Shown: one piece after another, positions 1 through 64,000 of the stretch
How positions within the stretch are numbered: the stretch's first letter is position 1
How the letters are laid out: each line of letters opens with the position of its first letter
Source: an uncultured bacterium
GTDB taxonomy: Bacteria; Babelota; Babeliae; Babelales; Babelaceae
Length of the DNA stretch: 64,000 bases
Direction of reading: 5' to 3'
Assembly: GCA_963717435.1 (NCBI GenBank)
Contig: OY970332.1
Location: 256,001-320,000, forward strand
Notes under the pieces: generated by a model
Database searches by the model: none
What the model was told of the DNA's origin: nothing
The model's input: only the letters and a program-made list of their open reading frames with translations
Position numbers and translations under genes: made by a program

Positions 1-304
1 ACGGCTCGCCGAGCCAGTTAGTGGCAGAAAAATAAAACGTAATATATTCTGAGCCATTTTTATTTCTTCTGTGAACAACATGCACAAATTTAAGATCTTC
101 TGGACTTACGATAATTCCAAGCTCTTCTAAAGTTTCGCGCGCAAGGGCTTGACGAACGGTCTCGTTGCCATCAACGTGTCCGCCAGGAAATCCATAAAGC
201 CCTCCGCCATAAATTTGTGGAGAACGCTTTAATAATAAAACTTTATTGTCTTTAATTAACAAAATTCCGGCAGCTAGCTTTGGAGAGAAGTTTTTATTTT
301 CCAT
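1..304 (-). CDS. NUDIX hydrolase (3' end runs off window)
   Basis: Manual translation from ATG at 304: MENKNFSPKLAAGILLIKDNKVLLLKRS...GGHVDGNETVRQALARETLEELG contains the Nudix box GX5EX7REUXEEXG. Confidence 0.9.
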   Translation of the reverse strand, partial: MENKNFSPKLAAGILLIKDNKVLLLKRSPQIYGGGLYGFPGGHVDGNETVRQALARETLEELGIIVSPEDLKFVHVVHRRNKNGSEYITFYFSATNWLGEP

Positions 305-387
305 AAATATTTTTATTTTACTTATAAATTGTTACTCTGTTTTAAGTTAGTTTATTAAAGCAAAAAAAAATTTAAAATAAAAATATT

Positions 388-819
388 ATGAGCAAGCAGC
401 TGAAAAATCTTCTTGAAAATATTATCAGTCCCGAATCAGACTGGAAGATTTGCCTGCTTTCAAGATGGCAAGAGGTTGTGGGAGGGCTCAAAACAAAAGT
501 GCGTCTTGAAAAAATTAATGACGACACGCTAATAATTGGCGTTTATGATAGCGCTTGGATGCAAGAGATTTTTATGCTCTCTAATGTAATTTTACAAAAA
601 GTTCACAAAGTTATCGGCAAAGATAAAATTAAAAAACTTAGATTTAAGCTGGTTGAAGAAAAAAAACTTGAATACAAAAATAAAAGTAACCCAGCCAGTA
701 AAGAAAAAGCTTATAAAATAGAACCAAAATTCAAACGCGCGCTTGAAAATATTAAAGACACTCAGCTTCAGAATGTTCTTGAAAAGTATTTAATACAATG
801 TCTTAATAATAAAATTTAA
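388..819 (+). CDS. DUF721/DciA-family protein
   Basis: LLSRWQEVVG...DDTLIIGVYDSAWMQEIFMLSNVILQKV pattern typical of DUF721. Confidence 0.75.
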   Translation: MSKQLKNLLENIISPESDWKICLLSRWQEVVGGLKTKVRLEKINDDTLIIGVYDSAWMQEIFMLSNVILQKVHKVIGKDKIKKLRFKLVEEKKLEYKNKSNPASKEKAYKIEPKFKRALENIKDTQLQNVLEKYLIQCLNNKI

Positions 820-839
820 AAAAATTTTTAGGAGAGTTT

Positions 840-2393
840 GTGTTAAAATTAATTAAGTTATCTCTTATTTTATTAATCAGTTTATTTTTCTCAAATATCT
901 CAAATACAACTTGTACAAGCCAAGAACAAGATAATTATCAAAATTTTTTTATGGGCGCATATAAGCACAGAACGGGAAAAACAAAAGCAGCCCAAGATAA
1001 CTTTGATAAATTTTTTGCCTCAAATAAAACTCCAAATAAGCAAGCTTATAGCGAATATTTGAATTTTTTGTTTGAAACAAAGCAATATAGCAAATTTGAA
1101 TCGGTTTTAAACTCTCATGCAGATATGTTCAAAGATGACGAGAAAATTCAACTTTACCATGCTGCTATCTTAAAAAATTTGGGTGCCAAACAAAAAGCGC
1201 AGTCTATATATCAAAATTTATCACGCCAGTTTCCACAAAACCAAGAAATTGCTTACGAACTTATTTTAAATCTCATAGAAGATAAAAACTACGATGCGGC
1301 GCTTAAAATTTTGCAAAAACTTTTACAAGAGAATATTGCTGCAAATGCAAATTATATTTTTCATCTAATAGCCTGCAAAATTTATATCTCGCTTGGGAAG
1401 TTAAGCTCAGCAAAAAGTTCTGTAGAATCAGCTTTAAATTTGTACCCGCAGTCGGGAGAAAGCTGGCTCATGTTTGCGCTAATAAATCAAGAATTAAACG
1501 ATCTTAACGATGCAATTTACGGTTATAGTAGATTTTTGGATATATCTGGAAAAAATAAATCTATAGAAAGTGAACTTTTAAAATTAAAACTTAGGCGTCA
1601 TTCACTTTCGCAATCGAATCTGGCTGAGAGCTTACTCGCATACAATTCAAAAAATTATAAGCAGGCGCTAATATATTTAGAAAATGTTTTGAAAGACGAC
1701 CCGGGCTCAATAGAAGCAAAACTTTTAAAAATCGAAATCTTAATAACTTTAGGTGATTTGCAAAAAGCCCTAAATATTATGGAAAAAGAGATAGAATCAG
1801 GTGAAAATGAAAAAATCTGGCTTGAATTATTATATTTGATATTTCAATATACAAAAGACACAAAAGATAAAAATCTTGTAATTAAAAATCTAAAACAAAT
1901 CTTAAAAAATACTGGTAAAAGCTTGCTGGTTAATTTATATGGCGCAGATATCTTTTTTAAAATCGATGATAATATTAATGGCATAAAATATGCAGAAAAA
2001 GCGCTTCGAAATACTGATAACTTAGAACTTAAATCAAAAATAATTTACCAGATTGCAACTATATATTATCAAGATAAAGATTACAAAAAGCTTAATAATA
2101 TACTTGATAAAAATATATTATTAAAAACAGATTACGCGCCGTTATTAAATTTAGCTGCTTATTATTTTGCTACCAAGGGAAAAAACTTAGAGCTTGCCCA
2201 AAAACTTCTTGATAAGGCTTTAAAAATCGATCCGAAAAATCTGCACTATTTAGATACTAAAGCTAAAATCTTGTATAAACAGAAAAAATATAAAGAAAGC
2301 TTGGAAATTCTTGAAAAAATAGCAAAACTATTACCTGAAGATAAATTTGTTAAAATTAATCTTGAAAAAACTAGAAGCAAGCTAGCAAATTAA
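840..2393 (+). CDS. Tetratricopeptide-repeat protein with signal peptide
   Basis: Hydrophobic N-terminus; many TPR helices; C-terminal LNLAAYYFA...ALKIDPKNLHYLDTKAKILYKQ. Confidence 0.8.
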   Translation: MLKLIKLSLILLISLFFSNISNTTCTSQEQDNYQNFFMGAYKHRTGKTKAAQDNFDKFFASNKTPNKQAYSEYLNFLFETKQYSKFESVLNSHADMFKDDEKIQLYHAAILKNLGAKQKAQSIYQNLSRQFPQNQEIAYELILNLIEDKNYDAALKILQKLLQENIAANANYIFHLIACKIYISLGKLSSAKSSVESALNLYPQSGESWLMFALINQELNDLNDAIYGYSRFLDISGKNKSIESELLKLKLRRHSLSQSNLAESLLAYNSKNYKQALIYLENVLKDDPGSIEAKLLKIEILITLGDLQKALNIMEKEIESGENEKIWLELLYLIFQYTKDTKDKNLVIKNLKQILKNTGKSLLVNLYGADIFFKIDDNINGIKYAEKALRNTDNLELKSKIIYQIATIYYQDKDYKKLNNILDKNILLKTDYAPLLNLAAYYFATKGKNLELAQKLLDKALKIDPKNLHYLDTKAKILYKQKKYKESLEILEKIAKLLPEDKFVKINLEKTRSKLAN

Positions 2394-2399
2394 CGCATA

Positions 2400-2461
2400 C
2401 CCCGACCCTTCGATACATTCTTCTTCGCCAAGGCGTCGAAGAACACTCAGGGCGAGCGGGG
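2400..2461 (-). repeat. Palindromic element copy A (intergenic)
   Basis: Reverse complement reads CCCGCTCGCCCTGAGTG-hairpin-TGTATCGAAGGG, matching the other copies in the window. Confidence 0.9.
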
Positions 2462-2522
2462 CTTACGAGCAAAAGTTTTTGCTAAATTTAAAAGTAAATT
2501 TAAAAACTTAATTAGAGAAAAT

Positions 2523-3524
2523 ATGGGGAAAAAATATATTTGCGCGGTTGCAGGAAAATCTGGCGGTCATATAATCCCGGCCCTGACTTTGTGCCAAGAT
2601 TTCTTAAAAGATAATAAAGATTTTGGTGTTATTTTTTTTACAACAAATTCAAAATTAGATTCTGAGATTTTATCAAACTATAATTTTATTAATAATCACA
2701 TAAAATTGGATATTAATAATTTGTCAAAAAACCCGATTAAACTATTTGGAGCTATTTTTGGCTTAATTTTAAGTTTTTTTTCAAGTCTTAAAGTATTAAA
2801 AAAAATTAAACCAGAAAAAATAATCTCAACTGGCGGGCTTGTGTCGATACCGGTTTGCATTGCCGCAAGACTACTTAAAATTCCTGTCGAACTTTACGAA
2901 CTTAACGCAATACCGGGCAAAGCTGCCAAATTATTAGCCAAATTTAATATTAAGATTTTTACTGTGTTTTCAAATACATGTAATTTGCTTAAGAACAAAA
3001 ACTGCAGCTTAGTAAATTACCCCGTGAGATTTACAAGTTCTGATATAATCCCCAAAAAACTAGCCTTAGAAAAACTAAATTTTTCTGAAAACAAAAAAAC
3101 TGTTTTAATTCTTGGCGGATCCCAAGGTTCAGTCTCGATAAACAATATTGTAAAAAGTTTTTTTGAAGCTCAAGCTTCTTCTGAAAAATATCAGGTTATT
3201 CACCAAACCGGAAAAACCCAAGTTGACGATCTAGAGAAATTTTACAACAAACATAAAATCACAAATCTGATATTTGATTTCAAACAAAATCTAGCAGATT
3301 ATTACTGTGCCTCTGATATTATTATCTCCCGAGCAGGTGCCGGTTCTATATTTGAGATTTTGTATTTTGCAAAAAACACAAAAAATAAAAAAGCTATAAT
3401 TATCCCGCTGGAAAATACTGCCGATAATCACCAAGTCGAAAACGCTCTGGCAATATACCGGCAGTATCCTGAAATATTTGTTGTTGAAAGACAGGGAAGT
3501 ATTAAGCCACAGAATCTAATTTAA
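2523..3524 (+). CDS. murG: UDP-N-acetylglucosamine--lipid I transferase MurG
   Basis: AGKSGGHIIPA, STGGLVSIP, ELNAIPG, LGGSQG, HQTG, SRAGAG, DNHQVENA motifs of GT28. Confidence 0.92.
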   Translation: MGKKYICAVAGKSGGHIIPALTLCQDFLKDNKDFGVIFFTTNSKLDSEILSNYNFINNHIKLDINNLSKNPIKLFGAIFGLILSFFSSLKVLKKIKPEKIISTGGLVSIPVCIAARLLKIPVELYELNAIPGKAAKLLAKFNIKIFTVFSNTCNLLKNKNCSLVNYPVRFTSSDIIPKKLALEKLNFSENKKTVLILGGSQGSVSINNIVKSFFEAQASSEKYQVIHQTGKTQVDDLEKFYNKHKITNLIFDFKQNLADYYCASDIIISRAGAGSIFEILYFAKNTKNKKAIIIPLENTADNHQVENALAIYRQYPEIFVVERQGSIKPQNLI

Positions 3525-4024
3525 TCATATCTGGGTTCAAAAAATTCTTGCTGCTGTTTTGCCAAAACAGCTTTTAATGCATCTTGCTCGCTTAAACGCC
3601 ACCATGCCATATCGGGCACGTCTGCTAGTCGTTGTCTTAATGAAATTATCAAGTTATCTTTTTCATCTAAGGCTTTGCTAATTGCATTAAGATCTAAAAT
3701 TGTTTCGGCATCTCGGACAGCAATTTTACTGCTATACTCATAAAATTTGTTACCGAGTTCATAATATTTTATTTTTTGCTCATTCATATCGATGCGCTGG
3801 CTAATTACGAACATAAGCAAAGCTGCTATTCCCAAGGTAACAACTGGGTTTTCACTGATCCATTCACCTGTTTCTTTGCAAAGTGTTTTCGCTTTTTGAA
3901 ATGCTTTTTGAAATACAGATAAATTTTGGGCCGGTTCTGAAATCTTGTTGCCCAACTCGAGATTATTGTTGCAATTTGCCATACTCACAGAGAATAGCAA
4001 AAATAATTTTAAAAATTTATGCAT
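3521..4024 (-). CDS. Hypothetical exported/membrane protein
   Basis: ORF 3521..4105; likely start MHKFLKLFLLFSVSMANC at 4024 behind a GGAG RBS; one internal TM segment and coiled-coil C-terminus. Confidence 0.6.
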   Translation of the reverse strand: MHKFLKLFLLFSVSMANCNNNLELGNKISEPAQNLSVFQKAFQKAKTLCKETGEWISENPVVTLGIAALLMFVISQRIDMNEQKIKYYELGNKFYEYSSKIAVRDAETILDLNAISKALDEKDNLIISLRQRLADVPDMAWWRLSEQDALKAVLAKQQQEFFEPRYD

Positions 4025-4159
4025 ATTTTTTCTCCATTTAGGTGTTATTTTACTTATATTTAATATAATAACATACCATTTTTTGGAGTCAAAAGCCCCC
4101 CTCATTTACTGCATAAATTACGGGCGGGCCCCATCTATTTTCAGGTTTGAGCCAGGTAG

Positions 4160-6049
4160 CTACTCAAGAATAGCTATGGAACCCTCGCTACCTTCAGAGA
4201 CTTTTTGGCCCGTATAAGGGTCAATAAACTGTTCGAGCAAATCAGAGTCGTACTTAAATGTTTTTCTTGTAGTCTCGATTTTGCGATTAAATTCGAGCCA
4301 TATTGGAAATGCAGTTCGAACTGCAAATACATTATCTCCCATGGGCTGATTATTATCCAAACCAATATAAACAGCTGTTGTTAATTCCGGCGTAGAGCCC
4401 GTGAACCAGCAGGACCTTGAATCATTAGTGGTTCCAGTTTTTCCAATTATTTCTGATTTGAGCCATTTCTCATTTAAGATTTTTGAAAATCTTGCCATGC
4501 TAATACTCAAAACTTTTGCAACCTGACTGTTAACTATTGGCAAAAGAGCCTGATGCATCTCGGGCTTTGCCTGAAATATTTTCCTGCCCAATTCGTCTTT
4601 AATATAGCTTATTATATAGGGCTTTATGTAAACGCCAGAATTCGCGTAAACATTAAACATTGCTGCAGACTGCAAAACAGTAGCGTCAACGCAGCCCAGA
4701 GCCAGTGACGGGTAAATATTATCGATTTTATCAAGACCAAATTTTGAGGCAAGATTTATAACTTTATCTATCCCAACCGATAATAATAACTTAATTGTAA
4801 CAATATTATTTGAGCGTGATAAAGCCTGCGCAAGAGTTATAGGGCCCTCAAATTCGTGATTAAAATTATTTGGTGACCAAGCCTTTCCATCAAATTCAAA
4901 AGTTGTCGGTTCATCGACAAGAACATCAGAAAATTTTGCCCCTGTTTCTATAGCTTTTGCATAAATTATGGGCTTAAATATAGAACCCATCTGTCGTTTT
5001 GCACTAATTGCCCTATTAAACTGGGATTTTCCATAATCTATCCCGCCAACCAAAGATCTAATAGCACCAGAATTAACATCTAAACATACGAGCCCGCCAT
5101 TCAGCTCAAGTTTTAATTTTGATCTTAAATTTTTAACTTGGGTATTAAAAACCTCTTGTGCAACTTTTTGTTTCTCTAAATTTATTGTCGTCTGAATTTT
5201 ATACCCACCTGAGTATAATTGCTTTTTTCCAATAATATTTTCAAGTAAATTTGTAATATACTCTCTCAAGTGGCCATTCAGTTTTTCGTCTACAATTTTT
5301 ATTTTAAGGTCAGAATTTTTGGCTTCTTGATATTCAGAATCTGTAATAGATTTTGTAAGTTTGTGCATAGAATTTAGAACAACATTTCTACGACTTTTTG
5401 CAAATTCAGGATTCGAAAGCGGACAATATTTTCCAGGGGATCTTACAATACCTGCTAGCGTAGCGGCTTGCGCTATTGTTATCTCTGCAACACTTACACC
5501 CCAGAATCTCTGACTCGCGGCCTCTACGCCATATATTCCGTGGCCAAAGCATATATGATTTAGATAAATTTCCAAAATCTGGCTTTTTGTAAACTGACGT
5601 TCAACAACTACCGCCAAAATTTGTTCTTTTATCTTTCTTGCGTAATTCTTCTTTGAGTTAAAAAAAAGTAATTTCACCAACTGCTGGGTTATGGTACTTG
5701 CGCCCTGAACTTTTTTTAAATGATATAGGTTAACAAGCATTGAACGGGCAATACCACGAAAAGAGATACCAGAATGGGAAAAAAACTTATGATCCTCGGC
5801 AGCCAAAAATGCATTTTTTACATGGTCTGGAATATCAGCAATATTAACAACATCGCGCCTATCAACCTGAAAACGCATGATCTCTTTGCCTGTTTCATCT
5901 AAAACTATGCTTGGCTTGCCAGGATTGTAATTTTCAAGCACAGAAAAATCAACAAATGGGTGATAAGCAATATAAAAAATAGCACCCGCTGCCATAAACG
6001 AACAAGTCAGAAAAGAATAAAAAAACAAAGAGAAAATTTTTCTAAGCAA
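4160..6049 (-). CDS. Class A penicillin-binding protein (PBP1A family)
   Basis: Transglycosylase motifs AAEDHKFFSH and GASTITQQLVK; transpeptidase SIFK, SNN, KTG. Confidence 0.95.
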   Translation of the reverse strand: MLRKIFSLFFYSFLTCSFMAAGAIFYIAYHPFVDFSVLENYNPGKPSIVLDETGKEIMRFQVDRRDVVNIADIPDHVKNAFLAAEDHKFFSHSGISFRGIARSMLVNLYHLKKVQGASTITQQLVKLLFFNSKKNYARKIKEQILAVVVERQFTKSQILEIYLNHICFGHGIYGVEAASQRFWGVSVAEITIAQAATLAGIVRSPGKYCPLSNPEFAKSRRNVVLNSMHKLTKSITDSEYQEAKNSDLKIKIVDEKLNGHLREYITNLLENIIGKKQLYSGGYKIQTTINLEKQKVAQEVFNTQVKNLRSKLKLELNGGLVCLDVNSGAIRSLVGGIDYGKSQFNRAISAKRQMGSIFKPIIYAKAIETGAKFSDVLVDEPTTFEFDGKAWSPNNFNHEFEGPITLAQALSRSNNIVTIKLLLSVGIDKVINLASKFGLDKIDNIYPSLALGCVDATVLQSAAMFNVYANSGVYIKPYIISYIKDELGRKIFQAKPEMHQALLPIVNSQVAKVLSISMARFSKILNEKWLKSEIIGKTGTTNDSRSCWFTGSTPELTTAVYIGLDNNQPMGDNVFAVRTAFPIWLEFNRKIETTRKTFKYDSDLLEQFIDPYTGQKVSEGSEGSIAILE

Positions 6050-6148
6050 TTTTGTCCCAGTAAACTTATTTGAAGAAATTTGTTTTAGCCAGTAAATTGT
6101 AACTATTATTAACTATTTTTAAATAAGTATAAATATTTTAAAAATTTT

Positions 6149-6574
6149 ATGAACAAAGCAAATAATCTAAACCTGAGCCCCTATTTTATCGCAACTGCTA
6201 TATTTATCGCAGATCTGATATTTATGTCATTATCAGGTAGGCCGTTTACATATATGACAAGAGAAGCTTATTATCTTGACTGCTTTGACCAGATTTCTAT
6301 ACCCAGGAGAATATTTTTTTTGCTGTTGGTTATAACCCAGTCACTTATATTTGGCTTTCGCCTGTTTTATGACTTTATATTAATAATTATAATTAATTTA
6401 TTGGGGTTAGTTTTTGCTAAATTTATAAACCATTCTTATCTGTCAGGCTATCTCATAGCCTCAGGATTAATGCTTATTACGGGTATCTTTTTAAAGCTAC
6501 CATGGACAATTTTAAGCGTAACTGTTAATCTAATTTTAATATATTTTGTAATAAAATATCTCAAGGCAACCTAG
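6149..6574 (+). CDS. Small multi-pass membrane protein (possibly MreD-like)
   Basis: 141 aa, about four hydrophobic segments; divergent from PBP1A; family not certain. Confidence 0.55.
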   Translation: MNKANNLNLSPYFIATAIFIADLIFMSLSGRPFTYMTREAYYLDCFDQISIPRRIFFLLLVITQSLIFGFRLFYDFILIIIINLLGLVFAKFINHSYLSGYLIASGLMLITGIFLKLPWTILSVTVNLILIYFVIKYLKAT

Positions 6575-6934
6575 GCGATCGCTATAAAAAGTTAAAATGT
6601 TTTATAGAGGAAAGTCCGGACTCCAAACGAAAATGACACCTTTGACCCAACTATGCAAATAATGGGTCTTAGGAGGGCGTAAGTCCATGGAAAGTGCCAC
6701 AGAAAAGAACCGCCTTTATTATTTATATTAGGGGTAAGGGTGAAAATGGGTGGTAAGAGCACCCAGTAACAGATAGTAATATTTTGTTAAGGGCAAACCC
6801 TGTCAGGAGCAAGACAAAATAAGTAGTGTACGTTTTTTCGTTACGATTTAAACATACGGGTATGTCGCTAAGATAAATGGTTGCTAATAAATATAAATAT
6901 TTATACAGAATCCGGCTTATTGGTTACCTTGAGA
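6559..6934 (+). ncRNA. rnpB: RNase P RNA (bacterial)
   Basis: Conserved GAGGAAAGTCCGGACT, GAAAGTGCCACAGAAA, GGTAAGGGTGAAA, GGTAAGAGC, GGCAAACCC, ACAGAATCCGGCTTAT; P1 = TCTCAAGGCAACC (6559-6571) / GGTTACCTTGAGA (6922-6934). Confidence 0.96.
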
Positions 6935-6967
6935 ATTTTCTTAAAATCTTAAGAATTTAAAGAGAAG

Positions 6968-7723
6968 ATGAATATGAACCCCAAAAATCCCATTTGGCTC
7001 GCCATCCCATTCTTACTATTCTTCTCGGGTTATATTCTTATGAGCTTTGTTACCCAAGTGCCTGAAGTGGACACTCCCTCACTGCTGGGCAAGCAACTCA
7101 ACGAAGCTGTTTCAATACTTTCTAAGTTAAATTTAAACGCCAGAATTTTAAATCAAAAAGAAGATCTAGAGCTTCCTGAGGGCACGATTATAAGCCAGAC
7201 TCCAAAATCTGGATCAAAGATCAAGCCAAATCAGTCGGTTTTTATTATAACCACAAAAAAGCCGGGCAAAGAAAAAGCCCCAAGCTTTATCGGGTTAAAA
7301 ATCTCAGAAAATCCTGATAACTCTCTAAATAATTCTGAAGTCGCGGAGTTTGCAAACTCTAAAGAGATAAAGACAAAAATCTACAAACTTAAGAGTAATT
7401 ACCCTACTGACACTGTAGTATCACAGTCTCCAGAAGTCGATTATGAGTTTCCTGATCAAAAAAATAAAACTGTTTTATTATATGTAAGCTCTGGCAACGA
7501 GACATTAAGAATTTTCCCAGATCTTCGCAGCAAAAGCGTAAATCATATAAAAAGCTTTTTAAGCGAAAATGGGCTAAAATTTGAGATCATTCACCCATAT
7601 GCCATAGAACCGTCCCATACCTGCCAAAACTGCGCCGCAAAGGACCAGCGACCTCTAGCCGGCTCTTTAATTAATCCCGAAAAACCATTCACTGTTTATA
7701 TCAGTGCCGAATACAATCACTAA
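6968..7723 (+). CDS. PASTA-domain membrane protein
   Basis: N-terminal TM then repeats such as TPSLLGKQLNEA...EGTIISQTPKSG and TDTVVSQSP. Confidence 0.85.
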   Translation: MNMNPKNPIWLAIPFLLFFSGYILMSFVTQVPEVDTPSLLGKQLNEAVSILSKLNLNARILNQKEDLELPEGTIISQTPKSGSKIKPNQSVFIITTKKPGKEKAPSFIGLKISENPDNSLNNSEVAEFANSKEIKTKIYKLKSNYPTDTVVSQSPEVDYEFPDQKNKTVLLYVSSGNETLRIFPDLRSKSVNHIKSFLSENGLKFEIIHPYAIEPSHTCQNCAAKDQRPLAGSLINPEKPFTVYISAEYNH

Positions 7724-7733
7724 AAACCCCAGT

Positions 7734-7770
7734 CTTCGTCTATCCACGCCATCAGGCTTGGCAGACTACG
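7734..7770 (-). repeat. Short palindromic module (type 2), related to 35378-35415
   Basis: Reverse complement CGTAGTC-TGCCAAGCCTGATGGCGTGGATA-GACGAAG; core matches 35386-35408 at 19/23. Confidence 0.65.
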
Positions 7771-7835
7771 CCCGGCGCAGCCAGTCTTAGGTTGCTGCGC
7801 AAAAACCCAATATTACTTACCAATACCCCCATCCA

Positions 7836-7864
7836 TTGACTTAATTTTCCATTTGAAATATAAT
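7836..7864 (+). promoter_or_regulatory. sigma70-type promoter for 7923 ORF
   Basis: TTGACT-17 nt-TATAAT. Confidence 0.65.
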
Positions 7865-7922
7865 TAATAGTGGATATGGGGAAATGTTCAAAATTAAAAA
7901 ATTTTGACTGAGAGGTTATTTT

Positions 7923-8594
7923 ATGAAGTTTTCAAAAACAAGAAATCTATTATTTATACTACTGGCTTTTAGCCCAATACTTTCAATATTAGGGGCTGAA
8001 ACCGGGAGTAAGTCTGAATCTAAGACAGAAGAAACGAGCTCGATAAGTTCAACATTTTCAGGCGCCTTGGAGGCTTGCAAAGGGTTAGCGGTTACCGCAG
8101 GTACCGTTGGATATAAGTTTGCCGGTGACGCCTTCAGAGATTGCGTTCAAAAGCCCGCATTTGGATATGTCCAGTCTTGGATCTTTGTTACACTCTTGCA
8201 AAAAATGATACTGGAAAAAATTCACCCCGATGAATTCACAAACAAAGAAAAAGCTGGGGCGGGTGTAGTGCTGGCCGCACTTTATATATTCTACAAACAT
8301 TACACAGGTGATGACCAACCAAAAATTGATATGATGCCCAAAACATTTCAGGGTTTCGTATTACTTCTTGCTGAAAGAGATTCGGGGTTGGCTGTCTTAC
8401 GCGACTTCAGGTATCAACTTGATACAATAAAAAAAGACTTAGCCACAGAGAATAAACAAGGTCTTGAATTGCTTGCCCTATTATACCCTGATCTAATAGC
8501 TGCTCTTGAGCCAAATCAAAGACTATACTTGAACGACTTGATAAAACAGGTTACAGGTAACGATACAATAGTGATCCCGGCTAAAGAAGTCTAA
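7923..8594 (+). CDS. Hypothetical exported protein
   Basis: GAGG RBS, signal-peptide-like MKFSKTRNLLFILLAFSPILSILGA; no family recognised. Confidence 0.7.
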   Translation: MKFSKTRNLLFILLAFSPILSILGAETGSKSESKTEETSSISSTFSGALEACKGLAVTAGTVGYKFAGDAFRDCVQKPAFGYVQSWIFVTLLQKMILEKIHPDEFTNKEKAGAGVVLAALYIFYKHYTGDDQPKIDMMPKTFQGFVLLLAERDSGLAVLRDFRYQLDTIKKDLATENKQGLELLALLYPDLIAALEPNQRLYLNDLIKQVTGNDTIVIPAKEV

Positions 8595-8615
8595 AGCTAT
8601 AAATTGATAATATTC

Positions 8616-8648
8616 ACGGGTATGGATTTGAATTCCATACCTGTTTTT
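8616..8648 (+). terminator. Intrinsic terminator
   Basis: ACGGGTATGGA/TCCATACCTGT stem followed by T-tract. Confidence 0.7.
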
Positions 8649-8846
8649 GTTCCTAAAAAATACCTATAATCCCAGATATAGCCCTAAAATTACCAAATTT
8701 GAGCTCCAATGGGCCATTTTTATTTGAAACTATTAAAGTGCTGCCCCCATAAAATCCTCCCCCAAACACACGATTTATACCCATTTCTTAGAGTTATTTT
8801 TACCCCCCCTTTAAACCTGTATTTAACCGGCCCGGACCCCACCCTT

Positions 8847-8874
8847 TTGACATTAAAACCCCCTAAGTTAAACT
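8847..8874 (+). promoter_or_regulatory. sigma70-type promoter for 8961 ORF
   Basis: TTGACA-16 nt-TAAACT; context resembles the promoter at 25502. Confidence 0.55.
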
Positions 8875-8960
8875 GTTATTATAATACAATTAGAATTAAG
8901 CCAGGTATTGATACCTATACATACCTGAAAAAGCAATATAAGAAAATAAATGGAGGTTAT

Positions 8961-9611
8961 ATGAAATTCTACAAAAAGATATTACCTATCTTGATGTTAA
9001 CCCTAACTGGTTCAATATTTGCTGTTGATATCGCCGCAATTCAAACACCGGCAGTAAATCATGTAATAAATAGTGAAAAAACAGATTTACAATCAACAGA
9101 CTTGAATAGCTTGTTGAGTAAATTAGATTTAAAAGAAAAAGAACAAATCCTAAAAGAACTTGCAAAACTTGCAAACAAAGAAGAAAAAGAAGAAGAACCA
9201 TATTTTGGATTAATTTCAGAAGAGGACATGCAAACTATAAAACCATTGTTAACAGTGGGTTTCATAGTTGCGTCAATGTATACTAGCCAATGTTTAATTG
9301 CACCGGCGTTTGGAGAAATGCTAGGTGGAGCGGGACAATTTCTAGGCGCTCTGGCTACGCTTCCTACCTTGCCGTTTAGAAATCCTAGTATTGCAGATAT
9401 AATGAACAATAACATTCTCACATACTCAGGTACATTAAAAAAGGCTGGCTTAGGTTTGGTGAACATCGGTTGGAACCTTGCAAAATTTCAAGTCTACAGT
9501 AGTGCCTTGCTATATTTAAAAAGAAAATTTGCTACCAATGAAAAAGATTCGCAATCTGATGAAAAAGATTCGCAAATTGGGGATGCTTTCGAGCAATTTC
9601 TAGAACAATAA
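8961..9611 (+). CDS. Hypothetical exported/membrane protein
   Basis: GGAGG RBS before ATG 8961; signal peptide MKFYKKILPILMLTLTGSIFA. Confidence 0.7.
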   Translation: MKFYKKILPILMLTLTGSIFAVDIAAIQTPAVNHVINSEKTDLQSTDLNSLLSKLDLKEKEQILKELAKLANKEEKEEEPYFGLISEEDMQTIKPLLTVGFIVASMYTSQCLIAPAFGEMLGGAGQFLGALATLPTLPFRNPSIADIMNNNILTYSGTLKKAGLGLVNIGWNLAKFQVYSSALLYLKRKFATNEKDSQSDEKDSQIGDAFEQFLEQ

Positions 9612-9677
9612 GAAGTTTTAGAGTAAATTATAATTTATGAATTTTAAAGACAAACAGGAACAAATCAGGGACAAATT

Positions 9678-10373
9678 ATGAAAAACATACTAAACAGCTT
9701 TTTAATAACAGTTTTATTGGCATCGCCAGTAGCGCAAGTTATTGCGCAGGAACAGACTCTCGAAGCTGTTGTTGTTGCTGAGAACAAACAACCAAACCAG
9801 GATCCGTTGAATAAAAAAGTTTTATCTTTTGTTAAAGAAAACCAAAATGCGATCAAATCTGCAGGCTTGCTTGGATATTCGGCATATATCGCTTTTAAAC
9901 TTGTCCAAGACTTAGGCTACGAGTATGCAAAAATATCAAACAAAGAATACAGAGGTTGGTACAAAGCTTTAGAACTAATGATAATTGAGTTTGGGTTTGT
10001 AATCTCCGGGTTAATGTCTGCGGGTTATGCGCTAGAACTATCCCCCGAAATTATTAAAAACTCACCCGAAATACTACAAAAAATAGAAAATAAAATTAAG
10101 ACAACCAAATCTGATATCTTTAATTGGATGAAGAATAATAAGAAAAAAAGCTTAACTGCCATAGCCTTCTTTTCGATGAAGAATACATTTGATGTTCTTG
10201 TTTTTTCAGTGCTTAAGGCGACACGCGATAAAAGACTCCTTGCTGGTACTAAAATGAGTTCTGAACAAATGGAAAAGTTTATGGACAATATACCTAATCT
10301 AGAAATTTTAATGGCTGCTTCTTCTGCGATATTGTCTGCAGGGCTTGCATATGACGTGGCTAAAAATAAATAA
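9678..10373 (+). CDS. Hypothetical exported multi-TM protein
   Basis: Signal peptide ending AQVIA-Q; several hydrophobic helices. Confidence 0.7.
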   Translation: MKNILNSFLITVLLASPVAQVIAQEQTLEAVVVAENKQPNQDPLNKKVLSFVKENQNAIKSAGLLGYSAYIAFKLVQDLGYEYAKISNKEYRGWYKALELMIIEFGFVISGLMSAGYALELSPEIIKNSPEILQKIENKIKTTKSDIFNWMKNNKKKSLTAIAFFSMKNTFDVLVFSVLKATRDKRLLAGTKMSSEQMEKFMDNIPNLEILMAASSAILSAGLAYDVAKNK

Positions 10374-10433
10374 GTAAATAATAATTATAATCTGCTATGC
10401 AAATGGCAAGTAATTATATTTAAAATAAAAATT

Positions 10434-10470
10434 AACAGAGGCGGCAAAATATTTTGCCGCCTCTGTTTTT
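10434..10470. terminator. Bidirectional terminator between convergent genes
   Basis: Perfect 34-bp palindrome AACAGAGGCGGCAAAAT/ATTTTGCCGCCTCTGTT plus T-tract. Confidence 0.85.
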
Positions 10471-10527
10471 GTATAACTTATTGTGTGTAAAATTTTAATA
10501 AATTAGTTAATACTAATTTATTAAAAT

Positions 10528-11214
10528 TTATTGACCCGCTGGAGCCGCAGGTTGAGATAAATTTTGTCCAGCAAGAGCAGCTTGCAAATTCTCAATATCA
10601 GATTGTTCAAGTGCAAGATGTCCAAGTGCTTTGTTTGTAAAGTTTTGCAATGATGCCAAGAATGCTGTTCTTGAATCAAGCATACCTTGATAGGTATTGC
10701 TAACTGTTGTTAGTTGGTTAATTATATCAGCCGCTTTTTGAGCATCGGAATTAACCAATGCTGCATACGATTGTTGTGCTGCAGCCAGCTCTGAATTTAG
10801 TTCTGTAATTTGTTGGTTTAAATCTGCAATTTCAGCCTGAGTTTGAGCAGTTAAATTATTAATCTGAGTCTGAAGCCCGGATATCACTGCAGCATCTTGA
10901 GTTGTTGTGTTAAGAGTGTCCGTTTGTGCTTGGGCCAACTGACTAGTTAGTTGAGCCACGTCAGACTGAACAACTTGGATCAAATTTTGACGCTCAGCAG
11001 CAACAGCATCAAATTGAGCAATATTAGAATCTAAATTACTTGCAAGTCCTTGGTAAAGTGTGATGTCATTTGCAAATGATTGTTCGATAGTCGAAAATGT
11101 TGTAAGCAAGCTTTCAACCTGATCAGCCCAATCTGATACATCCCGCATCGCAGCAGAAGAAAAACCTGGAACAAAAAGAGGTGCAATCAATAATAATTTA
11201 ATATTTAATTTCAT
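10528..11214 (-). CDS. Exported coiled-coil protein (Q/A/N/T/L-rich)
   Basis: Signal peptide ending FSSA; long heptad-like region. Confidence 0.8.
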   Translation of the reverse strand: MKLNIKLLLIAPLFVPGFSSAAMRDVSDWADQVESLLTTFSTIEQSFANDITLYQGLASNLDSNIAQFDAVAAERQNLIQVVQSDVAQLTSQLAQAQTDTLNTTTQDAAVISGLQTQINNLTAQTQAEIADLNQQITELNSELAAAQQSYAALVNSDAQKAADIINQLTTVSNTYQGMLDSRTAFLASLQNFTNKALGHLALEQSDIENLQAALAGQNLSQPAAPAGQ

Positions 11215-11323
11215 ACTATTCCCCGAAAATAAAATTTTTATTAATTTTTAATAATTGAACACAATAAATAATACTTTTTTAAAAAAAGTTGCCCTTTCTT
11301 ATTTTTACGAATTAAAAATCTTC

Positions 11324-11779
11324 TTACTCATGCGAACTTAATTGATCCACAAGCTTGGTTAACATAATAATGTCCTTTTGGTTCTTATTTGAAAATTTTG
11401 GAAGCTGATTAACCAAAAACTTTATTTTTGCCTGCAACTTCGTTTTTGCATCAAGATCCATATTAATTTTATCAACCTGTTCCCCAAGTTCAGTAAGTGT
11501 TAACTTGAATACATCTGATGTAATTTTAAGAGAGATCGATTCGTTTACCAATGTTAATATATTATTAAAAAGCTGCATCATAAGTTTGGGGTCAAGAGTT
11601 TGAGTGTTGGGGCTATCTGGCCAGAAAAGACCCTTCTCTTCATTTTGGTCCTGTCCCTCAACAGCAACATTCTCTGCAAAATGAGCTTTTTCAGAACTAT
11701 TTTCACAAATATTTTTTGTCGGAAAAAATAGAGCCAAAAACATAAAAACTAAGTTATGTCTAAAAACTTGCATAATCAT
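11324..11779 (-). CDS. Hypothetical exported protein
   Basis: Hydrophobic N-terminus, helical C-terminus. Confidence 0.6.
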   Translation of the reverse strand: MIMQVFRHNLVFMFLALFFPTKNICENSSEKAHFAENVAVEGQDQNEEKGLFWPDSPNTQTLDPKLMMQLFNNILTLVNESISLKITSDVFKLTLTELGEQVDKINMDLDAKTKLQAKIKFLVNQLPKFSNKNQKDIIMLTKLVDQLSSHE

Positions 11780-11858
11780 AAAAACCCTCTTTTTTTAACA
11801 ATCAAACTAAGACAACTTGAAGAGGGTAACACCCATTTTTTTCCAAAACAATATAAAA

Positions 11859-12941
11859 TCAAAAAAGTTTTGAAATTAAAGTCTCAACTTTAAAGTTATT
11901 GTAAACGATATTATATATCGCTTTGCATATTGGCAGATCTAGATTATTTTTTTCAAGAATTTCATTTATAGATTTTATAGTATTAGCGCCTTCGGGCACA
12001 AAATTCACCTCTTTTAAAATATCACAGATTTTTTCACCGCGGCCTATATTAAAGCCCACCTGTTTGTTACGCCCCTGCGACATAAATGCAGTCAAAACAA
12101 GGTCCCCAATCCCGGAAAGCAAATAAACTGATTCTGGATTACCGCCAAAATATTTTATTAGAGTTTTTATTTCGTTTATCGACTTATAAAAAAACAGCGC
12201 TTTGGTATTATCACTGTACCCGCACCCATCTAAAATTCCGACACCTAATGCTATTACGTTTTTAACTGCCCCGGCAACCTGAACGCCTATTATATCTTCT
12301 GTAAATTCAAGATAAATATTTAGCCCACCACCGCTCGATACATTTTTCTCAGCTTCGCCTTCGAAAACCACTCGGGGCGAGCGGGGACGAGTAAAATTCT
12401 GATCTGACAATTTGTTGTCAAACTTGTTATTAAGAATCTCAGAAATCGAAGTTGTAGCTGATTTGTCTTTTGATGCCAAAACTAAACCTGTTGGGTTTAA
12501 AAGTGCCAAATCAACAGCAAAGCTTGGGCCCGAAATTACAACAAGTTTTGCTTTAGAATTTATTTTTTCTATAACCTGAGTTGGCAAATCAAAACTACTG
12601 CCTGTCGTGCTGTTGGCAAGACCCTTGGTGAGCACACAAATAATTTTATTACCTAAAGAATCTGCTATATCGCGCAAGCTTGAATGCAAAAACTGCGCAG
12701 GAATAGCTTCAAAAATAATATCAGTATTATTTAATGCAGATTTAATATCTGTCGTGGCAAAAATTTTAGAATCTAGCTTAATATTGGGCAAATAAATATT
12801 ATTAGTTCTAGTTTTGATTATCTCATCATAAACTGTGCTGTTATAGCACCATAAATTAACTTCGTATCCATTTGAGGCAATAAATTGCGCAAATGCTGTT
12901 CCAAAGGCTCCATCACCGAGTACACATATCCGTTTTTTCAT
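11859..12941 (-). CDS. gpsA: NAD(P)H-dependent glycerol-3-phosphate dehydrogenase (with in-frame palindromic insert)
   Basis: GDGAFGTA, TKGL, ISGPSFA, GAVKNVIA, GIGDLVLT, GRN motifs. Confidence 0.95.
   Translation of the reverse strand: MKKRICVLGDGAFGTAFAQFIASNGYEVNLWCYNSTVYDEIIKTRTNNIYLPNIKLDSKIFATTDIKSALNNTDIIFEAIPAQFLHSSLRDIADSLGNKIICVLTKGLANSTTGSSFDLPTQVIEKINSKAKLVVISGPSFAVDLALLNPTGLVLASKDKSATTSISEILNNKFDNKLSDQNFTRPRSPRVVFEGEAEKNVSSGGGLNIYLEFTEDIIGVQVAGAVKNVIALGVGILDGCGYSDNTKALFFYKSINEIKTLIKYFGGNPESVYLLSGIGDLVLTAFMSQGRNKQVGFNIGRGEKICDILKEVNFVPEGANTIKSINEILEKNNLDLPICKAIYNIVYNNFKVETLISKLF
12324..12386 (-). repeat. Palindromic element copy B, in frame in gpsA
   Basis: 63 nt encoding PRSPRVVFEGEAEKNVSSGGG (codons 186-206). 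Confidence 0.9.
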
Positions 12942-13627
12942 GCTCCAAAATTCCTTTTACAATCTTCAAAAAAATTTAATGCTTGATCCAAATCTGAATC
13001 TATAAGATCGGGCCAGAGTTTATCAATAAAATAAAGTTCACTATAAGCTGCGTTATATAACAAAAAATTACTTAATCTGTGCATGCCACCCGTCCTGATA
13101 ATCAAATCAGGCGCTGGGGCTATGCTTGACCAAAGTAAATCCCCAAAACTTTTTTCGTTCAAACTAGCTATATCAAGTTTATTGTTTTGCACCAAGTTTA
13201 TAGCAGCTTTAACTCCAGCAACTATTTCTTGTTGGCCACCGTAACAGAACAAAATATTTAGATCTAAACTTTTACAGTCACTGGTTTTTTCTTCCAAATT
13301 TTCACTAGCTGATAAAACGTGCTCAGGGAAAAGGGATCTGTCTCCAACAAAATTTACTTTAACTTGGTTTTTTAATAAAAAATCTAAGTTTTTAGTTGCC
13401 TGGTCTATTAATAGCTCAAAAAGATAGGTTACTTCTTGTGGGGAGCGCTTAAAATTCTCTATTGAGAACGTATATAAAGATAAATATTTGATTCCCTTTT
13501 TTAAACAAAATTCAACTGCCATTTTTACAGTTTCAACCCCCTTGGAATGACCCTGCCAAGGCATAAGACTGTTTCTTTTTGCCCAACGCCGATTACCGTC
13601 CATAATTATAGCAAGATGTGAAATCAT
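12938..13627 (-). CDS. uppS: Undecaprenyl diphosphate synthase
   Basis: HLAIIMDGNRRWA, FSIENFKRS, DLIIRTGG, RLSNFLL. Confidence 0.97.
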   Translation of the reverse strand: MISHLAIIMDGNRRWAKRNSLMPWQGHSKGVETVKMAVEFCLKKGIKYLSLYTFSIENFKRSPQEVTYLFELLIDQATKNLDFLLKNQVKVNFVGDRSLFPEHVLSASENLEEKTSDCKSLDLNILFCYGGQQEIVAGVKAAINLVQNNKLDIASLNEKSFGDLLWSSIAPAPDLIIRTGGMHRLSNFLLYNAAYSELYFIDKLWPDLIDSDLDQALNFFEDCKRNFGA

Positions 13628-13818
13628 ATAAGCAAAACCAAGGTTTAAGGTGTTAATTTTTTTAACAAATTTACTGTAATAAGGGTAATTTTGCGCAAAA
13701 AAAAAGCAAATCTATGGGCCAAATTTATTTTTGAAATCAAATATTATTGACTATTTGAAATGAGATTATATAAAGTTAGTTGTAGAATGGACAAGTTTAA
13801 TCTAAATGGGATGGTTAT

Positions 13819-14628
13819 ATGAAAAATCTTAAAAATATTAATTTTAAAAATCTGTTTTTAACTCTAATCACAGTTTACACAAATAGTTCTTGCACAGACG
13901 GAAAAGCCGGGCAACAATTAACTGCCGCAGAAATATTCAAGCAGTCTCAAGAAATGGCCAGACAGCATCGATCTCGAGCAATAGAAGAATATGTCAGCGC
14001 GGCAGAAAAGAAAGTTGATGCAAAACTTAACGAAAATAGAAGAGCATTAATAGAGGCCATTATCGAAGGTGATCTGGAAACAATAAATTTTCTTTTTTAT
14101 AACAGAAAGATCGACCCTGAGTTGATCGACCAAACAACTGGAAAATCTGCTTTGCAGATCGCCGAAGATGAGCTAAGAAAACATGATACCGCTTATAGAA
14201 AACTTATAGTTGATAGAATAAAAAAAGAGATAAGTGAGAAAAATTTAAAACTTGGGACAAAAATACAAGGCTTTGAAGAGTTTGAAAACGTAAAACGATC
14301 GGAAGAACGCCCATTTTTGACTCTTTTGGTTAAAGATCTAAATGTCTACGTACAAAGATTTATTGAGAAGAAAATACAAGAACAAGATCTTAATAACGCG
14401 CTACAAGATTTTAAATATAACGTTTTTGAGTATATAGAAGACTATAACCCAACCGACAAAGACTTCAAAGAAGCAATTAAAATCGCCAAAGAATATGCAA
14501 GTGAATATCAAAAACAGGCGCAAAAGAACATGAGTTACACCCAATGGGCCACTTCGTATCTTTATGCTGACCCTGTCACTTCGTTTTGGACCAATGTTAT
14601 TAAAACTCTGCAGAGTCGTATAGAGTAA
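13819..14628 (+). CDS. Exported protein with ankyrin-like repeat
   Basis: Signal-like N-terminus; ALIEAIIEGDLETINFLF...IDPELIDQTTGKSALQIAE resembles an ankyrin repeat. Confidence 0.65.
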   Translation: MKNLKNINFKNLFLTLITVYTNSSCTDGKAGQQLTAAEIFKQSQEMARQHRSRAIEEYVSAAEKKVDAKLNENRRALIEAIIEGDLETINFLFYNRKIDPELIDQTTGKSALQIAEDELRKHDTAYRKLIVDRIKKEISEKNLKLGTKIQGFEEFENVKRSEERPFLTLLVKDLNVYVQRFIEKKIQEQDLNNALQDFKYNVFEYIEDYNPTDKDFKEAIKIAKEYASEYQKQAQKNMSYTQWATSYLYADPVTSFWTNVIKTLQSRIE

Positions 14629-14641
14629 GAGAGAAAAGCAT

Positions 14642-14738
14642 CCCGGCACCCTTCGATACATTCTTCTTCGCCAACCTGTTCTTCGAAGTTCGTAGAACGT
14701 AGTAGAAGGCTTCGAAGAACACTCAGGGCGAGCGCCGG
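14642..14738 (-). repeat. Palindromic element copy C with nested 33-nt hairpin
   Basis: Closely matches copy A apart from an insertion at 14675-14707. Confidence 0.9.
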
Positions 14739-14759
14739 ACGGCTATCGAACCTTAAAAA

Positions 14760-15452
14760 TTAATTTTCCAGAATTAAAAGTTTTGCTGAACGAGCCAATT
14801 CGCCAAATCTAGATTTAGCAAAAACAATTAACTTATACCCGGCGGTGATAAAGCCGGCAAGAATTAGGCGCTCCATCCATACTATTTTTGCCAAATTTGC
14901 CCACAAATTCACGTCAGATGGCACAGAATATATAAAAATCACAGTACCCACGGCATGGGCAATAAACGTCGATTTTAGAGCATTTAGGAATAGATTTTTA
15001 ATTCCCAGTGTAGATCCTAAAATAGCTATAACTACAGGTATAACCCAATAAAGAGCATAAGCTGGTATTTTAGACCCTACAGGGTTGGCTATAAATAAAG
15101 CTGCGCAGGTTAATGGGATAATATAGCTTACCAGGCTTGGAATCAGGTTTAAAACTCTATTTTTTGGCGTTAATAAAGCCAGGGATGCAAAAAAACTTGG
15201 GATATGATATACTGTCGATAATGAATATAAACTAAATTTAAAAGTAAAATTACTAATCGCCGACAGGACAAAGAGACTGATAATTCCAAATCCTCCCGTA
15301 AGCATTCCAGATATAGGCATTATAACTTGGCTGGCCAAGAAATTGCCCTTTATGGCGCCGAACATTGGCCCAATTTTTATAAATTTGCAGATAAAAAATA
15401 GTATAAAAAAGCCTAGAGCTGAGAAAACTTGTCGTTTAAATATCTTGAGCAT
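14760..15452 (-). CDS. Multi-pass membrane protein (possible ECF-type S component)
   Basis: 230 aa, about six to seven hydrophobic segments; function uncertain. Confidence 0.6.
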   Translation of the reverse strand: MLKIFKRQVFSALGFFILFFICKFIKIGPMFGAIKGNFLASQVIMPISGMLTGGFGIISLFVLSAISNFTFKFSLYSLSTVYHIPSFFASLALLTPKNRVLNLIPSLVSYIIPLTCAALFIANPVGSKIPAYALYWVIPVVIAILGSTLGIKNLFLNALKSTFIAHAVGTVIFIYSVPSDVNLWANLAKIVWMERLILAGFITAGYKLIVFAKSRFGELARSAKLLILEN

Positions 15453-15579
15453 ACTAAAACCTTTTTGTTATTTATGGTTAAGAATTTACAGTTTGCAGTT
15501 AGTTTAAATAGTTTACAAAATTTAAAAAATAAATTTAAAAATTTAAATAATAATAATTATAATAACCAAAAAAATAAAA

Positions 15580-16260
15580 GTGAAAAATATGAAAAGAGAA
15601 TTTAAGGCAATAATTTTTGATATGGACGGCACAATTGTCGACACCGAACATATCTGGGTCAACGCGACCAATCATCTAATACGTAGCAAAGTTGCCCACT
15701 ATCCTGATGATTTACAAAAAGAAGTAAATAGACAAACTCACGGGCTGGCTATACATAAAAGCTGCAAGATTATAAAAGATTTGATGAAACTTGAAGATAC
15801 ACTTGAAAGTTTAATGCAAGAAAAATCTAATATAGCTTCAAGCCTGTATCAGGACGGAATTAAATTTATAGAAGGGTTTCAGGAGTTTCACGAGCTTGTA
15901 CTGTCTCATGATCTAAAAACTGGTATAGCAACCAATGCTGATGACAGAACTTTAACAATCACCAACGAAAAGTTGCGACTTGATAGATTTTTCGGAGAAC
16001 ACATATACAACATTTCCCATGTTAACAACGTCTGTAAGCCAGATCCAGCTGTGTATTTACACGCAGCAAAACAGCTTGAAATAGACCCTCTATATTGCAT
16101 AGCAATCGAAGACTCTGCACATGGCGTTAAGGCTGCAAAAGCTGCCGGCATGTACTGTATTGGGATTAACACCCATGGCAAGCCTGAGCAGATAAAAGAA
16201 GCTGACGAGATTGTTAACAAATTTTCAGAAATCAATTTAAAAAAATTATTAAATAAGTAA
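15580..16260 (+). CDS. HAD-superfamily phosphatase (beta-PGM/YqaB-like)
   Basis: FDMDGTIVDT, ATN, KPDP, IEDSAHGVKAAKAAG; ATG at 15589 is an alternative start. Confidence 0.92.
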   Translation: MKNMKREFKAIIFDMDGTIVDTEHIWVNATNHLIRSKVAHYPDDLQKEVNRQTHGLAIHKSCKIIKDLMKLEDTLESLMQEKSNIASSLYQDGIKFIEGFQEFHELVLSHDLKTGIATNADDRTLTITNEKLRLDRFFGEHIYNISHVNNVCKPDPAVYLHAAKQLEIDPLYCIAIEDSAHGVKAAKAAGMYCIGINTHGKPEQIKEADEIVNKFSEINLKKLLNK

Positions 16261-16267
16261 CACGACT

Positions 16268-16330
16268 CTCCGCTCGCCCTGAGTGTTCTTCAAAGCCTTG
16301 GCGAAGAAGAACGTATCGAAGGGGAAGGGG
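16268..16330 (+). repeat. Palindromic element copy D (intergenic)
   Basis: CCGCTCGCCCTGAGTG-TTCTTC..GCCTTGGC..GAAGAA-CGTATCGAAGGGG. Confidence 0.9.
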
Positions 16331-16340
16331 ATAAAATAAC

Positions 16341-17045
16341 ATGAACGAACTAATATTTTTTATATACGTGATAATCTTAAGCGCAAGTTCGATTTTTGCT
16401 TTAAACTTGTCAAAAACTGCCCTTATAAGCTTTATTAGCTTGCAAGCTGTTCTGGCCAATTTATTTGTGACAAAACAGATAGTATTATTTGGGTTTATCG
16501 CGACAGCATCAGATGCATTGGCAGTTGGCTGCACACTCGGGCTTAATTTGGTTCAAGAATATTATGGAAAAACTGAAGCCCAAAAAGCTGTTAACGCAAG
16601 TTTTTTTACTCTTATTATTTACACTATTTTATCCCAACTTCACTTGAATTATATCCCTGCAAACTCAGATATTTCCCAAACATGCTACAATTTAATTTTA
16701 TCTGGCATGCCAAGAATTATAGTTGCATCTTTAACAGCTTATTTTGTTAGCCAAAATTTAGACTGCTGGCTCTACGCAAAGCTTCAAGAAAAGTTTAAGC
16801 ATAAAAATTTTACCTTAAAAAATTATATTTCAGTTTCTATTACCCAGCTACTGGACACAGTTATTTTTACTTTCTTAGGGCTGTATAAATTAAATTCAAG
16901 TTTTGAATCGATTAACACTATGTATCAAATAATATTTGTAAGTTATACTATAAAAATAACAACTATTTTGATTTCAGCCCCAGTTTTGACAATTTTTAAA
17001 AAACTAGCAAACAAAGCAAATAAAATAAGCAACACAGACAACTAA
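16341..17045 (+). CDS. yhhQ: Queuosine-precursor transporter (YhhQ/VUT family)
   Basis: ANLFVTKQI, QEYYGK, PRIIVASLTAYFVSQNLD, SITQLLDTVIF; directly upstream of tgt. Confidence 0.88.
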   Translation: MNELIFFIYVIILSASSIFALNLSKTALISFISLQAVLANLFVTKQIVLFGFIATASDALAVGCTLGLNLVQEYYGKTEAQKAVNASFFTLIIYTILSQLHLNYIPANSDISQTCYNLILSGMPRIIVASLTAYFVSQNLDCWLYAKLQEKFKHKNFTLKNYISVSITQLLDTVIFTFLGLYKLNSSFESINTMYQIIFVSYTIKITTILISAPVLTIFKKLANKANKISNTDN

Positions 17046-17048
17046 GAT

Positions 17049-18209
17049 ATGCAAGATAAAACCAACAGCAATTTCTCAAATAATTTTTTCAAATTTGAAA
17101 TTGTTCACCAATCAAAAAAATCTCGCGCTCGCGTCGGAAGAATTCACACTCCGCACGGGATAATTAACACCCCAGATTTTGTCGCAGTTGGCACAAATGG
17201 GACACTAAAAGCTGTCGAATCAAATATTGTTAATGATCTTGGTTTGCAACTAATGTTCTGTAACACTTATCACTTATTATTGCACCCGGGTCCTGATGTT
17301 GTAAAATCAGCAGGCGGGTTGCATAAATTTATTAACAGAAAACAGCCAATAATCACCGATTCTGGTGGATTTCAAGTTTTTAGTTTGTCTTACGGAACTG
17401 TAAAAGATGAGCTAAAAAGTAAGGGTCAAAAAAAACAAAATGGCTCAGTTGTAAAAATAACAGAAGAAGGCGTAATTTTTAGGTCTTATAGAGACGGCGA
17501 GCAAATATTATTAACTCCAGAGACATCTATACAAACCCAAAAATCTCTTGGCGCCGATATTATTATCCCCCTTGATGAGTTGCCTCCATATCATGTTGAA
17601 AAAAAATATTTAAAAAATTCTTTGGATAGAACCCACAGATGGGAAAAACGCTCACTTGATGAACATAAGAAAAATATTAATAATCAAGCGATATATTCTG
17701 TTATTCACGGTGGAATAGATCCAGAATTACGTTCACTAAGTTGCAAAATTTTAACAAATTTGGATTTTGATGGTTTTGCAATTGGTGGAAGCTTAGGAAA
17801 AAACAGGCAAGAGATGTTTGAAATGTTAAAATATTTGATGCCACAAATTCCTGAAGATAAGCCAAATCACTTACTTGGGATTGGCGATCTTGAATCGATT
17901 CCTGAAATTATTAAACTTGGCATAGATACTTTTGACAGCTCACATCCAACAAAGTGCGCACGTCATGGATTATTGTTTACTAAAAACAAAAATCTTAAAA
18001 TACTTCATGGCGAATATAAACGAGATTTTGGACCGATAGACGCAACTTGCAGCTGCATTGCTTGCACAAATTACTCACGAGCGTATATTCATCATCTTTT
18101 TAAAGCAAAAGAGATGACAGGCATAATTTTGGCAACAATTCATAATTTAGCTTTTATGATAGAATTAATGAAAAATTATAGAAACAATATTTTGGAGGAT
18201 TTAATCTAA
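17049..18209 (+). CDS. tgt: tRNA-guanine transglycosylase (Chlamydia-like)
   Basis: NTYHL, TDSGGFQVFSL, HLLGIG, DTFDS, Zn site CSCIAC...HN. Confidence 0.97.
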   Translation: MQDKTNSNFSNNFFKFEIVHQSKKSRARVGRIHTPHGIINTPDFVAVGTNGTLKAVESNIVNDLGLQLMFCNTYHLLLHPGPDVVKSAGGLHKFINRKQPIITDSGGFQVFSLSYGTVKDELKSKGQKKQNGSVVKITEEGVIFRSYRDGEQILLTPETSIQTQKSLGADIIIPLDELPPYHVEKKYLKNSLDRTHRWEKRSLDEHKKNINNQAIYSVIHGGIDPELRSLSCKILTNLDFDGFAIGGSLGKNRQEMFEMLKYLMPQIPEDKPNHLLGIGDLESIPEIIKLGIDTFDSSHPTKCARHGLLFTKNKNLKILHGEYKRDFGPIDATCSCIACTNYSRAYIHHLFKAKEMTGIILATIHNLAFMIELMKNYRNNILEDLI

Positions 18210-19039
18210 TGTTAAAAATAAATACTATATCAAACGAAACAGTAAAAGAACTTGTAAAATTACAACAAGCAAAATACAGGGCACAAGCGGGCCTATGCGT
18301 CGTTGAAGGCCAACGCGCAATCGAAACTTTTTTAAATTCAAAGCGATATGCGCTACACACGCTTTATATAACTTTTGAAAATCTTGAAGTTGCAAAAAGT
18401 TTGGTGGACAAAGAAAAAGTTACTATAGTTGCCCCTATGGTCATGAACAAAATAAGCTCTGCTACTACACCTAGTGGCTTACTTGCTGTATTTAAAGTAG
18501 GTAAGGCTATGCAAAAAGTTGGTGAATCAGGAATCCCGCTCGTCCCGAGTGTTTTTCGAAGCGAAGCTGAGAAAAATGTATCGAGGGATGTTGCGGCCAA
18601 GTCGGGTGTTGTTCTTGCGGGCATATCTGATCCAGGAAATATGGGGACATTAATTAGAACTGCTGCAGCTATTGGCATGAAAAATGTTGTGATAGTAGGC
18701 GGCGCTGATTGCTGGAGCCCTAAAGTTATTCAAGCAAGCGCAGGGACCATATCTATGGTTAATATTATTCAAACAACCTGGCAAGACTTAGTAGCAAGTA
18801 AAAACAAAAATAAAAGCAAACTTATCGGCTTGATAGTAACCGGCGGAAAAAAAATCTCAGAACTTGATAAAGCAGATTTGAAAAATAGTTTAATTGTTAT
18901 AGGCTCAGAGGCGCATGGAATCGATTCTGATAGACTAAAAGACTGCGACGAACTGGTTACGCTTGAAATGCCAGGACAAACTGAAAGTCTTAACGCTGCT
19001 GTTGCTGGTTCTATCGCTATGTATTTAATAAATATTTAA
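18209..19039 (+). CDS. TrmH/SpoU-family RNA 2'-O-methyltransferase (with in-frame palindromic insert)
   Basis: DPGNMGTLIRTA, GSEAHG, ESLNAAVA SPOUT motifs. Confidence 0.93.
   Translation: MLKINTISNETVKELVKLQQAKYRAQAGLCVVEGQRAIETFLNSKRYALHTLYITFENLEVAKSLVDKEKVTIVAPMVMNKISSATTPSGLLAVFKVGKAMQKVGESGIPLVPSVFRSEAEKNVSRDVAAKSGVVLAGISDPGNMGTLIRTAAAIGMKNVVIVGGADCWSPKVIQASAGTISMVNIIQTTWQDLVASKNKNKSKLIGLIVTGGKKISELDKADLKNSLIVIGSEAHGIDSDRLKDCDELVTLEMPGQTESLNAAVAGSIAMYLINI
18535..18596 (+). repeat. Palindromic element copy E, in frame in TrmH-family gene
   Basis: Encodes PLVPSVFRSEAEKNVSRDVA in the inter-domain linker. Confidence 0.9.
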
Positions 19040-19087
19040 ATTATTTTTTTAAATCTAAAAAATTTAAAAACTAATCAAGAAAGTAAT

Positions 19088-20386
19088 TTGATGAGCAAAC
19101 ATAAACTGTCTTTATTAGCTGCAATAGTTATTAATATCAATATCATGCTTGGTTCAGGTATTTTTATTAATACAGTACTATTATCAAAAAACGCAGGTTT
19201 ACTTGGAGCAGCTGTTTACCCAATAGTTGGCCTGCTTATTTTCCCCTTAATTTATTCAATCTCAAATTTGCTTAAATTTCAGCTAGGCGGCACGTTTTAT
19301 CACTTTGGGACTGTTATTTCGCCATATATTGGCTTCTTAAGTTCTTGGGCATATTTTACGGCTAAAATGGCTTCTTGCGGGCTAAGTATTCATGTTTGCT
19401 TGTCTTTATTACAAAAAGTGTTTTCTGGTATTTCCCAGATTAATACACTGTATCTTGATCTTTTGGTAATTTTCTTATTTGTGTTGCTTAATAGATTTAA
19501 CTTAAAAATTGGCAAGTCTATACAGATATCTTTTATAGCCCTAAAACTTATACCAATTTTGTTCGTAATTTTATCCAGTATATTTTTATTTTCCGGGGCA
19601 AACTTTGATAGTTCAGCTTTAGTTTGGACGGGAATACCGGCGAGCATACCCTTTGTGCTTTTTGCATTCAGCGGATTTGAAGCAAGCTGTTCTTTAAGTA
19701 ATTCTATCGAAGACTCAGAAAAGAACGCCCCTAAAGCAATTTTAATATCTTTCTTTACAGTAGTTACAGTTGTAACTTTGTTCCAGTTTTTGTTTTATGC
19801 AAACCTGGGGCCAGAACTTTCTGGGCTTTCAAGTTACCTAGAAGCTTTCCCAGCACTTGTAGGCAAATTATTTGGGTCAGGGCATAACTTAAAAAATACA
19901 ATTATTGGGATTTTGCATATTGGCATAGCTTCTTCTGCATTGGGAGCCGCATATGGCATCATGTACAGTAACACTTGGAACTTATACGCTTTGGCTGAAC
20001 ACAAACACATATTTGGTCATAATACTTTAACAAAATTAAATAAGCACAATATACCATTTTATTGCACAGTGATTGAGGGCTTAATTGCAGCAAGTTATTT
20101 GTTATTTACTAAGGGCAACCAAGTGCCATTACAACAAATTAGTGCCTTTGGCGGCGCAATCGCTTATACCATTAGCGTTATCGCTTATACAATTTTAGAT
20201 TATAGACAAAATAACAGATTATCCTTTCTGCCTGTAGCTAGCTTACTAAGCTGTGCTATTTTAATCGCTGCTTGCATCAGAAGCTTCTTGCTTACGGGAT
20301 TTGCAGCACTTGCTAGCCTGCTTTTAATAATAGCTTTCGGCAGCTTTATGTTCTTTAATTTGAAAAATAAAAATAAAGTAGCTTAG
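19088..20386 (+). CDS. APC-family amino acid permease
   Basis: About 12 TM segments; MLGSGIF and FAFSGFE motifs. Confidence 0.9.
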   Translation: MMSKHKLSLLAAIVININIMLGSGIFINTVLLSKNAGLLGAAVYPIVGLLIFPLIYSISNLLKFQLGGTFYHFGTVISPYIGFLSSWAYFTAKMASCGLSIHVCLSLLQKVFSGISQINTLYLDLLVIFLFVLLNRFNLKIGKSIQISFIALKLIPILFVILSSIFLFSGANFDSSALVWTGIPASIPFVLFAFSGFEASCSLSNSIEDSEKNAPKAILISFFTVVTVVTLFQFLFYANLGPELSGLSSYLEAFPALVGKLFGSGHNLKNTIIGILHIGIASSALGAAYGIMYSNTWNLYALAEHKHIFGHNTLTKLNKHNIPFYCTVIEGLIAASYLLFTKGNQVPLQQISAFGGAIAYTISVIAYTILDYRQNNRLSFLPVASLLSCAILIAACIRSFLLTGFAALASLLLIIAFGSFMFFNLKNKNKVA

Positions 20387-20422
20387 TTTAATCAACATTT
20401 TAAATTTATTTTAAGCATCAAA

Positions 20423-20447
20423 ATGGGCGCGTAGTTTACGCGCCCAT
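20423..20447. terminator. Hairpin between convergent genes
   Basis: ATGGGCGCGTA-GTT-TACGCGCCCAT. Confidence 0.75.
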
Positions 20448-20470
20448 AATATTTTATAAAGCTTAATTTA

Positions 20471-21412
20471 TTAAGCAGATTTTTGTTTCTCTTCCTGCAT
20501 TTTTTCCCACTGCGGCTTCAAGCTCTTAATATGAGCGATTCTGTCTTCTAATGAAACCAAATGATCCACATGTTCCTTAAAGAGAGGTAAAGATATAACA
20601 GGCAATACAAATTTTTCTATACAAAATTGTTTAATTTTTGCGTACAATGGCCAGTTTTTTGTATCTGGATGATGTAGGTATCTCATCAATTTCACACCAC
20701 CATCAGGATTTACCCCTGCGATGGTTACTGCTTGTGTATCTGCGCGGGTTTCAAACGACTGATTAATTTTACCCTTCAACAACTCAAGAAAACTCAGATT
20801 AATACCGGGCAATGGCAATAAAAATTGTATAATTTTTATTATTATTTCATTGCTAATGCCTAATTTAGGTAAAAGCATCCAATATGGATGATAATTAATA
20901 CCATAAGTCATATATTGCTTTGCGAAATTATCATTTTCCCCATCAATAAAACCTTTTATGGCGCAACTCTTAACTATAGCGTCCTCGACTCGTGGAAAAG
21001 CTATGTTATTAATAACAATTTTAGAGAAGATATCATGATTGAGATGATGATCAAGCTCATGTGCCATTAAAAATTGCTTCGAGTTATCATCTATTTCATT
21101 GAGACAATCTTCATTGATGTATACCCTATTGGTTTGCGGGTAGGCCATGGCATTATTATAACCAAAAAACAGTCTCATTATTAAACCAGAATTTCGGGCT
21201 TTAATATCACGATGATCAATCCCCAATTTCTTGGCTGTTTCTTCAAACATTTGCTTATGTTTTTCACTAAGCTCACCACGTGTAAGTATTGGGTCAGTTA
21301 TAGATCCTAATTTATCAAAAACTTTGTATATTACACTTGTATCAATGGCATTTAAAGAGCCAAAAAGCAGCAAACCTGTTAAGGCTATTTTTTTGATATT
21401 TTTAGAAAACAT
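20471..21412 (-). CDS. Exported M48-like zinc metallopeptidase
   Basis: Signal peptide; FLMAHELDHH (HEXXH), ETRAD, C-terminal H...EDRI. Confidence 0.75.
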   Translation of the reverse strand: MFSKNIKKIALTGLLLFGSLNAIDTSVIYKVFDKLGSITDPILTRGELSEKHKQMFEETAKKLGIDHRDIKARNSGLIMRLFFGYNNAMAYPQTNRVYINEDCLNEIDDNSKQFLMAHELDHHLNHDIFSKIVINNIAFPRVEDAIVKSCAIKGFIDGENDNFAKQYMTYGINYHPYWMLLPKLGISNEIIIKIIQFLLPLPGINLSFLELLKGKINQSFETRADTQAVTIAGVNPDGGVKLMRYLHHPDTKNWPLYAKIKQFCIEKFVLPVISLPLFKEHVDHLVSLEDRIAHIKSLKPQWEKMQEEKQKSA

Positions 21413-21647
21413 ATTGTTTACTCCATTATTCTCTATTCAATTACTATTACTAATCACTCATAAACCATTATAAGACATATTATTAAGCTTAAATTATATA
21501 TTCTAGTTGTCAATTGGGTCAGTTTTTATGGGATTAATAATTTTTAGACCAAATTTGAGTAAAGTCCCAAAAATAGTTATAAAATACCGGTGAAGTTAAT
21601 AATCAAAAAAATTATTAATTAAAACAACCTAAAAAAAAGGGTCGTGT

Positions 21648-23240
21648 ATGAATAACAGGCTATTTTCAAAGCTATTATATTTGGGTCTATTTGGTCCGGT
21701 GTTGGCAGATTGTGAAGTTCCCATATCAAAACTTAAACCTGCGGACCAAGAAGAATTTAATAAAATTTTGGATGCAAACGAACAAAGAATACAGCAGGCC
21801 TTAGACGCCAATCCAGTTCAAGTTTCTGAAATAAAAGCTTTATCGATAAATAATAACCCATATTCCAAAACTCAGGCCAAAATACGTGTCGGGGAACTTT
21901 ATAACGAGGGAGAAGCCGTATTTATACGCAAAAGGTCCCAAAAAGTTAAACAAGAACTTAAAGATTTGGGAATCACTGTTAAACATGTGCCAAAAATATC
22001 TGTCTGCTTCAGTGGCGGCGGGTATCGTGCCATGATCTCAACTTTAGGGTTTTTCAGAGGCCTAGAACAAACGGGGTTATTAAAATTATTAACTTATGCC
22101 AGCGCCCTTTCAGGTTCAACATGGACCCTTGCGCCATGGACCTGCAAAAACTGTTCACTTTCAGAATTTAGAACATATTTACAAGGTCGTACTGAATTGG
22201 GTCTTGGGCCAATAGAAAATCCTGTCCAAATGACATACTTTACCGATACTCTGCTTGATAAAGTGATTAACCTGCAACCGATAACACCTGTGGATATTTA
22301 TGGCGGACTTTTGGCTGACAAAATTCTTAAATTTTTTGATAAAAAAAGACAGTCTGTAAGACTCTCTGAATCGGCCCATTATATTATGACCGGCGACAAA
22401 CTTATGCCAATCTATACCTCGGTTTTATGTTTAAAAGGGGATAAATACGAATGGATGGAATATACGCCATTTGAAATTGGCAGCAGCTATCTCAAATCTT
22501 ATGTTCCAACATGGGCATTTGGTAGAAAATTTAGTAATGGCATATCAAAAGACTACGCACCTGAACAAAGCTTGGGATATTTGATGGGAATTTGGGGTTC
22601 TGCGTTTGAAATCGCAATGAAAGATCTGATTCAATCTGAAAGCGAAAAAATTAATCAGTCCCAGTCTTTCCCTTATTCTATTTTTGATCACATAGTAGAA
22701 AACACACCTGTTGGCAACTTGAGATTATCCCCTGCGGCAGTATTTAATATATCAAAACATATTCCCGCAAGCCCTTTAAAAGACGAAAAGTATATATCGA
22801 TGGTCGACGCTGGATTATATTTTAATCTGCCACTTCCGCCACTTCTTGAACGCAAATCTGATATTATTATTATCTTTGATGCTTCTGCTGGAAATGTTGG
22901 TGGAATGGAGTTCAAAAAGGCATACAAATGGGCAATCGAGCATGATTATGATATGCCCGAATTTGACATGAACGACGATGATATAATAAACCGCAATATT
23001 ACGATATTAAAAGACGAGGACCCTAAAGTGCCTGTTATTATTTATATGCCGCTTGCCAACGAAAACGGCGCGTATTTAAACGGCTATAATTGGGAAAAGC
23101 AGTCTTACACAAGTACATTTAATTTTAAATATAAAAAGAACCAGTTTGACGCACTGGCCGGCTTGCCTGAATTTAATGTGATTCAGAATGCTGATGCGAT
23201 TTTTGATGTGATCAAAGAAGTGGCCGCAAGAACAAATTAA
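21648..23240 (+). CDS. Exported lysophospholipase / cPLA2-like (PLA2_B family) phospholipase
   Basis: SGGGYRAM oxyanion motif, ALSGSTW nucleophile, LMGIWGSAF, VDAGL catalytic Asp; signal peptide. Confidence 0.85.
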   Translation: MNNRLFSKLLYLGLFGPVLADCEVPISKLKPADQEEFNKILDANEQRIQQALDANPVQVSEIKALSINNNPYSKTQAKIRVGELYNEGEAVFIRKRSQKVKQELKDLGITVKHVPKISVCFSGGGYRAMISTLGFFRGLEQTGLLKLLTYASALSGSTWTLAPWTCKNCSLSEFRTYLQGRTELGLGPIENPVQMTYFTDTLLDKVINLQPITPVDIYGGLLADKILKFFDKKRQSVRLSESAHYIMTGDKLMPIYTSVLCLKGDKYEWMEYTPFEIGSSYLKSYVPTWAFGRKFSNGISKDYAPEQSLGYLMGIWGSAFEIAMKDLIQSESEKINQSQSFPYSIFDHIVENTPVGNLRLSPAAVFNISKHIPASPLKDEKYISMVDAGLYFNLPLPPLLERKSDIIIIFDASAGNVGGMEFKKAYKWAIEHDYDMPEFDMNDDDIINRNITILKDEDPKVPVIIYMPLANENGAYLNGYNWEKQSYTSTFNFKYKKNQFDALAGLPEFNVIQNADAIFDVIKEVAARTN

Positions 23241-23255
23241 GTTTGTTTTTAAACT

Positions 23256-23290
23256 AAAACGGGAGCGTGAAATACACCGCTCCCGTTTTT
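23256..23290. terminator. Bidirectional terminator
   Basis: AAAACGGGAGCG/CGCTCCCGTTTT between convergent genes. Confidence 0.85.
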
Positions 23291-23296
23291 ATAATA

Positions 23297-23755
23297 TTAT
23301 TTTGTTGTAGGTTCACTGAAAACAACTGTCCAAGAGACTTCATAATCCCCGGAATCAAAAATCTTTTTTATAAAGGGCGAGTCATATAGTTTAAAAAATC
23401 TAACCAGTGGAACTAGAGGCGAACACAAAATTCTTTTATAAGCAGGGACGTTCATTTCCCCAACATTTTTTAATTCCCCAGTTTCATCGTCAACTTTCTC
23501 CCACTTATAAACTATCTCAGGCGCCGTAAAAAATCCATATGTCAAATACGCGGTAACAAGAGCGGTAATAAGATTTGAAATAATTATACCCTTATGGTCT
23601 TTTGCAAATTTCAAGAAAGTCTGTATCTGTTTGTTATTTTTAATAAATTCAGAAAGTTGTGCTTGTTTATTTTTTGAATTTTCCAGATTTTCTGAACTTA
23701 ATCTTAAACCAGAAAACAGTAATGAAACTGTTAATAACTTTTTTAGATTCTTCAT
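23297..23755 (-). CDS. Hypothetical exported/membrane protein
   Basis: GGAG RBS; signal-like N-terminus; one TM. Confidence 0.65.
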   Translation of the reverse strand: MKNLKKLLTVSLLFSGLRLSSENLENSKNKQAQLSEFIKNNKQIQTFLKFAKDHKGIIISNLITALVTAYLTYGFFTAPEIVYKWEKVDDETGELKNVGEMNVPAYKRILCSPLVPLVRFFKLYDSPFIKKIFDSGDYEVSWTVVFSEPTTK

Positions 23756-23786
23756 AAATTACATCTCCTGAATTATCTCTTTTAAG

Positions 23787-24851
23787 TTAACCCATTTTTA
23801 GGAGCATTAAAGAAACCAGACATAGAACAAGAGAGATAATTCCAAATCTGGTAGTTATTTTCGATTCCTGCCAGCCCAGTAGTTCAAAATGGTGGTGAAT
23901 TGGCGCCATCCTGAAGATGCGTTTGCCAAAAAATTTAAAAGAAAAAACCTGGACAATAACAGAAAGTGCTTCTACAACAAACAGCGCCCCTGAAATTGAG
24001 AGTAAAATCTCTTGTTTGCACATAAGAGCCATAAGGGCCAGCCCTGAACCAAGAGCCAGTGAACCAACATCTCCCATGAAAATCTGTGCAGGGTAAGCGT
24101 TGTACCAGAGAAAACCCAGGGAAACGCCGAGCAAAATCGTCCCAATGATCGCTATTTCTGAGGTATCAGCAAATGGGATATTTAAGTATTGGGCAAAGCT
24201 GGCATGGCCCGCCAAGTAGCAAATTAGTGAAAATGTAGCGAAATTTGAGATAAGAGAGCCGATAGCCAGGCCATCTAGCCCATCAGTAAGATTAACAGCG
24301 TTGCTTGTTCCTACGATGATAAATATGGCCCAAAATATAAAAAATATACCCAAATCTGGCCTAAAATTCTTAAATAAGGGCAAAATTAGGCTAGTTGATG
24401 GGTTTACAGTGTAGATCCAGAGAAGAACGACTATAAGGGCGCTTAAGATTTGTGCCCTGAATTTATGCTTTTCAGATATCCCCTTTTTGTACCAGATTTT
24501 ATTAATATCATCCCAAAAGCCTATAGCGCCGAACAGCAATAAGCAGAGCAAAAATATCCAGACTTCTGGGCGCGATAGATTGCACCAGAGTAAAGCAGAG
24601 ATAAAAGTTATGGCGAGCATAAAGGCGCCCCCCATGGTTGGCATGTCATCTTTTGCTCTATGATTTTCGGGGGTATATTCTCTGGATTTCGATCTAAAAA
24701 ATAGTCGTGATTTGTTAATGAACCAGTCACCAAAAAGAAAAGATAATAAAAGCGCGGTTAACAACGAACCCATGCACCTGAAGCTGACATAGTGAAATAC
24801 GTTAAAAGCACTTATATAATTCTTTAAGTAAAAAGAAGCATGATATAGCAT
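23787..24851 (-). CDS. mraY: Phospho-N-acetylmuramoyl-pentapeptide transferase
   Basis: PTMGG, GFWDD, SNAVNLTDGLDGL, FMGDVGS, APIHHHFE; start set at ATG 24851 (MLYH). Confidence 0.97.
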   Translation of the reverse strand: MLYHASFYLKNYISAFNVFHYVSFRCMGSLLTALLLSFLFGDWFINKSRLFFRSKSREYTPENHRAKDDMPTMGGAFMLAITFISALLWCNLSRPEVWIFLLCLLLFGAIGFWDDINKIWYKKGISEKHKFRAQILSALIVVLLWIYTVNPSTSLILPLFKNFRPDLGIFFIFWAIFIIVGTSNAVNLTDGLDGLAIGSLISNFATFSLICYLAGHASFAQYLNIPFADTSEIAIIGTILLGVSLGFLWYNAYPAQIFMGDVGSLALGSGLALMALMCKQEILLSISGALFVVEALSVIVQVFSFKFFGKRIFRMAPIHHHFELLGWQESKITTRFGIISLVLCLVSLMLLKMG

Positions 24852-24906
24852 TAATACTCTTTCAAAAAAATTATTTACTCCAACTAAAGTCACGAACCCC
24901 TGAAGA

Positions 24907-24951
24907 ACGGGGTGAAATAGCCCCGTCCCGCCATAGCTTTAGCGACGGCGG
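24907..24951. repeat. Two adjacent GC-rich hairpins; second is palindromic module type 3
   Basis: ACGGGG-8-CCCCGT and CCGCC-ATAGCTTTAGCGAC-GGCGG; the latter has the architecture of 35332-35355. Confidence 0.6.
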
Positions 24952-25048
24952 AAAAAATCTCTATCAATTTTACACAAAAAACTGTTAATTTGAAATTAAG
25001 GGACAATTGTTGAATTGTTGATATTTTTTTTATTTTAGGGGTGAAAAG

Positions 25049-25471
25049 ATGAAGAATAATAAATATTCAAAACTATTAATTCTGGGTATATCAGGATTAT
25101 CGAGCATATCCCAGAATACCATTAAATCAGACTGCTCATTATTCAGCTGCCATGAAAGAGAAATGTGTCATGAGGACAGGGCTATGAAAATCTTAAGAGA
25201 TTTTTTAACTCCTGAATTACATGTAGATAGAAAATGGCGTGAATGGCTTGATCAAGTAATAGAAGAACTGAAACATGTTAATAAATATAAGGCTTTTTGT
25301 GATGATCTAAAAAGGCTTAAAGGCGAAAAGGACCCTTTAAAGGTCGGCAAAGTGCTGAAAAAATATGACAATATACTTTCAACAGATTTAAAGACGATTA
25401 TAGATACGATGTATGACAACGACCCGTATAAGCTTTATGTTATAGTTAGCACAAGAATGAAGGTTAAGTAA
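25049..25471 (+). CDS. Hypothetical exported protein, paralog of 25621
   Basis: Shared DRAMxxLxDFL...KWxEWLDxV..EL...FC..L..LK.EK...KVG. Confidence 0.75.
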   Translation: MKNNKYSKLLILGISGLSSISQNTIKSDCSLFSCHEREMCHEDRAMKILRDFLTPELHVDRKWREWLDQVIEELKHVNKYKAFCDDLKRLKGEKDPLKVGKVLKKYDNILSTDLKTIIDTMYDNDPYKLYVIVSTRMKVK

Positions 25472-25501
25472 CCTGTAAAAACTGCTTGGCCACCCCCCCT
25501 T

Positions 25502-25529
25502 TTGACATAAAAACCCTTTGGTTTACAAT
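25502..25529 (+). promoter_or_regulatory. sigma70-type promoter for 25621 ORF
   Basis: TTGACA-16 nt-TACAAT. Confidence 0.6.
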
Positions 25530-25620
25530 GGAAAGTATAGTTGAGCATTAAAAGCTTTCTACTTGGAATCTATAGGGTTAAAGTTTAAACCTGTGGGTTT
25601 TAACGCAAAAGGGAATTAAT

Positions 25621-26112
25621 ATGAAATCTATAAAAAATATAAAGTTTTTAGCTTTACTGGGGTTACTAGTAACAGGCCAAAGCTTAGTATTATCTAATGA
25701 AAATGAGAATGAAATCGAAGCAGAAGTTAATATGGGGGAAATGGAGCTAGAATCTGCTGAAGTCGATATTATCCGTAACGATACAAAGATAACAGTAGAT
25801 GCTCGTTCACCAAAAGACCGTGCAATGGACTTACTTAAAGACTTCTTGGATCTTGCCAAACACCCTAACAAAAAGTGGCATGAATGGCTTGATGAAGTGC
25901 ATAAAGAATTAAAAGAACTTTCTGAGTTCAAACAATTCTGTACAACTTTGGTTAAACTTAAAGCTGAAAAAAGTGCGGTAAAAGTTGGTGTGGCCATTAA
26001 GGATTACAAACACTTATTGCGCGACGACGTACGCTTGCACATAGAAGAAATGTTAAAGAATGACTTTGGAAAGCTTCTGGGAATTCTAAATACACGTATC
26101 AAAAAAGCGTAA
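25621..26112 (+). CDS. Hypothetical exported protein, paralog of 25049
   Basis: Signal peptide, acidic linker, shared C-terminal helical domain. Confidence 0.75.
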   Translation: MKSIKNIKFLALLGLLVTGQSLVLSNENENEIEAEVNMGEMELESAEVDIIRNDTKITVDARSPKDRAMDLLKDFLDLAKHPNKKWHEWLDEVHKELKELSEFKQFCTTLVKLKAEKSAVKVGVAIKDYKHLLRDDVRLHIEEMLKNDFGKLLGILNTRIKKA

Positions 26113-26137
26113 AATATACTAAATCTTGATATTATTT

Positions 26138-26168
26138 CGGCCCCATTAAACCGGGGCCGTTTTGTTTG
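26138..26168 (+). terminator. Intrinsic terminator
   Basis: CGGCCCC/GGGGCCG stem followed by TTTTGTTT. Confidence 0.75.
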
Positions 26169-26336
26169 CCCAAAAAAATGCTAGCACACTTATTCAAACC
26201 TGAAAATATTAAAAAAACATGAACAAGTCGATAAAATTATTGCATATTGGATAATATAATTGCTAAAATTAGCTTATATATAAAATAATTTTAATAATAA
26301 TAAAATTCGATTCTGTTCCAAAATGAGAGGCTATTT

Positions 26337-27062
26337 ATGAACTTTTTCAAAAAACTTATGGTTTTAAGCCTGCTGATAAGCACTTGGTCGATAATGGGCC
26401 AACCCGCACAGCTACCAAGCGATCAACAACTTGCCACTGATATAAATCTCAAAAATATATTTTATGAAAACTTAGCAAGTCCTAATTGTTCAAATGAACC
26501 GGTAATCTACGATATCTGGGCAGCAAAACTGGCTTGGATTTTTGAGACATTTTTCTCAGGCCCGAATTTAGAAACTAAAAATCTGGTCGCCCAATTAATT
26601 ATAAGCTTGAAAGATCAAACAGAAAATCTTTGGGTGAAATATATGGCCATAGTTTACTATGTGGATTTGAATATACCCTTATTGCAAGAAAAAAGAGGAT
26701 TTAAAAGCACAGATGTCATCACATTATTAGACCCAAATAATGGTCTAAAAATAAAGGAGCTACTGATCCCTGTAGAAAAGCAAAATATAAATATTAGAGC
26801 AAAAGCCGAATCTGCTCTTTTGCTAGGAAAAATCAGCCACTTCTATGCTAAAACTAGGGACTATTCATTGACAATAAAATATTTAGATAGTGCTATCAAT
26901 CAAAGCTGTGATTTAGAAATAAAAAAAGATGCAAAAGATTTAGTAAAAACTACTGAATTAAAGGGACGGATTTTGACGACGAGAGATGTACGAAGTGGTG
27001 AAGGTATTGAACCTGAGTCCTTTGGCAAGAAGTCTAGAAAATTAGATGAAATGGAAGATTAA
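26337..27062 (+). CDS. Hypothetical exported protein (TPR-like C-terminal helices)
   Basis: GAGG RBS; signal peptide MNFFKKLMVLSLLISTWSIMG. Confidence 0.65.
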   Translation: MNFFKKLMVLSLLISTWSIMGQPAQLPSDQQLATDINLKNIFYENLASPNCSNEPVIYDIWAAKLAWIFETFFSGPNLETKNLVAQLIISLKDQTENLWVKYMAIVYYVDLNIPLLQEKRGFKSTDVITLLDPNNGLKIKELLIPVEKQNINIRAKAESALLLGKISHFYAKTRDYSLTIKYLDSAINQSCDLEIKKDAKDLVKTTELKGRILTTRDVRSGEGIEPESFGKKSRKLDEMED

Positions 27063-27135
27063 AGGCTGATTAATTTTTTCTAAAATTACGCTTTATAATA
27101 AAAAATAGTATAATAATAACTGCAGATTAAATTCT

Positions 27136-29076
27136 GTGGTTATTTCTTTTTGGGGGCAATTTTTAATGGTAAATCTAGAGCTTAATAATAATTTTGATGT
27201 AATCGTCGTTGGTGGTGGTCATGCCGGAATTGAAGCAGCTTATGCGGCTGCAAGGTTGGGCTGCAAAACTCTTCTTGTGACCTTAGACATTAATAAAATT
27301 GGTCTTATGCCATGTAATCCTGCAATCGGTGGTATTGGAAAAGGGCATATAGTCTATGAGATTGGTGCGCTTGGCGGCCTTATGCCTCAACTTTGCACGC
27401 AAACTTATCTGCAAGCCCGTATGCTAAACACTCGAAAAGGGCCCGCTGTTCAAGGTTTAAGATTACAAATAGATAAAATTGCTTATAGCAAACTTAGCCA
27501 AGAATATTTAAAGAAAACTGAAAATTTAACTCTGCTTTCTAGTATGGTAGAAGAGTTGATAGTAGAACCCAGCTGCGATAAAAACCCGCTCGTCCCGAGT
27601 GTTCTACGAAGCGCTAGCGAAGTAGAAAGTATCGAGGGGCGTGGCACGAAAATTACTGGAATTAAGACAAGAGATGGGCAAATTTATAATGCACCGACTG
27701 TAATTATTACTACAGGAACATTTTTAAATGGCCTAATTCATGTTGGTCAGACAAATAAAACTGCCGGAAGACAGGGCGAAGAAGCGGCTGTAAATCTTTC
27801 AACAAGTATAGCAAAACTTGGCCTAAAAATGGGAAGACTAAAAACTGGAACCCCTGCAAGATTATTGCGATCCAGTATAGATTTTAGCGTAATGGAAGCA
27901 CAGGGCTCAGACGAGCTTACACACCTGTTTGAGTTTTACCCGCATAAAGTTACAGGCAAAATGGACTGCTATATAACTTTTACCAACGAGAATACTCATC
28001 AAGTTATAAAAAATAATTTTGAATTATCGCCCATATTTACTGGGCATATTAAGGGTACTCCGCCTAGATATTGCCCTTCTCTTGAAGACAAAATTTCAAG
28101 ATTTGCTGACAAAAATTCCCATCATGTTTTTGTTGAACCTGAAAGTGCTTCTAACGACGAAATATACCCCAATGGGCTTTCTACATCTATGCCACTAGAG
28201 GTTCAAGAAAAATTTATTAGAACAATTAAGGGCTTTGAAAATGCTGTGATTGTCAGACCGGGATACGCAGTAGAATATGATTTTGTTGCACCAAATCAGC
28301 TTAAACACACACTTGAAGTCAAAACTGTTAGTGGTTTATTTCTAGCGGGTCAAATTAACGGGACAACAGGATACGAAGAGGCTGCTGGTCAAGGGATAAT
28401 TGCGGGTATTAACGCAGCATTAAAAGTGCAAAATAAGCCTGAGTTTATTTTTGATAGAAACATAGGCTATATTGGGATCATGATCGACGATCTTGTTCTG
28501 TTGGGCGTAGACGAGCCTTATAGAATGTTTACGTCACGCGCTGAAAGAAGATTAATTTTAAGACAAGATAACGTATACCACAGACTTGGAAAAATATCTT
28601 ACGAACTTGGGTTAATATCTGAGAGCTTATATTCTGATATTCAAAAAGAAAAAGATATGGTTGATGAAGCTGTAAAGCAGATTAAATCTAGCAAAAAAAA
28701 TGTAGAAATAATGCAATTGCTAACTAATGGCAAATTAGAAGAAGCAAAAAAGATTATGCTTGAATGCGCAACTGGCGAAATTACTGAACGTGCCCTTCAG
28801 AGCATACATGCGGAAGTGTTATATGAGCCCTATTTAAAGCGCGAAGAAAAAGAAGTTGAAAAGTCCCATTATTATCAAACATTAAAAATTCCTGAAAATT
28901 TTGACTATAAAAATATTCCCGGATTGTCGATTGAGCTACAACAAAAACTTAAGAAATTTAAGCCTGCCACAATAAGTCAGGCTGGTTTAATTCAGGGCAT
29001 GACCCCTGCTGCTATATCACTTTTAATTTTTAAAGTTAGAGAATATACTGACTTTAAAAATCACACAACTGCGTGA
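27136..29076 (+). CDS. mnmG: tRNA uridine 5-carboxymethylaminomethyl modification enzyme MnmG (with in-frame palindromic insert)
   Basis: [62 protein letters not shown]; probable start ATG 27166. Confidence 0.97.
27585..27644 (+). repeat. Palindromic element copy F, in frame in mnmG
   Basis: Encodes [20 protein letters not shown]. Confidence 0.9.
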
Positions 29077-29110
29077 TTTTTATTTAAGTAAAATCTTGAT
29101 AGAACCCAAT

Positions 29111-29173
29111 CCCGCTCGTCCCGAGTGCCCGACGCAGCTGAAAGCGTAGACGGGTGTATCGAGGGATGGTGGG
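29111..29173 (+). repeat. Palindromic element copy G (mnmG-lgt spacer)
   Basis: CCCGCTCGTCCCGAGTG-CCCG..CGGG-TGTATCGAGGGATGGTGGG. Confidence 0.9.
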
Positions 29174-29191
29174 CGAAATAAAAATAACTAT

Positions 29192-29989
29192 ATGTACCCA
29201 GTTTTGTTTAACATATACGGCCCGATCGCAGTTCATAGCTATGGCGTTGCTATTGCAATTGGACTCTGTGTTATGACCTATTTTGCATTAAAAAGCGATC
29301 TTGGAAAAAAATATTTAACGCTCGATATCGCCGTGTCTATTCTTTCAGGAAGTATTATATCTGCAGTTATTGGTGGGCGAGCTTTGCACGTTATTAGCGA
29401 ATGGGATAATTATAAAAATAATTTACTTGATGTATTTAGTATCTGGAATGGCGGCCTGTCTTCACTTGGCGCTGTAATTGCCATGGTGATATATTTCCCT
29501 ATAGTTTTAAAAAAATATAAATTGCCGTTACTTCCGGTTGCCGATATCGCGGGAATATATGTCCCATTGTTTCAAGCAATAGCAAGATGGGGATGCGTTT
29601 TTTCAGGCTGCTGCTACGGTTGCAGGACCGATATGTTTTGCGCAATAACATATACAAACCCAGACTGTTATGCTCCGCTCTATGAGAGACTGCACCCGAC
29701 ACAAGTGTATAGTTCGATTTCTTTTTTTATGATTTTTTTGCTTATATATTACATAAGTAAAAATTATTATAAATCGCCCGGACAATTAATATTTACCTAT
29801 TTAACATTAATGGCCGTTGAGCGATTTTTTATAGACTTTTTAAGGGGAGATAGAAATTTGGGGAAAAATATTTTTTTACAATTTTTATCGATCGATCAAT
29901 GGATAGCACTATTAATATTTTTTGCATCTCTAATAGCTTTAATTTATGTAATTTGGAAGCCAAAAGATGAACATCTTCAGCTTCATTAA
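29192..29989 (+). CDS. lgt: Prolipoprotein diacylglyceryl transferase
   Basis: HSYG, IGGRALHV, IWNGGLS, QAIARWGC, LHPTQVY, ERFFIDFLR. Confidence 0.92.
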   Translation: MYPVLFNIYGPIAVHSYGVAIAIGLCVMTYFALKSDLGKKYLTLDIAVSILSGSIISAVIGGRALHVISEWDNYKNNLLDVFSIWNGGLSSLGAVIAMVIYFPIVLKKYKLPLLPVADIAGIYVPLFQAIARWGCVFSGCCYGCRTDMFCAITYTNPDCYAPLYERLHPTQVYSSISFFMIFLLIYYISKNYYKSPGQLIFTYLTLMAVERFFIDFLRGDRNLGKNIFLQFLSIDQWIALLIFFASLIALIYVIWKPKDEHLQLH

Positions 29990-31766
29990 ATCCAACATTT
30001 CTATTTTGGATGTTATATCAGAATATACGACTTTAAAAAAAACCGGCGGCTATTATAAGGGCTCCTGCCCATTCCATCAGGAAAAAACCGCATCTTTTAC
30101 AGTTAGCCCTGGAAAAGATATTTTTTACTGTTTCGGATGCCATGCCGGTGGTGACGTTATATCTTTTATTTCAAAAATAGAAAATTGCTCCCAAATTGAA
30201 GCAGCCAAACTAATTTCTGAAAAATATTCTATAGCCATACCTGATGAGTATACAAAAGCTGGCGTATGGGAGCATGAAAAAGATGCAAAAACTGAAAAAA
30301 TTTATAGAAACTGCCACGAACTAGTCGGCAACTGGTGCCATCAGCAAGTTAATAATTACAAAATTGCGACAGATTATTTAAAATCTCGGGGCATTAGTGA
30401 AAAAACTATATCAAATTTTAATATAGGCTATTTTCCCGCGGGCCCTGTAGCTATTAAGAATTTGATAAGCTATTGCAAAGATAACGGGGTTCTGGCCCAA
30501 GATTTGATCAACGCAAATATTTTAATAGAAAGTAAGCACTCAAACGGATTATACAGCCCTTTTGAAGACAGAATAATATTCCCCATAAAAGATCATTTGG
30601 GAAGGGCTTGCGCATTTGGCGGCAGAGTATTTAAACCAGAAGACACAAGAGCAAAATATTATAATTCACACGATCATGCCTTTTATAACAAGGGGTCTAT
30701 ATTATTTGGTCTTGATATAGCAAAAAAAGAGATCCAAAAACATGAAACTGTTTTTTTGGTTGAGGGCTATATGGACACGGTCATGATGGTCCAGTATGGC
30801 TTTACCAATACTGTAGCAACACTTGGAACCGCCTGCACAACGGAGCACCTAAAACAACTTTCTCGATACGCCCAAAAACTTTCTGTTATTTATGATGGCG
30901 ATTCTGCAGGACAAAAAGCTATTATAAGACTTACAAAACTGTGCTGGGAATTTAATATGGACCTTAACGTGGTGACATTGCCAAAACAGGACGACCCTGC
31001 TTCGTTTTTAACCGGTGGTGGTAATTTACAGGAGCTGGTTGAAAAGTCACAAGACATTTTTGTGTTTTTTATAAACTTTATTTCAAGCGGGTTCAAAGAA
31101 AAAGGCCTAAACGAAAAAATGTCTCTAACTCAGGAACTTATAGAGACGGTGAGCCTAATTTCTGATCCACTAAAGCAAGATATATTACTTCAAAATGCTT
31201 CTAAGGCGTTGGATATCCCATTTGATACATTAAAATCTGAGATGAGTAAAATATCCAAAAAACGCCTGGGAAATGCTCATCAGGAGCATAAAGAAACACG
31301 CATGAAAGTTAACATTTCTGATGAGACCCCAGAGTCTCTTGAAGAAAGTACTATTCTGGAAAATAAATTATTTTATGCTATACTTAATTCAGATGGCGGG
31401 ATCAAAGAGGAAGATGCAGAATACCTTCAGGACAATTTCAGCTCGCCAATAAAAGAGATTTTCATAAAGTTCCGATCATTTAAAAAAAGAGAAGAAAACG
31501 GTGATTTTAAATCATTTTTCGCAATTCTTAATGAAGAAGAAAAAGAGACAGTCACATTTATAATTTTTAAGAATGAACCGCTAAACCAAAGTTTCGACTC
31601 TATATTGTCACAATTTCAAAAGAAACATTGGAAGCAGATAGTAAATAATGTAAAACTTAAAGTTGAACAAGCAAAGACAAGTGGGACAAACTTAGAAGAT
31701 ATTAAGCAAATTTTATCCGAGTTTCAGGTATTAAAAGAAAAAATGTTACGTAGGGGACTCATATGA
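29967..31766 (+). CDS. dnaG: DNA primase
   Basis: CPFHQEKTASF..CFGC zinc finger; AFGGR, KYYNS, VEGYMD, YDGDSAG, DPA TOPRIM motifs. Confidence 0.97.
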   Translation: MNIFSFIKSNISILDVISEYTTLKKTGGYYKGSCPFHQEKTASFTVSPGKDIFYCFGCHAGGDVISFISKIENCSQIEAAKLISEKYSIAIPDEYTKAGVWEHEKDAKTEKIYRNCHELVGNWCHQQVNNYKIATDYLKSRGISEKTISNFNIGYFPAGPVAIKNLISYCKDNGVLAQDLINANILIESKHSNGLYSPFEDRIIFPIKDHLGRACAFGGRVFKPEDTRAKYYNSHDHAFYNKGSILFGLDIAKKEIQKHETVFLVEGYMDTVMMVQYGFTNTVATLGTACTTEHLKQLSRYAQKLSVIYDGDSAGQKAIIRLTKLCWEFNMDLNVVTLPKQDDPASFLTGGGNLQELVEKSQDIFVFFINFISSGFKEKGLNEKMSLTQELIETVSLISDPLKQDILLQNASKALDIPFDTLKSEMSKISKKRLGNAHQEHKETRMKVNISDETPESLEESTILENKLFYAILNSDGGIKEEDAEYLQDNFSSPIKEIFIKFRSFKKREENGDFKSFFAILNEEEKETVTFIIFKNEPLNQSFDSILSQFQKKHWKQIVNNVKLKVEQAKTSGTNLEDIKQILSEFQVLKEKMLRRGLI

Positions 31767-33724
31767 CGGCTAAAAAAATTAAAAAAACTACTACTTCAAA
31801 AACAACTATATCAAAAAGAACTAAAACTGCTCCATCGGCTTCAAGCGCTAAAGCGATAAAAAAAGTTGAAGGACAAAACCTGCAACAAGAACTTATCGAA
31901 GAACTTATTGAGCGTGGCCGCAAAAAAGGCGTTCTTGCTTATGAAGAGGTAATGGATTTTGCAGAAAGAAATCATCTTGGCGAAACTGATACAGCAGAGC
32001 TACTAAAAACTCTTGAAAAAGAACATATAGAGCTTGTTATGCAAGAAGAACTTGAGGCAGATTCTAGCGCACTTGAGGAGTTTGAAGAAGATTCTTCTGA
32101 TAGCAAAATTCTATTTAAATCTCAGATAGAGAGCTCAATAGATAATATTAGTGCCGACGAAGAAGGCGAAGAAGAGGGCGAATCTGAAGAAGCAGAAAAA
32201 GATGTAAGAGAGACTTCTGAGTCAGGTTATATTTCTGATAGCGTTAAATGTTATTTGCGTGATATTGGAAAAATTCCACTACTTAACAAAAAGACTGAAG
32301 GCGTAATATCTGATCAGATATTTAACAGTAAGAAAGAGTCTATCGAAGCTCTTTCTAAGTTTCCGTTTATTCATAAAGAGATTATTTCTATTGGCGATAG
32401 ACTAGCAAAAGATACATTGCCACTTAAAGATAGTGATTCAGTTTTCTGAATTTGACGAAGAAAATTTACCAAAGTATGAAGCAAGAAAAGAAAGCTTTAC
32501 TTGAAAATATCGGTCAGATCAAGGGCTTGGTCGAAAACGAAGTAAAAATATATAAGAGCTATAGAGATAAGCTTTCAAGTGAAGCCAAGAAAAAAGAGAT
32601 GCTTGAAAAAGTAAAGCAAAATAAAGAAGAGATCGCTAAAGCTATCCAGACAATCAAGATATCTAATAAATTAATTAAAAAACTTGGCAAGCGCATAGAA
32701 AAAGCGTTCAATAAAATTAATGAAAAAGAAGAAATTGTTAAACAATTTGAGCCAGTATTAAATAAATATCTTGCAAAAAAGAACCCAACTGAAGACGATA
32801 AAAAAGAGATTGAGAGATTAACTGTTCTTGTAAGAAGTTCTGCAAAAGGGGTTAAGAAACTTGAGCAGGAAATGGGTCTTCCTCGCGATGTGATAGCAAA
32901 ATATTTAAACAATTTATCAAAAGCTCAGTATAAAGATAAAAGAGCTAAAGATGATCTTGCACAAGCGAACTTGCGTCTTGTTGTTAATATTGCAAAAAAA
33001 TATGTTAATCGCGGCCTACACTTCTTGGATCTAATTCAAGAAGGTAATATCGGTCTTATGAAAGCTGTTGAAAAGTTTGAATTTGAACGTGGTTACAAGT
33101 TTTCAACTTATGCAACTTGGTGGATCAGACAGGCGATTACCCGTGCAATAGCTGACCAATCAAGAACAATTCGTGTTCCGGTTCATATGGTTGAAACGTT
33201 AAACAAGATTAATAAAATTAAGAGAACATTTATTCAAGAACATGGTCGTGAACCAGTCACATGCTGAGCTTTCAAAAGAGCTTAATATTGATGAGAAAAA
33301 GATCAAAAATATTATAAAATATCAAAAGAGCCGATTTCACTAGAAACACCTGTTGGTGATAGCGAAGATGCATTTATCAAAGATTTTATCGAAAGTGAAA
33401 ATGATTTTTCTCCTGCAGATACGGTTGCAAGTAGTGATTTAAAAGAGCGAGTACGAGAAGTTCTTAAAACATTAACTCCAAGAGAAGAGAAAGTTCTTAA
33501 GATGCGTTTTGGTATAGATGTTGCATCTGAGCATACTCTTGAAGAAGTCGGAAAAGATTTCTCTGTCACTCGTGAACGTATAAGACAAATCGAAGTGAAA
33601 GCTTTACGAAAGCTTACGACACCCGTCAAGAAGCAAGAAATTGCAAACATTCTTTGAAAAAGAACTTAACTTACTTCTTGAAGAAGATTCTGATATAGAT
33701 AATAATATGGATGATGAAGAATAA
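31763..33724 (+). CDS. rpoD: RNA polymerase primary sigma factor RpoD, interrupted by single-base indels (probably assembly errors)
   Basis: Region 1.2 [11 protein letters not shown]; region 2 [44 protein letters not shown]; region 4 [20 protein letters not shown]; frame shifts near 32432, 32481, 33256, 33318, 33616. Confidence 0.93.
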
Positions 33725-33766
33725 AAAAGTATCGCAGATTACTTTTGTTTAAAACAAGTAAATTTA

Positions 33767-33835
33767 TACACCCGACCCCTCGATACACCCATGCTTCGCC
33801 AAAGCTTCGCAGGGCACTCGGGGTGAGCGGGTGTA
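33767..33835 (-). repeat. Palindromic element copy H (downstream of rpoD)
   Basis: TACACCCG...CGGGTGTA terminal inverted repeat around CCCCTCGATACA...CACTCGGGGTGAGCGGG. Confidence 0.9.
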
Positions 33836-33921
33836 GCGCTTAAGAGATAGTGATTAAAATCTGCGTGAGTTGTAGGTAGTTAAAATTTTGTTTTTATATA
33901 TGTGTTTAAGGGCAAAAAATA

Positions 33922-35220
33922 ATGGAACCGGCCAGTTCGTACTTATATTATAATTTAATAATTTTGGGTGTTTCTTTAATACTTTGTGCAATATTTTCAT
34001 TTCTAGAAACGAGCGTGACCGCGCTTAGATTATTTAAGCTTAAAGAAGTTTCCAAAACCACAGATAAGTATAGAGCGTTATTTGATGCACTCGAGAATAA
34101 TCCCCACCGAATTTTAATTACAATCTTAATCGCCAACAATTTGGCGAACGTAACGGCGGCAACTGCAAGTTCCGGAATTATGGAATTTTTGAGTGCTACG
34201 TTTAATCTCTCAGAAGGTCTAGCTTTCTCTTTGGGCATAGGGCTTACGACTGCAGCAATTTTAGTCTTTGGTGAAGTTATTCCAAAAAATATTGCAAAAG
34301 TTTATGGCGAAAAAATGTTCCCTTCGACGTTATGGTTCATAAATATTATCTTCTGGGCGCTATACCCAATTGTTAACGTACTGGTTAAATTTGCCAACTT
34401 AATTGTAAGATTAATTGGTCAAAAAACTTCTCCTGAGGGAAGCGAATTTGTCACTTCAGAAAAAGAGATACAGTTCTTAATAGATTATATAAATCAAAAA
34501 GGTCTTTTAGATCATCAGAAGACTTTAATGTTGAAAAGTATTTTCGAGCTAAGTAACACGCAAATCAAAGATATTATGGTCCCAGAGACTTCTATAGTCT
34601 CTATTGGTACTGATAAGAGCCTGCAAGATGCGTTAAATCTATTTTCTTTGTATCAGTTTTCAAGAATTCCTGTATTTGATGGCGAGCCTGATAATATTAT
34701 TGGCATGTTGCATCAGAAAGATTTGTTTTTAATTCTTTCCAAAAATCAGGATAAATTACTAAAAGATATAGTAAGACCCATTATATTTGTCCCTGAATCT
34801 GTAAAAGTTTTACAACTTCTTAAAGAGTTTCGAGAGCAACGCATGCACATTGCTATGGTTGTTGATGAACATGGCAGCATGTGCGGGCTTGTTACTCTTG
34901 AAGATGTTCTTGAAGAAATTGTCGGAGAAATCACTGATGAATACGAATCTGTCGCTGAAAAAATTATGCCTCTAAAACCGGGGGCCTGGTTAGTTGATGG
35001 CTCAATCGAACTTGATGATCTTGAACATGTATTAAAAATAGAGTTTGAAACTGAAGATGCTATCACTTTGAGCGGTTTTTTAACCGAACAGATACAAAGA
35101 CTTCCCAAAAAAGGCGAGCATATTTTTTACAAGAACTTCCACTTTCAGATTCAACAGGCTAGCCCTAAACGCGTATTTCAGGTTCTTATTTTTCAAGACA
35201 GCTTGAAAGATCAAGTTTAG
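33922..35220 (+). CDS. CNNM/CorB (TlyC hemolysin-like) DUF21-CBS-CorC protein
   Basis: FSFLETS, FGEVIPK, FSRIPV, VVDEHG, VTLEDVLEEIVGEITDEYE. Confidence 0.93.
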   Translation: MEPASSYLYYNLIILGVSLILCAIFSFLETSVTALRLFKLKEVSKTTDKYRALFDALENNPHRILITILIANNLANVTAATASSGIMEFLSATFNLSEGLAFSLGIGLTTAAILVFGEVIPKNIAKVYGEKMFPSTLWFINIIFWALYPIVNVLVKFANLIVRLIGQKTSPEGSEFVTSEKEIQFLIDYINQKGLLDHQKTLMLKSIFELSNTQIKDIMVPETSIVSIGTDKSLQDALNLFSLYQFSRIPVFDGEPDNIIGMLHQKDLFLILSKNQDKLLKDIVRPIIFVPESVKVLQLLKEFREQRMHIAMVVDEHGSMCGLVTLEDVLEEIVGEITDEYESVAEKIMPLKPGAWLVDGSIELDDLEHVLKIEFETEDAITLSGFLTEQIQRLPKKGEHIFYKNFHFQIQQASPKRVFQVLIFQDSLKDQV

Positions 35221-35240
35221 TTTCGAAAATTAATTTTTTA

Positions 35241-35425
35241 TGGTTCGATACACCCGTCACCCGATCCCGCGCTCGCCCTGAGTGTTTTTCGAACGTAGTG
35301 AGAAAAATGTATCGAAGGGTGCCGGGCACTCCCGCCTACGTTAAAACTACGGCGGACGCAGCACCACGACTTGTGCGTCGTAGCTTGCCAAGCCGGTAGG
35401 CCTGGATAAGCGTAGTCGCAGCGGG
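35241..35425. repeat. Nested composite of palindromic elements (two full copies plus modules 2 and 3)
   Basis: Outer minus-strand copy split into 35241-35255, 35324-35331, 35363-35369, 35420-35425 by three inserts. Confidence 0.8.
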
Positions 35426-35561
35426 TAAAAAATTAATTCTTTTGTTATTGTTAACCAATTTAATTTCCGGATAACATCTGAATCACATATTATTGACTAT
35501 TTAAAACCCGTGTATTTATGCTATTTATATAGCTGTATATGTAAAATTTATTTATTTTAGG

Positions 35562-36500
35562 GTGGCTATGAAGTTTTCAAAATATTTTATACTCAGCGCG
35601 TTAATAATTAATTGCGCAGTTTTAAATTTGCCGATAATGGGTATGGACACTTTGCCTCAAGACATGCTCCTGGAGATTGTTACAAAATTGGGAATAAACA
35701 AAGATGCGCCAACCGAAAAAGAGATATTTCAGGGTTTAGATACACTACGGCTTGTAAACAAAGATCTTAATACTTCAGTGCAAAATTATATAAAAACTTT
35801 AAAATACAAGAACTACGACGAGTTCAAAGCCGGAATAATGCAAAGTATTTTGGCTGAAAGAGCTAAAAAAATTAGCCCTTTACCTGGCAAATCTACAACA
35901 AAAGAAGATCTCAGAAAATTTAAAATCGAGCTTTTAGAACAAGCCATAAAATCTGAAAGTTATACTTGGGCAAACTATAGAAGAAAACAGGAAAAAGATT
36001 TTCAGAAAAATTTGGATCATCTAATCTACAAAATAGTGATGATCGAAGAAAAAAAACCAAGTCTACTAAAAAAAGCAGAAGTTGCCCTAAAATTTGGCGC
36101 AAATCCAAATCAGGATGGTCGCGCAATGCCAAACTTAAATATTATCTTGATGAAAATTAACGAATACAAAGATAATGCCCGCTTCGATACAACTAAAAAT
36201 AAATTTGATAGTGTAGATTCTGAAAAACTAAACGTATTAATCGATTTACTTAAATTATTATTAAAATATAAGGCTGATCCGGAATATCAAAATCAAGAAT
36301 TTAAATCAGATGTTCCCATTGAAGTAGCAAAAGGTTATCTAAGCTCCATAAATAAATATTTTGCTAATAAACCCGGTCCCGGTAAAAAGATAAGTGAAGT
36401 TTTTGAATCTATTATAAAATTATTTAAAAATTCAATCGAAGAAAAGAAAAAGAGAGCAGAAAAAGAAATACGGGCCAAAACCATAAGCGAACTTGATTAA
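35562..36500 (+). CDS. Exported protein with F-box-like and ankyrin-like motifs (putative effector)
   Basis: Signal peptide, then MDTLPQDMLLEIVTKL (F-box-like); ALKFGANPN and LLKLLLKYKADP (ankyrin-like). Confidence 0.65.
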   Translation: MAMKFSKYFILSALIINCAVLNLPIMGMDTLPQDMLLEIVTKLGINKDAPTEKEIFQGLDTLRLVNKDLNTSVQNYIKTLKYKNYDEFKAGIMQSILAERAKKISPLPGKSTTKEDLRKFKIELLEQAIKSESYTWANYRRKQEKDFQKNLDHLIYKIVMIEEKKPSLLKKAEVALKFGANPNQDGRAMPNLNIILMKINEYKDNARFDTTKNKFDSVDSEKLNVLIDLLKLLLKYKADPEYQNQEFKSDVPIEVAKGYLSSINKYFANKPGPGKKISEVFESIIKLFKNSIEEKKKRAEKEIRAKTISELD

Positions 36501-36615
36501 GCTTGTTTAATATTTAGGGTCCAAATTCAAATCTTGACGCAGGTATATTATAAATTTTAAATTTAACTCCAGAGAAAAAATATTAAGAATATTAATCGCT
36601 TTTTCGGGGTAAATT

Positions 36616-37170
36616 ATGGAAATTTATAGTTTTAGAAAAACAAGCTTTAGATCTATTATAATTTTATTGGGTTTTATTAATTTGGCATGTGAAAACGGGG
36701 AAAGCGCAGAACTAAACCAAAAAGAGATCTCCAGATGTGCTTATTGTGGCCAGTGCCCAAATTTTCAAAATAATCAAAATAATTTATACACAAATAATAG
36801 TAATAATAATCAGAATAATAACCCAAATTCTAACCAAGCGGTTTATATCGCAAAAGACCCCACGGCAGCGATAGTTCTGACAAACTTTGCGCAAGCCGCT
36901 GTACATCTTGGAAATATCGTGGCGGACCCGAAAAACAAACCTGTTGTGAGCCAAAATGTATGTAATATTATTGCCGATGTTGCCAACGCCGCCGCGCAAG
37001 CTTTTAGAAACTTAAAACTAGATGAAACTTTGGAATCTTCTAAATATCCTGAAGATTCCAGCTATTCAGAAGAACTGTCACAAGAAACGGCAGAAAAAAT
37101 TTACAGGTTTCTTCTGAAATCAAATTTAGCTGAGAACTTAAATAGTAGCTCTGAAGAAGTTCTGTTTTAG
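36616..37170 (+). CDS. Hypothetical exported protein with CxxCxxC and Asn-rich tract
   Basis: Hydrophobic N-terminus ending LAC; RCAYCGQCP; NNQNNLYTNNSNNNQNNN. Confidence 0.65.
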   Translation: MEIYSFRKTSFRSIIILLGFINLACENGESAELNQKEISRCAYCGQCPNFQNNQNNLYTNNSNNNQNNNPNSNQAVYIAKDPTAAIVLTNFAQAAVHLGNIVADPKNKPVVSQNVCNIIADVANAAAQAFRNLKLDETLESSKYPEDSSYSEELSQETAEKIYRFLLKSNLAENLNSSSEEVLF

Positions 37171-37364
37171 ATTTTAAAATTAATTTTAAAATTTTAGAAC
37201 AAGTTTATAAGACAAAAAACATTGTAATAATAACTTTATCTGGATTTTTATAAATTTTTTGGGTTTTTTGGGGCCAAAAAGCTACTTGCTTTTTTTTAAA
37301 ATTAGCATAACATTTGTCTTGAGCTAAGAAGGGATTGTAGTAATGAAGCTCTAGATTTCTATGT

Positions 37365-38090
37365 TTAAAATCCAAAAAAGACGCCTAATATTCTAGATAA
37401 TAAGCCACTAGTTGAATCTTCCACGCCTTCTTTCTCTTGATCCAAATACTTTTCAGCCTGACCACTTATTGGCAAGCAAGATTTTTTAAGTTGATTAAAC
37501 TCGCGATAATATGCCCCAATAATATTTGGTTCTTCGATTACCAACACATTTTCTTTGTTACTTGCATTAGCCGAACGGGTGCAATTAAAGGACCCTGTTA
37601 GTAAAATTTGCTTATTTTTAACGTTTTTCTCAAAAATAAAAAACTTATTATGCATTATGCAGTGCGTGTTGCTATTATCACTATGCGGCGGCTGGTAAAC
37701 TGTCACAAATATTTTTGCATTTGCAAGCTGGTTAACCCTGCTAAATTTGTCAGCTGCGTAGCCACGATCAACCACAACTTCAACCCTTATTCCACGCTCA
37801 TGGGCATCTATAAGCGCCTTGGCTATATCGGGATCTGTAAAAGAATATATCGCCAGACTTACTCTTTTTTGCTCATGCTCGATAAGATTTATAACCACTT
37901 CTTTAATCGTATCTTGGGGTGAAAATAGTGCCCGACTAATAACCCCGTCTTGATTAGTTAAAATTTTTGAGAGCCTAGCGGTCGAACTTGTTGTCTCATG
38001 TATTAATTCTGAAGCCGCCCAAAATATGCCGATAACAAAGACAAAAGAAAGAAACAAAACAATTTTCTCTATATATTTTTTAATAAACAT
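37365..38090 (-). CDS. Phospholipase D-superfamily (Nuc-like, single HKD) membrane-anchored protein
   Basis: FSPQD, AIYSFT, ALIDAHERGIRVEVVVD, MHNKFFIFE, TGSFNCT..A..NKEN; start ATG 38090 overlaps upstream stop. Confidence 0.88.
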   Translation of the reverse strand: MFIKKYIEKIVLFLSFVFVIGIFWAASELIHETTSSTARLSKILTNQDGVISRALFSPQDTIKEVVINLIEHEQKRVSLAIYSFTDPDIAKALIDAHERGIRVEVVVDRGYAADKFSRVNQLANAKIFVTVYQPPHSDNSNTHCIMHNKFFIFEKNVKNKQILLTGSFNCTRSANASNKENVLVIEEPNIIGAYYREFNQLKKSCLPISGQAEKYLDQEKEGVEDSTSGLLSRILGVFFGF

Positions 38091-40903
38091 TAGAATTTCC
38101 ACCTCATCTCAAGTTCTGCACCCAAATCTCCACGCTCATCACGAATTGCACGAATCGAAGAATCATCAGAAAGATCATAATCAACTTCGAGCTTCACGTC
38201 TTCAGACAGACTAAAATTTTTCTGAATTAAGCCCCGAAGGCGATCGTTTACATCAATTTCGATCGAACCGCGCAATCCACCTCTACCCGTTTGATCACTA
38301 AAATCGGGAATTATTCTTACTTTTTCAAATGGCTTAAAAATATTTTTAAAATATCTCTGAGCTTTAGAAACATTATCTTCTTGGCCAAAAATCAACTTTT
38401 GAACGTTCTGCATAACAACATGGGGCATTATCATATAGAGTGACCCTGCTTCAGAACCTGCCCACAAAAGCGAAATTATCTGTTCTTTTGATAATTGTGG
38501 CGTAGAATCAAATTCGATCTGTGGATCACTTAAGTTACCCGTAATATTCATAAAAATGTCGTACTTCTTAATTCTTTGCTGTGCTTTAAGCTCTATCGTC
38601 GCATCAGAAAGCTGATTAGGCAGTAGATCAATTTTACCGTAAGTTATAAATAGTGGCTTGTATGGAAATGCAAAATTTCCACCCACAACTTCGATTGCTC
38701 CTGAAATTATTGGGTTAAATATTGTTCCGGAAAAATTCAAGTTTAACTTGGAAGTTGCATCCAAAAATGAAGTTTTAATCTTTAAAGAAGTTTTTGTTAA
38801 AAGATTAATATTAATATCAGAATCGGTTTTATAAGAAGTTAATGGGCTAACTGTCGCAGTTTTTAGGCTATTTATTAATTCTGAAGATAAAATATTGTCT
38901 CTTAAATAAGATTTATCTAAGATTATTGTCCCTGTTATTTTCGGCTTATCAGGGCTTAAATATTGCAATAAAACAGAGCCTGAAACTATAGCAAAAAAAT
39001 CTCGCTGGAAACTTAACATAAAGTCTTCTATTTTTAGCGGCACGTGCGCAAAATTTATATTGGCAAAATCAGTAAATCTTAATACAGATTGCGACGATGT
39101 GATAACTCCCTTTGCAAAGCCTAAATTTAATTGTGAAATTTTTATATTTTTTTCAAAAAAATTAAAATCGAGATCACAATAAAGCTTTTTAATTAAATTA
39201 TTGGTTCGTGCAAGTTTTATATTCGCATCAGACATGAGCAAATTTGCCTTGAGCCCTCCAGAATAAAACTCACCGTTAATATTTAATGTCCCGGTCCCAG
39301 TAAAGTCTTCTATCTTAAAATGGGTAAGTAAGTTTTTTATCAGATCATAATCGACAGTCAAATTAAAACTCGAACCTAATAATTTATCAGAACCCATATC
39401 AAGAACAGTTTTTTTGTCGGGGCTTTTAATCTTGAAAGATTCTAAAGATATTTTATCTTCTGATTTTAATTTCAGCTCAAAATCTGAACTATTAAAATTT
39501 CCAAAAAGATTTATTAAGCCAGATACGCCTGAAAACCTTGAATTAATGTCGTAGGTTTGCTCTATTCTTGGGTGGGATATTTTTAACTTAAACACGCCAT
39601 CAAAATTATTAATACCACTAAAATTAGAAACTAATTTAAAATCGCCGGGCAAAATTCTCCAGAACGCCCCAAAATCAGCCTGTAAATTATTTTCTAGAGT
39701 ACATGAGCCGATATTGTTCAAGCTATCCCAAAGTAAATTTCCATTTAATTTTGAACCATAAAAATTGTCGACAGATATTTCAGACTTAAGACCCAGTTCA
39801 TCTTTTAAAATAGACATGTGTATATTTTCTAAACTTATTGGGCCAGATTTGATTTTATCTATATTAAGATCGCCTGAGAGTAGTATATCTGAATCGTTAA
39901 AATCTATTTCGCCTTTAAATTTACAGGTACCAGTCTTGTTATCGCTGCTTAGGAGTTCTTTGTCCGAAAGATTAATACCTAGAATCGAAAAGATATAATT
40001 TAAATTAAAATTGCCATCAAGTTCTAACTTTTTTGAATCTGAAGCTTTATATTGCAAATTAATATCAAGTTCTTTGTCAGCTGAATTAAGTTCGAATTTG
40101 CCGGTATTATTTATTAAATTGCCATCAACAAAGCAAGTTTTAAAATTTTTATTAAAACTATTAATATCAAACTTAAGTTTTACGGCAAGATCAAAGTTAT
40201 CAAAGTTATTATTATCTGGATAAGTATTACTATTTATACTGTGCGTAATATCTCCAGATAGCTTATTTAATTTTTCAATATTACCCAAAGTTAATTTGCC
40301 GTTATTTAAATTTAAAGACGTTTTAAAGCTGTTTGAAAGCGTTGCGCAATTGAGCCAGAATTCTGATGTAAAAATTGTTTCTTGTTCTTTATTGTATAAG
40401 TTTAAATCGCCATGATTAACATGAAAAGATCTCAGAACTATGGGCAGGTCCACAGGCGAGATATCAAGCAGTAGCTTAAGATGCGGCACAATTGCCAGAT
40501 TTTTAGACTGATCAATTTGCGAAACTAAGTTTAAATTATCAAGCGAGATATCAAGATCTATTTTTGCGTTCCAAAAAAAACTAAAAAATGAAATTTTACT
40601 TACCGCTTTTTTTGCCTGCCAGCTCCAAGTAAATTGGGAAAGTTCTTGTTCTGAATTAGATAACCCAATATCAGCAGGAATCGCATGCAAATCTTCTAGA
40701 ACAAGCTCGCCTGTAAATAAACTTATTTTTGAAAGCCTTGCCCTAAAGTTACATGCAAAACTATTTGAAAAATATTGTGAGATTTTATCTTCAACATAAG
40801 ACTTAAATGCAGGATCATCTTGCAAATAAAATATAGAAAAAGTAGTTCCAATTAATATGGCAATAAATAAAATTCGAAATTTATACCATTTAAAACTAAT
40901 CAT
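38090..40903 (-). CDS. tamB: Translocation and assembly module TamB-like (AsmA superfamily) protein
   Basis: N-terminal TM, long beta-rich body, C-terminal DUF490-like ITGNLSDPQIEFDSTPQLSKEQIISLL...LEMRWKF; start ATG 40903. Confidence 0.75.
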   Translation of the reverse strand: MISFKWYKFRILFIAILIGTTFSIFYLQDDPAFKSYVEDKISQYFSNSFACNFRARLSKISLFTGELVLEDLHAIPADIGLSNSEQELSQFTWSWQAKKAVSKISFFSFFWNAKIDLDISLDNLNLVSQIDQSKNLAIVPHLKLLLDISPVDLPIVLRSFHVNHGDLNLYNKEQETIFTSEFWLNCATLSNSFKTSLNLNNGKLTLGNIEKLNKLSGDITHSINSNTYPDNNNFDNFDLAVKLKFDINSFNKNFKTCFVDGNLINNTGKFELNSADKELDINLQYKASDSKKLELDGNFNLNYIFSILGINLSDKELLSSDNKTGTCKFKGEIDFNDSDILLSGDLNIDKIKSGPISLENIHMSILKDELGLKSEISVDNFYGSKLNGNLLWDSLNNIGSCTLENNLQADFGAFWRILPGDFKLVSNFSGINNFDGVFKLKISHPRIEQTYDINSRFSGVSGLINLFGNFNSSDFELKLKSEDKISLESFKIKSPDKKTVLDMGSDKLLGSSFNLTVDYDLIKNLLTHFKIEDFTGTGTLNINGEFYSGGLKANLLMSDANIKLARTNNLIKKLYCDLDFNFFEKNIKISQLNLGFAKGVITSSQSVLRFTDFANINFAHVPLKIEDFMLSFQRDFFAIVSGSVLLQYLSPDKPKITGTIILDKSYLRDNILSSELINSLKTATVSPLTSYKTDSDININLLTKTSLKIKTSFLDATSKLNLNFSGTIFNPIISGAIEVVGGNFAFPYKPLFITYGKIDLLPNQLSDATIELKAQQRIKKYDIFMNITGNLSDPQIEFDSTPQLSKEQIISLLWAGSEAGSLYMIMPHVVMQNVQKLIFGQEDNVSKAQRYFKNIFKPFEKVRIIPDFSDQTGRGGLRGSIEIDVNDRLRGLIQKNFSLSEDVKLEVDYDLSDDSSIRAIRDERGDLGAELEMRWKF

Positions 40904-41400
40904 GCGATAAGAACCCAAGCGTTGTTTCTATAAATATATCTTCTAATAAATGGAAAATCGGAAACAGGAACTGATATGGCACAGGCCGCAGTGCTGTCTT
41001 TGTCTGTTAAATAGATAACGCCCGACGAAACCCTACCATCGCCATAAAATATAACTTTGTTATCTGTAAAACTGCACGGCTTTGTTATTATATTTTTAGG
41101 ATTTGATGGCGGACCTTTAACGCCTATTGGGACCCCTATTTTTAAATAATTTCCCAAACTAATTACCCTTCCATCAAAAGAATAACTATTTGTTTCTATA
41201 GAAAAAATCAGTTCATGATCCCTGCGTTCAAATATAGCATTTCTTTGCAAGATTATAAATACACTGTAAAGCTTTTCAAGCTCCGCTTCAACCAAAATTT
41301 TTCTAGAAGCTCCCACAAAATTTGAGCTAATAAGAACAATAATAGAAATAAGCCCAAGAACAACAATTAGCTCAACAAGCGTTGTCCCCTTTTTTGCCAT
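40900..41400 (-). CDS. Prepilin-type (GspH/FimT-like) pseudopilin
   Basis: Class III signal KKG/TTLVELIVVLGLISII. Confidence 0.85.
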   Translation of the reverse strand: MAKKGTTLVELIVVLGLISIIVLISSNFVGASRKILVEAELEKLYSVFIILQRNAIFERRDHELIFSIETNSYSFDGRVISLGNYLKIGVPIGVKGPPSNPKNIITKPCSFTDNKVIFYGDGRVSSGVIYLTDKDSTAACAISVPVSDFPFIRRYIYRNNAWVLIA

Positions 41401-43107
41401 TATTCAACAATACCTTCATTTGACGTTGCGACAGCAAGCACTTCTTCTATTGTTGTTAAACCAAGAGCAATTTTTCTTATGCCGTCTTGGACCAACAATG
41501 TCATGCCATCTTTGACGGCCTGATTTTGAACTATAGAAGAATCTGCACGATCGACCGTAAGTTTTGCAATATCAGGAGTCATCTGCATAATTTCAAAGAT
41601 AGCTAGTCGCCCTTTATAGCCAGTATTGAGGCAATTTTCACACCCAACGGCTTTATAAAATTTAATAGTTTTTGCCTGTTCTGCAGTTATTCCCAATTTT
41701 GCAAGCGCCTCTGCCTCAGGAGAATAAACTGTTTGCAATCTGGCGCATAGCTTACGCACAAGCCGTTGTGCGCAACACAGCGACGATCGTCGAAGCATTA
41801 AGAACGGTTCAATTCCCATATCAATCAATCGTGTAATGTTGCCGCTGCGCATTATTAGTATGTAAGGTACTCAAAACTAAGTGACCGGTAAGGCTGCTGA
41901 ATAGCAATTTGGGCCGTTTCTTGGTCACGCGTTTCACCAATCATGATAATATCGGGGTCTTGACGCAAAATAGATCTTAATGCTGCTGCAAACGTAAAGC
42001 CATAGCATCTTTTACCTGCACTTGACCGATCCCTGCCATTTGATATTCAACAGGATCTTCAACGGTAACTATATTAACCTCAGGAGAATTAAGCTGATGC
42101 AAAATAGAGTAAAGCGTAGATGTTTTACCAGAACCGGTAGGACCCGTTAACAAAAATATCCCATTTGGTTGCTCAATAGTTTGCTCAATAACCTCATAAT
42201 CTCGCTCACTAAACCCAAGATCTTTCAAGAGCTCCAAATGTTCTTCGTTTTATCAAGCAAACGCATAACAATACGTTCCCCAAAAGCAACTGGAAGACTA
42301 GAAACACGAATATCGATAGGCTTTATCTGCAACCTTGATCTGAATTCTACCATCTTGCGGCAGCCGCTTTTCAGCAATATTCATCTTCGCCATAATTTTT
42401 ATACGGGAAATTAATGCAGCCTGGGAACGTTTTGGTGGAACCATGACGCTGTACATGATACCATCGATTCGATATCGAACATGCAGTTCTTTTTCATAAG
42501 GCTCAATATGAATATCTGACGCACCTCGTTTTACTGCTTGAAACAATATATGATTAACAAGTTTAATTATTGGGGCTTCGCTTGCCATGCCAAGAATATC
42601 TTCTTCGGCAATTTCACCCAAATCTAACCCCTCGTCGATCTTTTCTTCAGCAAGTTCTTCAATAACCTGTTTTGTTCCCTCAAGCGGGTAAAATCGGTTT
42701 ATAGCATCTATAATATTTGCACGCGTTGCGACAGCAATTTTAGTGTCGCCACCAAAAACCAACCCCAATTCGTCTATGGGCTGCAAATTATTAGGATTGT
42801 TTGTCACAAGAACTATCTTGCCGTCAATATAAACGGGTATAATAAGATTTTCCCGTAAAAACTTTAACGGTATTTTGGCAAGTAATTCTGGATCAGCCAT
42901 CTTGTCGGTAATTTTTTCTATAATCTCTATCTGGAACTTTTGTGCCATCGCCTCGACCAAAACTTGGTCAGTTATTAGGTCATTTTGGCGCACATAATCC
43001 ACAAAATCGATATTTTGTTGAGCACTTTGAGCTTCATATTCTTGTAGTTGCTCTTGAGTTAGGGCACCCTTGCTTAATAGAATCTGCCCAATAGTTTCTT
43101 TCAACAT
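41400..43107 (-). CDS. gspE: Type II secretion / type IV pilus assembly ATPase (GspE/PilB family), interrupted by several indels
   Basis: [26 protein letters not shown], Walker [48 protein letters not shown] spread over several frames. Confidence 0.88.
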
Positions 43108-43275
43108 ATAAATCTCCGCAAAATTAAAACAGGCTATAGGGGTCAAGATACCATAATTTGAATAAAAAAAGTAATATCTGGAATAAGCGCTTGATACCTG
43201 GCAACCCCTATGTTAAATTTAGAATATACAAAGAGAGCCCAAAGAAGCTAATACAAAAACAAAAATTGGAAATCT

Positions 43276-44121
43276 ATGCTAAACAAACTACTGAAAATCA
43301 CAAGCTTAATATCTCTTGTCCTGTTAAGCTCCTGCGCATTTAAAAAAGATGCTAAAAAAGATACTGCTTCTAAGCCAAGCTTATCTATGCCCAAAGAGGC
43401 AAAAAAGAAAATCGAGTCTATGACCACAGAAGAGGCCATAATCTCAAAAGATTATTTTGCCCAAGTAGATAGATTTGAGACGGCAATAAAATGCGGCGAG
43501 AGATTTTTGGCAAAATCTTCTGATCAACAAGCCTGCGCCGGCGTCTGCTTAGATTTAATCGATTACTGCATAAAATGCGAAAATTATGAAAAAGCTGAAA
43601 AATACGCAACTGAGTATAAAAATTTATACCCGGGGAGTACAAAGTTGCAGGACGCATGTTTTAAAGAAATAGAGGCATCGCTTGCCCAAATAAGCGACTG
43701 TGAAAGGGATCAGTCAAAAACCAAGCAAACAATAGAAATAGCAAAAGAGTTTATAAATAATTTCCCAAATTCAGAGCATATAGAAAAAGTTAACGAAGCG
43801 CTTAAAATCTGCTACGAAACACTCTTTGAAAGCGAACGTGGAATAATCGAGTCCTATTTGAAAAAGCACGATCTTACAAAAACAGAGTTTCCATTAAAAG
43901 CTGCCGAGCTTAGAATCGCAAGCTTAAAAGAAGGGCTATTCGAAAATGTAGAAAGTGGCGCTGCCCGTGTTCTTGATTTGGAAATCAGGCTTGCGCAGGT
44001 TCAGAAAAAAGATCAAATTGTAAACTCTAAGTTGCAAGAACTTAGCACCAATTTTCCTGAATTTGCGGCACAACGCTCTGTAGTTGCGCAAAAAGCCAGA
44101 CGCCCTTATATACGGTTTTAA
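43276..44121 (+). CDS. bamD: Outer-membrane assembly lipoprotein BamD-like
   Basis: Lipobox LSSC; TPR helices; LYPGS, RDQSKT...FINNFPNS. Confidence 0.7.
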   Translation: MLNKLLKITSLISLVLLSSCAFKKDAKKDTASKPSLSMPKEAKKKIESMTTEEAIISKDYFAQVDRFETAIKCGERFLAKSSDQQACAGVCLDLIDYCIKCENYEKAEKYATEYKNLYPGSTKLQDACFKEIEASLAQISDCERDQSKTKQTIEIAKEFINNFPNSEHIEKVNEALKICYETLFESERGIIESYLKKHDLTKTEFPLKAAELRIASLKEGLFENVESGAARVLDLEIRLAQVQKKDQIVNSKLQELSTNFPEFAAQRSVVAQKARRPYIRF

Positions 44122-44124
44122 AAT

Positions 44125-44520
44125 ATGACAATAACAAAATCTGCTGAAACTCGAATTACACTGGGCAAGCATGGCGAGTCACTAGTGGGCCATTATCTAG
44201 AAAAAATGGGATTCAAAATTTTGCATTATAATTATAAGCAAAAGTTTGGTGAGGTTGACATAATAGCCAAAAAAGAAGAGGTTCTCGCGTTTGTTGAGGT
44301 AAAGTTAAGAACCAACCCTCTATTTTCGATGTCAGATTTAATTAACAGAAGTAAAAAAGACAAAATTATCAAAACAGCGAAGCACTATATAGCCAATAAC
44401 AGCTTTGTCGATACTGTTTTTAGATTTGATGTCGCATTTGTTCATGAAGTAGAAAATAATGGCAATCTAGATTACGAAATCGAATATTTGCAAAATGCGT
44501 TTGCCCCATATGATATTTAA
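44125..44520 (+). CDS. yraN: YraN (UPF0102) putative endonuclease
   Basis: GKHGE, GEVDIIA, LAFVEVKLR, RFDV. Confidence 0.92.
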   Translation: MTITKSAETRITLGKHGESLVGHYLEKMGFKILHYNYKQKFGEVDIIAKKEEVLAFVEVKLRTNPLFSMSDLINRSKKDKIIKTAKHYIANNSFVDTVFRFDVAFVHEVENNGNLDYEIEYLQNAFAPYDI

Positions 44521-44552
44521 AATAATTACATCGAGCTCGCACAACGAAGATA

Positions 44553-44616
44553 CCCGCTCATCCCGAGTGTTCTTCGTAGCTTTAGCGAAGAAGAATGTAT
44601 CGAGGGATTGAGCGTG
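44553..44616 (+). repeat. Palindromic element copy J (yraN-cdsA junction)
   Basis: CCCGCTCATCCCGAGTG-hairpin-TGTATCGAGGGATTGAGCG. Confidence 0.9.
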
Positions 44617-45276
44617 AATAATTTAGCAAAGAGAATAACAACGGCAGTGATACTTGGCCCAATTTTTTTGGGCATTATGCTTTTTGCTCCCGCCATAATT
44701 TTTTCATACCTGCTTGCTCTTATTCTTGCGGCGATTTTAATATTCGAGTGGCCCAAGTTGTTCCCAAATAATTTTTTACTAGCCACATTAATTTCTCCAA
44801 TTTACCCCATACTCCCGTTTATATTATTAATTATTCTTAACCAGTCGGGCCCAGATTATAGACCAGTTATATTTTTAATATTCTTTGCAGTATTTGCATT
44901 CGATTCCGGTTCATATTTTGCGGGAAATCTTTTTGGAAAAACTAAAATTTTGCCACAAGTTAGCCCAGGAAAAAGTTGGGAGGGGTTTATCGGCGGAGCC
45001 TCAAGCTGCTATTTAACAGTATTAATTTTTTTTAATTATTCAAAAATTATAAATTTATTTAAATTTTCTCACCAAAATCTACAGCCAAAATTATTACTAA
45101 TCTCGCTAATAATTTCTATACTTGCGCTTATCGGCGATCTATTTGAATCTTATCTTAAACGCAGAGTAAATCTTAAAGACTCTGGCGACATTCTGCCTGG
45201 GCACGGCGGGCTACTTGATCGCTTTGACGCAGTTATGTTCGTTGCATATTTAATTATTTTTTTAAAATTTATTTAA
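44608..45276 (+). CDS. cdsA: Phosphatidate cytidylyltransferase
   Basis: DSGSYFAG, SPGKSWEG, GDLFESYLKR, KDSG..LPGHGGLLDRFD; start TTG 44608 or GTG 44614. Confidence 0.95.
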   Translation: MSVNNLAKRITTAVILGPIFLGIMLFAPAIIFSYLLALILAAILIFEWPKLFPNNFLLATLISPIYPILPFILLIILNQSGPDYRPVIFLIFFAVFAFDSGSYFAGNLFGKTKILPQVSPGKSWEGFIGGASSCYLTVLIFFNYSKIINLFKFSHQNLQPKLLLISLIISILALIGDLFESYLKRRVNLKDSGDILPGHGGLLDRFDAVMFVAYLIIFLKFI

Positions 45277-46087
45277 AGTAAACATTTTCTAATTCCGGAT
45301 TCAAAAACAATACTGCCGTAGAAACATTAGAAAATGTATGCAAAAACTTATCACATCTTGATAACAAAACAGCTTCTATCAAAACTTCTTCGCCCTTAAG
45401 GGCTCTGTCACCACCCATTAGATGAATAGGATTACCTGTTGTTGATCTATGACTGTTATAATAAATTACTCGGCCATGAAGCTTTTTCTTGGCCATATCA
45501 AGAAGATATTGCTCATCAGTTGCAACCAGAAATTGATATCCGGAGAAACTATTTGCGTAATCAAAGATTATATTTAGATCAGTGGGAGCAACTTCAATTT
45601 TTTTATCGGTCCCCCTTAAATGTATCCCTATAGTTTTTTTACCTAACATTCCCATGTTATAAAAATTTTCTATTTTCTTTAATATATTGGGCTTAATTTT
45701 AATATATTTTTTTATAATCGCATTAACCCGCAGTCTCTCGAGCTTATCGGGATTTTCAGCTTGGACTACGCAACAGTTATCGGGAGGATAAAATGCGTAA
45801 AATATTTTCTCGCCTGGAAAGTATTTAAATTTATTAATGGGCTCAAAATAATATTCCCAACAGTTTTGGCTGCCATTATAGCCATTTTTTTGATAATAAA
45901 GACAATAATTCTTACTCCAATAAATCGCCAATTGCTGCCTATTTTTTTCTGCCCAATCTAGATGGTTTATGACATCAAAAACGCAAGAGAATAAACCTGC
46001 TGATCTGCACCCTAAAACATATTTACTGTGAATATTATAAGAAGAACTTAAATATATAATAAATAATAGTTTTTTATTAAAAAACAT
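45269..46087 (-). CDS. NodZ/GT23-like fucosyltransferase-family protein with signal-like N-terminus
   Basis: IGIHLRGTDK, FLVATDE, EAVLLSRCD..SNVS. Confidence 0.8.
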   Translation of the reverse strand: MFFNKKLLFIIYLSSSYNIHSKYVLGCRSAGLFSCVFDVINHLDWAEKNRQQLAIYWSKNYCLYYQKNGYNGSQNCWEYYFEPINKFKYFPGEKIFYAFYPPDNCCVVQAENPDKLERLRVNAIIKKYIKIKPNILKKIENFYNMGMLGKKTIGIHLRGTDKKIEVAPTDLNIIFDYANSFSGYQFLVATDEQYLLDMAKKKLHGRVIYYNSHRSTTGNPIHLMGGDRALKGEEVLIEAVLLSRCDKFLHTFSNVSTAVLFLNPELENVYFK

Positions 46088-46208
46088 AATATTGCCCCTA
46101 TTTTCATGTCCCCAATAAGTAGTTTAAATTTGACTAAACTAAGATAAAAATAATATTATTGCATCAAAATTTACAACGGTTTAAACAAAAAAAAGTTGAG
46201 CAGATTAC

Positions 46209-47183
46209 ATGAAGAAATCTCTATTATTAGCTATATCTCTAATATCAGTTGTTCAAATTCAAAGCAAAAAAGTTGTCCTACTGCCATTTTCTTACATGCA
46301 AGACGAAAGAAGCTTTTTCCAAAAAAATACCCTCTGGGATAAGCTTAAAATAAGATTAAAAGAAAAAAGGGGCCTGGATTTAAGATTATATTCCGCATGT
46401 AGGGGCGAGATTTACCCGGATGACATAATAGTGTCGTTTAATGTTCATGATCCAAGTCTGAGTCTAATAAGAGTATATCCTGAAGCCAAACACGTTTTAT
46501 ATATTTTTGAGCCACCGACAGTTGATCAAAGAAGCCATGACAAAAATTATCATAGACACTTTCAAAAGATTTTCACATGGCGCGATGATTTTGTAGATAA
46601 TACAAGATATTTCAAGTTTTACTTGCCCATGATAGTAAATCTACCAGATACACTCATGAATTTTAATCAACGCAAATTCTGCTGCACAGTACTTGCCAAC
46701 AAGCACTCTTCTTATCCACTGGAAATATACACCGAACGCAGATCGATAATTAATTTTTTTGATAAAAATTATAATAGTGATTTTGATCTTTATGGCCAGG
46801 GCTGGTCAAATAACGAATTTTCTTGCTACCGCGGCGCTCCCCAAAACAAAGATGCGACAATAAAGCAATACAAATTCTGCGTATGCTATGAAAACACAAA
46901 AAATATTCCTGGTTATGTAACTGAAAAAATGTTTGAGTGCCTATCATCAGGGACAGTGCCCATATATCTGGGTGCCCCGAACGTGGAACAATATGTGCCC
47001 AAAAACTGCTTTATTGATAGAAGAGATTTTGCTTCGAATCAAGAAATGTACGACTATTTAAAAAATATGCCAGAAGAAACTTATAATAATATTATCGATA
47101 ATATTATTAACTATTTAAAAACTGATAAAGCTAAGCTTTATTCTTGGGAGAACTTTATAGATATTTTTGTTGAGGGAATTTGA
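46209..47183 (+). CDS. GT10 alpha-1,3-fucosyltransferase-family protein with signal-like N-terminus
   Basis: YKFCVCYENT..PGYVTEKMFECLSSGTVPIYLG. Confidence 0.88.
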   Translation: MKKSLLLAISLISVVQIQSKKVVLLPFSYMQDERSFFQKNTLWDKLKIRLKEKRGLDLRLYSACRGEIYPDDIIVSFNVHDPSLSLIRVYPEAKHVLYIFEPPTVDQRSHDKNYHRHFQKIFTWRDDFVDNTRYFKFYLPMIVNLPDTLMNFNQRKFCCTVLANKHSSYPLEIYTERRSIINFFDKNYNSDFDLYGQGWSNNEFSCYRGAPQNKDATIKQYKFCVCYENTKNIPGYVTEKMFECLSSGTVPIYLGAPNVEQYVPKNCFIDRRDFASNQEMYDYLKNMPEETYNNIIDNIINYLKTDKAKLYSWENFIDIFVEGI

Positions 47184-47230
47184 AACCGATAAATTTTAAT
47201 TTAAAAGTATAAAAAAGTGAGAAAATAATC

Positions 47231-47932
47231 ATGAAGTATAAATACTTACTGCTGTTAATATTATTAAATACAAGAATCTGCTCTGCCAATTTTTATAGCC
47301 AAGTTGGACAAGATAAATATGTTTATGAAACTTTTTTCAAAAATAAAACTATCGGAACATTTATTGATATAGGAGCGCATGATGGCGAAACTTACAGTAA
47401 TAGCAAGTTCTTTGAAGATTTAGGGTGGAACGGGGTTTGCGTAGAACCGTTACCAGAAAAATATGAAAAATTGGAAAAAATAAGAAAATGCAAAACTATT
47501 AATGCTTGCGTTGCGCCGGCAACTGGGAATGTAAAATTTATAAAGGCTATAGGTGCAAATGGTTATTGTCTTGAAATGCTGAGCGGCATGCTGGATACTT
47601 ATGATCCTAGACACCTAAGTAGACTTAGAGCTGAAATTCATAATCATGGCGGAACTTATGAAGTTGTCGATGTTCGAGCTAAAAATATAAATGAAATTTT
47701 GGATGAAGCGAATATCAATCACGTTGACTATTTAACACTTGATACAGAAGGAGGCGAACTGGAAATATTAAAGACTTTAGATTTTTCAAAATATTATATT
47801 TATATAATAGATGTAGAAAATAATTATCAGGACCCACACATAAAAAACTTTCTACAAGAAAAAGGGTTCCTCCATATTCATACAATGCTAATGGATGAAA
47901 TATACGTAAATACAAAATCACCAACAAATTAA
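47231..47932 (+). CDS. FkbM-family methyltransferase with signal-like N-terminus
   Basis: SQVGQD, FIDIGAHDG, GVCVEP, LDTEGGELEIL. Confidence 0.9.
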   Translation: MKYKYLLLLILLNTRICSANFYSQVGQDKYVYETFFKNKTIGTFIDIGAHDGETYSNSKFFEDLGWNGVCVEPLPEKYEKLEKIRKCKTINACVAPATGNVKFIKAIGANGYCLEMLSGMLDTYDPRHLSRLRAEIHNHGGTYEVVDVRAKNINEILDEANINHVDYLTLDTEGGELEILKTLDFSKYYIYIIDVENNYQDPHIKNFLQEKGFLHIHTMLMDEIYVNTKSPTN

Positions 47933-47980
47933 ATTTATGAAGATTTAAGAAATTACAATCAAGAAACTTAAATTTGATGA

Positions 47981-48823
47981 TTAATTATTCTTTCTCCAAT
48001 AAACCCCAAAACCGTCAATATTATAAATGACATCTTTGATATTATGCATTGCACGATAATCATTAACAGCTTTAACGCAACATGGCATATTAAAATCATC
48101 AATGATTACAAAACCTCCAATTGATAATTTAGGGTATAAATTTTTTAAGGCATCCATTGTGGATTCATACAAGTCTCCATCTAATCGCAACAAAGAGATT
48201 TTGTCCATCGGTGCTTTTGGCAATGTATCTTTAAACCAGCCCTTTAAAAAAATAACTTTATCATCTAAAAGACCGTATCTTCGAAAATTTTCTTTAACGT
48301 CTTCTAGTGATACTGCTAAAAATTTTTGTCTATCTAAATCCATGCCTTTATCTTCCGGATAATCTGTCACATTAGGCGCTGGCAGCCCTTCGAATGAATC
48401 AGCAACAAAAACTCGTCTTTTGGAGTCTCGATATATCTTTAGAGCACCTCTCATTAATATAGTTGCTCCGCCTCTCCATACCCCAGTTTCAATTAAATCC
48501 CCCTCAATATCATCTTTTAGAATGGTTTCAATACAATTTTGAATATTTGTTAGTCTGTGCCATCCAATCATAGTATGACCTGTCAGGGGCCAATCTTTCC
48601 CGCCTAATCTTTTTTCCAAATTAAAATTAATTATGGTAAATGAATTGCAGCTGCCTTCTGCAGAATCCGTTTGATAAATTATATTCAACAATGATCTTTT
48701 AAGTAAATCTAAATAGGACGATTCAGGAGTTTGGGGTTGTTCAAAAGGTAAAGTATCTGAATATGCCAGAAGCGAATAATTAAACAAAAAAGCTATTAAT
48801 AAAAAAAAATTAATTAATTTCAT
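47981..48823 (-). CDS. TylF/MycF/NovP-family sugar O-methyltransferase with signal-like N-terminus
   Basis: TMIG..RL, GDLIETGVWRGG, ADSFEGLP, KGWFKDTL, LRLDGDLYEST, IIDD. Confidence 0.93.
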   Translation of the reverse strand: MKLINFFLLIAFLFNYSLLAYSDTLPFEQPQTPESSYLDLLKRSLLNIIYQTDSAEGSCNSFTIINFNLEKRLGGKDWPLTGHTMIGWHRLTNIQNCIETILKDDIEGDLIETGVWRGGATILMRGALKIYRDSKRRVFVADSFEGLPAPNVTDYPEDKGMDLDRQKFLAVSLEDVKENFRRYGLLDDKVIFLKGWFKDTLPKAPMDKISLLRLDGDLYESTMDALKNLYPKLSIGGFVIIDDFNMPCCVKAVNDYRAMHNIKDVIYNIDGFGVYWRKNN

Positions 48824-48927
48824 CTGATTCCTCTTTTATTAAAAAATTGTAGCTTTAAAAATATTAAATATACAATAGTTGTCAAATTAAAAATTATTTA
48901 AAAATATTTTTTAATCACCAAGTAGAA

Positions 48928-49596
48928 TTACCAATATGTTATCTGTGTTACACCTGTTCCAAATATATTAGCTTCAAGATTTAGATTATCAAATTTCTTA
49001 ATTTTTACTTTTGTTGAAATTGAATTAATAAATTGTGCCACCTCATATTCTATGTTTATTTGAAGCCTCTCCATGTGTTCAAGGTCCAATTTATTAAACA
49101 TCTCTTTAAAATATTTAGCTCGCATGGCAAAACAACCTGTGAAAACTTGCCCTATCGAATCCAATTTTATAAAAATATCGCTTTCTGGATCAGCTTCTAT
49201 TGATCTAATAAAATAATCATTAAGAAATTTATATCTTGCTGTAATTTTTAAAATAATATCATCATCATTAAAATTAAAATTGTCCAAAGCTAAAATAATG
49301 GATTTTGCTTCATTAATTCCCTTATTTTTTAAATTGAAATTATTAGATTTAGAATAAAATATATTTGTGGACAATTCATCTAGAAACGTGGGACTGGAAG
49401 AGCAAGATTCTACAATAAATGGTTCATAACCATATTTTTTTATAATATTAATACCAAATATATATTCTTGTTTGCGCATTTCGAATTGATTAGAAATTAA
49501 AGCTGCTGTAGCTAAAATCTTAAGACTCGCCATAATATTTGCTTCAATTGAACAAAAAAGTAAAAGTCTTATAACTAAAGTTAAATTAATTTTCAA
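48928..49596 (-). CDS. Hypothetical protein of glycan cluster (possible glycosyltransferase-like) with signal-like N-terminus
   Basis: NKGINEA, ILKITARY; context only for function. Confidence 0.65.
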   Translation of the reverse strand: MKINLTLVIRLLLFCSIEANIMASLKILATAALISNQFEMRKQEYIFGINIIKKYGYEPFIVESCSSSPTFLDELSTNIFYSKSNNFNLKNKGINEAKSIILALDNFNFNDDDIILKITARYKFLNDYFIRSIEADPESDIFIKLDSIGQVFTGCFAMRAKYFKEMFNKLDLEHMERLQINIEYEVAQFINSISTKVKIKKFDNLNLEANIFGTGVTQITYW

Positions 49597-49738
49597 ATGA
49601 TCCCCTTCGAATTTAAAATAAACTCATAATAAAATTATTAATTAAAATCTTGTTACTAAATAAATTACTTGACAGTAGAAGATATGTAAAATTAAATTAT
49701 TTTTTATAAGATATTTATTAAAAAAAGGGAGAATCATA

Positions 49739-50962
49739 ATGGGAATTAAAAATTATTTTATTTTTATAAAATTTATCAATTTAAAAAATAATTTTTTTAT
49801 TATAAGAATATTATTTTTATTTTTATTAAATGTTAATTTTATAACTATTTTTTCACAAGGAAATAAAATTATTGACATTAATAGATTATCTAATGAATGG
49901 CCAACTGCTTCTATTGATAAACAAGAAGCTTTGCTTACAGAATACTTAAATTATGCTCTTCAACCAAGTGCACCAAATAGACATACTGCTTTAGAACGTC
50001 TTAGACAACTTCAAAGTGTTGTAAAAAAATTTGGATTTAATACACAAAATTCATCGCTTAAACAGACACTTGAAACTATAGTTAACCAAGAAGTTATTTT
50101 AGTTGATGCGGCTATTGGAATGAATATTCCAAATTGGTGCGGTACTATTTCAACGAGTTATTTAACTGGGGACAATATTGCTTTTTTATGTAAGCATAGG
50201 ACATTCAAGGTTAATGGATATTCATCATTTTTTTATAATTTTGATCCTGATAACGTTAAATATGGTGATACAGTATTTGTGGTTACAAATTATTTAGATC
50301 TTTTTTTTGATGTGTATCATAAACAAATTAAAGAATCGTATGTTTTAGTAACAGATAATTCGGATTCTCCTGTACCAGCAAAATTTTCAAATTTTTTAGA
50401 AGATGAAAAAATTTTAGCTTGGTTTTGCATAAATCCTGATGAAACAAAGCATGAAAAATTGAATTATATTCCATTGGGAATCAAAAACCATGGTTATGGC
50501 GGAGAAGAACCAAACTTTATGGATAAAATGTTGGGATATAAAGGTCTTTCTAAAAACTATCTTCTATATATAAATTTTAATTTAAACCATCAAGATCGCC
50601 ATGATGCAATTCATTTTTTCAAAGATAAAGCATGGGCAACGAAAACTTCTAGAAAAAGCCCACATGAATTTTTTAAAGACATAGCACAATCAAAATTTGT
50701 CCTGAGTCCACGTGGATGCGGTCTTGATTGCTGGAGAACATGGGAAATATTATTATTAGGTAGTATTCCGATAGTAAAACATTCACCATTAGATAAACTA
50801 TTTGAGGAGTTCCCCGTTTTGATCGTTAATAATTGGGATGAAATTACGCCAGAATTTTTAGAAATAAAATATAAAGAGATATCCGAAAAGACTTTTGACT
50901 ATAATAAATTATTTGCTGAATATTGGGGAAGAAGAATTAATTCTTTATTTAAGAATAATTAA
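49739..50962 (+). CDS. Exostosin/GT47-like protein with hydrophobic N-terminus
   Basis: SKFVLSPRGCGLDCWRTWEILLLGSIPIV; paralog of 56796..57755. Confidence 0.75.
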   Translation: MGIKNYFIFIKFINLKNNFFIIRILFLFLLNVNFITIFSQGNKIIDINRLSNEWPTASIDKQEALLTEYLNYALQPSAPNRHTALERLRQLQSVVKKFGFNTQNSSLKQTLETIVNQEVILVDAAIGMNIPNWCGTISTSYLTGDNIAFLCKHRTFKVNGYSSFFYNFDPDNVKYGDTVFVVTNYLDLFFDVYHKQIKESYVLVTDNSDSPVPAKFSNFLEDEKILAWFCINPDETKHEKLNYIPLGIKNHGYGGEEPNFMDKMLGYKGLSKNYLLYINFNLNHQDRHDAIHFFKDKAWATKTSRKSPHEFFKDIAQSKFVLSPRGCGLDCWRTWEILLLGSIPIVKHSPLDKLFEEFPVLIVNNWDEITPEFLEIKYKEISEKTFDYNKLFAEYWGRRINSLFKNN

Positions 50963-51051
50963 TATTATAAAAAGTTAGTTTTTTTAATTCTTGACAACGA
51001 AATATATATTAAATAATGATAGAATAAAATATTATTAAAAAAGGAAAAAAC

Positions 51052-51756
51052 ATGAATTTTAAAAAATATTTAGTTTTTTGTTTTATAACTTCAATATATT
51101 CAGCAGAAAAAGTATCTTTAGAAGAACAGAATTTAATTAACCATGTGAAATTAAGCATATCAAAAGCAGAACAACATGATTCTAAATTATCTGGCGGAGT
51201 AATTGATGTTTATGGAATGACCAGTTTAAAAGTTAAATGTTTGCTAAATAATATTTGTTCATTAAGGGATTCAACTTATTTAGAAATTGGAGTTCATAAA
51301 GGCGGGACATTTACAGCAGCATTGTTTAATAATAAGAATAGTTTAATTGAAGCAACTGCTATAGATAATTGGTCGCAATTCGGTGGGCCAGCCGAAGAAT
51401 TCAAAGAAAATTGTTCAAAATTTATATCAGATATTGCATTTAAAGTTTGCAATGAAGATTGCTTCAAAATAAACAGAGAAAATTTTCTAAAATATCCTAT
51501 TAAAATTTATTTTTATGATGGAGATCATACTGAAGAAGCGCAATATCAGGCCTTTACATATTATGATTCACTCTTTGCAGACAGCTTTATAGCCATAGTT
51601 GATGATTGGAATTGGTCGTCAGTAAAAATTGGTACTAAAAAAGCATTTGAAAATTTGGGCTATAGTGTCCTTTACGAACAAGAATTGCCAGCAAAGTTTA
51701 ATGGAGATAAAGACCTATGGTGGCACGGCATATATATCGCTGTAATTCGTAAATAA
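51052..51756 (+). CDS. Class I SAM-dependent methyltransferase (Methyltransf_24-like) with signal-like N-terminus
   Basis: YLEIGVHKG, YFYDGDH, IVDDWNW. Confidence 0.85.
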   Translation: MNFKKYLVFCFITSIYSAEKVSLEEQNLINHVKLSISKAEQHDSKLSGGVIDVYGMTSLKVKCLLNNICSLRDSTYLEIGVHKGGTFTAALFNNKNSLIEATAIDNWSQFGGPAEEFKENCSKFISDIAFKVCNEDCFKINRENFLKYPIKIYFYDGDHTEEAQYQAFTYYDSLFADSFIAIVDDWNWSSVKIGTKKAFENLGYSVLYEQELPAKFNGDKDLWWHGIYIAVIRK

Positions 51757-51843
51757 ATTATCTATACTTTTGAGCTTATTTGCATAAAAAATAACAGACC
51801 AATTTTTTGAATAATTTTATTTTGTGATTTTTGTAAAATAAAA

Positions 51844-52779
51844 TTAAATTTTCTTGCGGGTGTTAATATTTTGAAATAATTTTTTTATAGAATCTTTTAT
51901 ATTTGGGATACTTGGAAATTCTTTAAGTAATTTATTAGCATCTAGTTCATTATTTGAACGACGTGCTTTTAAAATTTTATCTTGTTCTTCCAGCGAAAAA
52001 TTGGTGTAACTAAAATTATTGTCTATATATTCTTTATATAAATCTAAAATCTCATTATGGGAAATAACTCCAGGATTAACAAAATTATAAACCCCTACAA
52101 GTCTGCGTTCTGCCATTTGTGGAATTAGCGGCAATAAATCTGATAAGATGCTCATTGAATTGGGGACGTTAACAACTTTTTGATATTTAGTAATTTTTGT
52201 AACAAAATTTCTTGGATGAAAGTCATCTGAAATTGGCATTCTCAGTCTTAGATTTAATGTATTTGGATATTCTTTAAGTAACTTATCTAGCATAATCTTT
52301 GTATAAGAATAAAACGATCCGGCAAAATTAGGTTCCTCTTCTTCTTTAAATCCAATTCCGCTATATATTGGATGATTTTTATCGTACTCATAAATGCATC
52401 CGGTTCCAATATTAATAAAATGGATATTATTTTTAAAAGAAATATCTGCCAAATTTAAGGCCCCAATTATATTAGATCTTATAGTTTCTTGCTTATGATC
52501 TTCGCACCAATCAACATTGGGAACACCTGTAACTCCTGCAGCATTTATAACGCAATCAGGTTTTTCTTTTTGAATCTCTAATTCTAAAGACTCTCTATTT
52601 TCTAACCTAGTTTGAGTGGCAACAACTTGGTAATTTGCATCAGTTAAGATTTTGACAATTTTTTGTCCAATCCATCCGGTTTTTCCACCAAATACTAAAA
52701 TTTTTTTAATTTCTGGATCATTATTTGATGAGTTTAAGTTAATAGATAAAAATATAAAAAAAATAAAATTATTTTTCAT
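51844..52779 (-). CDS. NDP-4-keto-6-deoxyglucose 3,5-epimerase/4-reductase (NRS/ER type) with signal-like N-terminus
   Basis: FGGKTGWIG, NAAGVTGVPNVDWCEDHKQETIRSN, GTGCIYEYD, LRLRMPI, PRNFVTKITKY.KVVNVPNSM. Confidence 0.88.
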   Translation of the reverse strand: MKNNFIFFIFLSINLNSSNNDPEIKKILVFGGKTGWIGQKIVKILTDANYQVVATQTRLENRESLELEIQKEKPDCVINAAGVTGVPNVDWCEDHKQETIRSNIIGALNLADISFKNNIHFINIGTGCIYEYDKNHPIYSGIGFKEEEEPNFAGSFYSYTKIMLDKLLKEYPNTLNLRLRMPISDDFHPRNFVTKITKYQKVVNVPNSMSILSDLLPLIPQMAERRLVGVYNFVNPGVISHNEILDLYKEYIDNNFSYTNFSLEEQDKILKARRSNNELDANKLLKEFPSIPNIKDSIKKLFQNINTRKKI

Positions 52780-52790
52780 GTTTTTCCAGT

Positions 52791-53558
52791 TTAACGTTTA
52801 AAAATAAAACAAATACCACAATAAAAATGGATTCCACGTATTTCATTTTGATAATAAGACAGATCTTTTAATATGGAATCTGGACACGCGCCTTTATTTG
52901 CACAACCAGATTTTGCTCCAACGAAATTTAAATCATGCACTAATTCTAATAAGAAATTTATGGTTGTTTGTGGACCGGCTTGAGGATTATCTTGAGAGCC
53001 GCCGCCCCCCCAATTTTTCCAGTATGACGTGTGAAGGTCTTCTATAATATAAACTCCGCCACTTTTAACATGCGGAAAAAGCATTTTAAAGCTAATTATC
53101 TGTTGATCCATCGTATGTCCACCATCATCTAAAATAATATCAAAATTCCCACCCGAAAATTGTATAAATTTTTCCAGTTGTTCTTTATCGGATTGATCAG
53201 CAACAAAAAAGTTGGATCTTGTAAGTCCATGGCTGTATTTTAAAAATGCATTAGGATCAATATCAATAAAATAAAAAGATGCCTTTGAAAAATACCCTTC
53301 CCACATTCTAGCGGAGTTTCCAAGTAAAAATCCAATTTCTAAAAATTTTATAGAAGAATCTTTGAGCTTAGAAAAATACCATTCATATATAGAAGTATAC
53401 TTATGACTTATTGAGCTTTTATCTGTATTGCAATTTTTACCAATAATATCCAATTTATCAGATGACTCATCAATGATGCGTTCTGCAGAGGTTTGATGAG
53501 AAAATGATAAAAATATAAAGATAAATGTCGGTGCCGCTAATAAATTATTATTTAACAT
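52791..53558 (-). CDS. Class I SAM-dependent sugar O-methyltransferase (MycE/TylE-like) with signal-like N-terminus
   Basis: TDKS..HKY, FLEIG, DQSD, DIILDDGGH, GGVYIIEDLHTSYW. Confidence 0.85.
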   Translation of the reverse strand: MLNNNLLAAPTFIFIFLSFSHQTSAERIIDESSDKLDIIGKNCNTDKSSISHKYTSIYEWYFSKLKDSSIKFLEIGFLLGNSARMWEGYFSKASFYFIDIDPNAFLKYSHGLTRSNFFVADQSDKEQLEKFIQFSGGNFDIILDDGGHTMDQQIISFKMLFPHVKSGGVYIIEDLHTSYWKNWGGGGSQDNPQAGPQTTINFLLELVHDLNFVGAKSGCANKGACPDSILKDLSYYQNEIRGIHFYCGICFIFKR

Positions 53559-53564
53559 ATTTTT

Positions 53565-54710
53565 TTATTGTAGTTCTATTGTTTCGCCATTTGTATAAAC
53601 TGGTGTATATGCTGTATGTTCCATTTTTTCCCACCTTTCTTGATTGTCCAAATACCATTGTATTGTTTTATGTAGACCTTCTTTAAACGAAATCTGATAT
53701 TTCCACTCAAGCAATTTATAAGACTTATCAGTAGATGAACAATGATATCTTACCTGGCCAGGTCTATCCCCAATAAATTTTAAATAACTTTCTGGTAAAT
53801 TGAAATATTCTAAAATAATTTTGGCTATATCTAAAATAGTTGTTCCAATACCCGTGCCTAAATGAATTAATTGATGTTTAATTTGTTCAAAATTATCGGC
53901 ATGTAAAATAATATCTAAAGCTCTTGCCAAATCTTCCGTATGCAACCAATCTCTTGCCTGTAATCCATCCCCATGGATAGTAAGAGGTTGCTTTTTTATG
54001 GCGCTACATATAAATCTTGGTATTACTTTTTCAAGATGCTGCTGTGGTCCGTAATTATTAAAGGGTCTAACTATCACTGCCGGAACATTATACGTGCAAC
54101 AATAAGAATAAACTAGTCTATCAGCGCCAGCTTTAGCAGCGGCATAAGGTGACCTGGGGTTAATTGGATGATCTTCATCCATTGGCGAATATTCAGCTGT
54201 TCCGCAGACTTCAGAAGTGGATATGTGAATAAATCTTTCAACTGTTTTCTTATGTTTAACCAAAGCTGTCATCATGACTCTTGTTCCCATCACATCAGTT
54301 TCAAAAAAAGTTATATCATCACAAATGCTTTTTGTAACATGGGATTCTGCGGCAAAATGAACAACAAGGTTCGCGCGTGACATGAGTTTTTCAACTAATT
54401 GATAATTTGTAACCGAGCCATAAAAAAATTCGAATCGATTAGATTTTCTTATATAATATGGGATATTTTCTAATGAACCTGCATATGTTAAAGCATCTAA
54501 AACAATAAAATAATAATTACTATATTTATCAAACATATATTTTAAATAATTACTACCAATAAAGCCTGCTGCACCAGTTAGTAAAACAATTTTTTTAAAA
54601 GATGATGGTGATGTAATATTTTTCGATTCTTCTGTCTGCAATTTATAAGCACTTAGCATAAAAATTTGAAAAAATAACAATATGCTAATGAGATTTTTAT
54701 TTAGTTTCAT
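53565..54710 (-). CDS. rfbB: NDP-glucose 4,6-dehydratase (RmlB/RfbB family) with signal-like N-terminus
   Basis: TGAAGFIGSN, LDALTYAG, HFAAESHV, SPYAAAK, NNYGP, RDWLH, DRPG. Confidence 0.88.
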   Translation of the reverse strand: MKLNKNLISILLFFQIFMLSAYKLQTEESKNITSPSSFKKIVLLTGAAGFIGSNYLKYMFDKYSNYYFIVLDALTYAGSLENIPYYIRKSNRFEFFYGSVTNYQLVEKLMSRANLVVHFAAESHVTKSICDDITFFETDVMGTRVMMTALVKHKKTVERFIHISTSEVCGTAEYSPMDEDHPINPRSPYAAAKAGADRLVYSYCCTYNVPAVIVRPFNNYGPQQHLEKVIPRFICSAIKKQPLTIHGDGLQARDWLHTEDLARALDIILHADNFEQIKHQLIHLGTGIGTTILDIAKIILEYFNLPESYLKFIGDRPGQVRYHCSSTDKSYKLLEWKYQISFKEGLHKTIQWYLDNQERWEKMEHTAYTPVYTNGETIELQ

Positions 54711-54917
54711 ATCCTATCCTTTTTGTTATGCAGGATATTAACATGAATTTTAGTATTAGGGCAAGTCCGATTTTTACTTTTGGGTCTTTCACTTCTGCTT
54801 CTTGAATTTTCTAAAAAACCAACTAGTATTTTCATGGCCCTGTAGTCACTATCCTTGGAGAAATTTATCAAAATTCTATATTTTAATTTTTGATATTGAT
54901 TTAAGAAAGATAATATC

Positions 54918-55676
54918 TTGAAGAAAAATTTTATCTTATTTTTGTTTATTTTTAGCAAAATCAATTCTAAATTTTATCTCGATTTAAAGATTAGTGTTTT
55001 TGAGCAGTTACAAAAAAATTCCCTTATTTATCCTGAGCAACCCATTAAATTGCATCTTGGGTGTGGTGAAAGTTATCTTCCAGGATATATCAATGTTGAT
55101 TTTCCTCCATCAGATCATACTGTGCAAACTAAAAGCGTGGCCGATGTTTATGCCGATGTTATAAATTTGCATTTTCCTGAAAATTCCATTGATGAAGTTA
55201 GATTGCACCATCTTTTTGAACATTTTGATAGGCCAACCGCATTGGGTTTATTATGCAAATGGCAAAAAAGCTTAAAAATTGGGGGTATGGTTTTCATCGA
55301 GACGCCCGATCTTGAAGAGAGCATGAAATTGTTCTTAGGTGATCTTCTTTCTTATGAAGAAAAACAAATAGTGTTAAGACATGTTTTTGGTTCTCATGAA
55401 GCTAGATGGGCGATTCATTGTGATGGATGGTACGGTGAAAAATTTGTTAAAGTCTTAGAGCAGCTTGGTTTTTCAATAATATCAGTCGAAAAAAGCTCTT
55501 GGAAATTGACGCAAAACATTACAGTTAAGGCTATAAAAATATCTAATTTATCTATCCATGAACTTAGATCTAAAGTTTTTGATATATTTGATTCAAGCTT
55601 GGTAGATTACTCGGATGGAGAACAAAAAATTAGATCTGTATGGATGTCAGAATTTAACCAAATTTTTAATAAATAA
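54918..55676 (+). CDS. Class I SAM-dependent methyltransferase (type 11-like) with signal-like N-terminus
   Basis: KLHLGCG...GYINVD, HLFEH, LKIGG..IETPD. Confidence 0.82.
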   Translation: MKKNFILFLFIFSKINSKFYLDLKISVFEQLQKNSLIYPEQPIKLHLGCGESYLPGYINVDFPPSDHTVQTKSVADVYADVINLHFPENSIDEVRLHHLFEHFDRPTALGLLCKWQKSLKIGGMVFIETPDLEESMKLFLGDLLSYEEKQIVLRHVFGSHEARWAIHCDGWYGEKFVKVLEQLGFSIISVEKSSWKLTQNITVKAIKISNLSIHELRSKVFDIFDSSLVDYSDGEQKIRSVWMSEFNQIFNK

Positions 55677-55726
55677 AAACTACTTTGGACTCAATGCTAT
55701 ATAGCTTGGACATCTATTTTATTTTT

Positions 55727-56695
55727 TTAACTTTTTTCAAATAAATCCAATAATTTTTGAGTTGTTTTTAAGTCGGTCATATTATTCAAAACCCATTTTC
55801 TCGGTTTGAACGTTAATAAGTTGTCATTTATATTTAAAATTATTTCACTAAATTGATTAATATTAGACCAAAACAAACCTGTTGACTTACTAAGGTACGG
55901 AGCCGATGAAATATAAGCATAGAATACGCCACAGTACAAATGAGTGCCTCCTCTCTCCCAAACTAAGGTTGGAACATCCATGGACCAACTTTCTGCAAGC
56001 GCCAAACCTTGCGATTCACTTGTCGATAAAAAAACTGCAAATTTTGCTCTCAATAAAGCCTCTTTGAATTGGCTGTGATTATGATTGCCATATTTTATAA
56101 TTTCGACTCTCCAGCCATTATTTTGCAGTATTGTTTGAACATTATTTAATAAATTATTATCACAATTTTTGCAATATATAAGGGCAATTTTAGAATCATA
56201 ATTTTTATTTACTGGGTCCCAATAAACTTCATTAACTCCTGCGGGCCAAATTTTAATTTTATTTCGTAATCTTATATCTAATTTTTTTTGAGCATCAGCC
56301 ACCCACTCACTTGGAACCAAAATTGTATCTATCTCATTTGCCATTAAAAGTCCTCTTTCTTCTAGTGGTGAGCCCGCCATATTGGGACCAACTAATATCT
56401 TTTTTACCTTACCAGCATTTTTTAAATCTATCGCTTGTCTTAATGCATGAAAATCAGATAAAACAAGAACAAATTCACCAACATCTGAGGTATTTATTGG
56501 ATTATAATTGAAATCCATATTTAGTCTTTTTAAGCCTTCATAAATACTTCTTGTTACCCCGAAATGGCCAGAATCATGGAGATTTTGAGATCCATTGCCA
56601 ATGGGTCTTGTTAATAAAGTTATTTTTGAATGCGTAGTAACAAATTGCAAAACTAAAAATAAAAAAAACGATAAAAAAGTAAATTTTTTTGACAT
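55727..56695 (-). CDS. GT-B (GT4-like) glycosyltransferase with signal-like N-terminus
   Basis: LVPSEWV, STSESQGLALAESWSMDVP (EX7E-like). Confidence 0.72.
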   Translation of the reverse strand: MSKKFTFLSFFLFLVLQFVTTHSKITLLTRPIGNGSQNLHDSGHFGVTRSIYEGLKRLNMDFNYNPINTSDVGEFVLVLSDFHALRQAIDLKNAGKVKKILVGPNMAGSPLEERGLLMANEIDTILVPSEWVADAQKKLDIRLRNKIKIWPAGVNEVYWDPVNKNYDSKIALIYCKNCDNNLLNNVQTILQNNGWRVEIIKYGNHNHSQFKEALLRAKFAVFLSTSESQGLALAESWSMDVPTLVWERGGTHLYCGVFYAYISSAPYLSKSTGLFWSNINQFSEIILNINDNLLTFKPRKWVLNNMTDLKTTQKLLDLFEKS

Positions 56696-56795
56696 AATAA
56701 CTTTAATTTTTTAAAGCTAGGGATATAAATAAGAGACCAAGCTTTAAATATTTTGAATTTTTTGATTTCATTATAACTACCTTATTTAACTGGGA

Positions 56796-57755
56796 TTATT
56801 TTTTAAAAAACTTGTTTCTTTCCTGATTGATTTTTTCTACCCAGTATTTCATATATAATTTTTCAAAATTGTAATCTTTTTTGCTCATTATTTCTTCATA
56901 TTTTTTATTTAAAAATTCTTCTGTAATCTCATTCCAATCTTTAATAACAAGAACGGGCAAGTCGCTAAAAAGGTCATCAAGACTGCAAGATCTAATTATA
57001 GGGATTGAGCCTACCAATAATGCTTCCCAATGTCTATAACAATCAAGCATGTCACCCCAAGGAGAAAGAACAAATTTAAAGTCAGCCATTTCTTCAAGAA
57101 ATTCAAAAAACGGCTTTCTTTGAATTTGATAATTTTTAATTGTGCATGTGCAATATGCCTTATCTTTAAATAATTTATAAACAGGCTCTCTCTCTTGCGT
57201 ATTATTTTGTATACAAAAATTCATATATAATAATTTGGTCTTAGGTTTATTCTTTAATCTATTAAATGCTTGGAACGCTTGCTTTCTATTTTGATATATA
57301 GACTCATCCCTAAATACTCCCAATGGGATATTTATAAATTTTGGAAATGCTAAATTATTAGCATTTCCAAGCCAAGCAATTATTTTAGGATCATATATAT
57401 ATGGCTCAATTGCGCCACAAAATAATGAAATTAGGACATATGGATATTTTATTTTTGGATGAATTTCTTTCCAAAACTTGTCCAATACGAATGCATTTGT
57501 AAATATAATACTTCCTGCAGGTACTTTTTCGGGTGAAAATGGGTATGGATTTATAAAATTATTTGTTCCGCCATCCCAAGGCGTAGCGTACTGAAAATCA
57601 GCTATATTCCTCCAAGATTCTCTGTGTATAAATATTTCTTCTAAATTTTCTATGAGCTTTGTTTTTGGAATTTCATAAAGTCCATATTCTGATTCTATAG
57701 CAAGAATATTGGCACTTATGTTAAAAATAATTGTTAATAAAAATATGAATAACAT
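56796..57755 (-). CDS. Exostosin/GT47-like protein with signal-like N-terminus
   Basis: FKFVLSPWGDMLDCYRHWEALLVGSIPII; paralog of 49739..50962. Confidence 0.75.
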   Translation of the reverse strand: MLFIFLLTIIFNISANILAIESEYGLYEIPKTKLIENLEEIFIHRESWRNIADFQYATPWDGGTNNFINPYPFSPEKVPAGSIIFTNAFVLDKFWKEIHPKIKYPYVLISLFCGAIEPYIYDPKIIAWLGNANNLAFPKFINIPLGVFRDESIYQNRKQAFQAFNRLKNKPKTKLLYMNFCIQNNTQEREPVYKLFKDKAYCTCTIKNYQIQRKPFFEFLEEMADFKFVLSPWGDMLDCYRHWEALLVGSIPIIRSCSLDDLFSDLPVLVIKDWNEITEEFLNKKYEEIMSKKDYNFEKLYMKYWVEKINQERNKFFKK

Positions 57756-57784
57756 TTTTTATCCTTAATTTTATTTATTTATAG

Positions 57785-59188
57785 TCAATTTATTTTGCTA
57801 GATTGACCCAAAACATTGCAAGTAAATCCAATATTTCTTAAATCCTCATGGGGTAAAATATTTCTTGTATCAAAAATTATTGGCTGATTCATAACGGAAT
57901 AGATATTTTCAGCATCTAAAGTTTTAAATTCATCCCATTCTGTTAAAACAACAAGCATATCTGCATCTTGAGCTGCTTCGACGACATTAGGACAATAATC
58001 TATATTGGGAATAATTTTTTGCATATTGATCATAGCTATCGGGTCATATGCTTTTACTATGGCCCCTTTTTTTAATAATTCTTGAATTACTGTAATTGCT
58101 GAAGATTCTCTAACATCATCTGTGTTAGCTTTAAAAGCTAAACCTAAAATTGAGATGGTTTTGTTGTTTACGTCACCGCTTAATATTGAACATATGCGCT
58201 CGACAACCCGAAGTTTTTGAAGTTCATTAGTATCAATAGCGGCCCTAACTACACTTAAATTTACGCCTACTTCTTCTGCCGATTTTAATAAAGCATGTGT
58301 ATCTTTGGGAAAACACGAACCACCAAATCCTGGGCCCGGCTTTAAAAATTGATGTCCAATTCTCTTATCAAGTCCCATGCCACGAGAAAGATCTTCGCAA
58401 TTAGCCCCCACCTTTTCACATAGGTTAGCCAACTCATTTATGTATGATATCTTAACCGCAAGAAAACCATTAGAGGCATATTTTATTGCCTCAGCTGTCA
58501 CAATATCTGTAGCTAAAAATGGCACTTTGTTTTCTATTAATGGCGCGTATAAATTTTGCATGATTTCTTTTGATTGAGTTGTATCCGATCCAATCACAAT
58601 TCGATCAGGATTAAAAAAATCAAAAACCGCGCTTCCTTCGCGCAAAAATTCTGGATTTGAAACTACTGTAACCAGATCAAGAACATTTTTTTCTTTCATT
58701 ATAGATTTAATTCGATTTCCTGTTCCAATAGGTACCGTACTTTTTGTGCAAACTATTTTGGGGGAGTTTATATTATCAGCTATTGTATTTGCAACAGCCA
58801 ATATTTGGGAGATATCAGCTTTTCCATCGGAAGATTGCGGTGTTCCAACGGCTAAAAAAATTATCTCAGAAGCTTGTATCGCCCCTTCAAGATCATAAGT
58901 GAATTCCAGCTTTTGCGCCGCAACATTTTTTTTAATTAATTCAGTTAATCCCGGTTCATAAATTGGTATGATCCCTTGTTGTAATCTATGGGCAACCTGT
59001 TTTCGTGTTATTTTCTCTTCATCAATATCGGCACATATTACAGTATGCCCGAGTTCTGCTAGTCCAGTACCCAAAACTAAACCCACATATCCGGTTCCCA
59101 AGATAGTGACTTTGTAGCTATTTTCTAAAGAAAATATATTTGAGCTTTGAAATAATAATAAAACACCAAAAATAAAATTCTTTAACAT
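57785..59188 (-). CDS. ugd: UDP-glucose 6-dehydrogenase with signal-like N-terminus
   Basis: GTGYVGL, IYEPGL, AVGTP, KSTVPIG, SNPEFLREG, GFGGSCFPKD, GLAFKANTDDVRES. Confidence 0.95.
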   Translation of the reverse strand: MLKNFIFGVLLLFQSSNIFSLENSYKVTILGTGYVGLVLGTGLAELGHTVICADIDEEKITRKQVAHRLQQGIIPIYEPGLTELIKKNVAAQKLEFTYDLEGAIQASEIIFLAVGTPQSSDGKADISQILAVANTIADNINSPKIVCTKSTVPIGTGNRIKSIMKEKNVLDLVTVVSNPEFLREGSAVFDFFNPDRIVIGSDTTQSKEIMQNLYAPLIENKVPFLATDIVTAEAIKYASNGFLAVKISYINELANLCEKVGANCEDLSRGMGLDKRIGHQFLKPGPGFGGSCFPKDTHALLKSAEEVGVNLSVVRAAIDTNELQKLRVVERICSILSGDVNNKTISILGLAFKANTDDVRESSAITVIQELLKKGAIVKAYDPIAMINMQKIIPNIDYCPNVVEAAQDADMLVVLTEWDEFKTLDAENIYSVMNQPIIFDTRNILPHEDLRNIGFTCNVLGQSSKIN

Positions 59189-59210
59189 TTTTTACTCCCA
59201 AAAAATTATT

Positions 59211-60845
59211 CTAAATTTTTTTATTAAAATTATCAGCGAAAAAGCTAAAAGTTTTTTCCAGTCCCTCCTGAAGTTTGATTTTTGGATTAAAGCCTAAAAT
59301 TTGCGCGGCTTTTGTAATATCTGGGCGTCTCATTTTAGGGTCAGTTGGATCAAACTGTGGAATTTCTATTATACTCGCGGGCTTGGATGAAAATGTTTGA
59401 ACCAAGTCATTTAAGCAATGAGCCAGTTCGTAGATAGTAAATTCTTCGGGATTTCCCAAATTAAATACGCGATCCTGTATATCTATTTTTTTTGCAATAT
59501 CTTCACAACTTATTAATTTTAACATGCCGTCTATTAAATCTGATACATAAGCAAAACTCCTTGTTTGTTTACCGTCACCATAAACTTCCATCGGTTTATT
59601 TTGCAATACAGCTTTAATAAAATTGGTTACAACGCGCCCGTCATTTAGGTCCATGCCCGGACCATAAGTGTTAAATATTCGTGCAATTCTTACATCTAAC
59701 TTATATTTGTCATAATATAATTTTATTAATGTCTCTGCACCCCGTTTTGACATATCATACTGTGATCTTTTTCCTATTGGGCTCACTCTGCCCCAATAGG
59801 TCTCAAATTGTGGGTTAACTTCAGGATCTCCATATGTTTCAGAAGTAGAGGCCATCACATATTGCGCTTTTTTTCTTACGGCTAACTCTAATGTTTCCCT
59901 TGTTGCATGAAGACCACTTTGTAAGGTCTCTATCGGCAAATTATAATAAGAAGCCGGGCTTGGAACAGATGCAAAATGAAGAACTGAATCTATGTCACCG
60001 ATTACATCAAAACTCTGAGCAACATCAAATTTTTCAAAATAAAAATTTTTGCTTTCTAATAAGTCTTGAATATTTTCTCCAGAACAACAAGATAAGTTAT
60101 CTAAACCAATAACCTGGTGCCCGTCACGTAAAAGGGCCCGTGATAAATGGCTGCCCAAAAATCCAGCGGCCCCAGCAATTACATATCTTTTTTTATTTTT
60201 TTCAAGCTCTGGCAATTTTGCATCTATTATTTTAGTTTTAAATTTTTCTGGTTCAAAGCTTATTAATTCTAAGCTGTATTTATTAATTTTTGTATTTATA
60301 AAATTTAAATTATCAAACTCAAATATACGTTTTTGAATATTCTCTTCGGGCGTTTTGCACGAATCAACTATCTTTTTTGATAATAAATCTTGAATCGCAG
60401 CAACTATATTTTCTTCAGCTAACTCAACACTTTTTTGAGTATTATTTTTTATTTGAACTATTCTAGCATCTATATTCCCAAGTTTATTAAATCTGAAATA
60501 GGCGCTTGCCCAGGCAAGGGCAACCCGCGCACCCTCCAGCCAAGGGGCATTATCATTTAACTGATAGACATGTTCAAGTACCTCAGGTATCACCAAAATA
60601 AATTTCAGATTATTTTCTTTGCAATATTCTAAAACCTGGGGCAACTCGAACGCCGCTTGTGAGAAAATTTGCGAGCCATCTTTATTATTAAGATAATTTT
60701 GGGGTAAAAGATCTATAAAAACCACGGCAGATTGTTGATTATCTTGATAAAGATAAAAGTCGTTTTCAAAACTGCAAAATGATAATTTATTAAGTATCAA
60801 ATAAAAAAGAAATAGATTAAATCTAGGAAAAATTATTTTACTCAT
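59211..60845 (-). CDS. UDP-glucuronate decarboxylase (UDP-xylose synthase) with ~220-aa N-terminal extension and signal-like N-terminus
   Basis: AGAAGFLGSHL, ASTSETYGDP, YWGRVSPIG.RSQYDMSKR, RIFNTYGP, DGRVVTNF, QTRSFAYVSDL, DPKMRRPDI. Confidence 0.88.
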   Translation of the reverse strand: MSKIIFPRFNLFLFYLILNKLSFCSFENDFYLYQDNQQSAVVFIDLLPQNYLNNKDGSQIFSQAAFELPQVLEYCKENNLKFILVIPEVLEHVYQLNDNAPWLEGARVALAWASAYFRFNKLGNIDARIVQIKNNTQKSVELAEENIVAAIQDLLSKKIVDSCKTPEENIQKRIFEFDNLNFINTKINKYSLELISFEPEKFKTKIIDAKLPELEKNKKRYVIAGAAGFLGSHLSRALLRDGHQVIGLDNLSCCSGENIQDLLESKNFYFEKFDVAQSFDVIGDIDSVLHFASVPSPASYYNLPIETLQSGLHATRETLELAVRKKAQYVMASTSETYGDPEVNPQFETYWGRVSPIGKRSQYDMSKRGAETLIKLYYDKYKLDVRIARIFNTYGPGMDLNDGRVVTNFIKAVLQNKPMEVYGDGKQTRSFAYVSDLIDGMLKLISCEDIAKKIDIQDRVFNLGNPEEFTIYELAHCLNDLVQTFSSKPASIIEIPQFDPTDPKMRRPDITKAAQILGFNPKIKLQEGLEKTFSFFADNFNKKI

Positions 60846-61054
60846 TAAATCTCTCTTATTTTAATTTTGAACAGGCCAACTAAAATATTTTCTTCAAGAT
60901 ACAATTTCCTACCATAATTTTTCAATATGTTTTTAAAAAAAATATTTTTTTGATATTAATATTTTTTTAAATGGATTTGTTGAAATTTGGGCTGAATTTC
61001 ACGAACAATGGAACGCTAATATTTTGTTTTTTAATGAAAATGTTAAATAAAGCG

Positions 61055-61078
61055 TTCACCGGACTAAAATCCGGTGAA
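61055..61078 (-). terminator. Hairpin downstream of 61095 ORF
   Basis: TTCACCGGA-CTAAAA-TCCGGTGAA. Confidence 0.55.
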
Positions 61079-61094
61079 TCGCGCTAAATTTCGA

Positions 61095-62096
61095 CTATAT
61101 TTGCGATTTTTGTAAATAATAATATATTCGAGGATCACTGTATGATCTTTCTAATACATTATTAAAATGGAGATAAGCGCGTTTGCCAATTTGTTCTCCT
61201 AGACACATCAATCCGGACCAAAGTTCATGGTGAAATTCAGGATCTTTATAGTGATTCATACCCTCGCACAGCTTTTTTAAAAACTCTTTTTCAGGTCCAT
61301 CAACTTTTGAGATAATCAATTCAGCTTCAATTACTTCATCATTGGTATAATTTGAACCGTCGAATAAGCGGCTAACTGTGCAAGCTTTAACAATTGGCGA
61401 AAAATCAACCGCATATTTGGTTTTATCATAAGCAAGAAGCATATCCCCTACAAGATAAAAAACAAATTTTGAATTTATCTCTAAAAGATTAGAACACACA
61501 TCTTGAACAGTTGGATAAGCCCAGCAGCCAATAAATTCTTTATCATCTATTTTTGTTCCAAAGCCACGAATATCATCGACAATAATTACGCAATTTTCTG
61601 TTTTACTATTTTTAATTGCGTTAATTTCTTTTCTTATTGCAGTTATTCCATCTCCGGAATCAGGCCCCTCTTTATCCACAGCTGTCCCTTGCCCACAATA
61701 ATGGGCATCTAGAAAAAATAAGACATTTTTATTTTTTTCTAAATCGGGTAGCAAAGTTTTAAATATTTCTGCAGAACTTCCCTCATATACAAATATCTTC
61801 TTATTATGTTGAAATTTATTTTTCGCCTCCGAAAACATTTTTTTATCGAGTTCTATAGTGTGAACTTCGTTAAATATCTTAGAAGCGATTTCCGTTGTTC
61901 CACCATTATAAGTTCCAGATTCTACAAAAATATCTATATTAAATATTTTTTTCATCTGATTTAAAAAATCTGCATCTAAAGAACCTTCGGCAGTTTTGTG
62001 GCTAGTAAAAAGAATTTTTTCTGCACATATTATATTAATATTAAGCAGTAACAATAATTTAACCAACGCTTTTATAGTTATATTTTTTTTCATCAT
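61095..62096 (-). CDS. SAM-dependent methyltransferase-like protein with signal-like N-terminus
   Basis: FVESGTYNG, VHTIEL, EGSS, FFLDAH, IIVDD. Confidence 0.75.
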   Translation of the reverse strand: MMKKNITIKALVKLLLLLNINIICAEKILFTSHKTAEGSLDADFLNQMKKIFNIDIFVESGTYNGGTTEIASKIFNEVHTIELDKKMFSEAKNKFQHNKKIFVYEGSSAEIFKTLLPDLEKNKNVLFFLDAHYCGQGTAVDKEGPDSGDGITAIRKEINAIKNSKTENCVIIVDDIRGFGTKIDDKEFIGCWAYPTVQDVCSNLLEINSKFVFYLVGDMLLAYDKTKYAVDFSPIVKACTVSRLFDGSNYTNDEVIEAELIISKVDGPEKEFLKKLCEGMNHYKDPEFHHELWSGLMCLGEQIGKRAYLHFNNVLERSYSDPRIYYYLQKSQI

Positions 62097-62125
62097 TAGC
62101 TTTCCCTAAATAATTTATATAAAAC

Positions 62126-63010
62126 TTAAAGTGGCCTATATGGAGGCAGACTTCGAATGTGGTCATCCATGCGTTTTTGCAAATCAACATCTTTTTTATG
62201 ATCACTAATTGGGTTCATGTCGTTATAAGTGTAAAGAACCTTTGAGATAAATCTAAAATGTCCCCTACTTGCCATTTCTATCATAGGCACCCAGGTTGCC
62301 ATATCACCAGTCATCTGCAAAAATTCTCCATTTATCATTAAATCTTCTTTTTTTATTCTTTTGAATAGCCATGCCCTGCAAGTTCTTAGGTGAGATGGGA
62401 TATGTTTATACCCTCTGAAAAAATTATTCTTATAAACATCTTCTGGCATAGCACGGCAAAAGCCAACTTGTCCGTTAGAAAGATGTTTAAACTGACCGTA
62501 GGTTAACCAAACATTTGGGTCACTATAAACTTCATTTAAATATTTGAAAACTCCCGTGTTGGCCAGTCCGTCGTCTCCATCAACAATAATAATAATATCA
62601 TTATCATTGCATTTCATGATTTCTTCATACTGGTTTTGAAGGGCACCCAATCTTTTTGTATTTGTCCTATACTTGAATTTCGGCCACAAATTTTTCTGAT
62701 TTACATAAGTACGTATAACGTCCTGTTGACCGTCAGTTGAATTATCATCTACATATCTAATTTCATAATTAGAATAATCCTGTGCAAAAATAGTTTTTAA
62801 GCTCCACAAACATGTTACGTGTTGGCCAAGTTGGTCCGTTCTAAAAATTCTATTGTTATTATAAGATGCCATTATAACAACAATTTTTTGCTCCGGTATA
62901 TTCTTGGTACTATCGGCTGAAAAGAGATTAAAAATTGAAAAAATCGATAAGATAGGCCAGAAGAGCGCCGTGATGTAAAAACGCTTTGTATATAATTTTA
63001 AATGCAACAT
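62126..63010 (-). CDS. GT2 glycosyltransferase with hydrophobic N-terminus
   Basis: MASYNN, YVDDNSTD, VDGDD, WLTYGQF, SHLRT; paralog of adjacent ORF. Confidence 0.88.
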   Translation of the reverse strand: MLHLKLYTKRFYITALFWPILSIFSIFNLFSADSTKNIPEQKIVVIMASYNNNRIFRTDQLGQHVTCLWSLKTIFAQDYSNYEIRYVDDNSTDGQQDVIRTYVNQKNLWPKFKYRTNTKRLGALQNQYEEIMKCNDNDIIIIVDGDDGLANTGVFKYLNEVYSDPNVWLTYGQFKHLSNGQVGFCRAMPEDVYKNNFFRGYKHIPSHLRTCRAWLFKRIKKEDLMINGEFLQMTGDMATWVPMIEMASRGHFRFISKVLYTYNDMNPISDHKKDVDLQKRMDDHIRSLPPYRPL

Positions 63011-63031
63011 TGTCTACCTCAAAATTAATTA

Positions 63032-64000
63032 TTACGGTTTACTTTCTAGCGGAGTATAAATTGGCAACTCGTGACGTATATAAAGATCTATGGCACGCTG
63101 CATAGACTTATTTACTCTGTGATCACTTATTGGGTTAGAGTCGTTATACCAATACAAAACATCAGGTATAAATCTAAAATGTCCCTTGCTTGCCATTTCC
63201 ATCATGGGCAACATTAAAGCCATGTCATAGGTCATGGGGAAATAGTCGCCTATATAATTTTTGTCAGGGGTATTAATCCTTTTACCTAGTTCTACAGTAA
63301 CTTTAAGATGTTCTGGTTTTATTCTTTTTGCCAACCAAGCCTTGAACGTTCGCAAATGGGTAGGAATCGTCGGATGGAATCTAAAAGTATTTGCAAGAAC
63401 GACACCTTGCGGCATTTCCTTGTTAAATCCAAGTTCGCCACTATGAAGTTCTTTGTATTGTCCGTAAGTTATCCAGACGTTTTTATCTTTATATACTTCG
63501 TTCAGAAATTGCAAAACCTTGGGATGAGCCAGTCCATCGTCGCCATCCAAAATTAATATTATATCTTCGTCTTTACAGCTATTTATTGCTTCCCACAAAT
63601 TATGCAAAGCAAGCTTTCTCGTCTCATTAATTTGTACGGATATTTTGTGTCCCATATCATGTTGATTGACGTACTCGTTAACATAGTAACCTGTTCTATC
63701 AGGAGATTTGTCATCTATTACTTTCATCTCCCAAGTAAAATCCCCGCCTTCCTGTAGCATTACCGTCTTTATATTAAACTCACAGGTTCTCATCTTATAT
63801 GGAACACCAGGGACATCTATAAAGCCGGCATTTTTGTAAGACGGGGTGATAATCACAAAGTGATTTTTTTCAAGATTTTTATCAAACACCCGACTTGGTT
63901 CTTCCAAATTGAATTCAGGATTTTTCTGAGCATCGAGCTGACCAGCGGAATCTCTGCCGTGCAAATTGGATTCAGGATCTTGTTGAACAGCACATTGCTC
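63032..64000 (-). CDS. GT2 glycosyltransferase (5' end beyond window)
   Basis: TPSYKN, IDDKSPD, LDGDD, WITYGQY, THLRT; frame stays open to the window edge. Confidence 0.88.
   Translation of the reverse strand, partial: EQCAVQQDPESNLHGRDSAGQLDAQKNPEFNLEEPSRVFDKNLEKNHFVIITPSYKNAGFIDVPGVPYKMRTCEFNIKTVMLQEGGDFTWEMKVIDDKSPDRTGYYVNEYVNQHDMGHKISVQINETRKLALHNLWEAINSCKDEDIILILDGDDGLAHPKVLQFLNEVYKDKNVWITYGQYKELHSGELGFNKEMPQGVVLANTFRFHPTIPTHLRTFKAWLAKRIKPEHLKVTVELGKRINTPDKNYIGDYFPMTYDMALMLPMMEMASKGHFRFIPDVLYWYNDSNPISDHRVNKSMQRAIDLYIRHELPIYTPLESKP

Follow-up and report, generated by a model that had tools for sequence, protein, structure and literature searches.

A polar hairpin repeat with covarying stems, probably a selfish mobile element, in the genomes of Dependentiae

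Hairpin repeats in the window

The window, by which we mean the whole 64,000-nucleotide stretch of DNA analyzed here, lies in a genome (G000) that is assembled as a single contig of 1,198,203 bp with 34.6% GC, and for which the marker-based completeness is 88.8% although it is a single contig. It contains eleven copies of a GC-rich imperfect hairpin repeat of 65–80 nt, one of them nested within another, and the copy at 16259–16338 occupies the entire spacer between two ORFs. The pattern GAGTG-N25-40-GTATCGA matches the window eight times against 0.01 expected, and chance is thus excluded as the source of the repeat. About 100 copies are present genome-wide: a looser pattern gives 87 genome matches, 85 of which are evident copies, and an nhmmer profile gives 119 at E<0.01 and 103 at E<1e-6.

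The hairpin is composed of four helices, a variable outer helix (S0), S1 (4 bp), S2 (6–7 bp), and S3 with the apical loop. The helices are parted by two fixed asymmetric junctions, YTCR opposite a single T and GAGTG opposite TGTATCGA, and S2 and S3 are separated by a GNA x GNA 3x3 loop. The outer helix is 5–9 bp long and differs from copy to copy yet stays complementary (e.g. ACACCCG/CGGGTGT, TTGGCCG/CGGCCAA, TGATCCG/CGGATCA, and GATTTTTTA/TAAAAAATC); S0 duplexes formed by the two flanks in cis have a mean of -7.7 kcal/mol compared with -6.4 kcal/mol in trans (p=1e-4). The parts of the copy at 16259–16338 are as follows.

16277–16280 / 16320–16323: S1
16281–16285: GAGTG
16286–16291 / 16306–16311: S2
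16292–16294 / 16303–16305: AAA x GAA loops
16295–16302: S3 and apical loop
16312–16319: CGTATCGA

The window copies are the following.

2391..2470, minus: intergenic; S1 CCCT/AGGG; outer stem AAGCCCCG/CGGGGTAT
12316..12395, minus: inside gpsA (ORF 11859–12941, minus), in frame and sense, separating the N- and C-terminal Pfam domains; S1 CCCC/GCGG
14634..14746, minus: with a 33-nt insertion in the apical loop; S1 CCCT/AGGG
16259..16338, plus: 86.1 bits; fills the 80-nt spacer between ORFs 15580–16260 and 16341–17045, both plus strand
18525..18603, plus: inside a SpoU/TrmH-type rRNA methylase gene (18209–19039), in frame and sense; S1 TCCC/GGGA
27575..27654, plus: inside mnmG (27136–29076), in frame and sense, adding 24 residues in a hairpin turn; S1 TCCC/GGGG
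29101..29181, plus: intergenic, directly after mnmG; S1 TCCC/GGGA; S2 of the CCCGAC type
33761..33841, minus: intergenic; S1 CCCC/GGGG
35241..35372 (end approximate), minus: outer copy, with stem 2 and the apical part replaced by the inner copy; S1 TGGT/ACCA
35258..35334, plus: inner copy, nested in the outer minus-strand copy; S1 CCCT/AGGG
44543..44622, plus: intergenic; 87.0 bits; S1 TCCC/GGGA

Variants of the basic form include 31–33 nt hairpins exactly at the border of S1 and GAGTG, insertions in the apical loop, nested copies, and convergent doublets. The outer copy at 35241 combines two of these: its ACCA adjoins TGTATCGA, and insertion of the inner copy and of a 31-nt hairpin, the latter between S1 and GAGTG (window 35336–35366), has moved the TGGT partner to a distance of about 120 nt. 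Intact relatives of this composite are found at genome 44221, 810370 and 1119505.

Elsewhere, a 33-nt GC-rich hairpin (GGCGAAGTCTTGCACGAAGCCTGG) sits exactly between S1 and GAGTG (genome 882083–882185, 469610–469701, 395942–396040, and 404135–404226), and shortened forms of these copies are found at 477114 and 509339. The 31-nt hairpin of the outer window copy differs from it and occupies the same junction, which seems to be either a preferred insertion point or the site of a three-way-junction variant. We also note a conserved motif of about 30 nt (GTTGAGTTTTACATAAATTG..AAGCAAAACC) that abuts the 5' end of some copies (genome 10587, 193712, 438254, 830778(-), 1066495(-), and 1167895(-)); it is present at one end of doublets and of the GIY-YIG cassette described below, and may extend the element or act as a promoter. 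Other GC-rich repeat families hold pieces of the hairpin motif, either CTGAGTGTATCGAC without S2 or GCTCGTTCCGAG, and adjoin main-family copies; these are at genome 425066, 461162(-) and 371211(-), and in two loci of other genomes (L172 1–100 and L188 2716–2816). A mini version with S1 and TCGA and without S2 is a lineage-specific insertion in genome G252.

Covariation of the stems

A first-pass annotation of this DNA had proposed that the 4-bp stem flanking an invariant GA...ATCGA changes compensatorily, and every S1 pairing it listed is found in the window alignment: CCCT/AGGG in the copies at 16268, 2400, 14640 and inner 35265, TCCC/GGGA at 18534, 29108 and 44552, TCCC/GGGG at 27584, CCCC/GGGG at 33771, and CCCC/GCGG, with one mismatch, at 12325. 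The pair next to the GA is Watson-Crick in all window copies, as had been said, being C-G or T-A, and the inner hairpin likewise covaries around the GNA x GNA loop (TTCTTC/GAAGAA, TTCTAC/GTAGAA, TTTTTC/GAAAAA, and CCCGAC/G(A)CGGG). Among the 85 pattern-defined copies of the genome, S1 is fully Watson-Crick in 75, with seven sequences as listed here; one copy has a G.T wobble and nine have one mismatch, five of which resemble a 1-nt bulge.

TCCC/GGGA: 44 of 85 genome copies
CCCT/AGGG: 19 of 85
TGGT/ACCA: 6 of 85
CCCC/GGGG: 2 of 85
TCCT/AGGA: 2 of 85
TACT/AGTA: 1 of 85
TGCC/GGCA: 1 of 85

A covariance model was constructed from an alignment of ten window copies, with S1, S2 and S3 supplied as its structure, and searched against the window and 36 loci from 11 genomes; pairs were counted in the 73 matches, which represent 11 Dependentiae genomes in all. 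The stem cells are paired in 96.3% of 948 cases compared with 71.8% (sd 0.9) in 500 shuffles, figures to be read with the alignment being fitted to the model structure, which inflates the pairing, and not as probabilities, because copies within a genome are related. Sliding the 3' partner by one to three columns lowers the pairing to 37–59%. Double-sided changes are seen at 14 of 14 pairs, including all four of S1, where 98.6% of cells are paired and where the other genomes add TCTC/GAGA and CTTC/GAAG. The covariation is real and reaches every helix. The junction letters are constant: G25 A26 G27 T28 and T115 A116 T117 C118 A120 (GAGT and TATC..A) are invariant in all 73 copies, and G29, G114 and G119 in 72.

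Strand polarity

The stems contain 26 G.T or T.G pairs and three A.C or C.A pairs (S1 and S2 in G000, and S1, S2 and S3 in the other genomes), a tally that omits the G5-1' pair, itself G.T in 74 of 85 and 54 of 61. Folding of the opposite strand would reverse this excess, and the folding strand is thus the one that reads GAGTG...TATCGA. The earlier proposals of strand polarity and of a single-strand fold distinct from a simple palindrome are therefore borne out by the 26 to 3 ratio and the invariant asymmetric loop of GAGTG opposite TGTATCGA, and by a conserved fold with covarying stems, respectively. Recognition by a protein had also been suggested, and the element is very probably read by one; the strictly conserved, strand-specific loop is most likely its handle, and a putative reader is described below. 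For the copy at 16259–16338, the RNA minimum free energy is -25.6 kcal/mol (z = -2.0), and that of the DNA is -10.5 kcal/mol (z = -0.9), no better than shuffles.

Distribution of the repeat

Counts of the core pattern are uneven across 261 Dependentiae genomes, ranging from 0 to about 85 with most at the control level; by hand count, about 40 of the 261 have at least ten matches, and the top values are 77–85. The covariance model finds 37–80 copies in each of five chosen genomes from four families, and the genomes G053 and G028 have 50 and 77 pattern copies, respectively. G053 is the single high-copy genome with no GIY-YIG match, and its copies (loci L208, L213, L218, L223, L228, and L233) are AT-richer, with about 30% GC, have the lowest scores (36–39 bits), and could be decaying relics. 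Searching 596 Gb of contigs with a pattern too loose for that volume yields at least 120 matches; those listed are nearly all chance matches in unrelated phyla, with one Babeliales MAG, and carry no information on occurrence beyond Dependentiae. Two soil DNA sequencing runs contain small shares of the window, and no RNA sequencing run among those listed contains it.

An Rfam search of the window at gathering thresholds matched RNase P alone and left the hairpin repeat without a match, and a permissive search of 16240–16350 returned chance-level matches only. The RNase P RNA is of bacterial class A (window 6562–6935, plus strand) and is full length, at 213.9 bits. A search of one literature collection, covering palindromic repeats in Dependentiae and related work on GIY-YIG and UPF0213 proteins, found no publication on the hairpin.

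Copies within genes and spacers

Using a simple longest-ORF gene call, in which at least two of the host ORFs are doubtful, ORFs wholly contain 32 of the 103 copies, which occur in every frame, 21 of them sense and 11 antisense. Pfam families are present in 22 of the 23 host ORFs scanned and are mostly those of housekeeping enzymes; the hosts include GpsA, the SpoU methylase, MnmG, RecR, MurB, a transketolase-like enzyme, MnmE, WecB, asparagine synthase, a class I tRNA synthetase, Mur ligases, PGM, MiaA, and glycosyltransferases. At a turn of MnmG, the copy contributes 24 residues that the aligned E. coli protein (9hip) spans with a gap and that are missing from 28 orthologs of the same taxonomic family. 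Genome G005 has a pattern match within a 132-nt gap between alignment pieces of its mnmG, and from this match seems to carry a copy at another site in the gene.

Orientation is evenly divided between co-directional genes (17 sense and 18 antisense), and there is no replication-strand bias of the kind left by single-stranded DNA transposons (27/18 vs 28/30, p=0.32). Target-site duplication leaves no general signal around the 85 solitary copies of G000, where the longest flank repeats average 7.9 nt in cis and 7.7 nt in trans; there are single cases of 15 and 18 nt, the former flush with the copy at genome 178171. Adjacent copies in G000 form 11–12 convergent pairs, four divergent and two tandem by our own count, and the convergent pairs have their 5' ends outward, like the cassette described below minus its gene. 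Solitary copies far outnumber the doublets, and a search of G000 for a split copy flanking a gene found none.

The genome has no match to the RAYT/Y1 HUH transposase family (PF01797). The sole IS-like repeat seen is present in three copies that are 93–100% identical (genome 349438–350590, 618249–619372, and 638295–639418), with a 342-aa ORF read by eye as an rve/DDE-type transposase; as to MITE features, this rve-type IS is the only one seen, and there is no general signal of target-site duplication.

GIY-YIG genes and hairpin-bracketed cassettes

The GIY-YIG matches of G000 are the following.

1066108–1066392: 94-aa ORF, type A, UPF0213-type; matches 1zg2 and 1ywl at E=1e-14
1023036–1023248: 79-aa ORF of a different subtype
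413544–413759: 82-aa ORF of a different subtype
640504–640731: match within a 433-aa open frame
200267–200425: broken type-B gene (one TAG), following at about 100 nt a probable tRNA gene that was recognized by eye through its T-arm (region 200100–200430)

The 94-aa ORF sits between two hairpin copies, 1066021–1066087 (plus) and 1066405–1066474 (minus), with the plus copy ending 21 nt before the ATG, the minus copy starting about 11 nt after the stop codon, and the 5' ends facing outward. It is the only type-A gene among the three intact small GIY-YIG genes of G000 and the only one of them that is bracketed. The protein's match to a model of group I intron endonucleases is weak (E=2.8e-4) and falls below the cut-off.

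This arrangement recurs in other genomes. The 30 best-scoring loci of a phylum-wide Pfam search were examined and their proteins sorted by eye into three groups: 23 of the 30 loci are type A (about 90–100 aa, with the motif ...YILKC.DGSYY.GHTDN...WSRKKKEAL...), six are type B (about 80 aa), and one is other. Eight of the 23 type-A loci (L175, L181, L183, L186, L188, L194, L195, and L200) are bracketed on both sides with the same polarity (model E<=0.01), seven (L177, L178, L179, L180, L189, L196, and L201) have a copy on one side, and in L187 the copies are arranged differently. Bracketing is not seen at any of the 7–8 type-B or other loci at E<=0.01 with the covariance model, nor at the two type-B genes of G000. 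The model finds 43 matches in 91 kb of GIY-YIG loci and two in 131 kb of 29 mnmG loci, a rough enrichment, as the mnmG control loci are from different genomes than the GIY-YIG loci. Spacers of the doublets were considered as relatives of the cassette leader and rejected, the likeness being only low-complexity and AT-rich.

The cassette is present or absent at one site in genus g143, where G252 and G250 have a block of about 690 nt with hairpins between two conserved genes, and G257, G253, G249 and G255 have the flanks, 70–79% identical, without the block. A direct repeat borders the cassette in G250 (TTGCGTAG exact; about 13 nt if two mismatches are allowed), and one copy of this repeat is present at the empty site of G257; in G252, the right-hand hairpin is degraded.

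From these sequence comparisons, the type-A GIY-YIG cassette is tentatively the best candidate for an autonomous form of the element. A broader proposal is more doubtful: that hairpin-GIY-YIG-hairpin units would represent a new class of prokaryotic transposable element in its autonomous form, and that the nuclease would read the folded strand by way of its junctions, including the tandem G.A, and would spread gene-less hairpins genome-wide and into reading frames.

A proposed mode of movement

We propose that the active form of the element is a folded single strand of GAGTG polarity, whether as single-stranded DNA, an extruded cruciform or RNA, and that its stems would be kept by compensatory change because it acts in that form. 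The invariant junctions, including possible tandem G.A pairs, would be what its mobilizing protein recognizes or cleaves by; the candidate for this protein, and the least certain step, is the 94-aa UPF0213-type (type A) GIY-YIG nuclease. The autonomous unit would consist of the GIY-YIG gene and two inverted flanking copies with their 5' ends outward, and it would act in trans on non-autonomous derivatives, namely the solitary hairpins and the convergent doublets that lack the gene. As a whole, and with the GIY-YIG step included, we consider it probable that the element belongs to the selfish mobile DNA of Dependentiae (Babeliales), as a palindromic repeat similar in kind to the Rickettsia palindromic elements (RPEs).

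The hairpins could instead be moved or kept by something besides the GIY-YIG protein, with the nuclease gene a passenger or a free-standing homing endonuclease gene that has the hairpins as its target and not its ends, and with host replication or repair perhaps supplying the true mobilizer, a possibility shared by the RPEs. Gene and element counts do correlate poorly across genomes: G053 has no GIY-YIG match at E<=1e-6 despite its 50 pattern copies (37–50 by the counts taken together), G028 has two matches and 77 copies, and G069, G186, G188 and G234 have 9–11 GIY-YIG matches and 2–3 pattern copies each. The excess of solitary copies over doublets fits this explanation as well, and the passages of a MITE review that describe in-frame RPE insertions name no mobilizing enzyme (PMC10969869). 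However, the polarity and spacing of the brackets recur in nine genomes of several families, the hairpin-gene-hairpin block is present or absent as one unit, and order-wide conservation of the loop needs a conserved reader; we regard movement by another agent as unlikely. The genomes rich in GIY-YIG genes and poor in copies may carry other hairpin families, such as the relative at L188 2716–2816, which has S1 and TCGA without S2.

The internal loop and the kink-turn

The first-pass annotation had likened the fold to a kink-turn, and this holds for the topology, with its AUC bulge, GA opposite GA, and S1 as the non-canonical helix, and not for the standard features of kink-turns. A 3-nt AUC bulge followed by GA, opposite GA, is present at the sequence level in 72–73 of 73 copies. 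The three positions beside the bulge would pair as U.G, G.U and then G5-1', which is GU in 64, GC in four and UA in one of the 73, and Watson-Crick pairs start only at S2, such that a Watson-Crick C helix is not found. The 3b.3n position (columns 24/121) is G-C or A-U in 72 of 73 copies, and the 3n=G or 3b=C of kink-turns that fold in ions is not seen. Searching G000 for the L7Ae family (PF01248) gave no matches; a control search was positive in seven of 14 reference genomes.

A further explanation to be weighed is a genuine RNA kink-turn (C helix, AUC bulge, tandem G.A/A.G, and S1 as the non-canonical helix) that functions within transcripts and has a protein dedicated to binding it. It could, for example, serve the GIY-YIG mRNA as an operator in its 5' leader; the upstream copy there has the sense polarity and precedes the ATG by 10–21 nt. 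Its attractions are the topology, which holds in all 73 copies, the behavior of G5-1' as a pair (GU 64, GC 4, UA 1), the invariant G.U pairs and the G.T excess, which are more at home in RNA, and the polarity of the upstream copy of the cassette, which is the right one. Against this, the bulge-adjacent pairs are invariant U.G, G.U and mostly U.G, whereas the C helix is described as normally Watson-Crick in a source on kink-turn structure (PMC5061560), and the wobble C helix has no covariation support, the loop letters being constant. A Watson-Crick 3b.3n is stated elsewhere to prevent kink-turn folding in metal ions alone (PMC4382518), so ion-only folding is not expected, and protein-induced folding would be the form left to it. 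No L7Ae/YbxF-family gene was found in G000, at an estimated 88.8% completeness in a single contig, the repeat has no Rfam match, and most copies are far from GIY-YIG genes and are antisense as often as sense; since copies are sense and antisense to genes alike and also occur inside ORFs, no role in host RNA fits. Key kink-turn hydrogen bonds need the 2'-OH according to the same structural source (PMC5061560), and a DNA form therefore cannot be a kink-turn. The element thus departs from RNA kink-turns such as Kt-7, box C/D and U4 in that its C helix would open with wobbles, its 3b.3n is Watson-Crick, no L7Ae-family protein was found, and its nucleic acid may be DNA. We consider a kink-turn acting in transcripts improbable, and the label itself is unproven and rather unlikely.

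Other pairings of the loop are available. The minimum free energy structure joins G1-C6' and A2-U5' and bulges the GA, and a tandem sheared GA between the S1 closing pair and G3-C6' is as plausible. The 5'-Y-GA-R-3' context favors sheared GA in DNA. The loop never varies, and covariation therefore cannot choose among these pairings; the G5/1' variants (GC 4, UA 1) support that outermost pair alone.

The last alternative, a host-beneficial element of the REP/BIME kind that serves as an mRNA stabilizer, a terminator, or a gyrase or nucleoid-protein site and is not selfish, is very improbable: it accords with the many copies that occupy short intergenic spacers (e.g. 16261–16340) and with the stable RNA fold (-25.6 kcal/mol, z = -2.0), but 32 of 103 copies are inside ORFs, orientation is random, there is no T-run, copy numbers of relatives range from 0 to about 85, the insertions are lineage-specific, and the DNA fold is no better than shuffles (z = -0.9).

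Relationships to known mobile and palindromic elements

The selfish palindromic repeat that we favor most resembles the RPEs (Ogata et al. 2000), which are described in a MITE review as about 150 bp long and in frame in genes of an AT-rich obligate intracellular host (PMC10969869). Both are short palindromic repeats found between genes and in frame in unrelated metabolic or housekeeping genes that are left unbroken, and both are without a transposase of their own (PMC10969869). The element is a dispersed multi-copy palindrome without its own ORF, and is in frame in intact conserved genes and absent from their orthologs. It differs in being in another phylum, in its probably unrelated sequence, and in its size, 65–80 nt rather than about 150 bp; homology to RPE families is unlikely because of the different phylum and size. 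Further differences are the invariant asymmetric internal loop and covarying stems, kept across a whole order, and the recurrence of the element as a cassette with a GIY-YIG gene.

REP and REPIN sequences are extragenic imperfect hairpins, in part arranged as inverted doublets, that are read as folded polar single strands by RAYT, a Y1 HUH protein, and the single-copy RAYT gene between inverted repeats is the presumed source of their mobility. Imperfect polar hairpins, inverted doublets, and a gene flanked by inverted copies are all features of the element too; it differs in that G000 has no Y1_Tnp/RAYT, the candidate is a GIY-YIG protein, and copies are also in ORFs. Integron attC sites are imperfect palindromes with structure conserved over sequence, and are used as folded single strands in which unpaired bases set the strand choice. 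The element is likewise a structured imperfect palindrome with strand choice, but seems to have no integrase, cassette array, or R/L box consensus.

The GIY-YIG homing endonucleases include the intron-borne I-TevI and the free-standing Seg proteins, whose genes behave as mobile units. The G000 protein is predicted to have the same catalytic fold as these and as the UPF0213 proteins (1zg2, 1ywl), but is the catalytic domain alone, without a DNA-binding domain, and genes of its type are flanked by inverted hairpins and a direct repeat, an arrangement that is transposon-like and not homing-like.

If the proposal is correct, Dependentiae would carry an order-wide analogue of the RPEs with a structure that is far better defined, with four covarying helices and two invariant junctions. 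It would also supply a concrete candidate enzyme, where the RPE sections of the review name none (PMC10969869), and DNA would be mobilized by a new mechanism, with a GIY-YIG nuclease in the role of a structure-guided transposase. The repeats add loops of 20–26 residues to proteins that are mostly in Pfam housekeeping enzyme families, and they fragment or confuse gene calls and RNA-motif scans in Dependentiae MAGs.

Other repeats in the genome

Further repeats were observed. A 131-nt direct repeat is present in the window at 62199–62329 and 63120–63250, with the two copies 73% identical and 921 nt apart. Elsewhere in the genome, the regions 1056976–1063230 and 1098919–1104471 hold an array of four paralogous segments in tandem, each about 1.5 kb long, and an 1850-aa protein composed of many near-identical repeats of about 40–60 aa that contain FTAIAELQNTVTACCAQTQQDF.

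Follow-up and report, generated by a model that had tools for sequence, protein, structure and literature searches.

The 1.2-Mb genome of a member of the Dependentiae (Babeliales), a small bacterium living inside protists, carries an island of glycan-biosynthesis genes whose products begin with signal-peptide-like leaders, which raises the question of where such a pathway operates. The window analysed here is a stretch of 64,000 nucleotides of this genome, in which positions 45269-64000 hold 17 complete ORFs and one that is cut by the window end. The island continues to G000:C1:324961 (window-equivalent 68961) and comprises 23 consecutive ORFs, with starts taken as the first ATG, GTG or TTG after a stop. 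Much of it has a GC content of 27-31% compared to 34.6% genome-wide. A literature search found no paper describing a leader-tagged glycan pathway.

Gene content of the island

The Pfam families of the island (Table 1) comprise Ugd, a UXS-like protein, a 4,6-dehydratase, an NRS/ER-like SDR, FkbM, TylF, three Methyltransf_24 and one Methyltransf_11, together with GT10, GT6, two GT2 and two RXYLT1_C/GT47-like glycosyltransferases and weak NodZ-like and GT1-like matches, while five ORFs have no assigned family. This amounts to at least 10 glycosyltransferases and 6-7 methyltransferases. The NRS/ER is of the plant/giant-virus type and matches the bacterial RmlD-type 1vl0 with an E-value of only 2e-6. 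The 222-aa protein has no match in Pfam or NCBIfam, and an Atlas search with residues 25-215 of UXS likewise gave none.

Table 1 Features of the glycan island, in window coordinates
Product	Position	Strand	Evidence
272-aa ORF, leader; weak NodZ-like (GT23-type fucosyltransferase)	45269..46087	-	PF05830 E 1.5e-5, under cut-off
GT10-family (fucosyltransferase-type) glycosyltransferase, leader	46209..47183	+	PF00852 E 2.7e-19
FkbM-family methyltransferase, leader	47231..47932	+	PF05050 E 8e-21
TylF-type sugar O-methyltransferase, leader	47981..48823	-	PF05711 E 4.7e-96; domain from residue 42
222-aa conserved protein, leader, no family	48928..49596	-	Homologues with leaders in 7 loci
RXYLT1_C-like glycosyltransferase	49739..50962	+	PF24785 E 1.4e-8; 26-residue uncharged segment
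Methyltransf_24 methyltransferase, leader	51052..51756	+	PF13578 E 1e-6
NRS/ER-type bifunctional 3,5-epimerase/4-reductase (UDP-L-rhamnose synthase type), leader	51844..52779	-	PDB 4qqr E 1.5e-103, 7jid E 4e-64
Methyltransf_24 methyltransferase, leader	52791..53558	-	PF13578 E 6.7e-7
NDP-glucose 4,6-dehydratase (RmlB-like), leader	53565..54710	-	TIGR01181 E 4.5e-90, under equivalog cut-off; PDB 6bi4 E 3.3e-67; domain from residue 42
Methyltransf_11 methyltransferase, leader	54918..55676	+	PF08241 E 1.9e-4
GT-B-type glycosyltransferase (GT1/GT4-like, weak), leader	55727..56695	-	PF00534 E 7e-4, under cut-off; homologues with leaders
RXYLT1_C/GT47-like glycosyltransferase, leader	56796..57755	-	PF24785 E 6.2e-7, PF03016 E 1.9e-3
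UDP-glucose 6-dehydrogenase (Ugd), 25-aa leader	57785..59188	-	3 UDPG_MGDP_dh domains from residue 26; NF047673 E 1.4e-152
UDP-glucuronate decarboxylase (UXS), leader and ~190-aa N-terminal domain without family	59211..60845	-	Human UXS1 PDB 2b69 E 1.6e-79, aligned from residue 214
333-aa conserved protein, leader	61095..62096	-	Only weak RrnaAD/Erm (methyltransferase-like) matches; homologues with leaders
GT2 glycosyltransferase, 22-residue uncharged N-terminal segment	62126..63010	-	PF00535 E 1.2e-11
GT2 glycosyltransferase, leader, cut by window end	63032..64000	-	Full ORF 351 aa, to window-equivalent 64087
Beyond window: GT6, GT-B-fold protein, Methyltransf_24, 374-aa unknown, GT-A-fold protein	to G000:C1:324961		GT6: PF03414 E 7.9e-50

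The original prediction of a complete pathway with alternating gene orientation and no flippase, polymerase, ABC exporter or initiating transferase is borne out by the ORF map of the window and by the Pfam domains of the island, which include none of the four. Only its completeness was overstated: the routes from UDP-glucose to UDP-xylose and UDP-rhamnose are present, but the island has no fucose-donor enzymes, and GMD, Fcl and ManC are encoded outside it as leaderless proteins.

Anatomy and conservation of the leaders

Leaders were called with a crude hydrophobicity rule made for this analysis, which gives a false positive for UppS and overlooks some clear leaders. The basic and then hydrophobic N-terminus predicted for the 17 complete ORFs is present on all of them and extends to all 23 ORFs of the island, compared to 476 of the 1089 ORFs (43.7%) flagged in the genome (hypergeometric P 4e-9). 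The island is the longest run of flagged ORFs in the genome, the next being 10; none of 20000 shuffles reached a run of 23 (maximum 20), and in a separate set of 5000 the longest run reached 25 once. The uncharged stretch of the 23 leaders has a median of 16 aa (range 10-26) and reaches at least 20 in five of them, the net charge of the N-flank is at least +2 in 21, and neither a lipobox nor an RR motif occurs in any. The GT10 leader, for example, consists of MKK and 16 uncharged residues.

The organisation of these leaders is best seen in 111 relatives of NRS/ER anchored on the Rossmann motif. K/R residues are over-represented between -36 and -27, charged residues drop to 0-2% from -24 to -16, and Ala accounts for 21% at -13 and 28% at -11, compared to 4.5% in the mature protein, with a conserved K-T-F-L-V-F-G-G following the leader. 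The resulting anatomy is K/R, approximately 10-12 hydrophobic residues, Ala enriched at -3/-1 and a Rossmann strand about two residues on, which argues for cleaved Sec signals and against Golgi-type anchors.

Two sets of proteins from the same genome serve as controls. The housekeeping proteins GpsA, UppS, MurG, Tgt and DnaG lack a hydrophobic leader, as had been predicted, and their Pfam domains start at residues 5-26. The better controls are same-family paralogues encoded elsewhere in the genome, and a search for such leaderless copies found WecC, GMD, Fcl, ManC, a GalU-like protein and WecB, all with the catalytic domain from the start.

Homologues in other loci were counted if they covered at least 60% of the query, with MAGs assigned to phyla by their record titles, which could reflect mis-binning. 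A leader is present in 72 of 77 homologues from MAGs that are titled Dependentiae or related to them, 9 of 9 from Chlamydiae-titled, 13 of 14 from Pseudomonadota-titled and 23 of 23 from unlabelled MAGs (117/123 close homologues overall), and in one of seven distant homologues (at most 42% identity) from candidate-phyla-radiation and gammaproteobacterial MAGs. Homologues scored as leaderless are mostly borderline or truncated ORFs. Individual families follow this pattern, with leaders in 108 of 114 relatives of NRS/ER, in 7/7 Dependentiae homologues of the RXYLT1_C/GT47-like enzyme and in homologues of the NodZ-like ORF (L039) and of FkbM (L033, L040, L042); the dehydratase/NRS-ER pair of Vermiphilus pyriformis (L027) has them as well. 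Ugd orthologues in four genomes (G011, G009, G003, G005) carry hydrophobic leaders of unrelated sequence, and that of G028 starts right at the Rossmann motif. More generally, in orthologues of 30-74% identity from other genera and phyla the reading frame stays open across an N-terminus that is likewise hydrophobic but unrelated in sequence, so that the leader is conserved as a physicochemical feature and not as a sequence.

Viral homologues lack the leader altogether. None of 172 from 11 island families has a hydrophobic stretch ahead of the position at which the alignment starts, and viral-bacterial alignments begin at viral residue 2-4 compared to bacterial residue 21-42. The dehydratase has a leader in 16/16 bacterial and 0/63 viral homologues, the Methyltransf_24 enzyme adjoining it (52791..53558) in 8/8 and 0/6, and a giant-virus MAG contig (L050) holds a syntenic cluster of five island families that are all leaderless. 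The segment is therefore an addition, which viral homologues and distant bacterial ones lack, as the original prediction supposed. An artefact of over-extended starts or AT-rich composition might be suspected from the way in which starts were assigned, the 34.6% GC of the genome and the 43.7% of ORFs that pass the rule. This reading appears extremely improbable and is already contradicted by the open hydrophobic N-termini of divergent orthologues, the leaderless paralogues in the same genome, the tripartite position-specific profile and the viral homologues, which are leaderless despite a GC content of 21-25%.

Membrane anchors or exported enzymes

It had been proposed that the module is either exported or anchored like Golgi type II enzymes. 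Leader conservation, specificity and signal-peptide anatomy make export of the whole module the best reading, whereas Golgi-like anchoring is not supported, as the hydrophobic core is mostly too short, Ala is enriched at -3/-1 and, in NRS/ER, about two residues between the predicted cleavage site and the first Rossmann strand leave no stem. A broader alternative holds that the leaders are uncleaved inner-membrane anchors, whose catalytic domains either lie in the cytoplasm with ordinary donors or face the periplasm as type II proteins. Many eukaryotic relatives (GT10, GT6, UXS, RXYLT1) are indeed type II membrane proteins, five of the 23 leaders have 20-26 uncharged residues, and the cytoplasmic GalU-like, ManC, GMD and Fcl proteins together with WecA-like transferase, PMT-type GT-C and Wzx-like genes elsewhere in the genome make a conventional lipid-linked route conceivable. 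This alternative is nevertheless unlikely: the median stretch of 16 residues is too short for a membrane span, a positive flank in 21/23 predicts an N-in/C-out topology and not a cytoplasmic domain, an uncut leader would press the fold against the membrane, and the island itself lacks a flippase or initiating transferase. Five leaders could still be uncleaved anchors, which counts against uniform Sec export, and the 26-residue segment of the RXYLT1_C-like glycosyltransferase is possibly a signal anchor.

The genome encodes a single signal peptidase I and a pair of secretins, and a search of it found no TatC. As neither TatC nor an RR motif was found, any enzyme that binds NAD tightly would have to acquire the cofactor after export. 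That the periplasm is unable to supply NAD(P), SAM and NDP-sugars is a weak assumption for an energy parasite with three NTT-type (TLC) nucleotide transporters; since these must take up host nucleotides from the periplasm, cofactor supply is plausible. Ugd requires NAD+ and NRS/ER NADPH stoichiometrically, and both would have to be supplied in the periplasm or vacuole.

Signal peptides abound in the phylum, being described on 44% of Chromulinavorax CDS (PMC6561590), and also occur on ankyrin proteins, so that the leader does not separate a periplasmic from a host destination. The enzymes could thus cross the outer membrane, through a type II system or outer-membrane vesicles, and act as effectors in the host cytosol or vacuole, where they would add sugars to targets of the host or the vacuole, or drain or rewire the host nucleotide-sugar pool, and not build the bacterium's own envelope glycan. 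Leaders are flagged by the crude rule on 22 of 28 presumed host-directed ankyrin proteins of this genome, and secretion into the amoeba cytoplasm has been considered most likely for 79 of 126 ankyrin proteins of Babela (PMC4378268). Outer-membrane vesicles have been observed in Chromulinavorax (PMC6561590), and the leaderless giant-virus homologues act in the host cytoplasm (PMC4691112), which provides UDP-glucose, NAD(P) and SAM without extra assumptions. Genes for the two secretins, for GspF and for pseudopilins occur beside the island or at other places in the genome. However, the only GspE/PilB-type ATPase, adjoining the island, is disrupted by 8 stop codons, which fall in at least three frames, while it is intact in 19 of 20 relatives, although this argument is weak in view of the intact ankyrin repertoire. 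The outer-membrane system would also have to recognise 23 unrelated folds, again after each inter-phylum transfer, and a sequential 23-enzyme pathway would be heavily diluted in the host cytosol. Chlamydiae, moreover, generally use type III secretion and not Sec leaders for host-cytosol effectors. Delivery to the host is therefore a tentative alternative, less probable than export alone.

A proposed exported glycan assembly line

The distribution of the island suggests mobility. The NRS/ER family is patchy in the phylum (41/261 genomes) and phylum labels are intermixed in its tree, where the Dependentiae label must change at least four times, while island proteins share 55-58% identity with Chlamydiae-titled copies compared to 26-49% for seven flanking genes. 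A horizontally shared toolkit of this kind would fit a need for Sec only. A search of the genome found neither LpxC nor the O-antigen-ligase/Wzy_C families, and the island lacks a flippase, a polymerase and an initiating transferase, which together suggest a bacterium in need of a coat, a point in favour of an exported coat.

It is proposed, at about an even chance and on the basis of sequence comparisons, that this Sec-exported toolkit builds a methylated rhamnose/xylose coat or matrix on the bacterium itself. Most signal peptides would be cut by signal peptidase I, and the mature soluble enzymes would act outside the bacterial cytoplasm, in the periplasm, at the cell surface or in the vacuole lumen, with UDP-glucose, NAD(P) and SAM supplied by the host. 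Ugd and UXS would convert host-derived UDP-glucose via UDP-glucuronate to UDP-xylose, and the 4,6-dehydratase and NRS/ER would convert it via UDP-4-keto-6-deoxyglucose to UDP-L-rhamnose. About ten Leloir-type glycosyltransferases would then transfer rhamnose, xylose and other sugars to a putative acceptor, for which a search identified no protein, and the methyltransferases would O-methylate the product with SAM. The leaders on the GT10 and NodZ-like transferases sit uneasily with Sec export, as the GDP-fucose enzymes are leaderless and cytoplasmic and the donor is left unexplained. If the proposed export holds true, a normally cytoplasmic pathway would work outside the bacterial cytoplasm on building blocks supplied by the host.

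Extent and gene content of the island

The original prediction held that every ORF from window position 45269 onwards carries a leader, a basic and then hydrophobic N-terminal segment preceding the catalytic domain. This is borne out, and when the genome is read past the end of the window the run extends to 23 consecutive leader-bearing ORFs over 23.7 kb, referred to here as the island. The genome is a single contig of 1,198,203 bp (34.6% GC, 88.8% complete), of which the window covers C1:256001-320000, and the island is embedded in the bacterial chromosome with cdsA on one side and ogg/radA on the other. Much of the island has a GC content of 27-31%, compared to 34.6% for the genome. The runs listed for the organism include four soil-metagenome DNA runs with small shares (0.07-0.16) and no RNA run.

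The ORFs were assigned by Pfam, NCBIfam and PDB sequence searches together with two structure predictions. Four encode nucleotide-sugar enzymes, namely UDP-glucose 6-dehydrogenase (Ugd), UDP-glucuronate decarboxylase (UXS), a RmlB-like 4,6-dehydratase and NRS/ER, a bifunctional 3,5-epimerase/4-reductase of the UDP-L-rhamnose synthase type. The glycosyltransferases include GT10, GT6, two GT2 and two RXYLT1/GT47-like proteins as well as a weak NodZ-like and a weak GT1-like match, and are joined by a GT-B-fold family and by a new GT-A-fold family in which a DxD is invariant. Methyltransferases number six or seven (FkbM, TylF, three Methyltransf_24 and Methyltransf_11), and three island proteins have no family assignment. 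The observation of a leader-bearing glycan pathway is confirmed.

Ugd matches three Pfam domains and NF047673 (E 1.4e-152), while UXS is closest to human UXS1 (E 1.6e-79, PDB sequence search); their genes are adjacent and are predicted to form a UDP-xylose pathway pair. In UXS the leader and the catalytic part are separated by a domain of about 190 aa that is conserved in the orthologues of two related genomes, G009 and G005; this domain gave no Pfam or PDB-sequence match and no usable ESM Atlas match. The best PDB match of NRS/ER is a plant enzyme (4qqr, E 1.5e-103), with a 'UDP-L-rhamnose synthase' (7jid) at E 4e-64, whereas the bacterial RmlD type is matched far less well (1vl0, E 2e-6; TIGR01214 rmlD, 57 bits against a cut-off of 224). 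Judged by these matches, NRS/ER is a relative of the plant-type bifunctional enzyme, not of RmlC and RmlD. For the 4,6-dehydratase, PDB and NCBIfam searches match dTDP-glucose 4,6-dehydratases best, at scores under the equivalog cut-off, and its use of UDP-glucose is putative. RmlA is absent among the island ORFs.

Two further elements of the original prediction hold, as gene orientation alternates and domain searches among the 23 proteins detect no flippase, polymerase, ABC exporter or initiating phosphoglycosyl transferase. O-antigen and capsule clusters of the Wzx/Wzy or ABC type likewise bring together nucleotide-sugar, transferase and modifying genes, and a low GC content and patchy distribution also mark them as accessory islands. 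Unlike them, the island additionally has no chain-length regulator, does not keep a uniform gene orientation, bears a leader on every enzyme and makes its rhamnose branch via a eukaryote/virus-type NRS/ER. Its identification as an O-antigen or capsule cluster is rejected because the defining export and polymerisation genes are absent among the 23 proteins. A WecA-like gene and Wzx-like matches are found in the genome, far from the island.

Coordinates of the island and associated features (C1, the contig of G000, the genome under study; L027, L040 and L042, loci with homologues in other MAGs)
Feature	Sequence	Position	Strand	Remarks
GspE/PilB-type ATPase gene	window	41400-43146	-	at least three reading frames, 8 internal stops, no homopolymer of 7 or more
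BamD/YfiO-like outer-membrane lipoprotein	window	43276-44121		clear lipobox, LSSC
Island	window	45269 to ~68961		runs past the end of the window to C1:324961
UXS	window	59211-60845		domain without family at residues ~25-215
Second glycan locus	G000:C1	508144-524840		leaderless WecB, WecC, 720-aa oxidoreductase, ManC, GMD, Fcl; also a PMT-type GT-C membrane protein
Leader- or anchor-bearing GT-like ORFs of the second locus	G000:C1	516668, 519176, 521536, 523392		
SDR epimerase/dehydratase-like ORF	G000:C1	898157-899170		clear leader; far from island
PilT-like gene	G000:C1	989676-990809		401 aa; only other T2SSE-family gene of the genome
Four leader-bearing GT-A-fold paralogues in a row	L027	11738-17662		family of the 299-aa island protein
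GMD homologue	L040	17777-18871		hydrophobic leader
GMD homologue	L042	6832-7950		hydrophobic leader

Conservation and anatomy of the leader

An ORF was scored as leader-bearing if a 9-residue window close to its N-terminus had a mean Kyte-Doolittle value of 2.0 or more and no membrane span followed further on. All 23 island ORFs are positive compared to 476 of 1089 genome-wide (43.7%), and the island is the longest positive run in the genome, the runner-up comprising 10 (hypergeometric P 4e-9). None of 20000 shuffles reached 23 (maximum 20), while in an earlier set one of 5000 gave a maximal run of 25. The rule is crude, giving a false positive for UppS and overlooking some clear leaders, and the comparative evidence is therefore stronger than these counts.

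The housekeeping enzymes cited as a contrast in the original prediction were confirmed to have no leader. The same applies to same-family copies elsewhere in the genome, since WecC (of the Ugd family), GMD and Fcl (of the superfamily that includes the dehydratase, UXS and NRS/ER), ManC, a GalU-like protein and WecB all begin with their catalytic domain. The leader is conserved in relatives even where its sequence is not: Ugd orthologues from four other genera of the family (48-51% identity) have leaders of unrelated sequence, and the Ugd of another family of the order begins at the Rossmann motif. Homologues were counted at a query coverage of at least 60% in the 40-kb neighbourhoods of six relatives and in 25 loci found with NRS/ER, leaving out L033, which is the same contig as the related genome G010. 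Leaders were found in 72 of 77 Dependentiae rows, in all nine rows from MAGs titled Chlamydiae or Rhabdochlamydiaceae, in 13 of 14 from Pseudomonadota-titled MAGs and in 23/23 from unlabelled MAGs; distant homologues from candidate-phyla-radiation and gammaproteobacterial MAGs have one in 1/7 cases. The homologues scored without a leader are mostly truncated ORFs or fall slightly below the threshold. The Rossmann motif lies close to the N-terminus in 114 of the best 120 database matches of NRS/ER; of these 114, a hydrophobic segment is present in 108.

Alignment with viral homologues from IMG/VR contigs, covering 11 island families, reveals the N-terminal segment to be an addition: an upstream hydrophobic segment is found in 0/172, and the alignments start at residue 2-4 of the viral and at residue 21-42 of the bacterial partner. 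As the leader is kept in the homologues of intracellular bacteria and is absent from viral homologues and from paralogues of the same genome, it is, on this comparative evidence, an addition made in intracellular bacteria to otherwise leaderless enzymes.

Two observations concern leaders beyond the island. Relatives of the leader-bearing SDR epimerase/dehydratase-like ORF of the genome adjoin island-like genes in three loci (L039, L040 and L042). The GMD homologues of the latter two are 63-64% identical to the leaderless GMD of G000 and have a leader, so the set of export-tagged sugar enzymes varies by lineage.

The uncharged stretch of the 23 island leaders has a median length of 16 aa (range 10-26), in keeping with a signal-peptide h-region, for which about 7-15 residues are expected. 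Net charge in the N-terminal flank is at least +2 in 21/23 proteins and averages +2.5 in 114 NRS/ER relatives. Neither a lipobox nor an RR motif occurs in any of the 23 proteins, and an RR-like motif occurs in one of the 114 relatives. The BamD/YfiO-like lipoprotein encoded nearby does have a lipobox, which makes the island leaders a distinct signal class. A position profile of 111 NRS/ER relatives anchored on the Rossmann motif, which applies to this one of the 23 island proteins, shows enrichment of K/R from -36 to -27, followed by hydrophobic dominance with 0-2% charged residues from -24 to -16 and by small residues, with Ala reaching 21% at -13 and 28% at -11 compared to 4.5% in the mature part. 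Past the A-x-A come a conserved Lys and then F-L-V-F-G-G, the beta-1 strand. The NRS/ER leader is built like a signal peptidase I substrate, with n-, h- and c-regions in order, and its translocation and cleavage are predicted. The predicted mature N-terminus approximately coincides with the start of the leaderless viral and candidate-phyla-radiation enzymes.

The anchoring of Golgi type II enzymes offers an alternative reading of the same segments. GT10, GT6, RXYLT1/GT47-like proteins and UXS are families in which such enzymes have a hydrophobic segment before the catalytic domain, and use nucleotide sugars imported into a lumen outside the cytosol. In contrast to these, most island cores are too short for a membrane span, as the uncharged stretch is below 20 aa in 18/23 where a Golgi-type anchor has a hydrophobic span of ~18-22 residues, and they are followed by A-x-A without a stem. 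In NRS/ER about 8 residues separate the hydrophobic core from the first strand and about 2 lie past the A-x-A site, which leaves no stem, so that the Rossmann fold would be forced against the membrane if the anchor stayed uncleaved. Moreover, Ugd, the dehydratase and NRS/ER are cytosolic in eukaryotes, whereas in the island they bear leaders. Golgi-type anchoring of the island as a whole is rejected on the short stretches and the missing stem of NRS/ER; the five proteins with a stretch of 20 aa or more may be true anchors (TylF, the RXYLT1-like proteins of 407 aa and 319 aa, the 255-aa Methyltransf_24 and the 294-aa GT2). The original prediction had allowed for either export or Golgi-like anchoring, of which the former is favoured by leader anatomy and conservation and the latter is not. 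Some form of export of the island enzymes is thus predicted with high confidence.

The export genes of the genome include one signal peptidase I and two secretins, and the TatC family was not found in this 88.8% complete assembly. Without a detected TatC, the dehydratase and UXS, which bind NAD tightly, would need to do so after translocation. A search for disulfide gain, comparing cysteine patterns between leader-bearing bacterial and leaderless viral homologues in 5 families, found no systematic difference.

Giant-virus relatives and exchange among phyla

Chloroviruses carry glycosyltransferase and methyltransferase genes, and several island families have counterparts in giant viruses. L050, a giant-virus MAG contig of 25% GC, encodes five island families side by side within 7 kb, all leaderless (GT-A, GT10-like, the 374-aa family, GT-B and NRS/ER). 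On another contig, L051, the dehydratase and NRS/ER lie beside two ORFs with N-termini that presumably resemble the giant-virus major capsid protein. Mimivirus has a UDP-L-rhamnose pathway (R141/L780) and methylated rhamnose in its glycans (PMC4691112). The GT-A-fold family of the 299-aa island protein has 59 leaderless homologues in viral contigs, while a viral scan with a single RXYLT1-like protein as query found no relatives.

The likeness to giant-virus clusters extends to the plant-type NRS/ER, the 4,6-dehydratase, the GT-A/GT-B families unk299, unk325 and unk374, GT6 and methyltransferases. The viral versions, however, lack leaders altogether and work in the virus factory or the cytoplasm of the host, whereas all the island versions have one, and the island sits in a bacterial chromosome. 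Despite the related families and local synteny, the island is rejected as an autonomous glycosylation cluster of a giant virus on account of its bacterial context and leaders.

The NRS/ER tree mixes phylum labels, forcing at least 4 changes for the Dependentiae label, and groups a Babeliaceae copy with Pseudomonadota- and Chlamydiae-titled copies (support 100/96 and 88/93). A possible single origin of the leader-bearing NRS/ER has low support: the 19 leader-bearing rows fall on one side of a branch in the best tree, but at 42/29. Island proteins are 55-58% identical to Chlamydiae-titled copies, compared to 26-49% for seven flanking genes, and the family is patchy, as 41 of the phylum's 261 genomes and 8 of its 21 families have it.

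Site of action, substrates and significance

The envelope or the vacuole is the predicted site of action of the island enzymes, a localisation to which roughly even odds are given. A Sec leader is the sole requirement common to the three phyla, and the mixed-label tree, the high identity to Chlamydiae-titled copies and the patchiness were likewise counted in its favour. The LpxC, Wzy_C/O-antigen ligase and Bac_transf families were not found in the 88.8% complete genome, and given the first two results the cell may need another coat route; these negative results, with that for TatC, point to a diderm in which neither a lipid A pathway nor Tat export is detectable. In Chromulinavorax the periplasmic material stains dark (PMC6561590).

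That the enzymes are instead secreted into the host as host-directed effectors is considered unlikely, even though similar leaders are found on ankyrin proteins, both in this genome (22/28) and in Babela (79/126; PMC4378268), and the viral homologues act in the host cytoplasm. The adjoining GspE/PilB-type ATPase gene is broken, and 19 of 20 relatives have an intact copy of 568-672 aa, a weak indication that type II secretion does not operate in this strain. Against delivery into the host in general the broken gene was given little weight, since the 28 ankyrin ORFs, mostly with leaders, are intact, and this repertoire makes another secretion route or a recent loss of GspE possible.

An envelope or vacuolar location would require substrates and cofactors outside the cytoplasm. 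The original prediction took it as established that the periplasm is not known to supply NAD(P), SAM and NDP-sugars, which does not hold for an energy parasite: the genome encodes three NTT/TLC nucleotide transporters, and as these work only if host nucleotides reach the periplasm, the latter must do so. Environmental chlamydiae import NAD+, Chlamydiae and rickettsiae import SAM, and E. coli keeps a periplasmic UDP-sugar hydrolase. Profiles of GDA1/CD39 nucleoside diphosphatase and Nuc_sug_transp gave no match, as did their control searches, and the TPT profile matched one DMT-type ORF weakly, below threshold. Fucose presents a mismatch, in that GT10 and the NodZ-like protein have leaders and ManC, GMD and Fcl, encoded in the second glycan locus, do not. 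No convincing candidate for a Ser/Thr/Pro-rich leader-bearing acceptor protein was found near the island or genome-wide.

Chlamydia trachomatis secretes glycogen enzymes into the inclusion lumen, where they are fed by host UDP-glucose (Gehre et al. 2016, PMC4829429), and by analogy this is the closest experimental precedent. Both systems place normally cytoplasmic glycan enzymes outside the cytoplasm in a bacterium-controlled compartment supplied with host UDP-glucose, although for the island both this and the localisation are inferred. The chlamydial system differs in relying on type III secretion rather than Sec-type leaders and in making a homopolymer, whereas the island is a heteroglycan toolkit with about ten glycosyltransferases. 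The island also tags NAD+/NADPH-dependent nucleotide-sugar interconversion and six or seven SAM-dependent methyltransferases, and its module is common to several phyla.

Literature searches yielded no description of sugar-pathway enzymes with leaders, be it in Dependentiae, in Chlamydiae or in other intracellular bacteria. The text portions of three Dependentiae genome papers (PMC6561590, PMC4378268 and PMC4776705) do not mention glycosyltransferases, rhamnose or polysaccharide, and their supplementary signal-peptide tables, which lie outside this scope, could list such entries. All the enzyme families are already known, and so is an intracellular bacterium that moves glycan metabolism outside its cell. 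The unusual aspects are that export tags cover an entire pathway of nucleotide-sugar enzymes, transferases and methyltransferases, and that these tags are conserved.

A tentative proposal, held at rather less than even confidence, is that protist-infecting bacteria of at least three phyla carry out Leloir-type glycosylation, nucleotide-sugar interconversion and SAM methylation in a periplasm or vacuole lumen that would serve as a Golgi-like compartment. Host UDP-glucose, NAD(P) and SAM would enter via the outer membrane, making lipid carriers, flippases and (in G000, where LpxC was not found) LPS unnecessary for a surface glycan. The module would be mobile, exchanged among these bacteria and giant viruses, and adapted by the addition of a Sec leader to each enzyme.

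In the textbook scheme, bacterial nucleotide-sugar chemistry and Leloir glycosyltransferases are cytoplasmic, with products leaving on lipid carriers. The island contrasts with this in bearing export signals on its four nucleotide-sugar enzymes, its roughly ten transferases and its six or seven methyltransferases, a feature conserved in more than 100 relatives and in MAGs whose titles place them in three phyla of protist parasites. Part of the module is carried by Vermiphilus pyriformis (L027), a member of the Dependentiae cultured in Vermamoeba; its leader-bearing proteins comprise the dehydratase, NRS/ER, one methyltransferase, GT6 and the four GT-A paralogues. If export is true, the enzymes would be a source of naturally secretion-compatible sugar enzymes, and the glycosylation toolkits of bacteria and giant viruses would be linked. 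It would also explain the coat of a diderm without detectable LPS genes, and would mean that energy parasites exploit host metabolites not only by import but also via biosynthesis outside their own cytoplasm.
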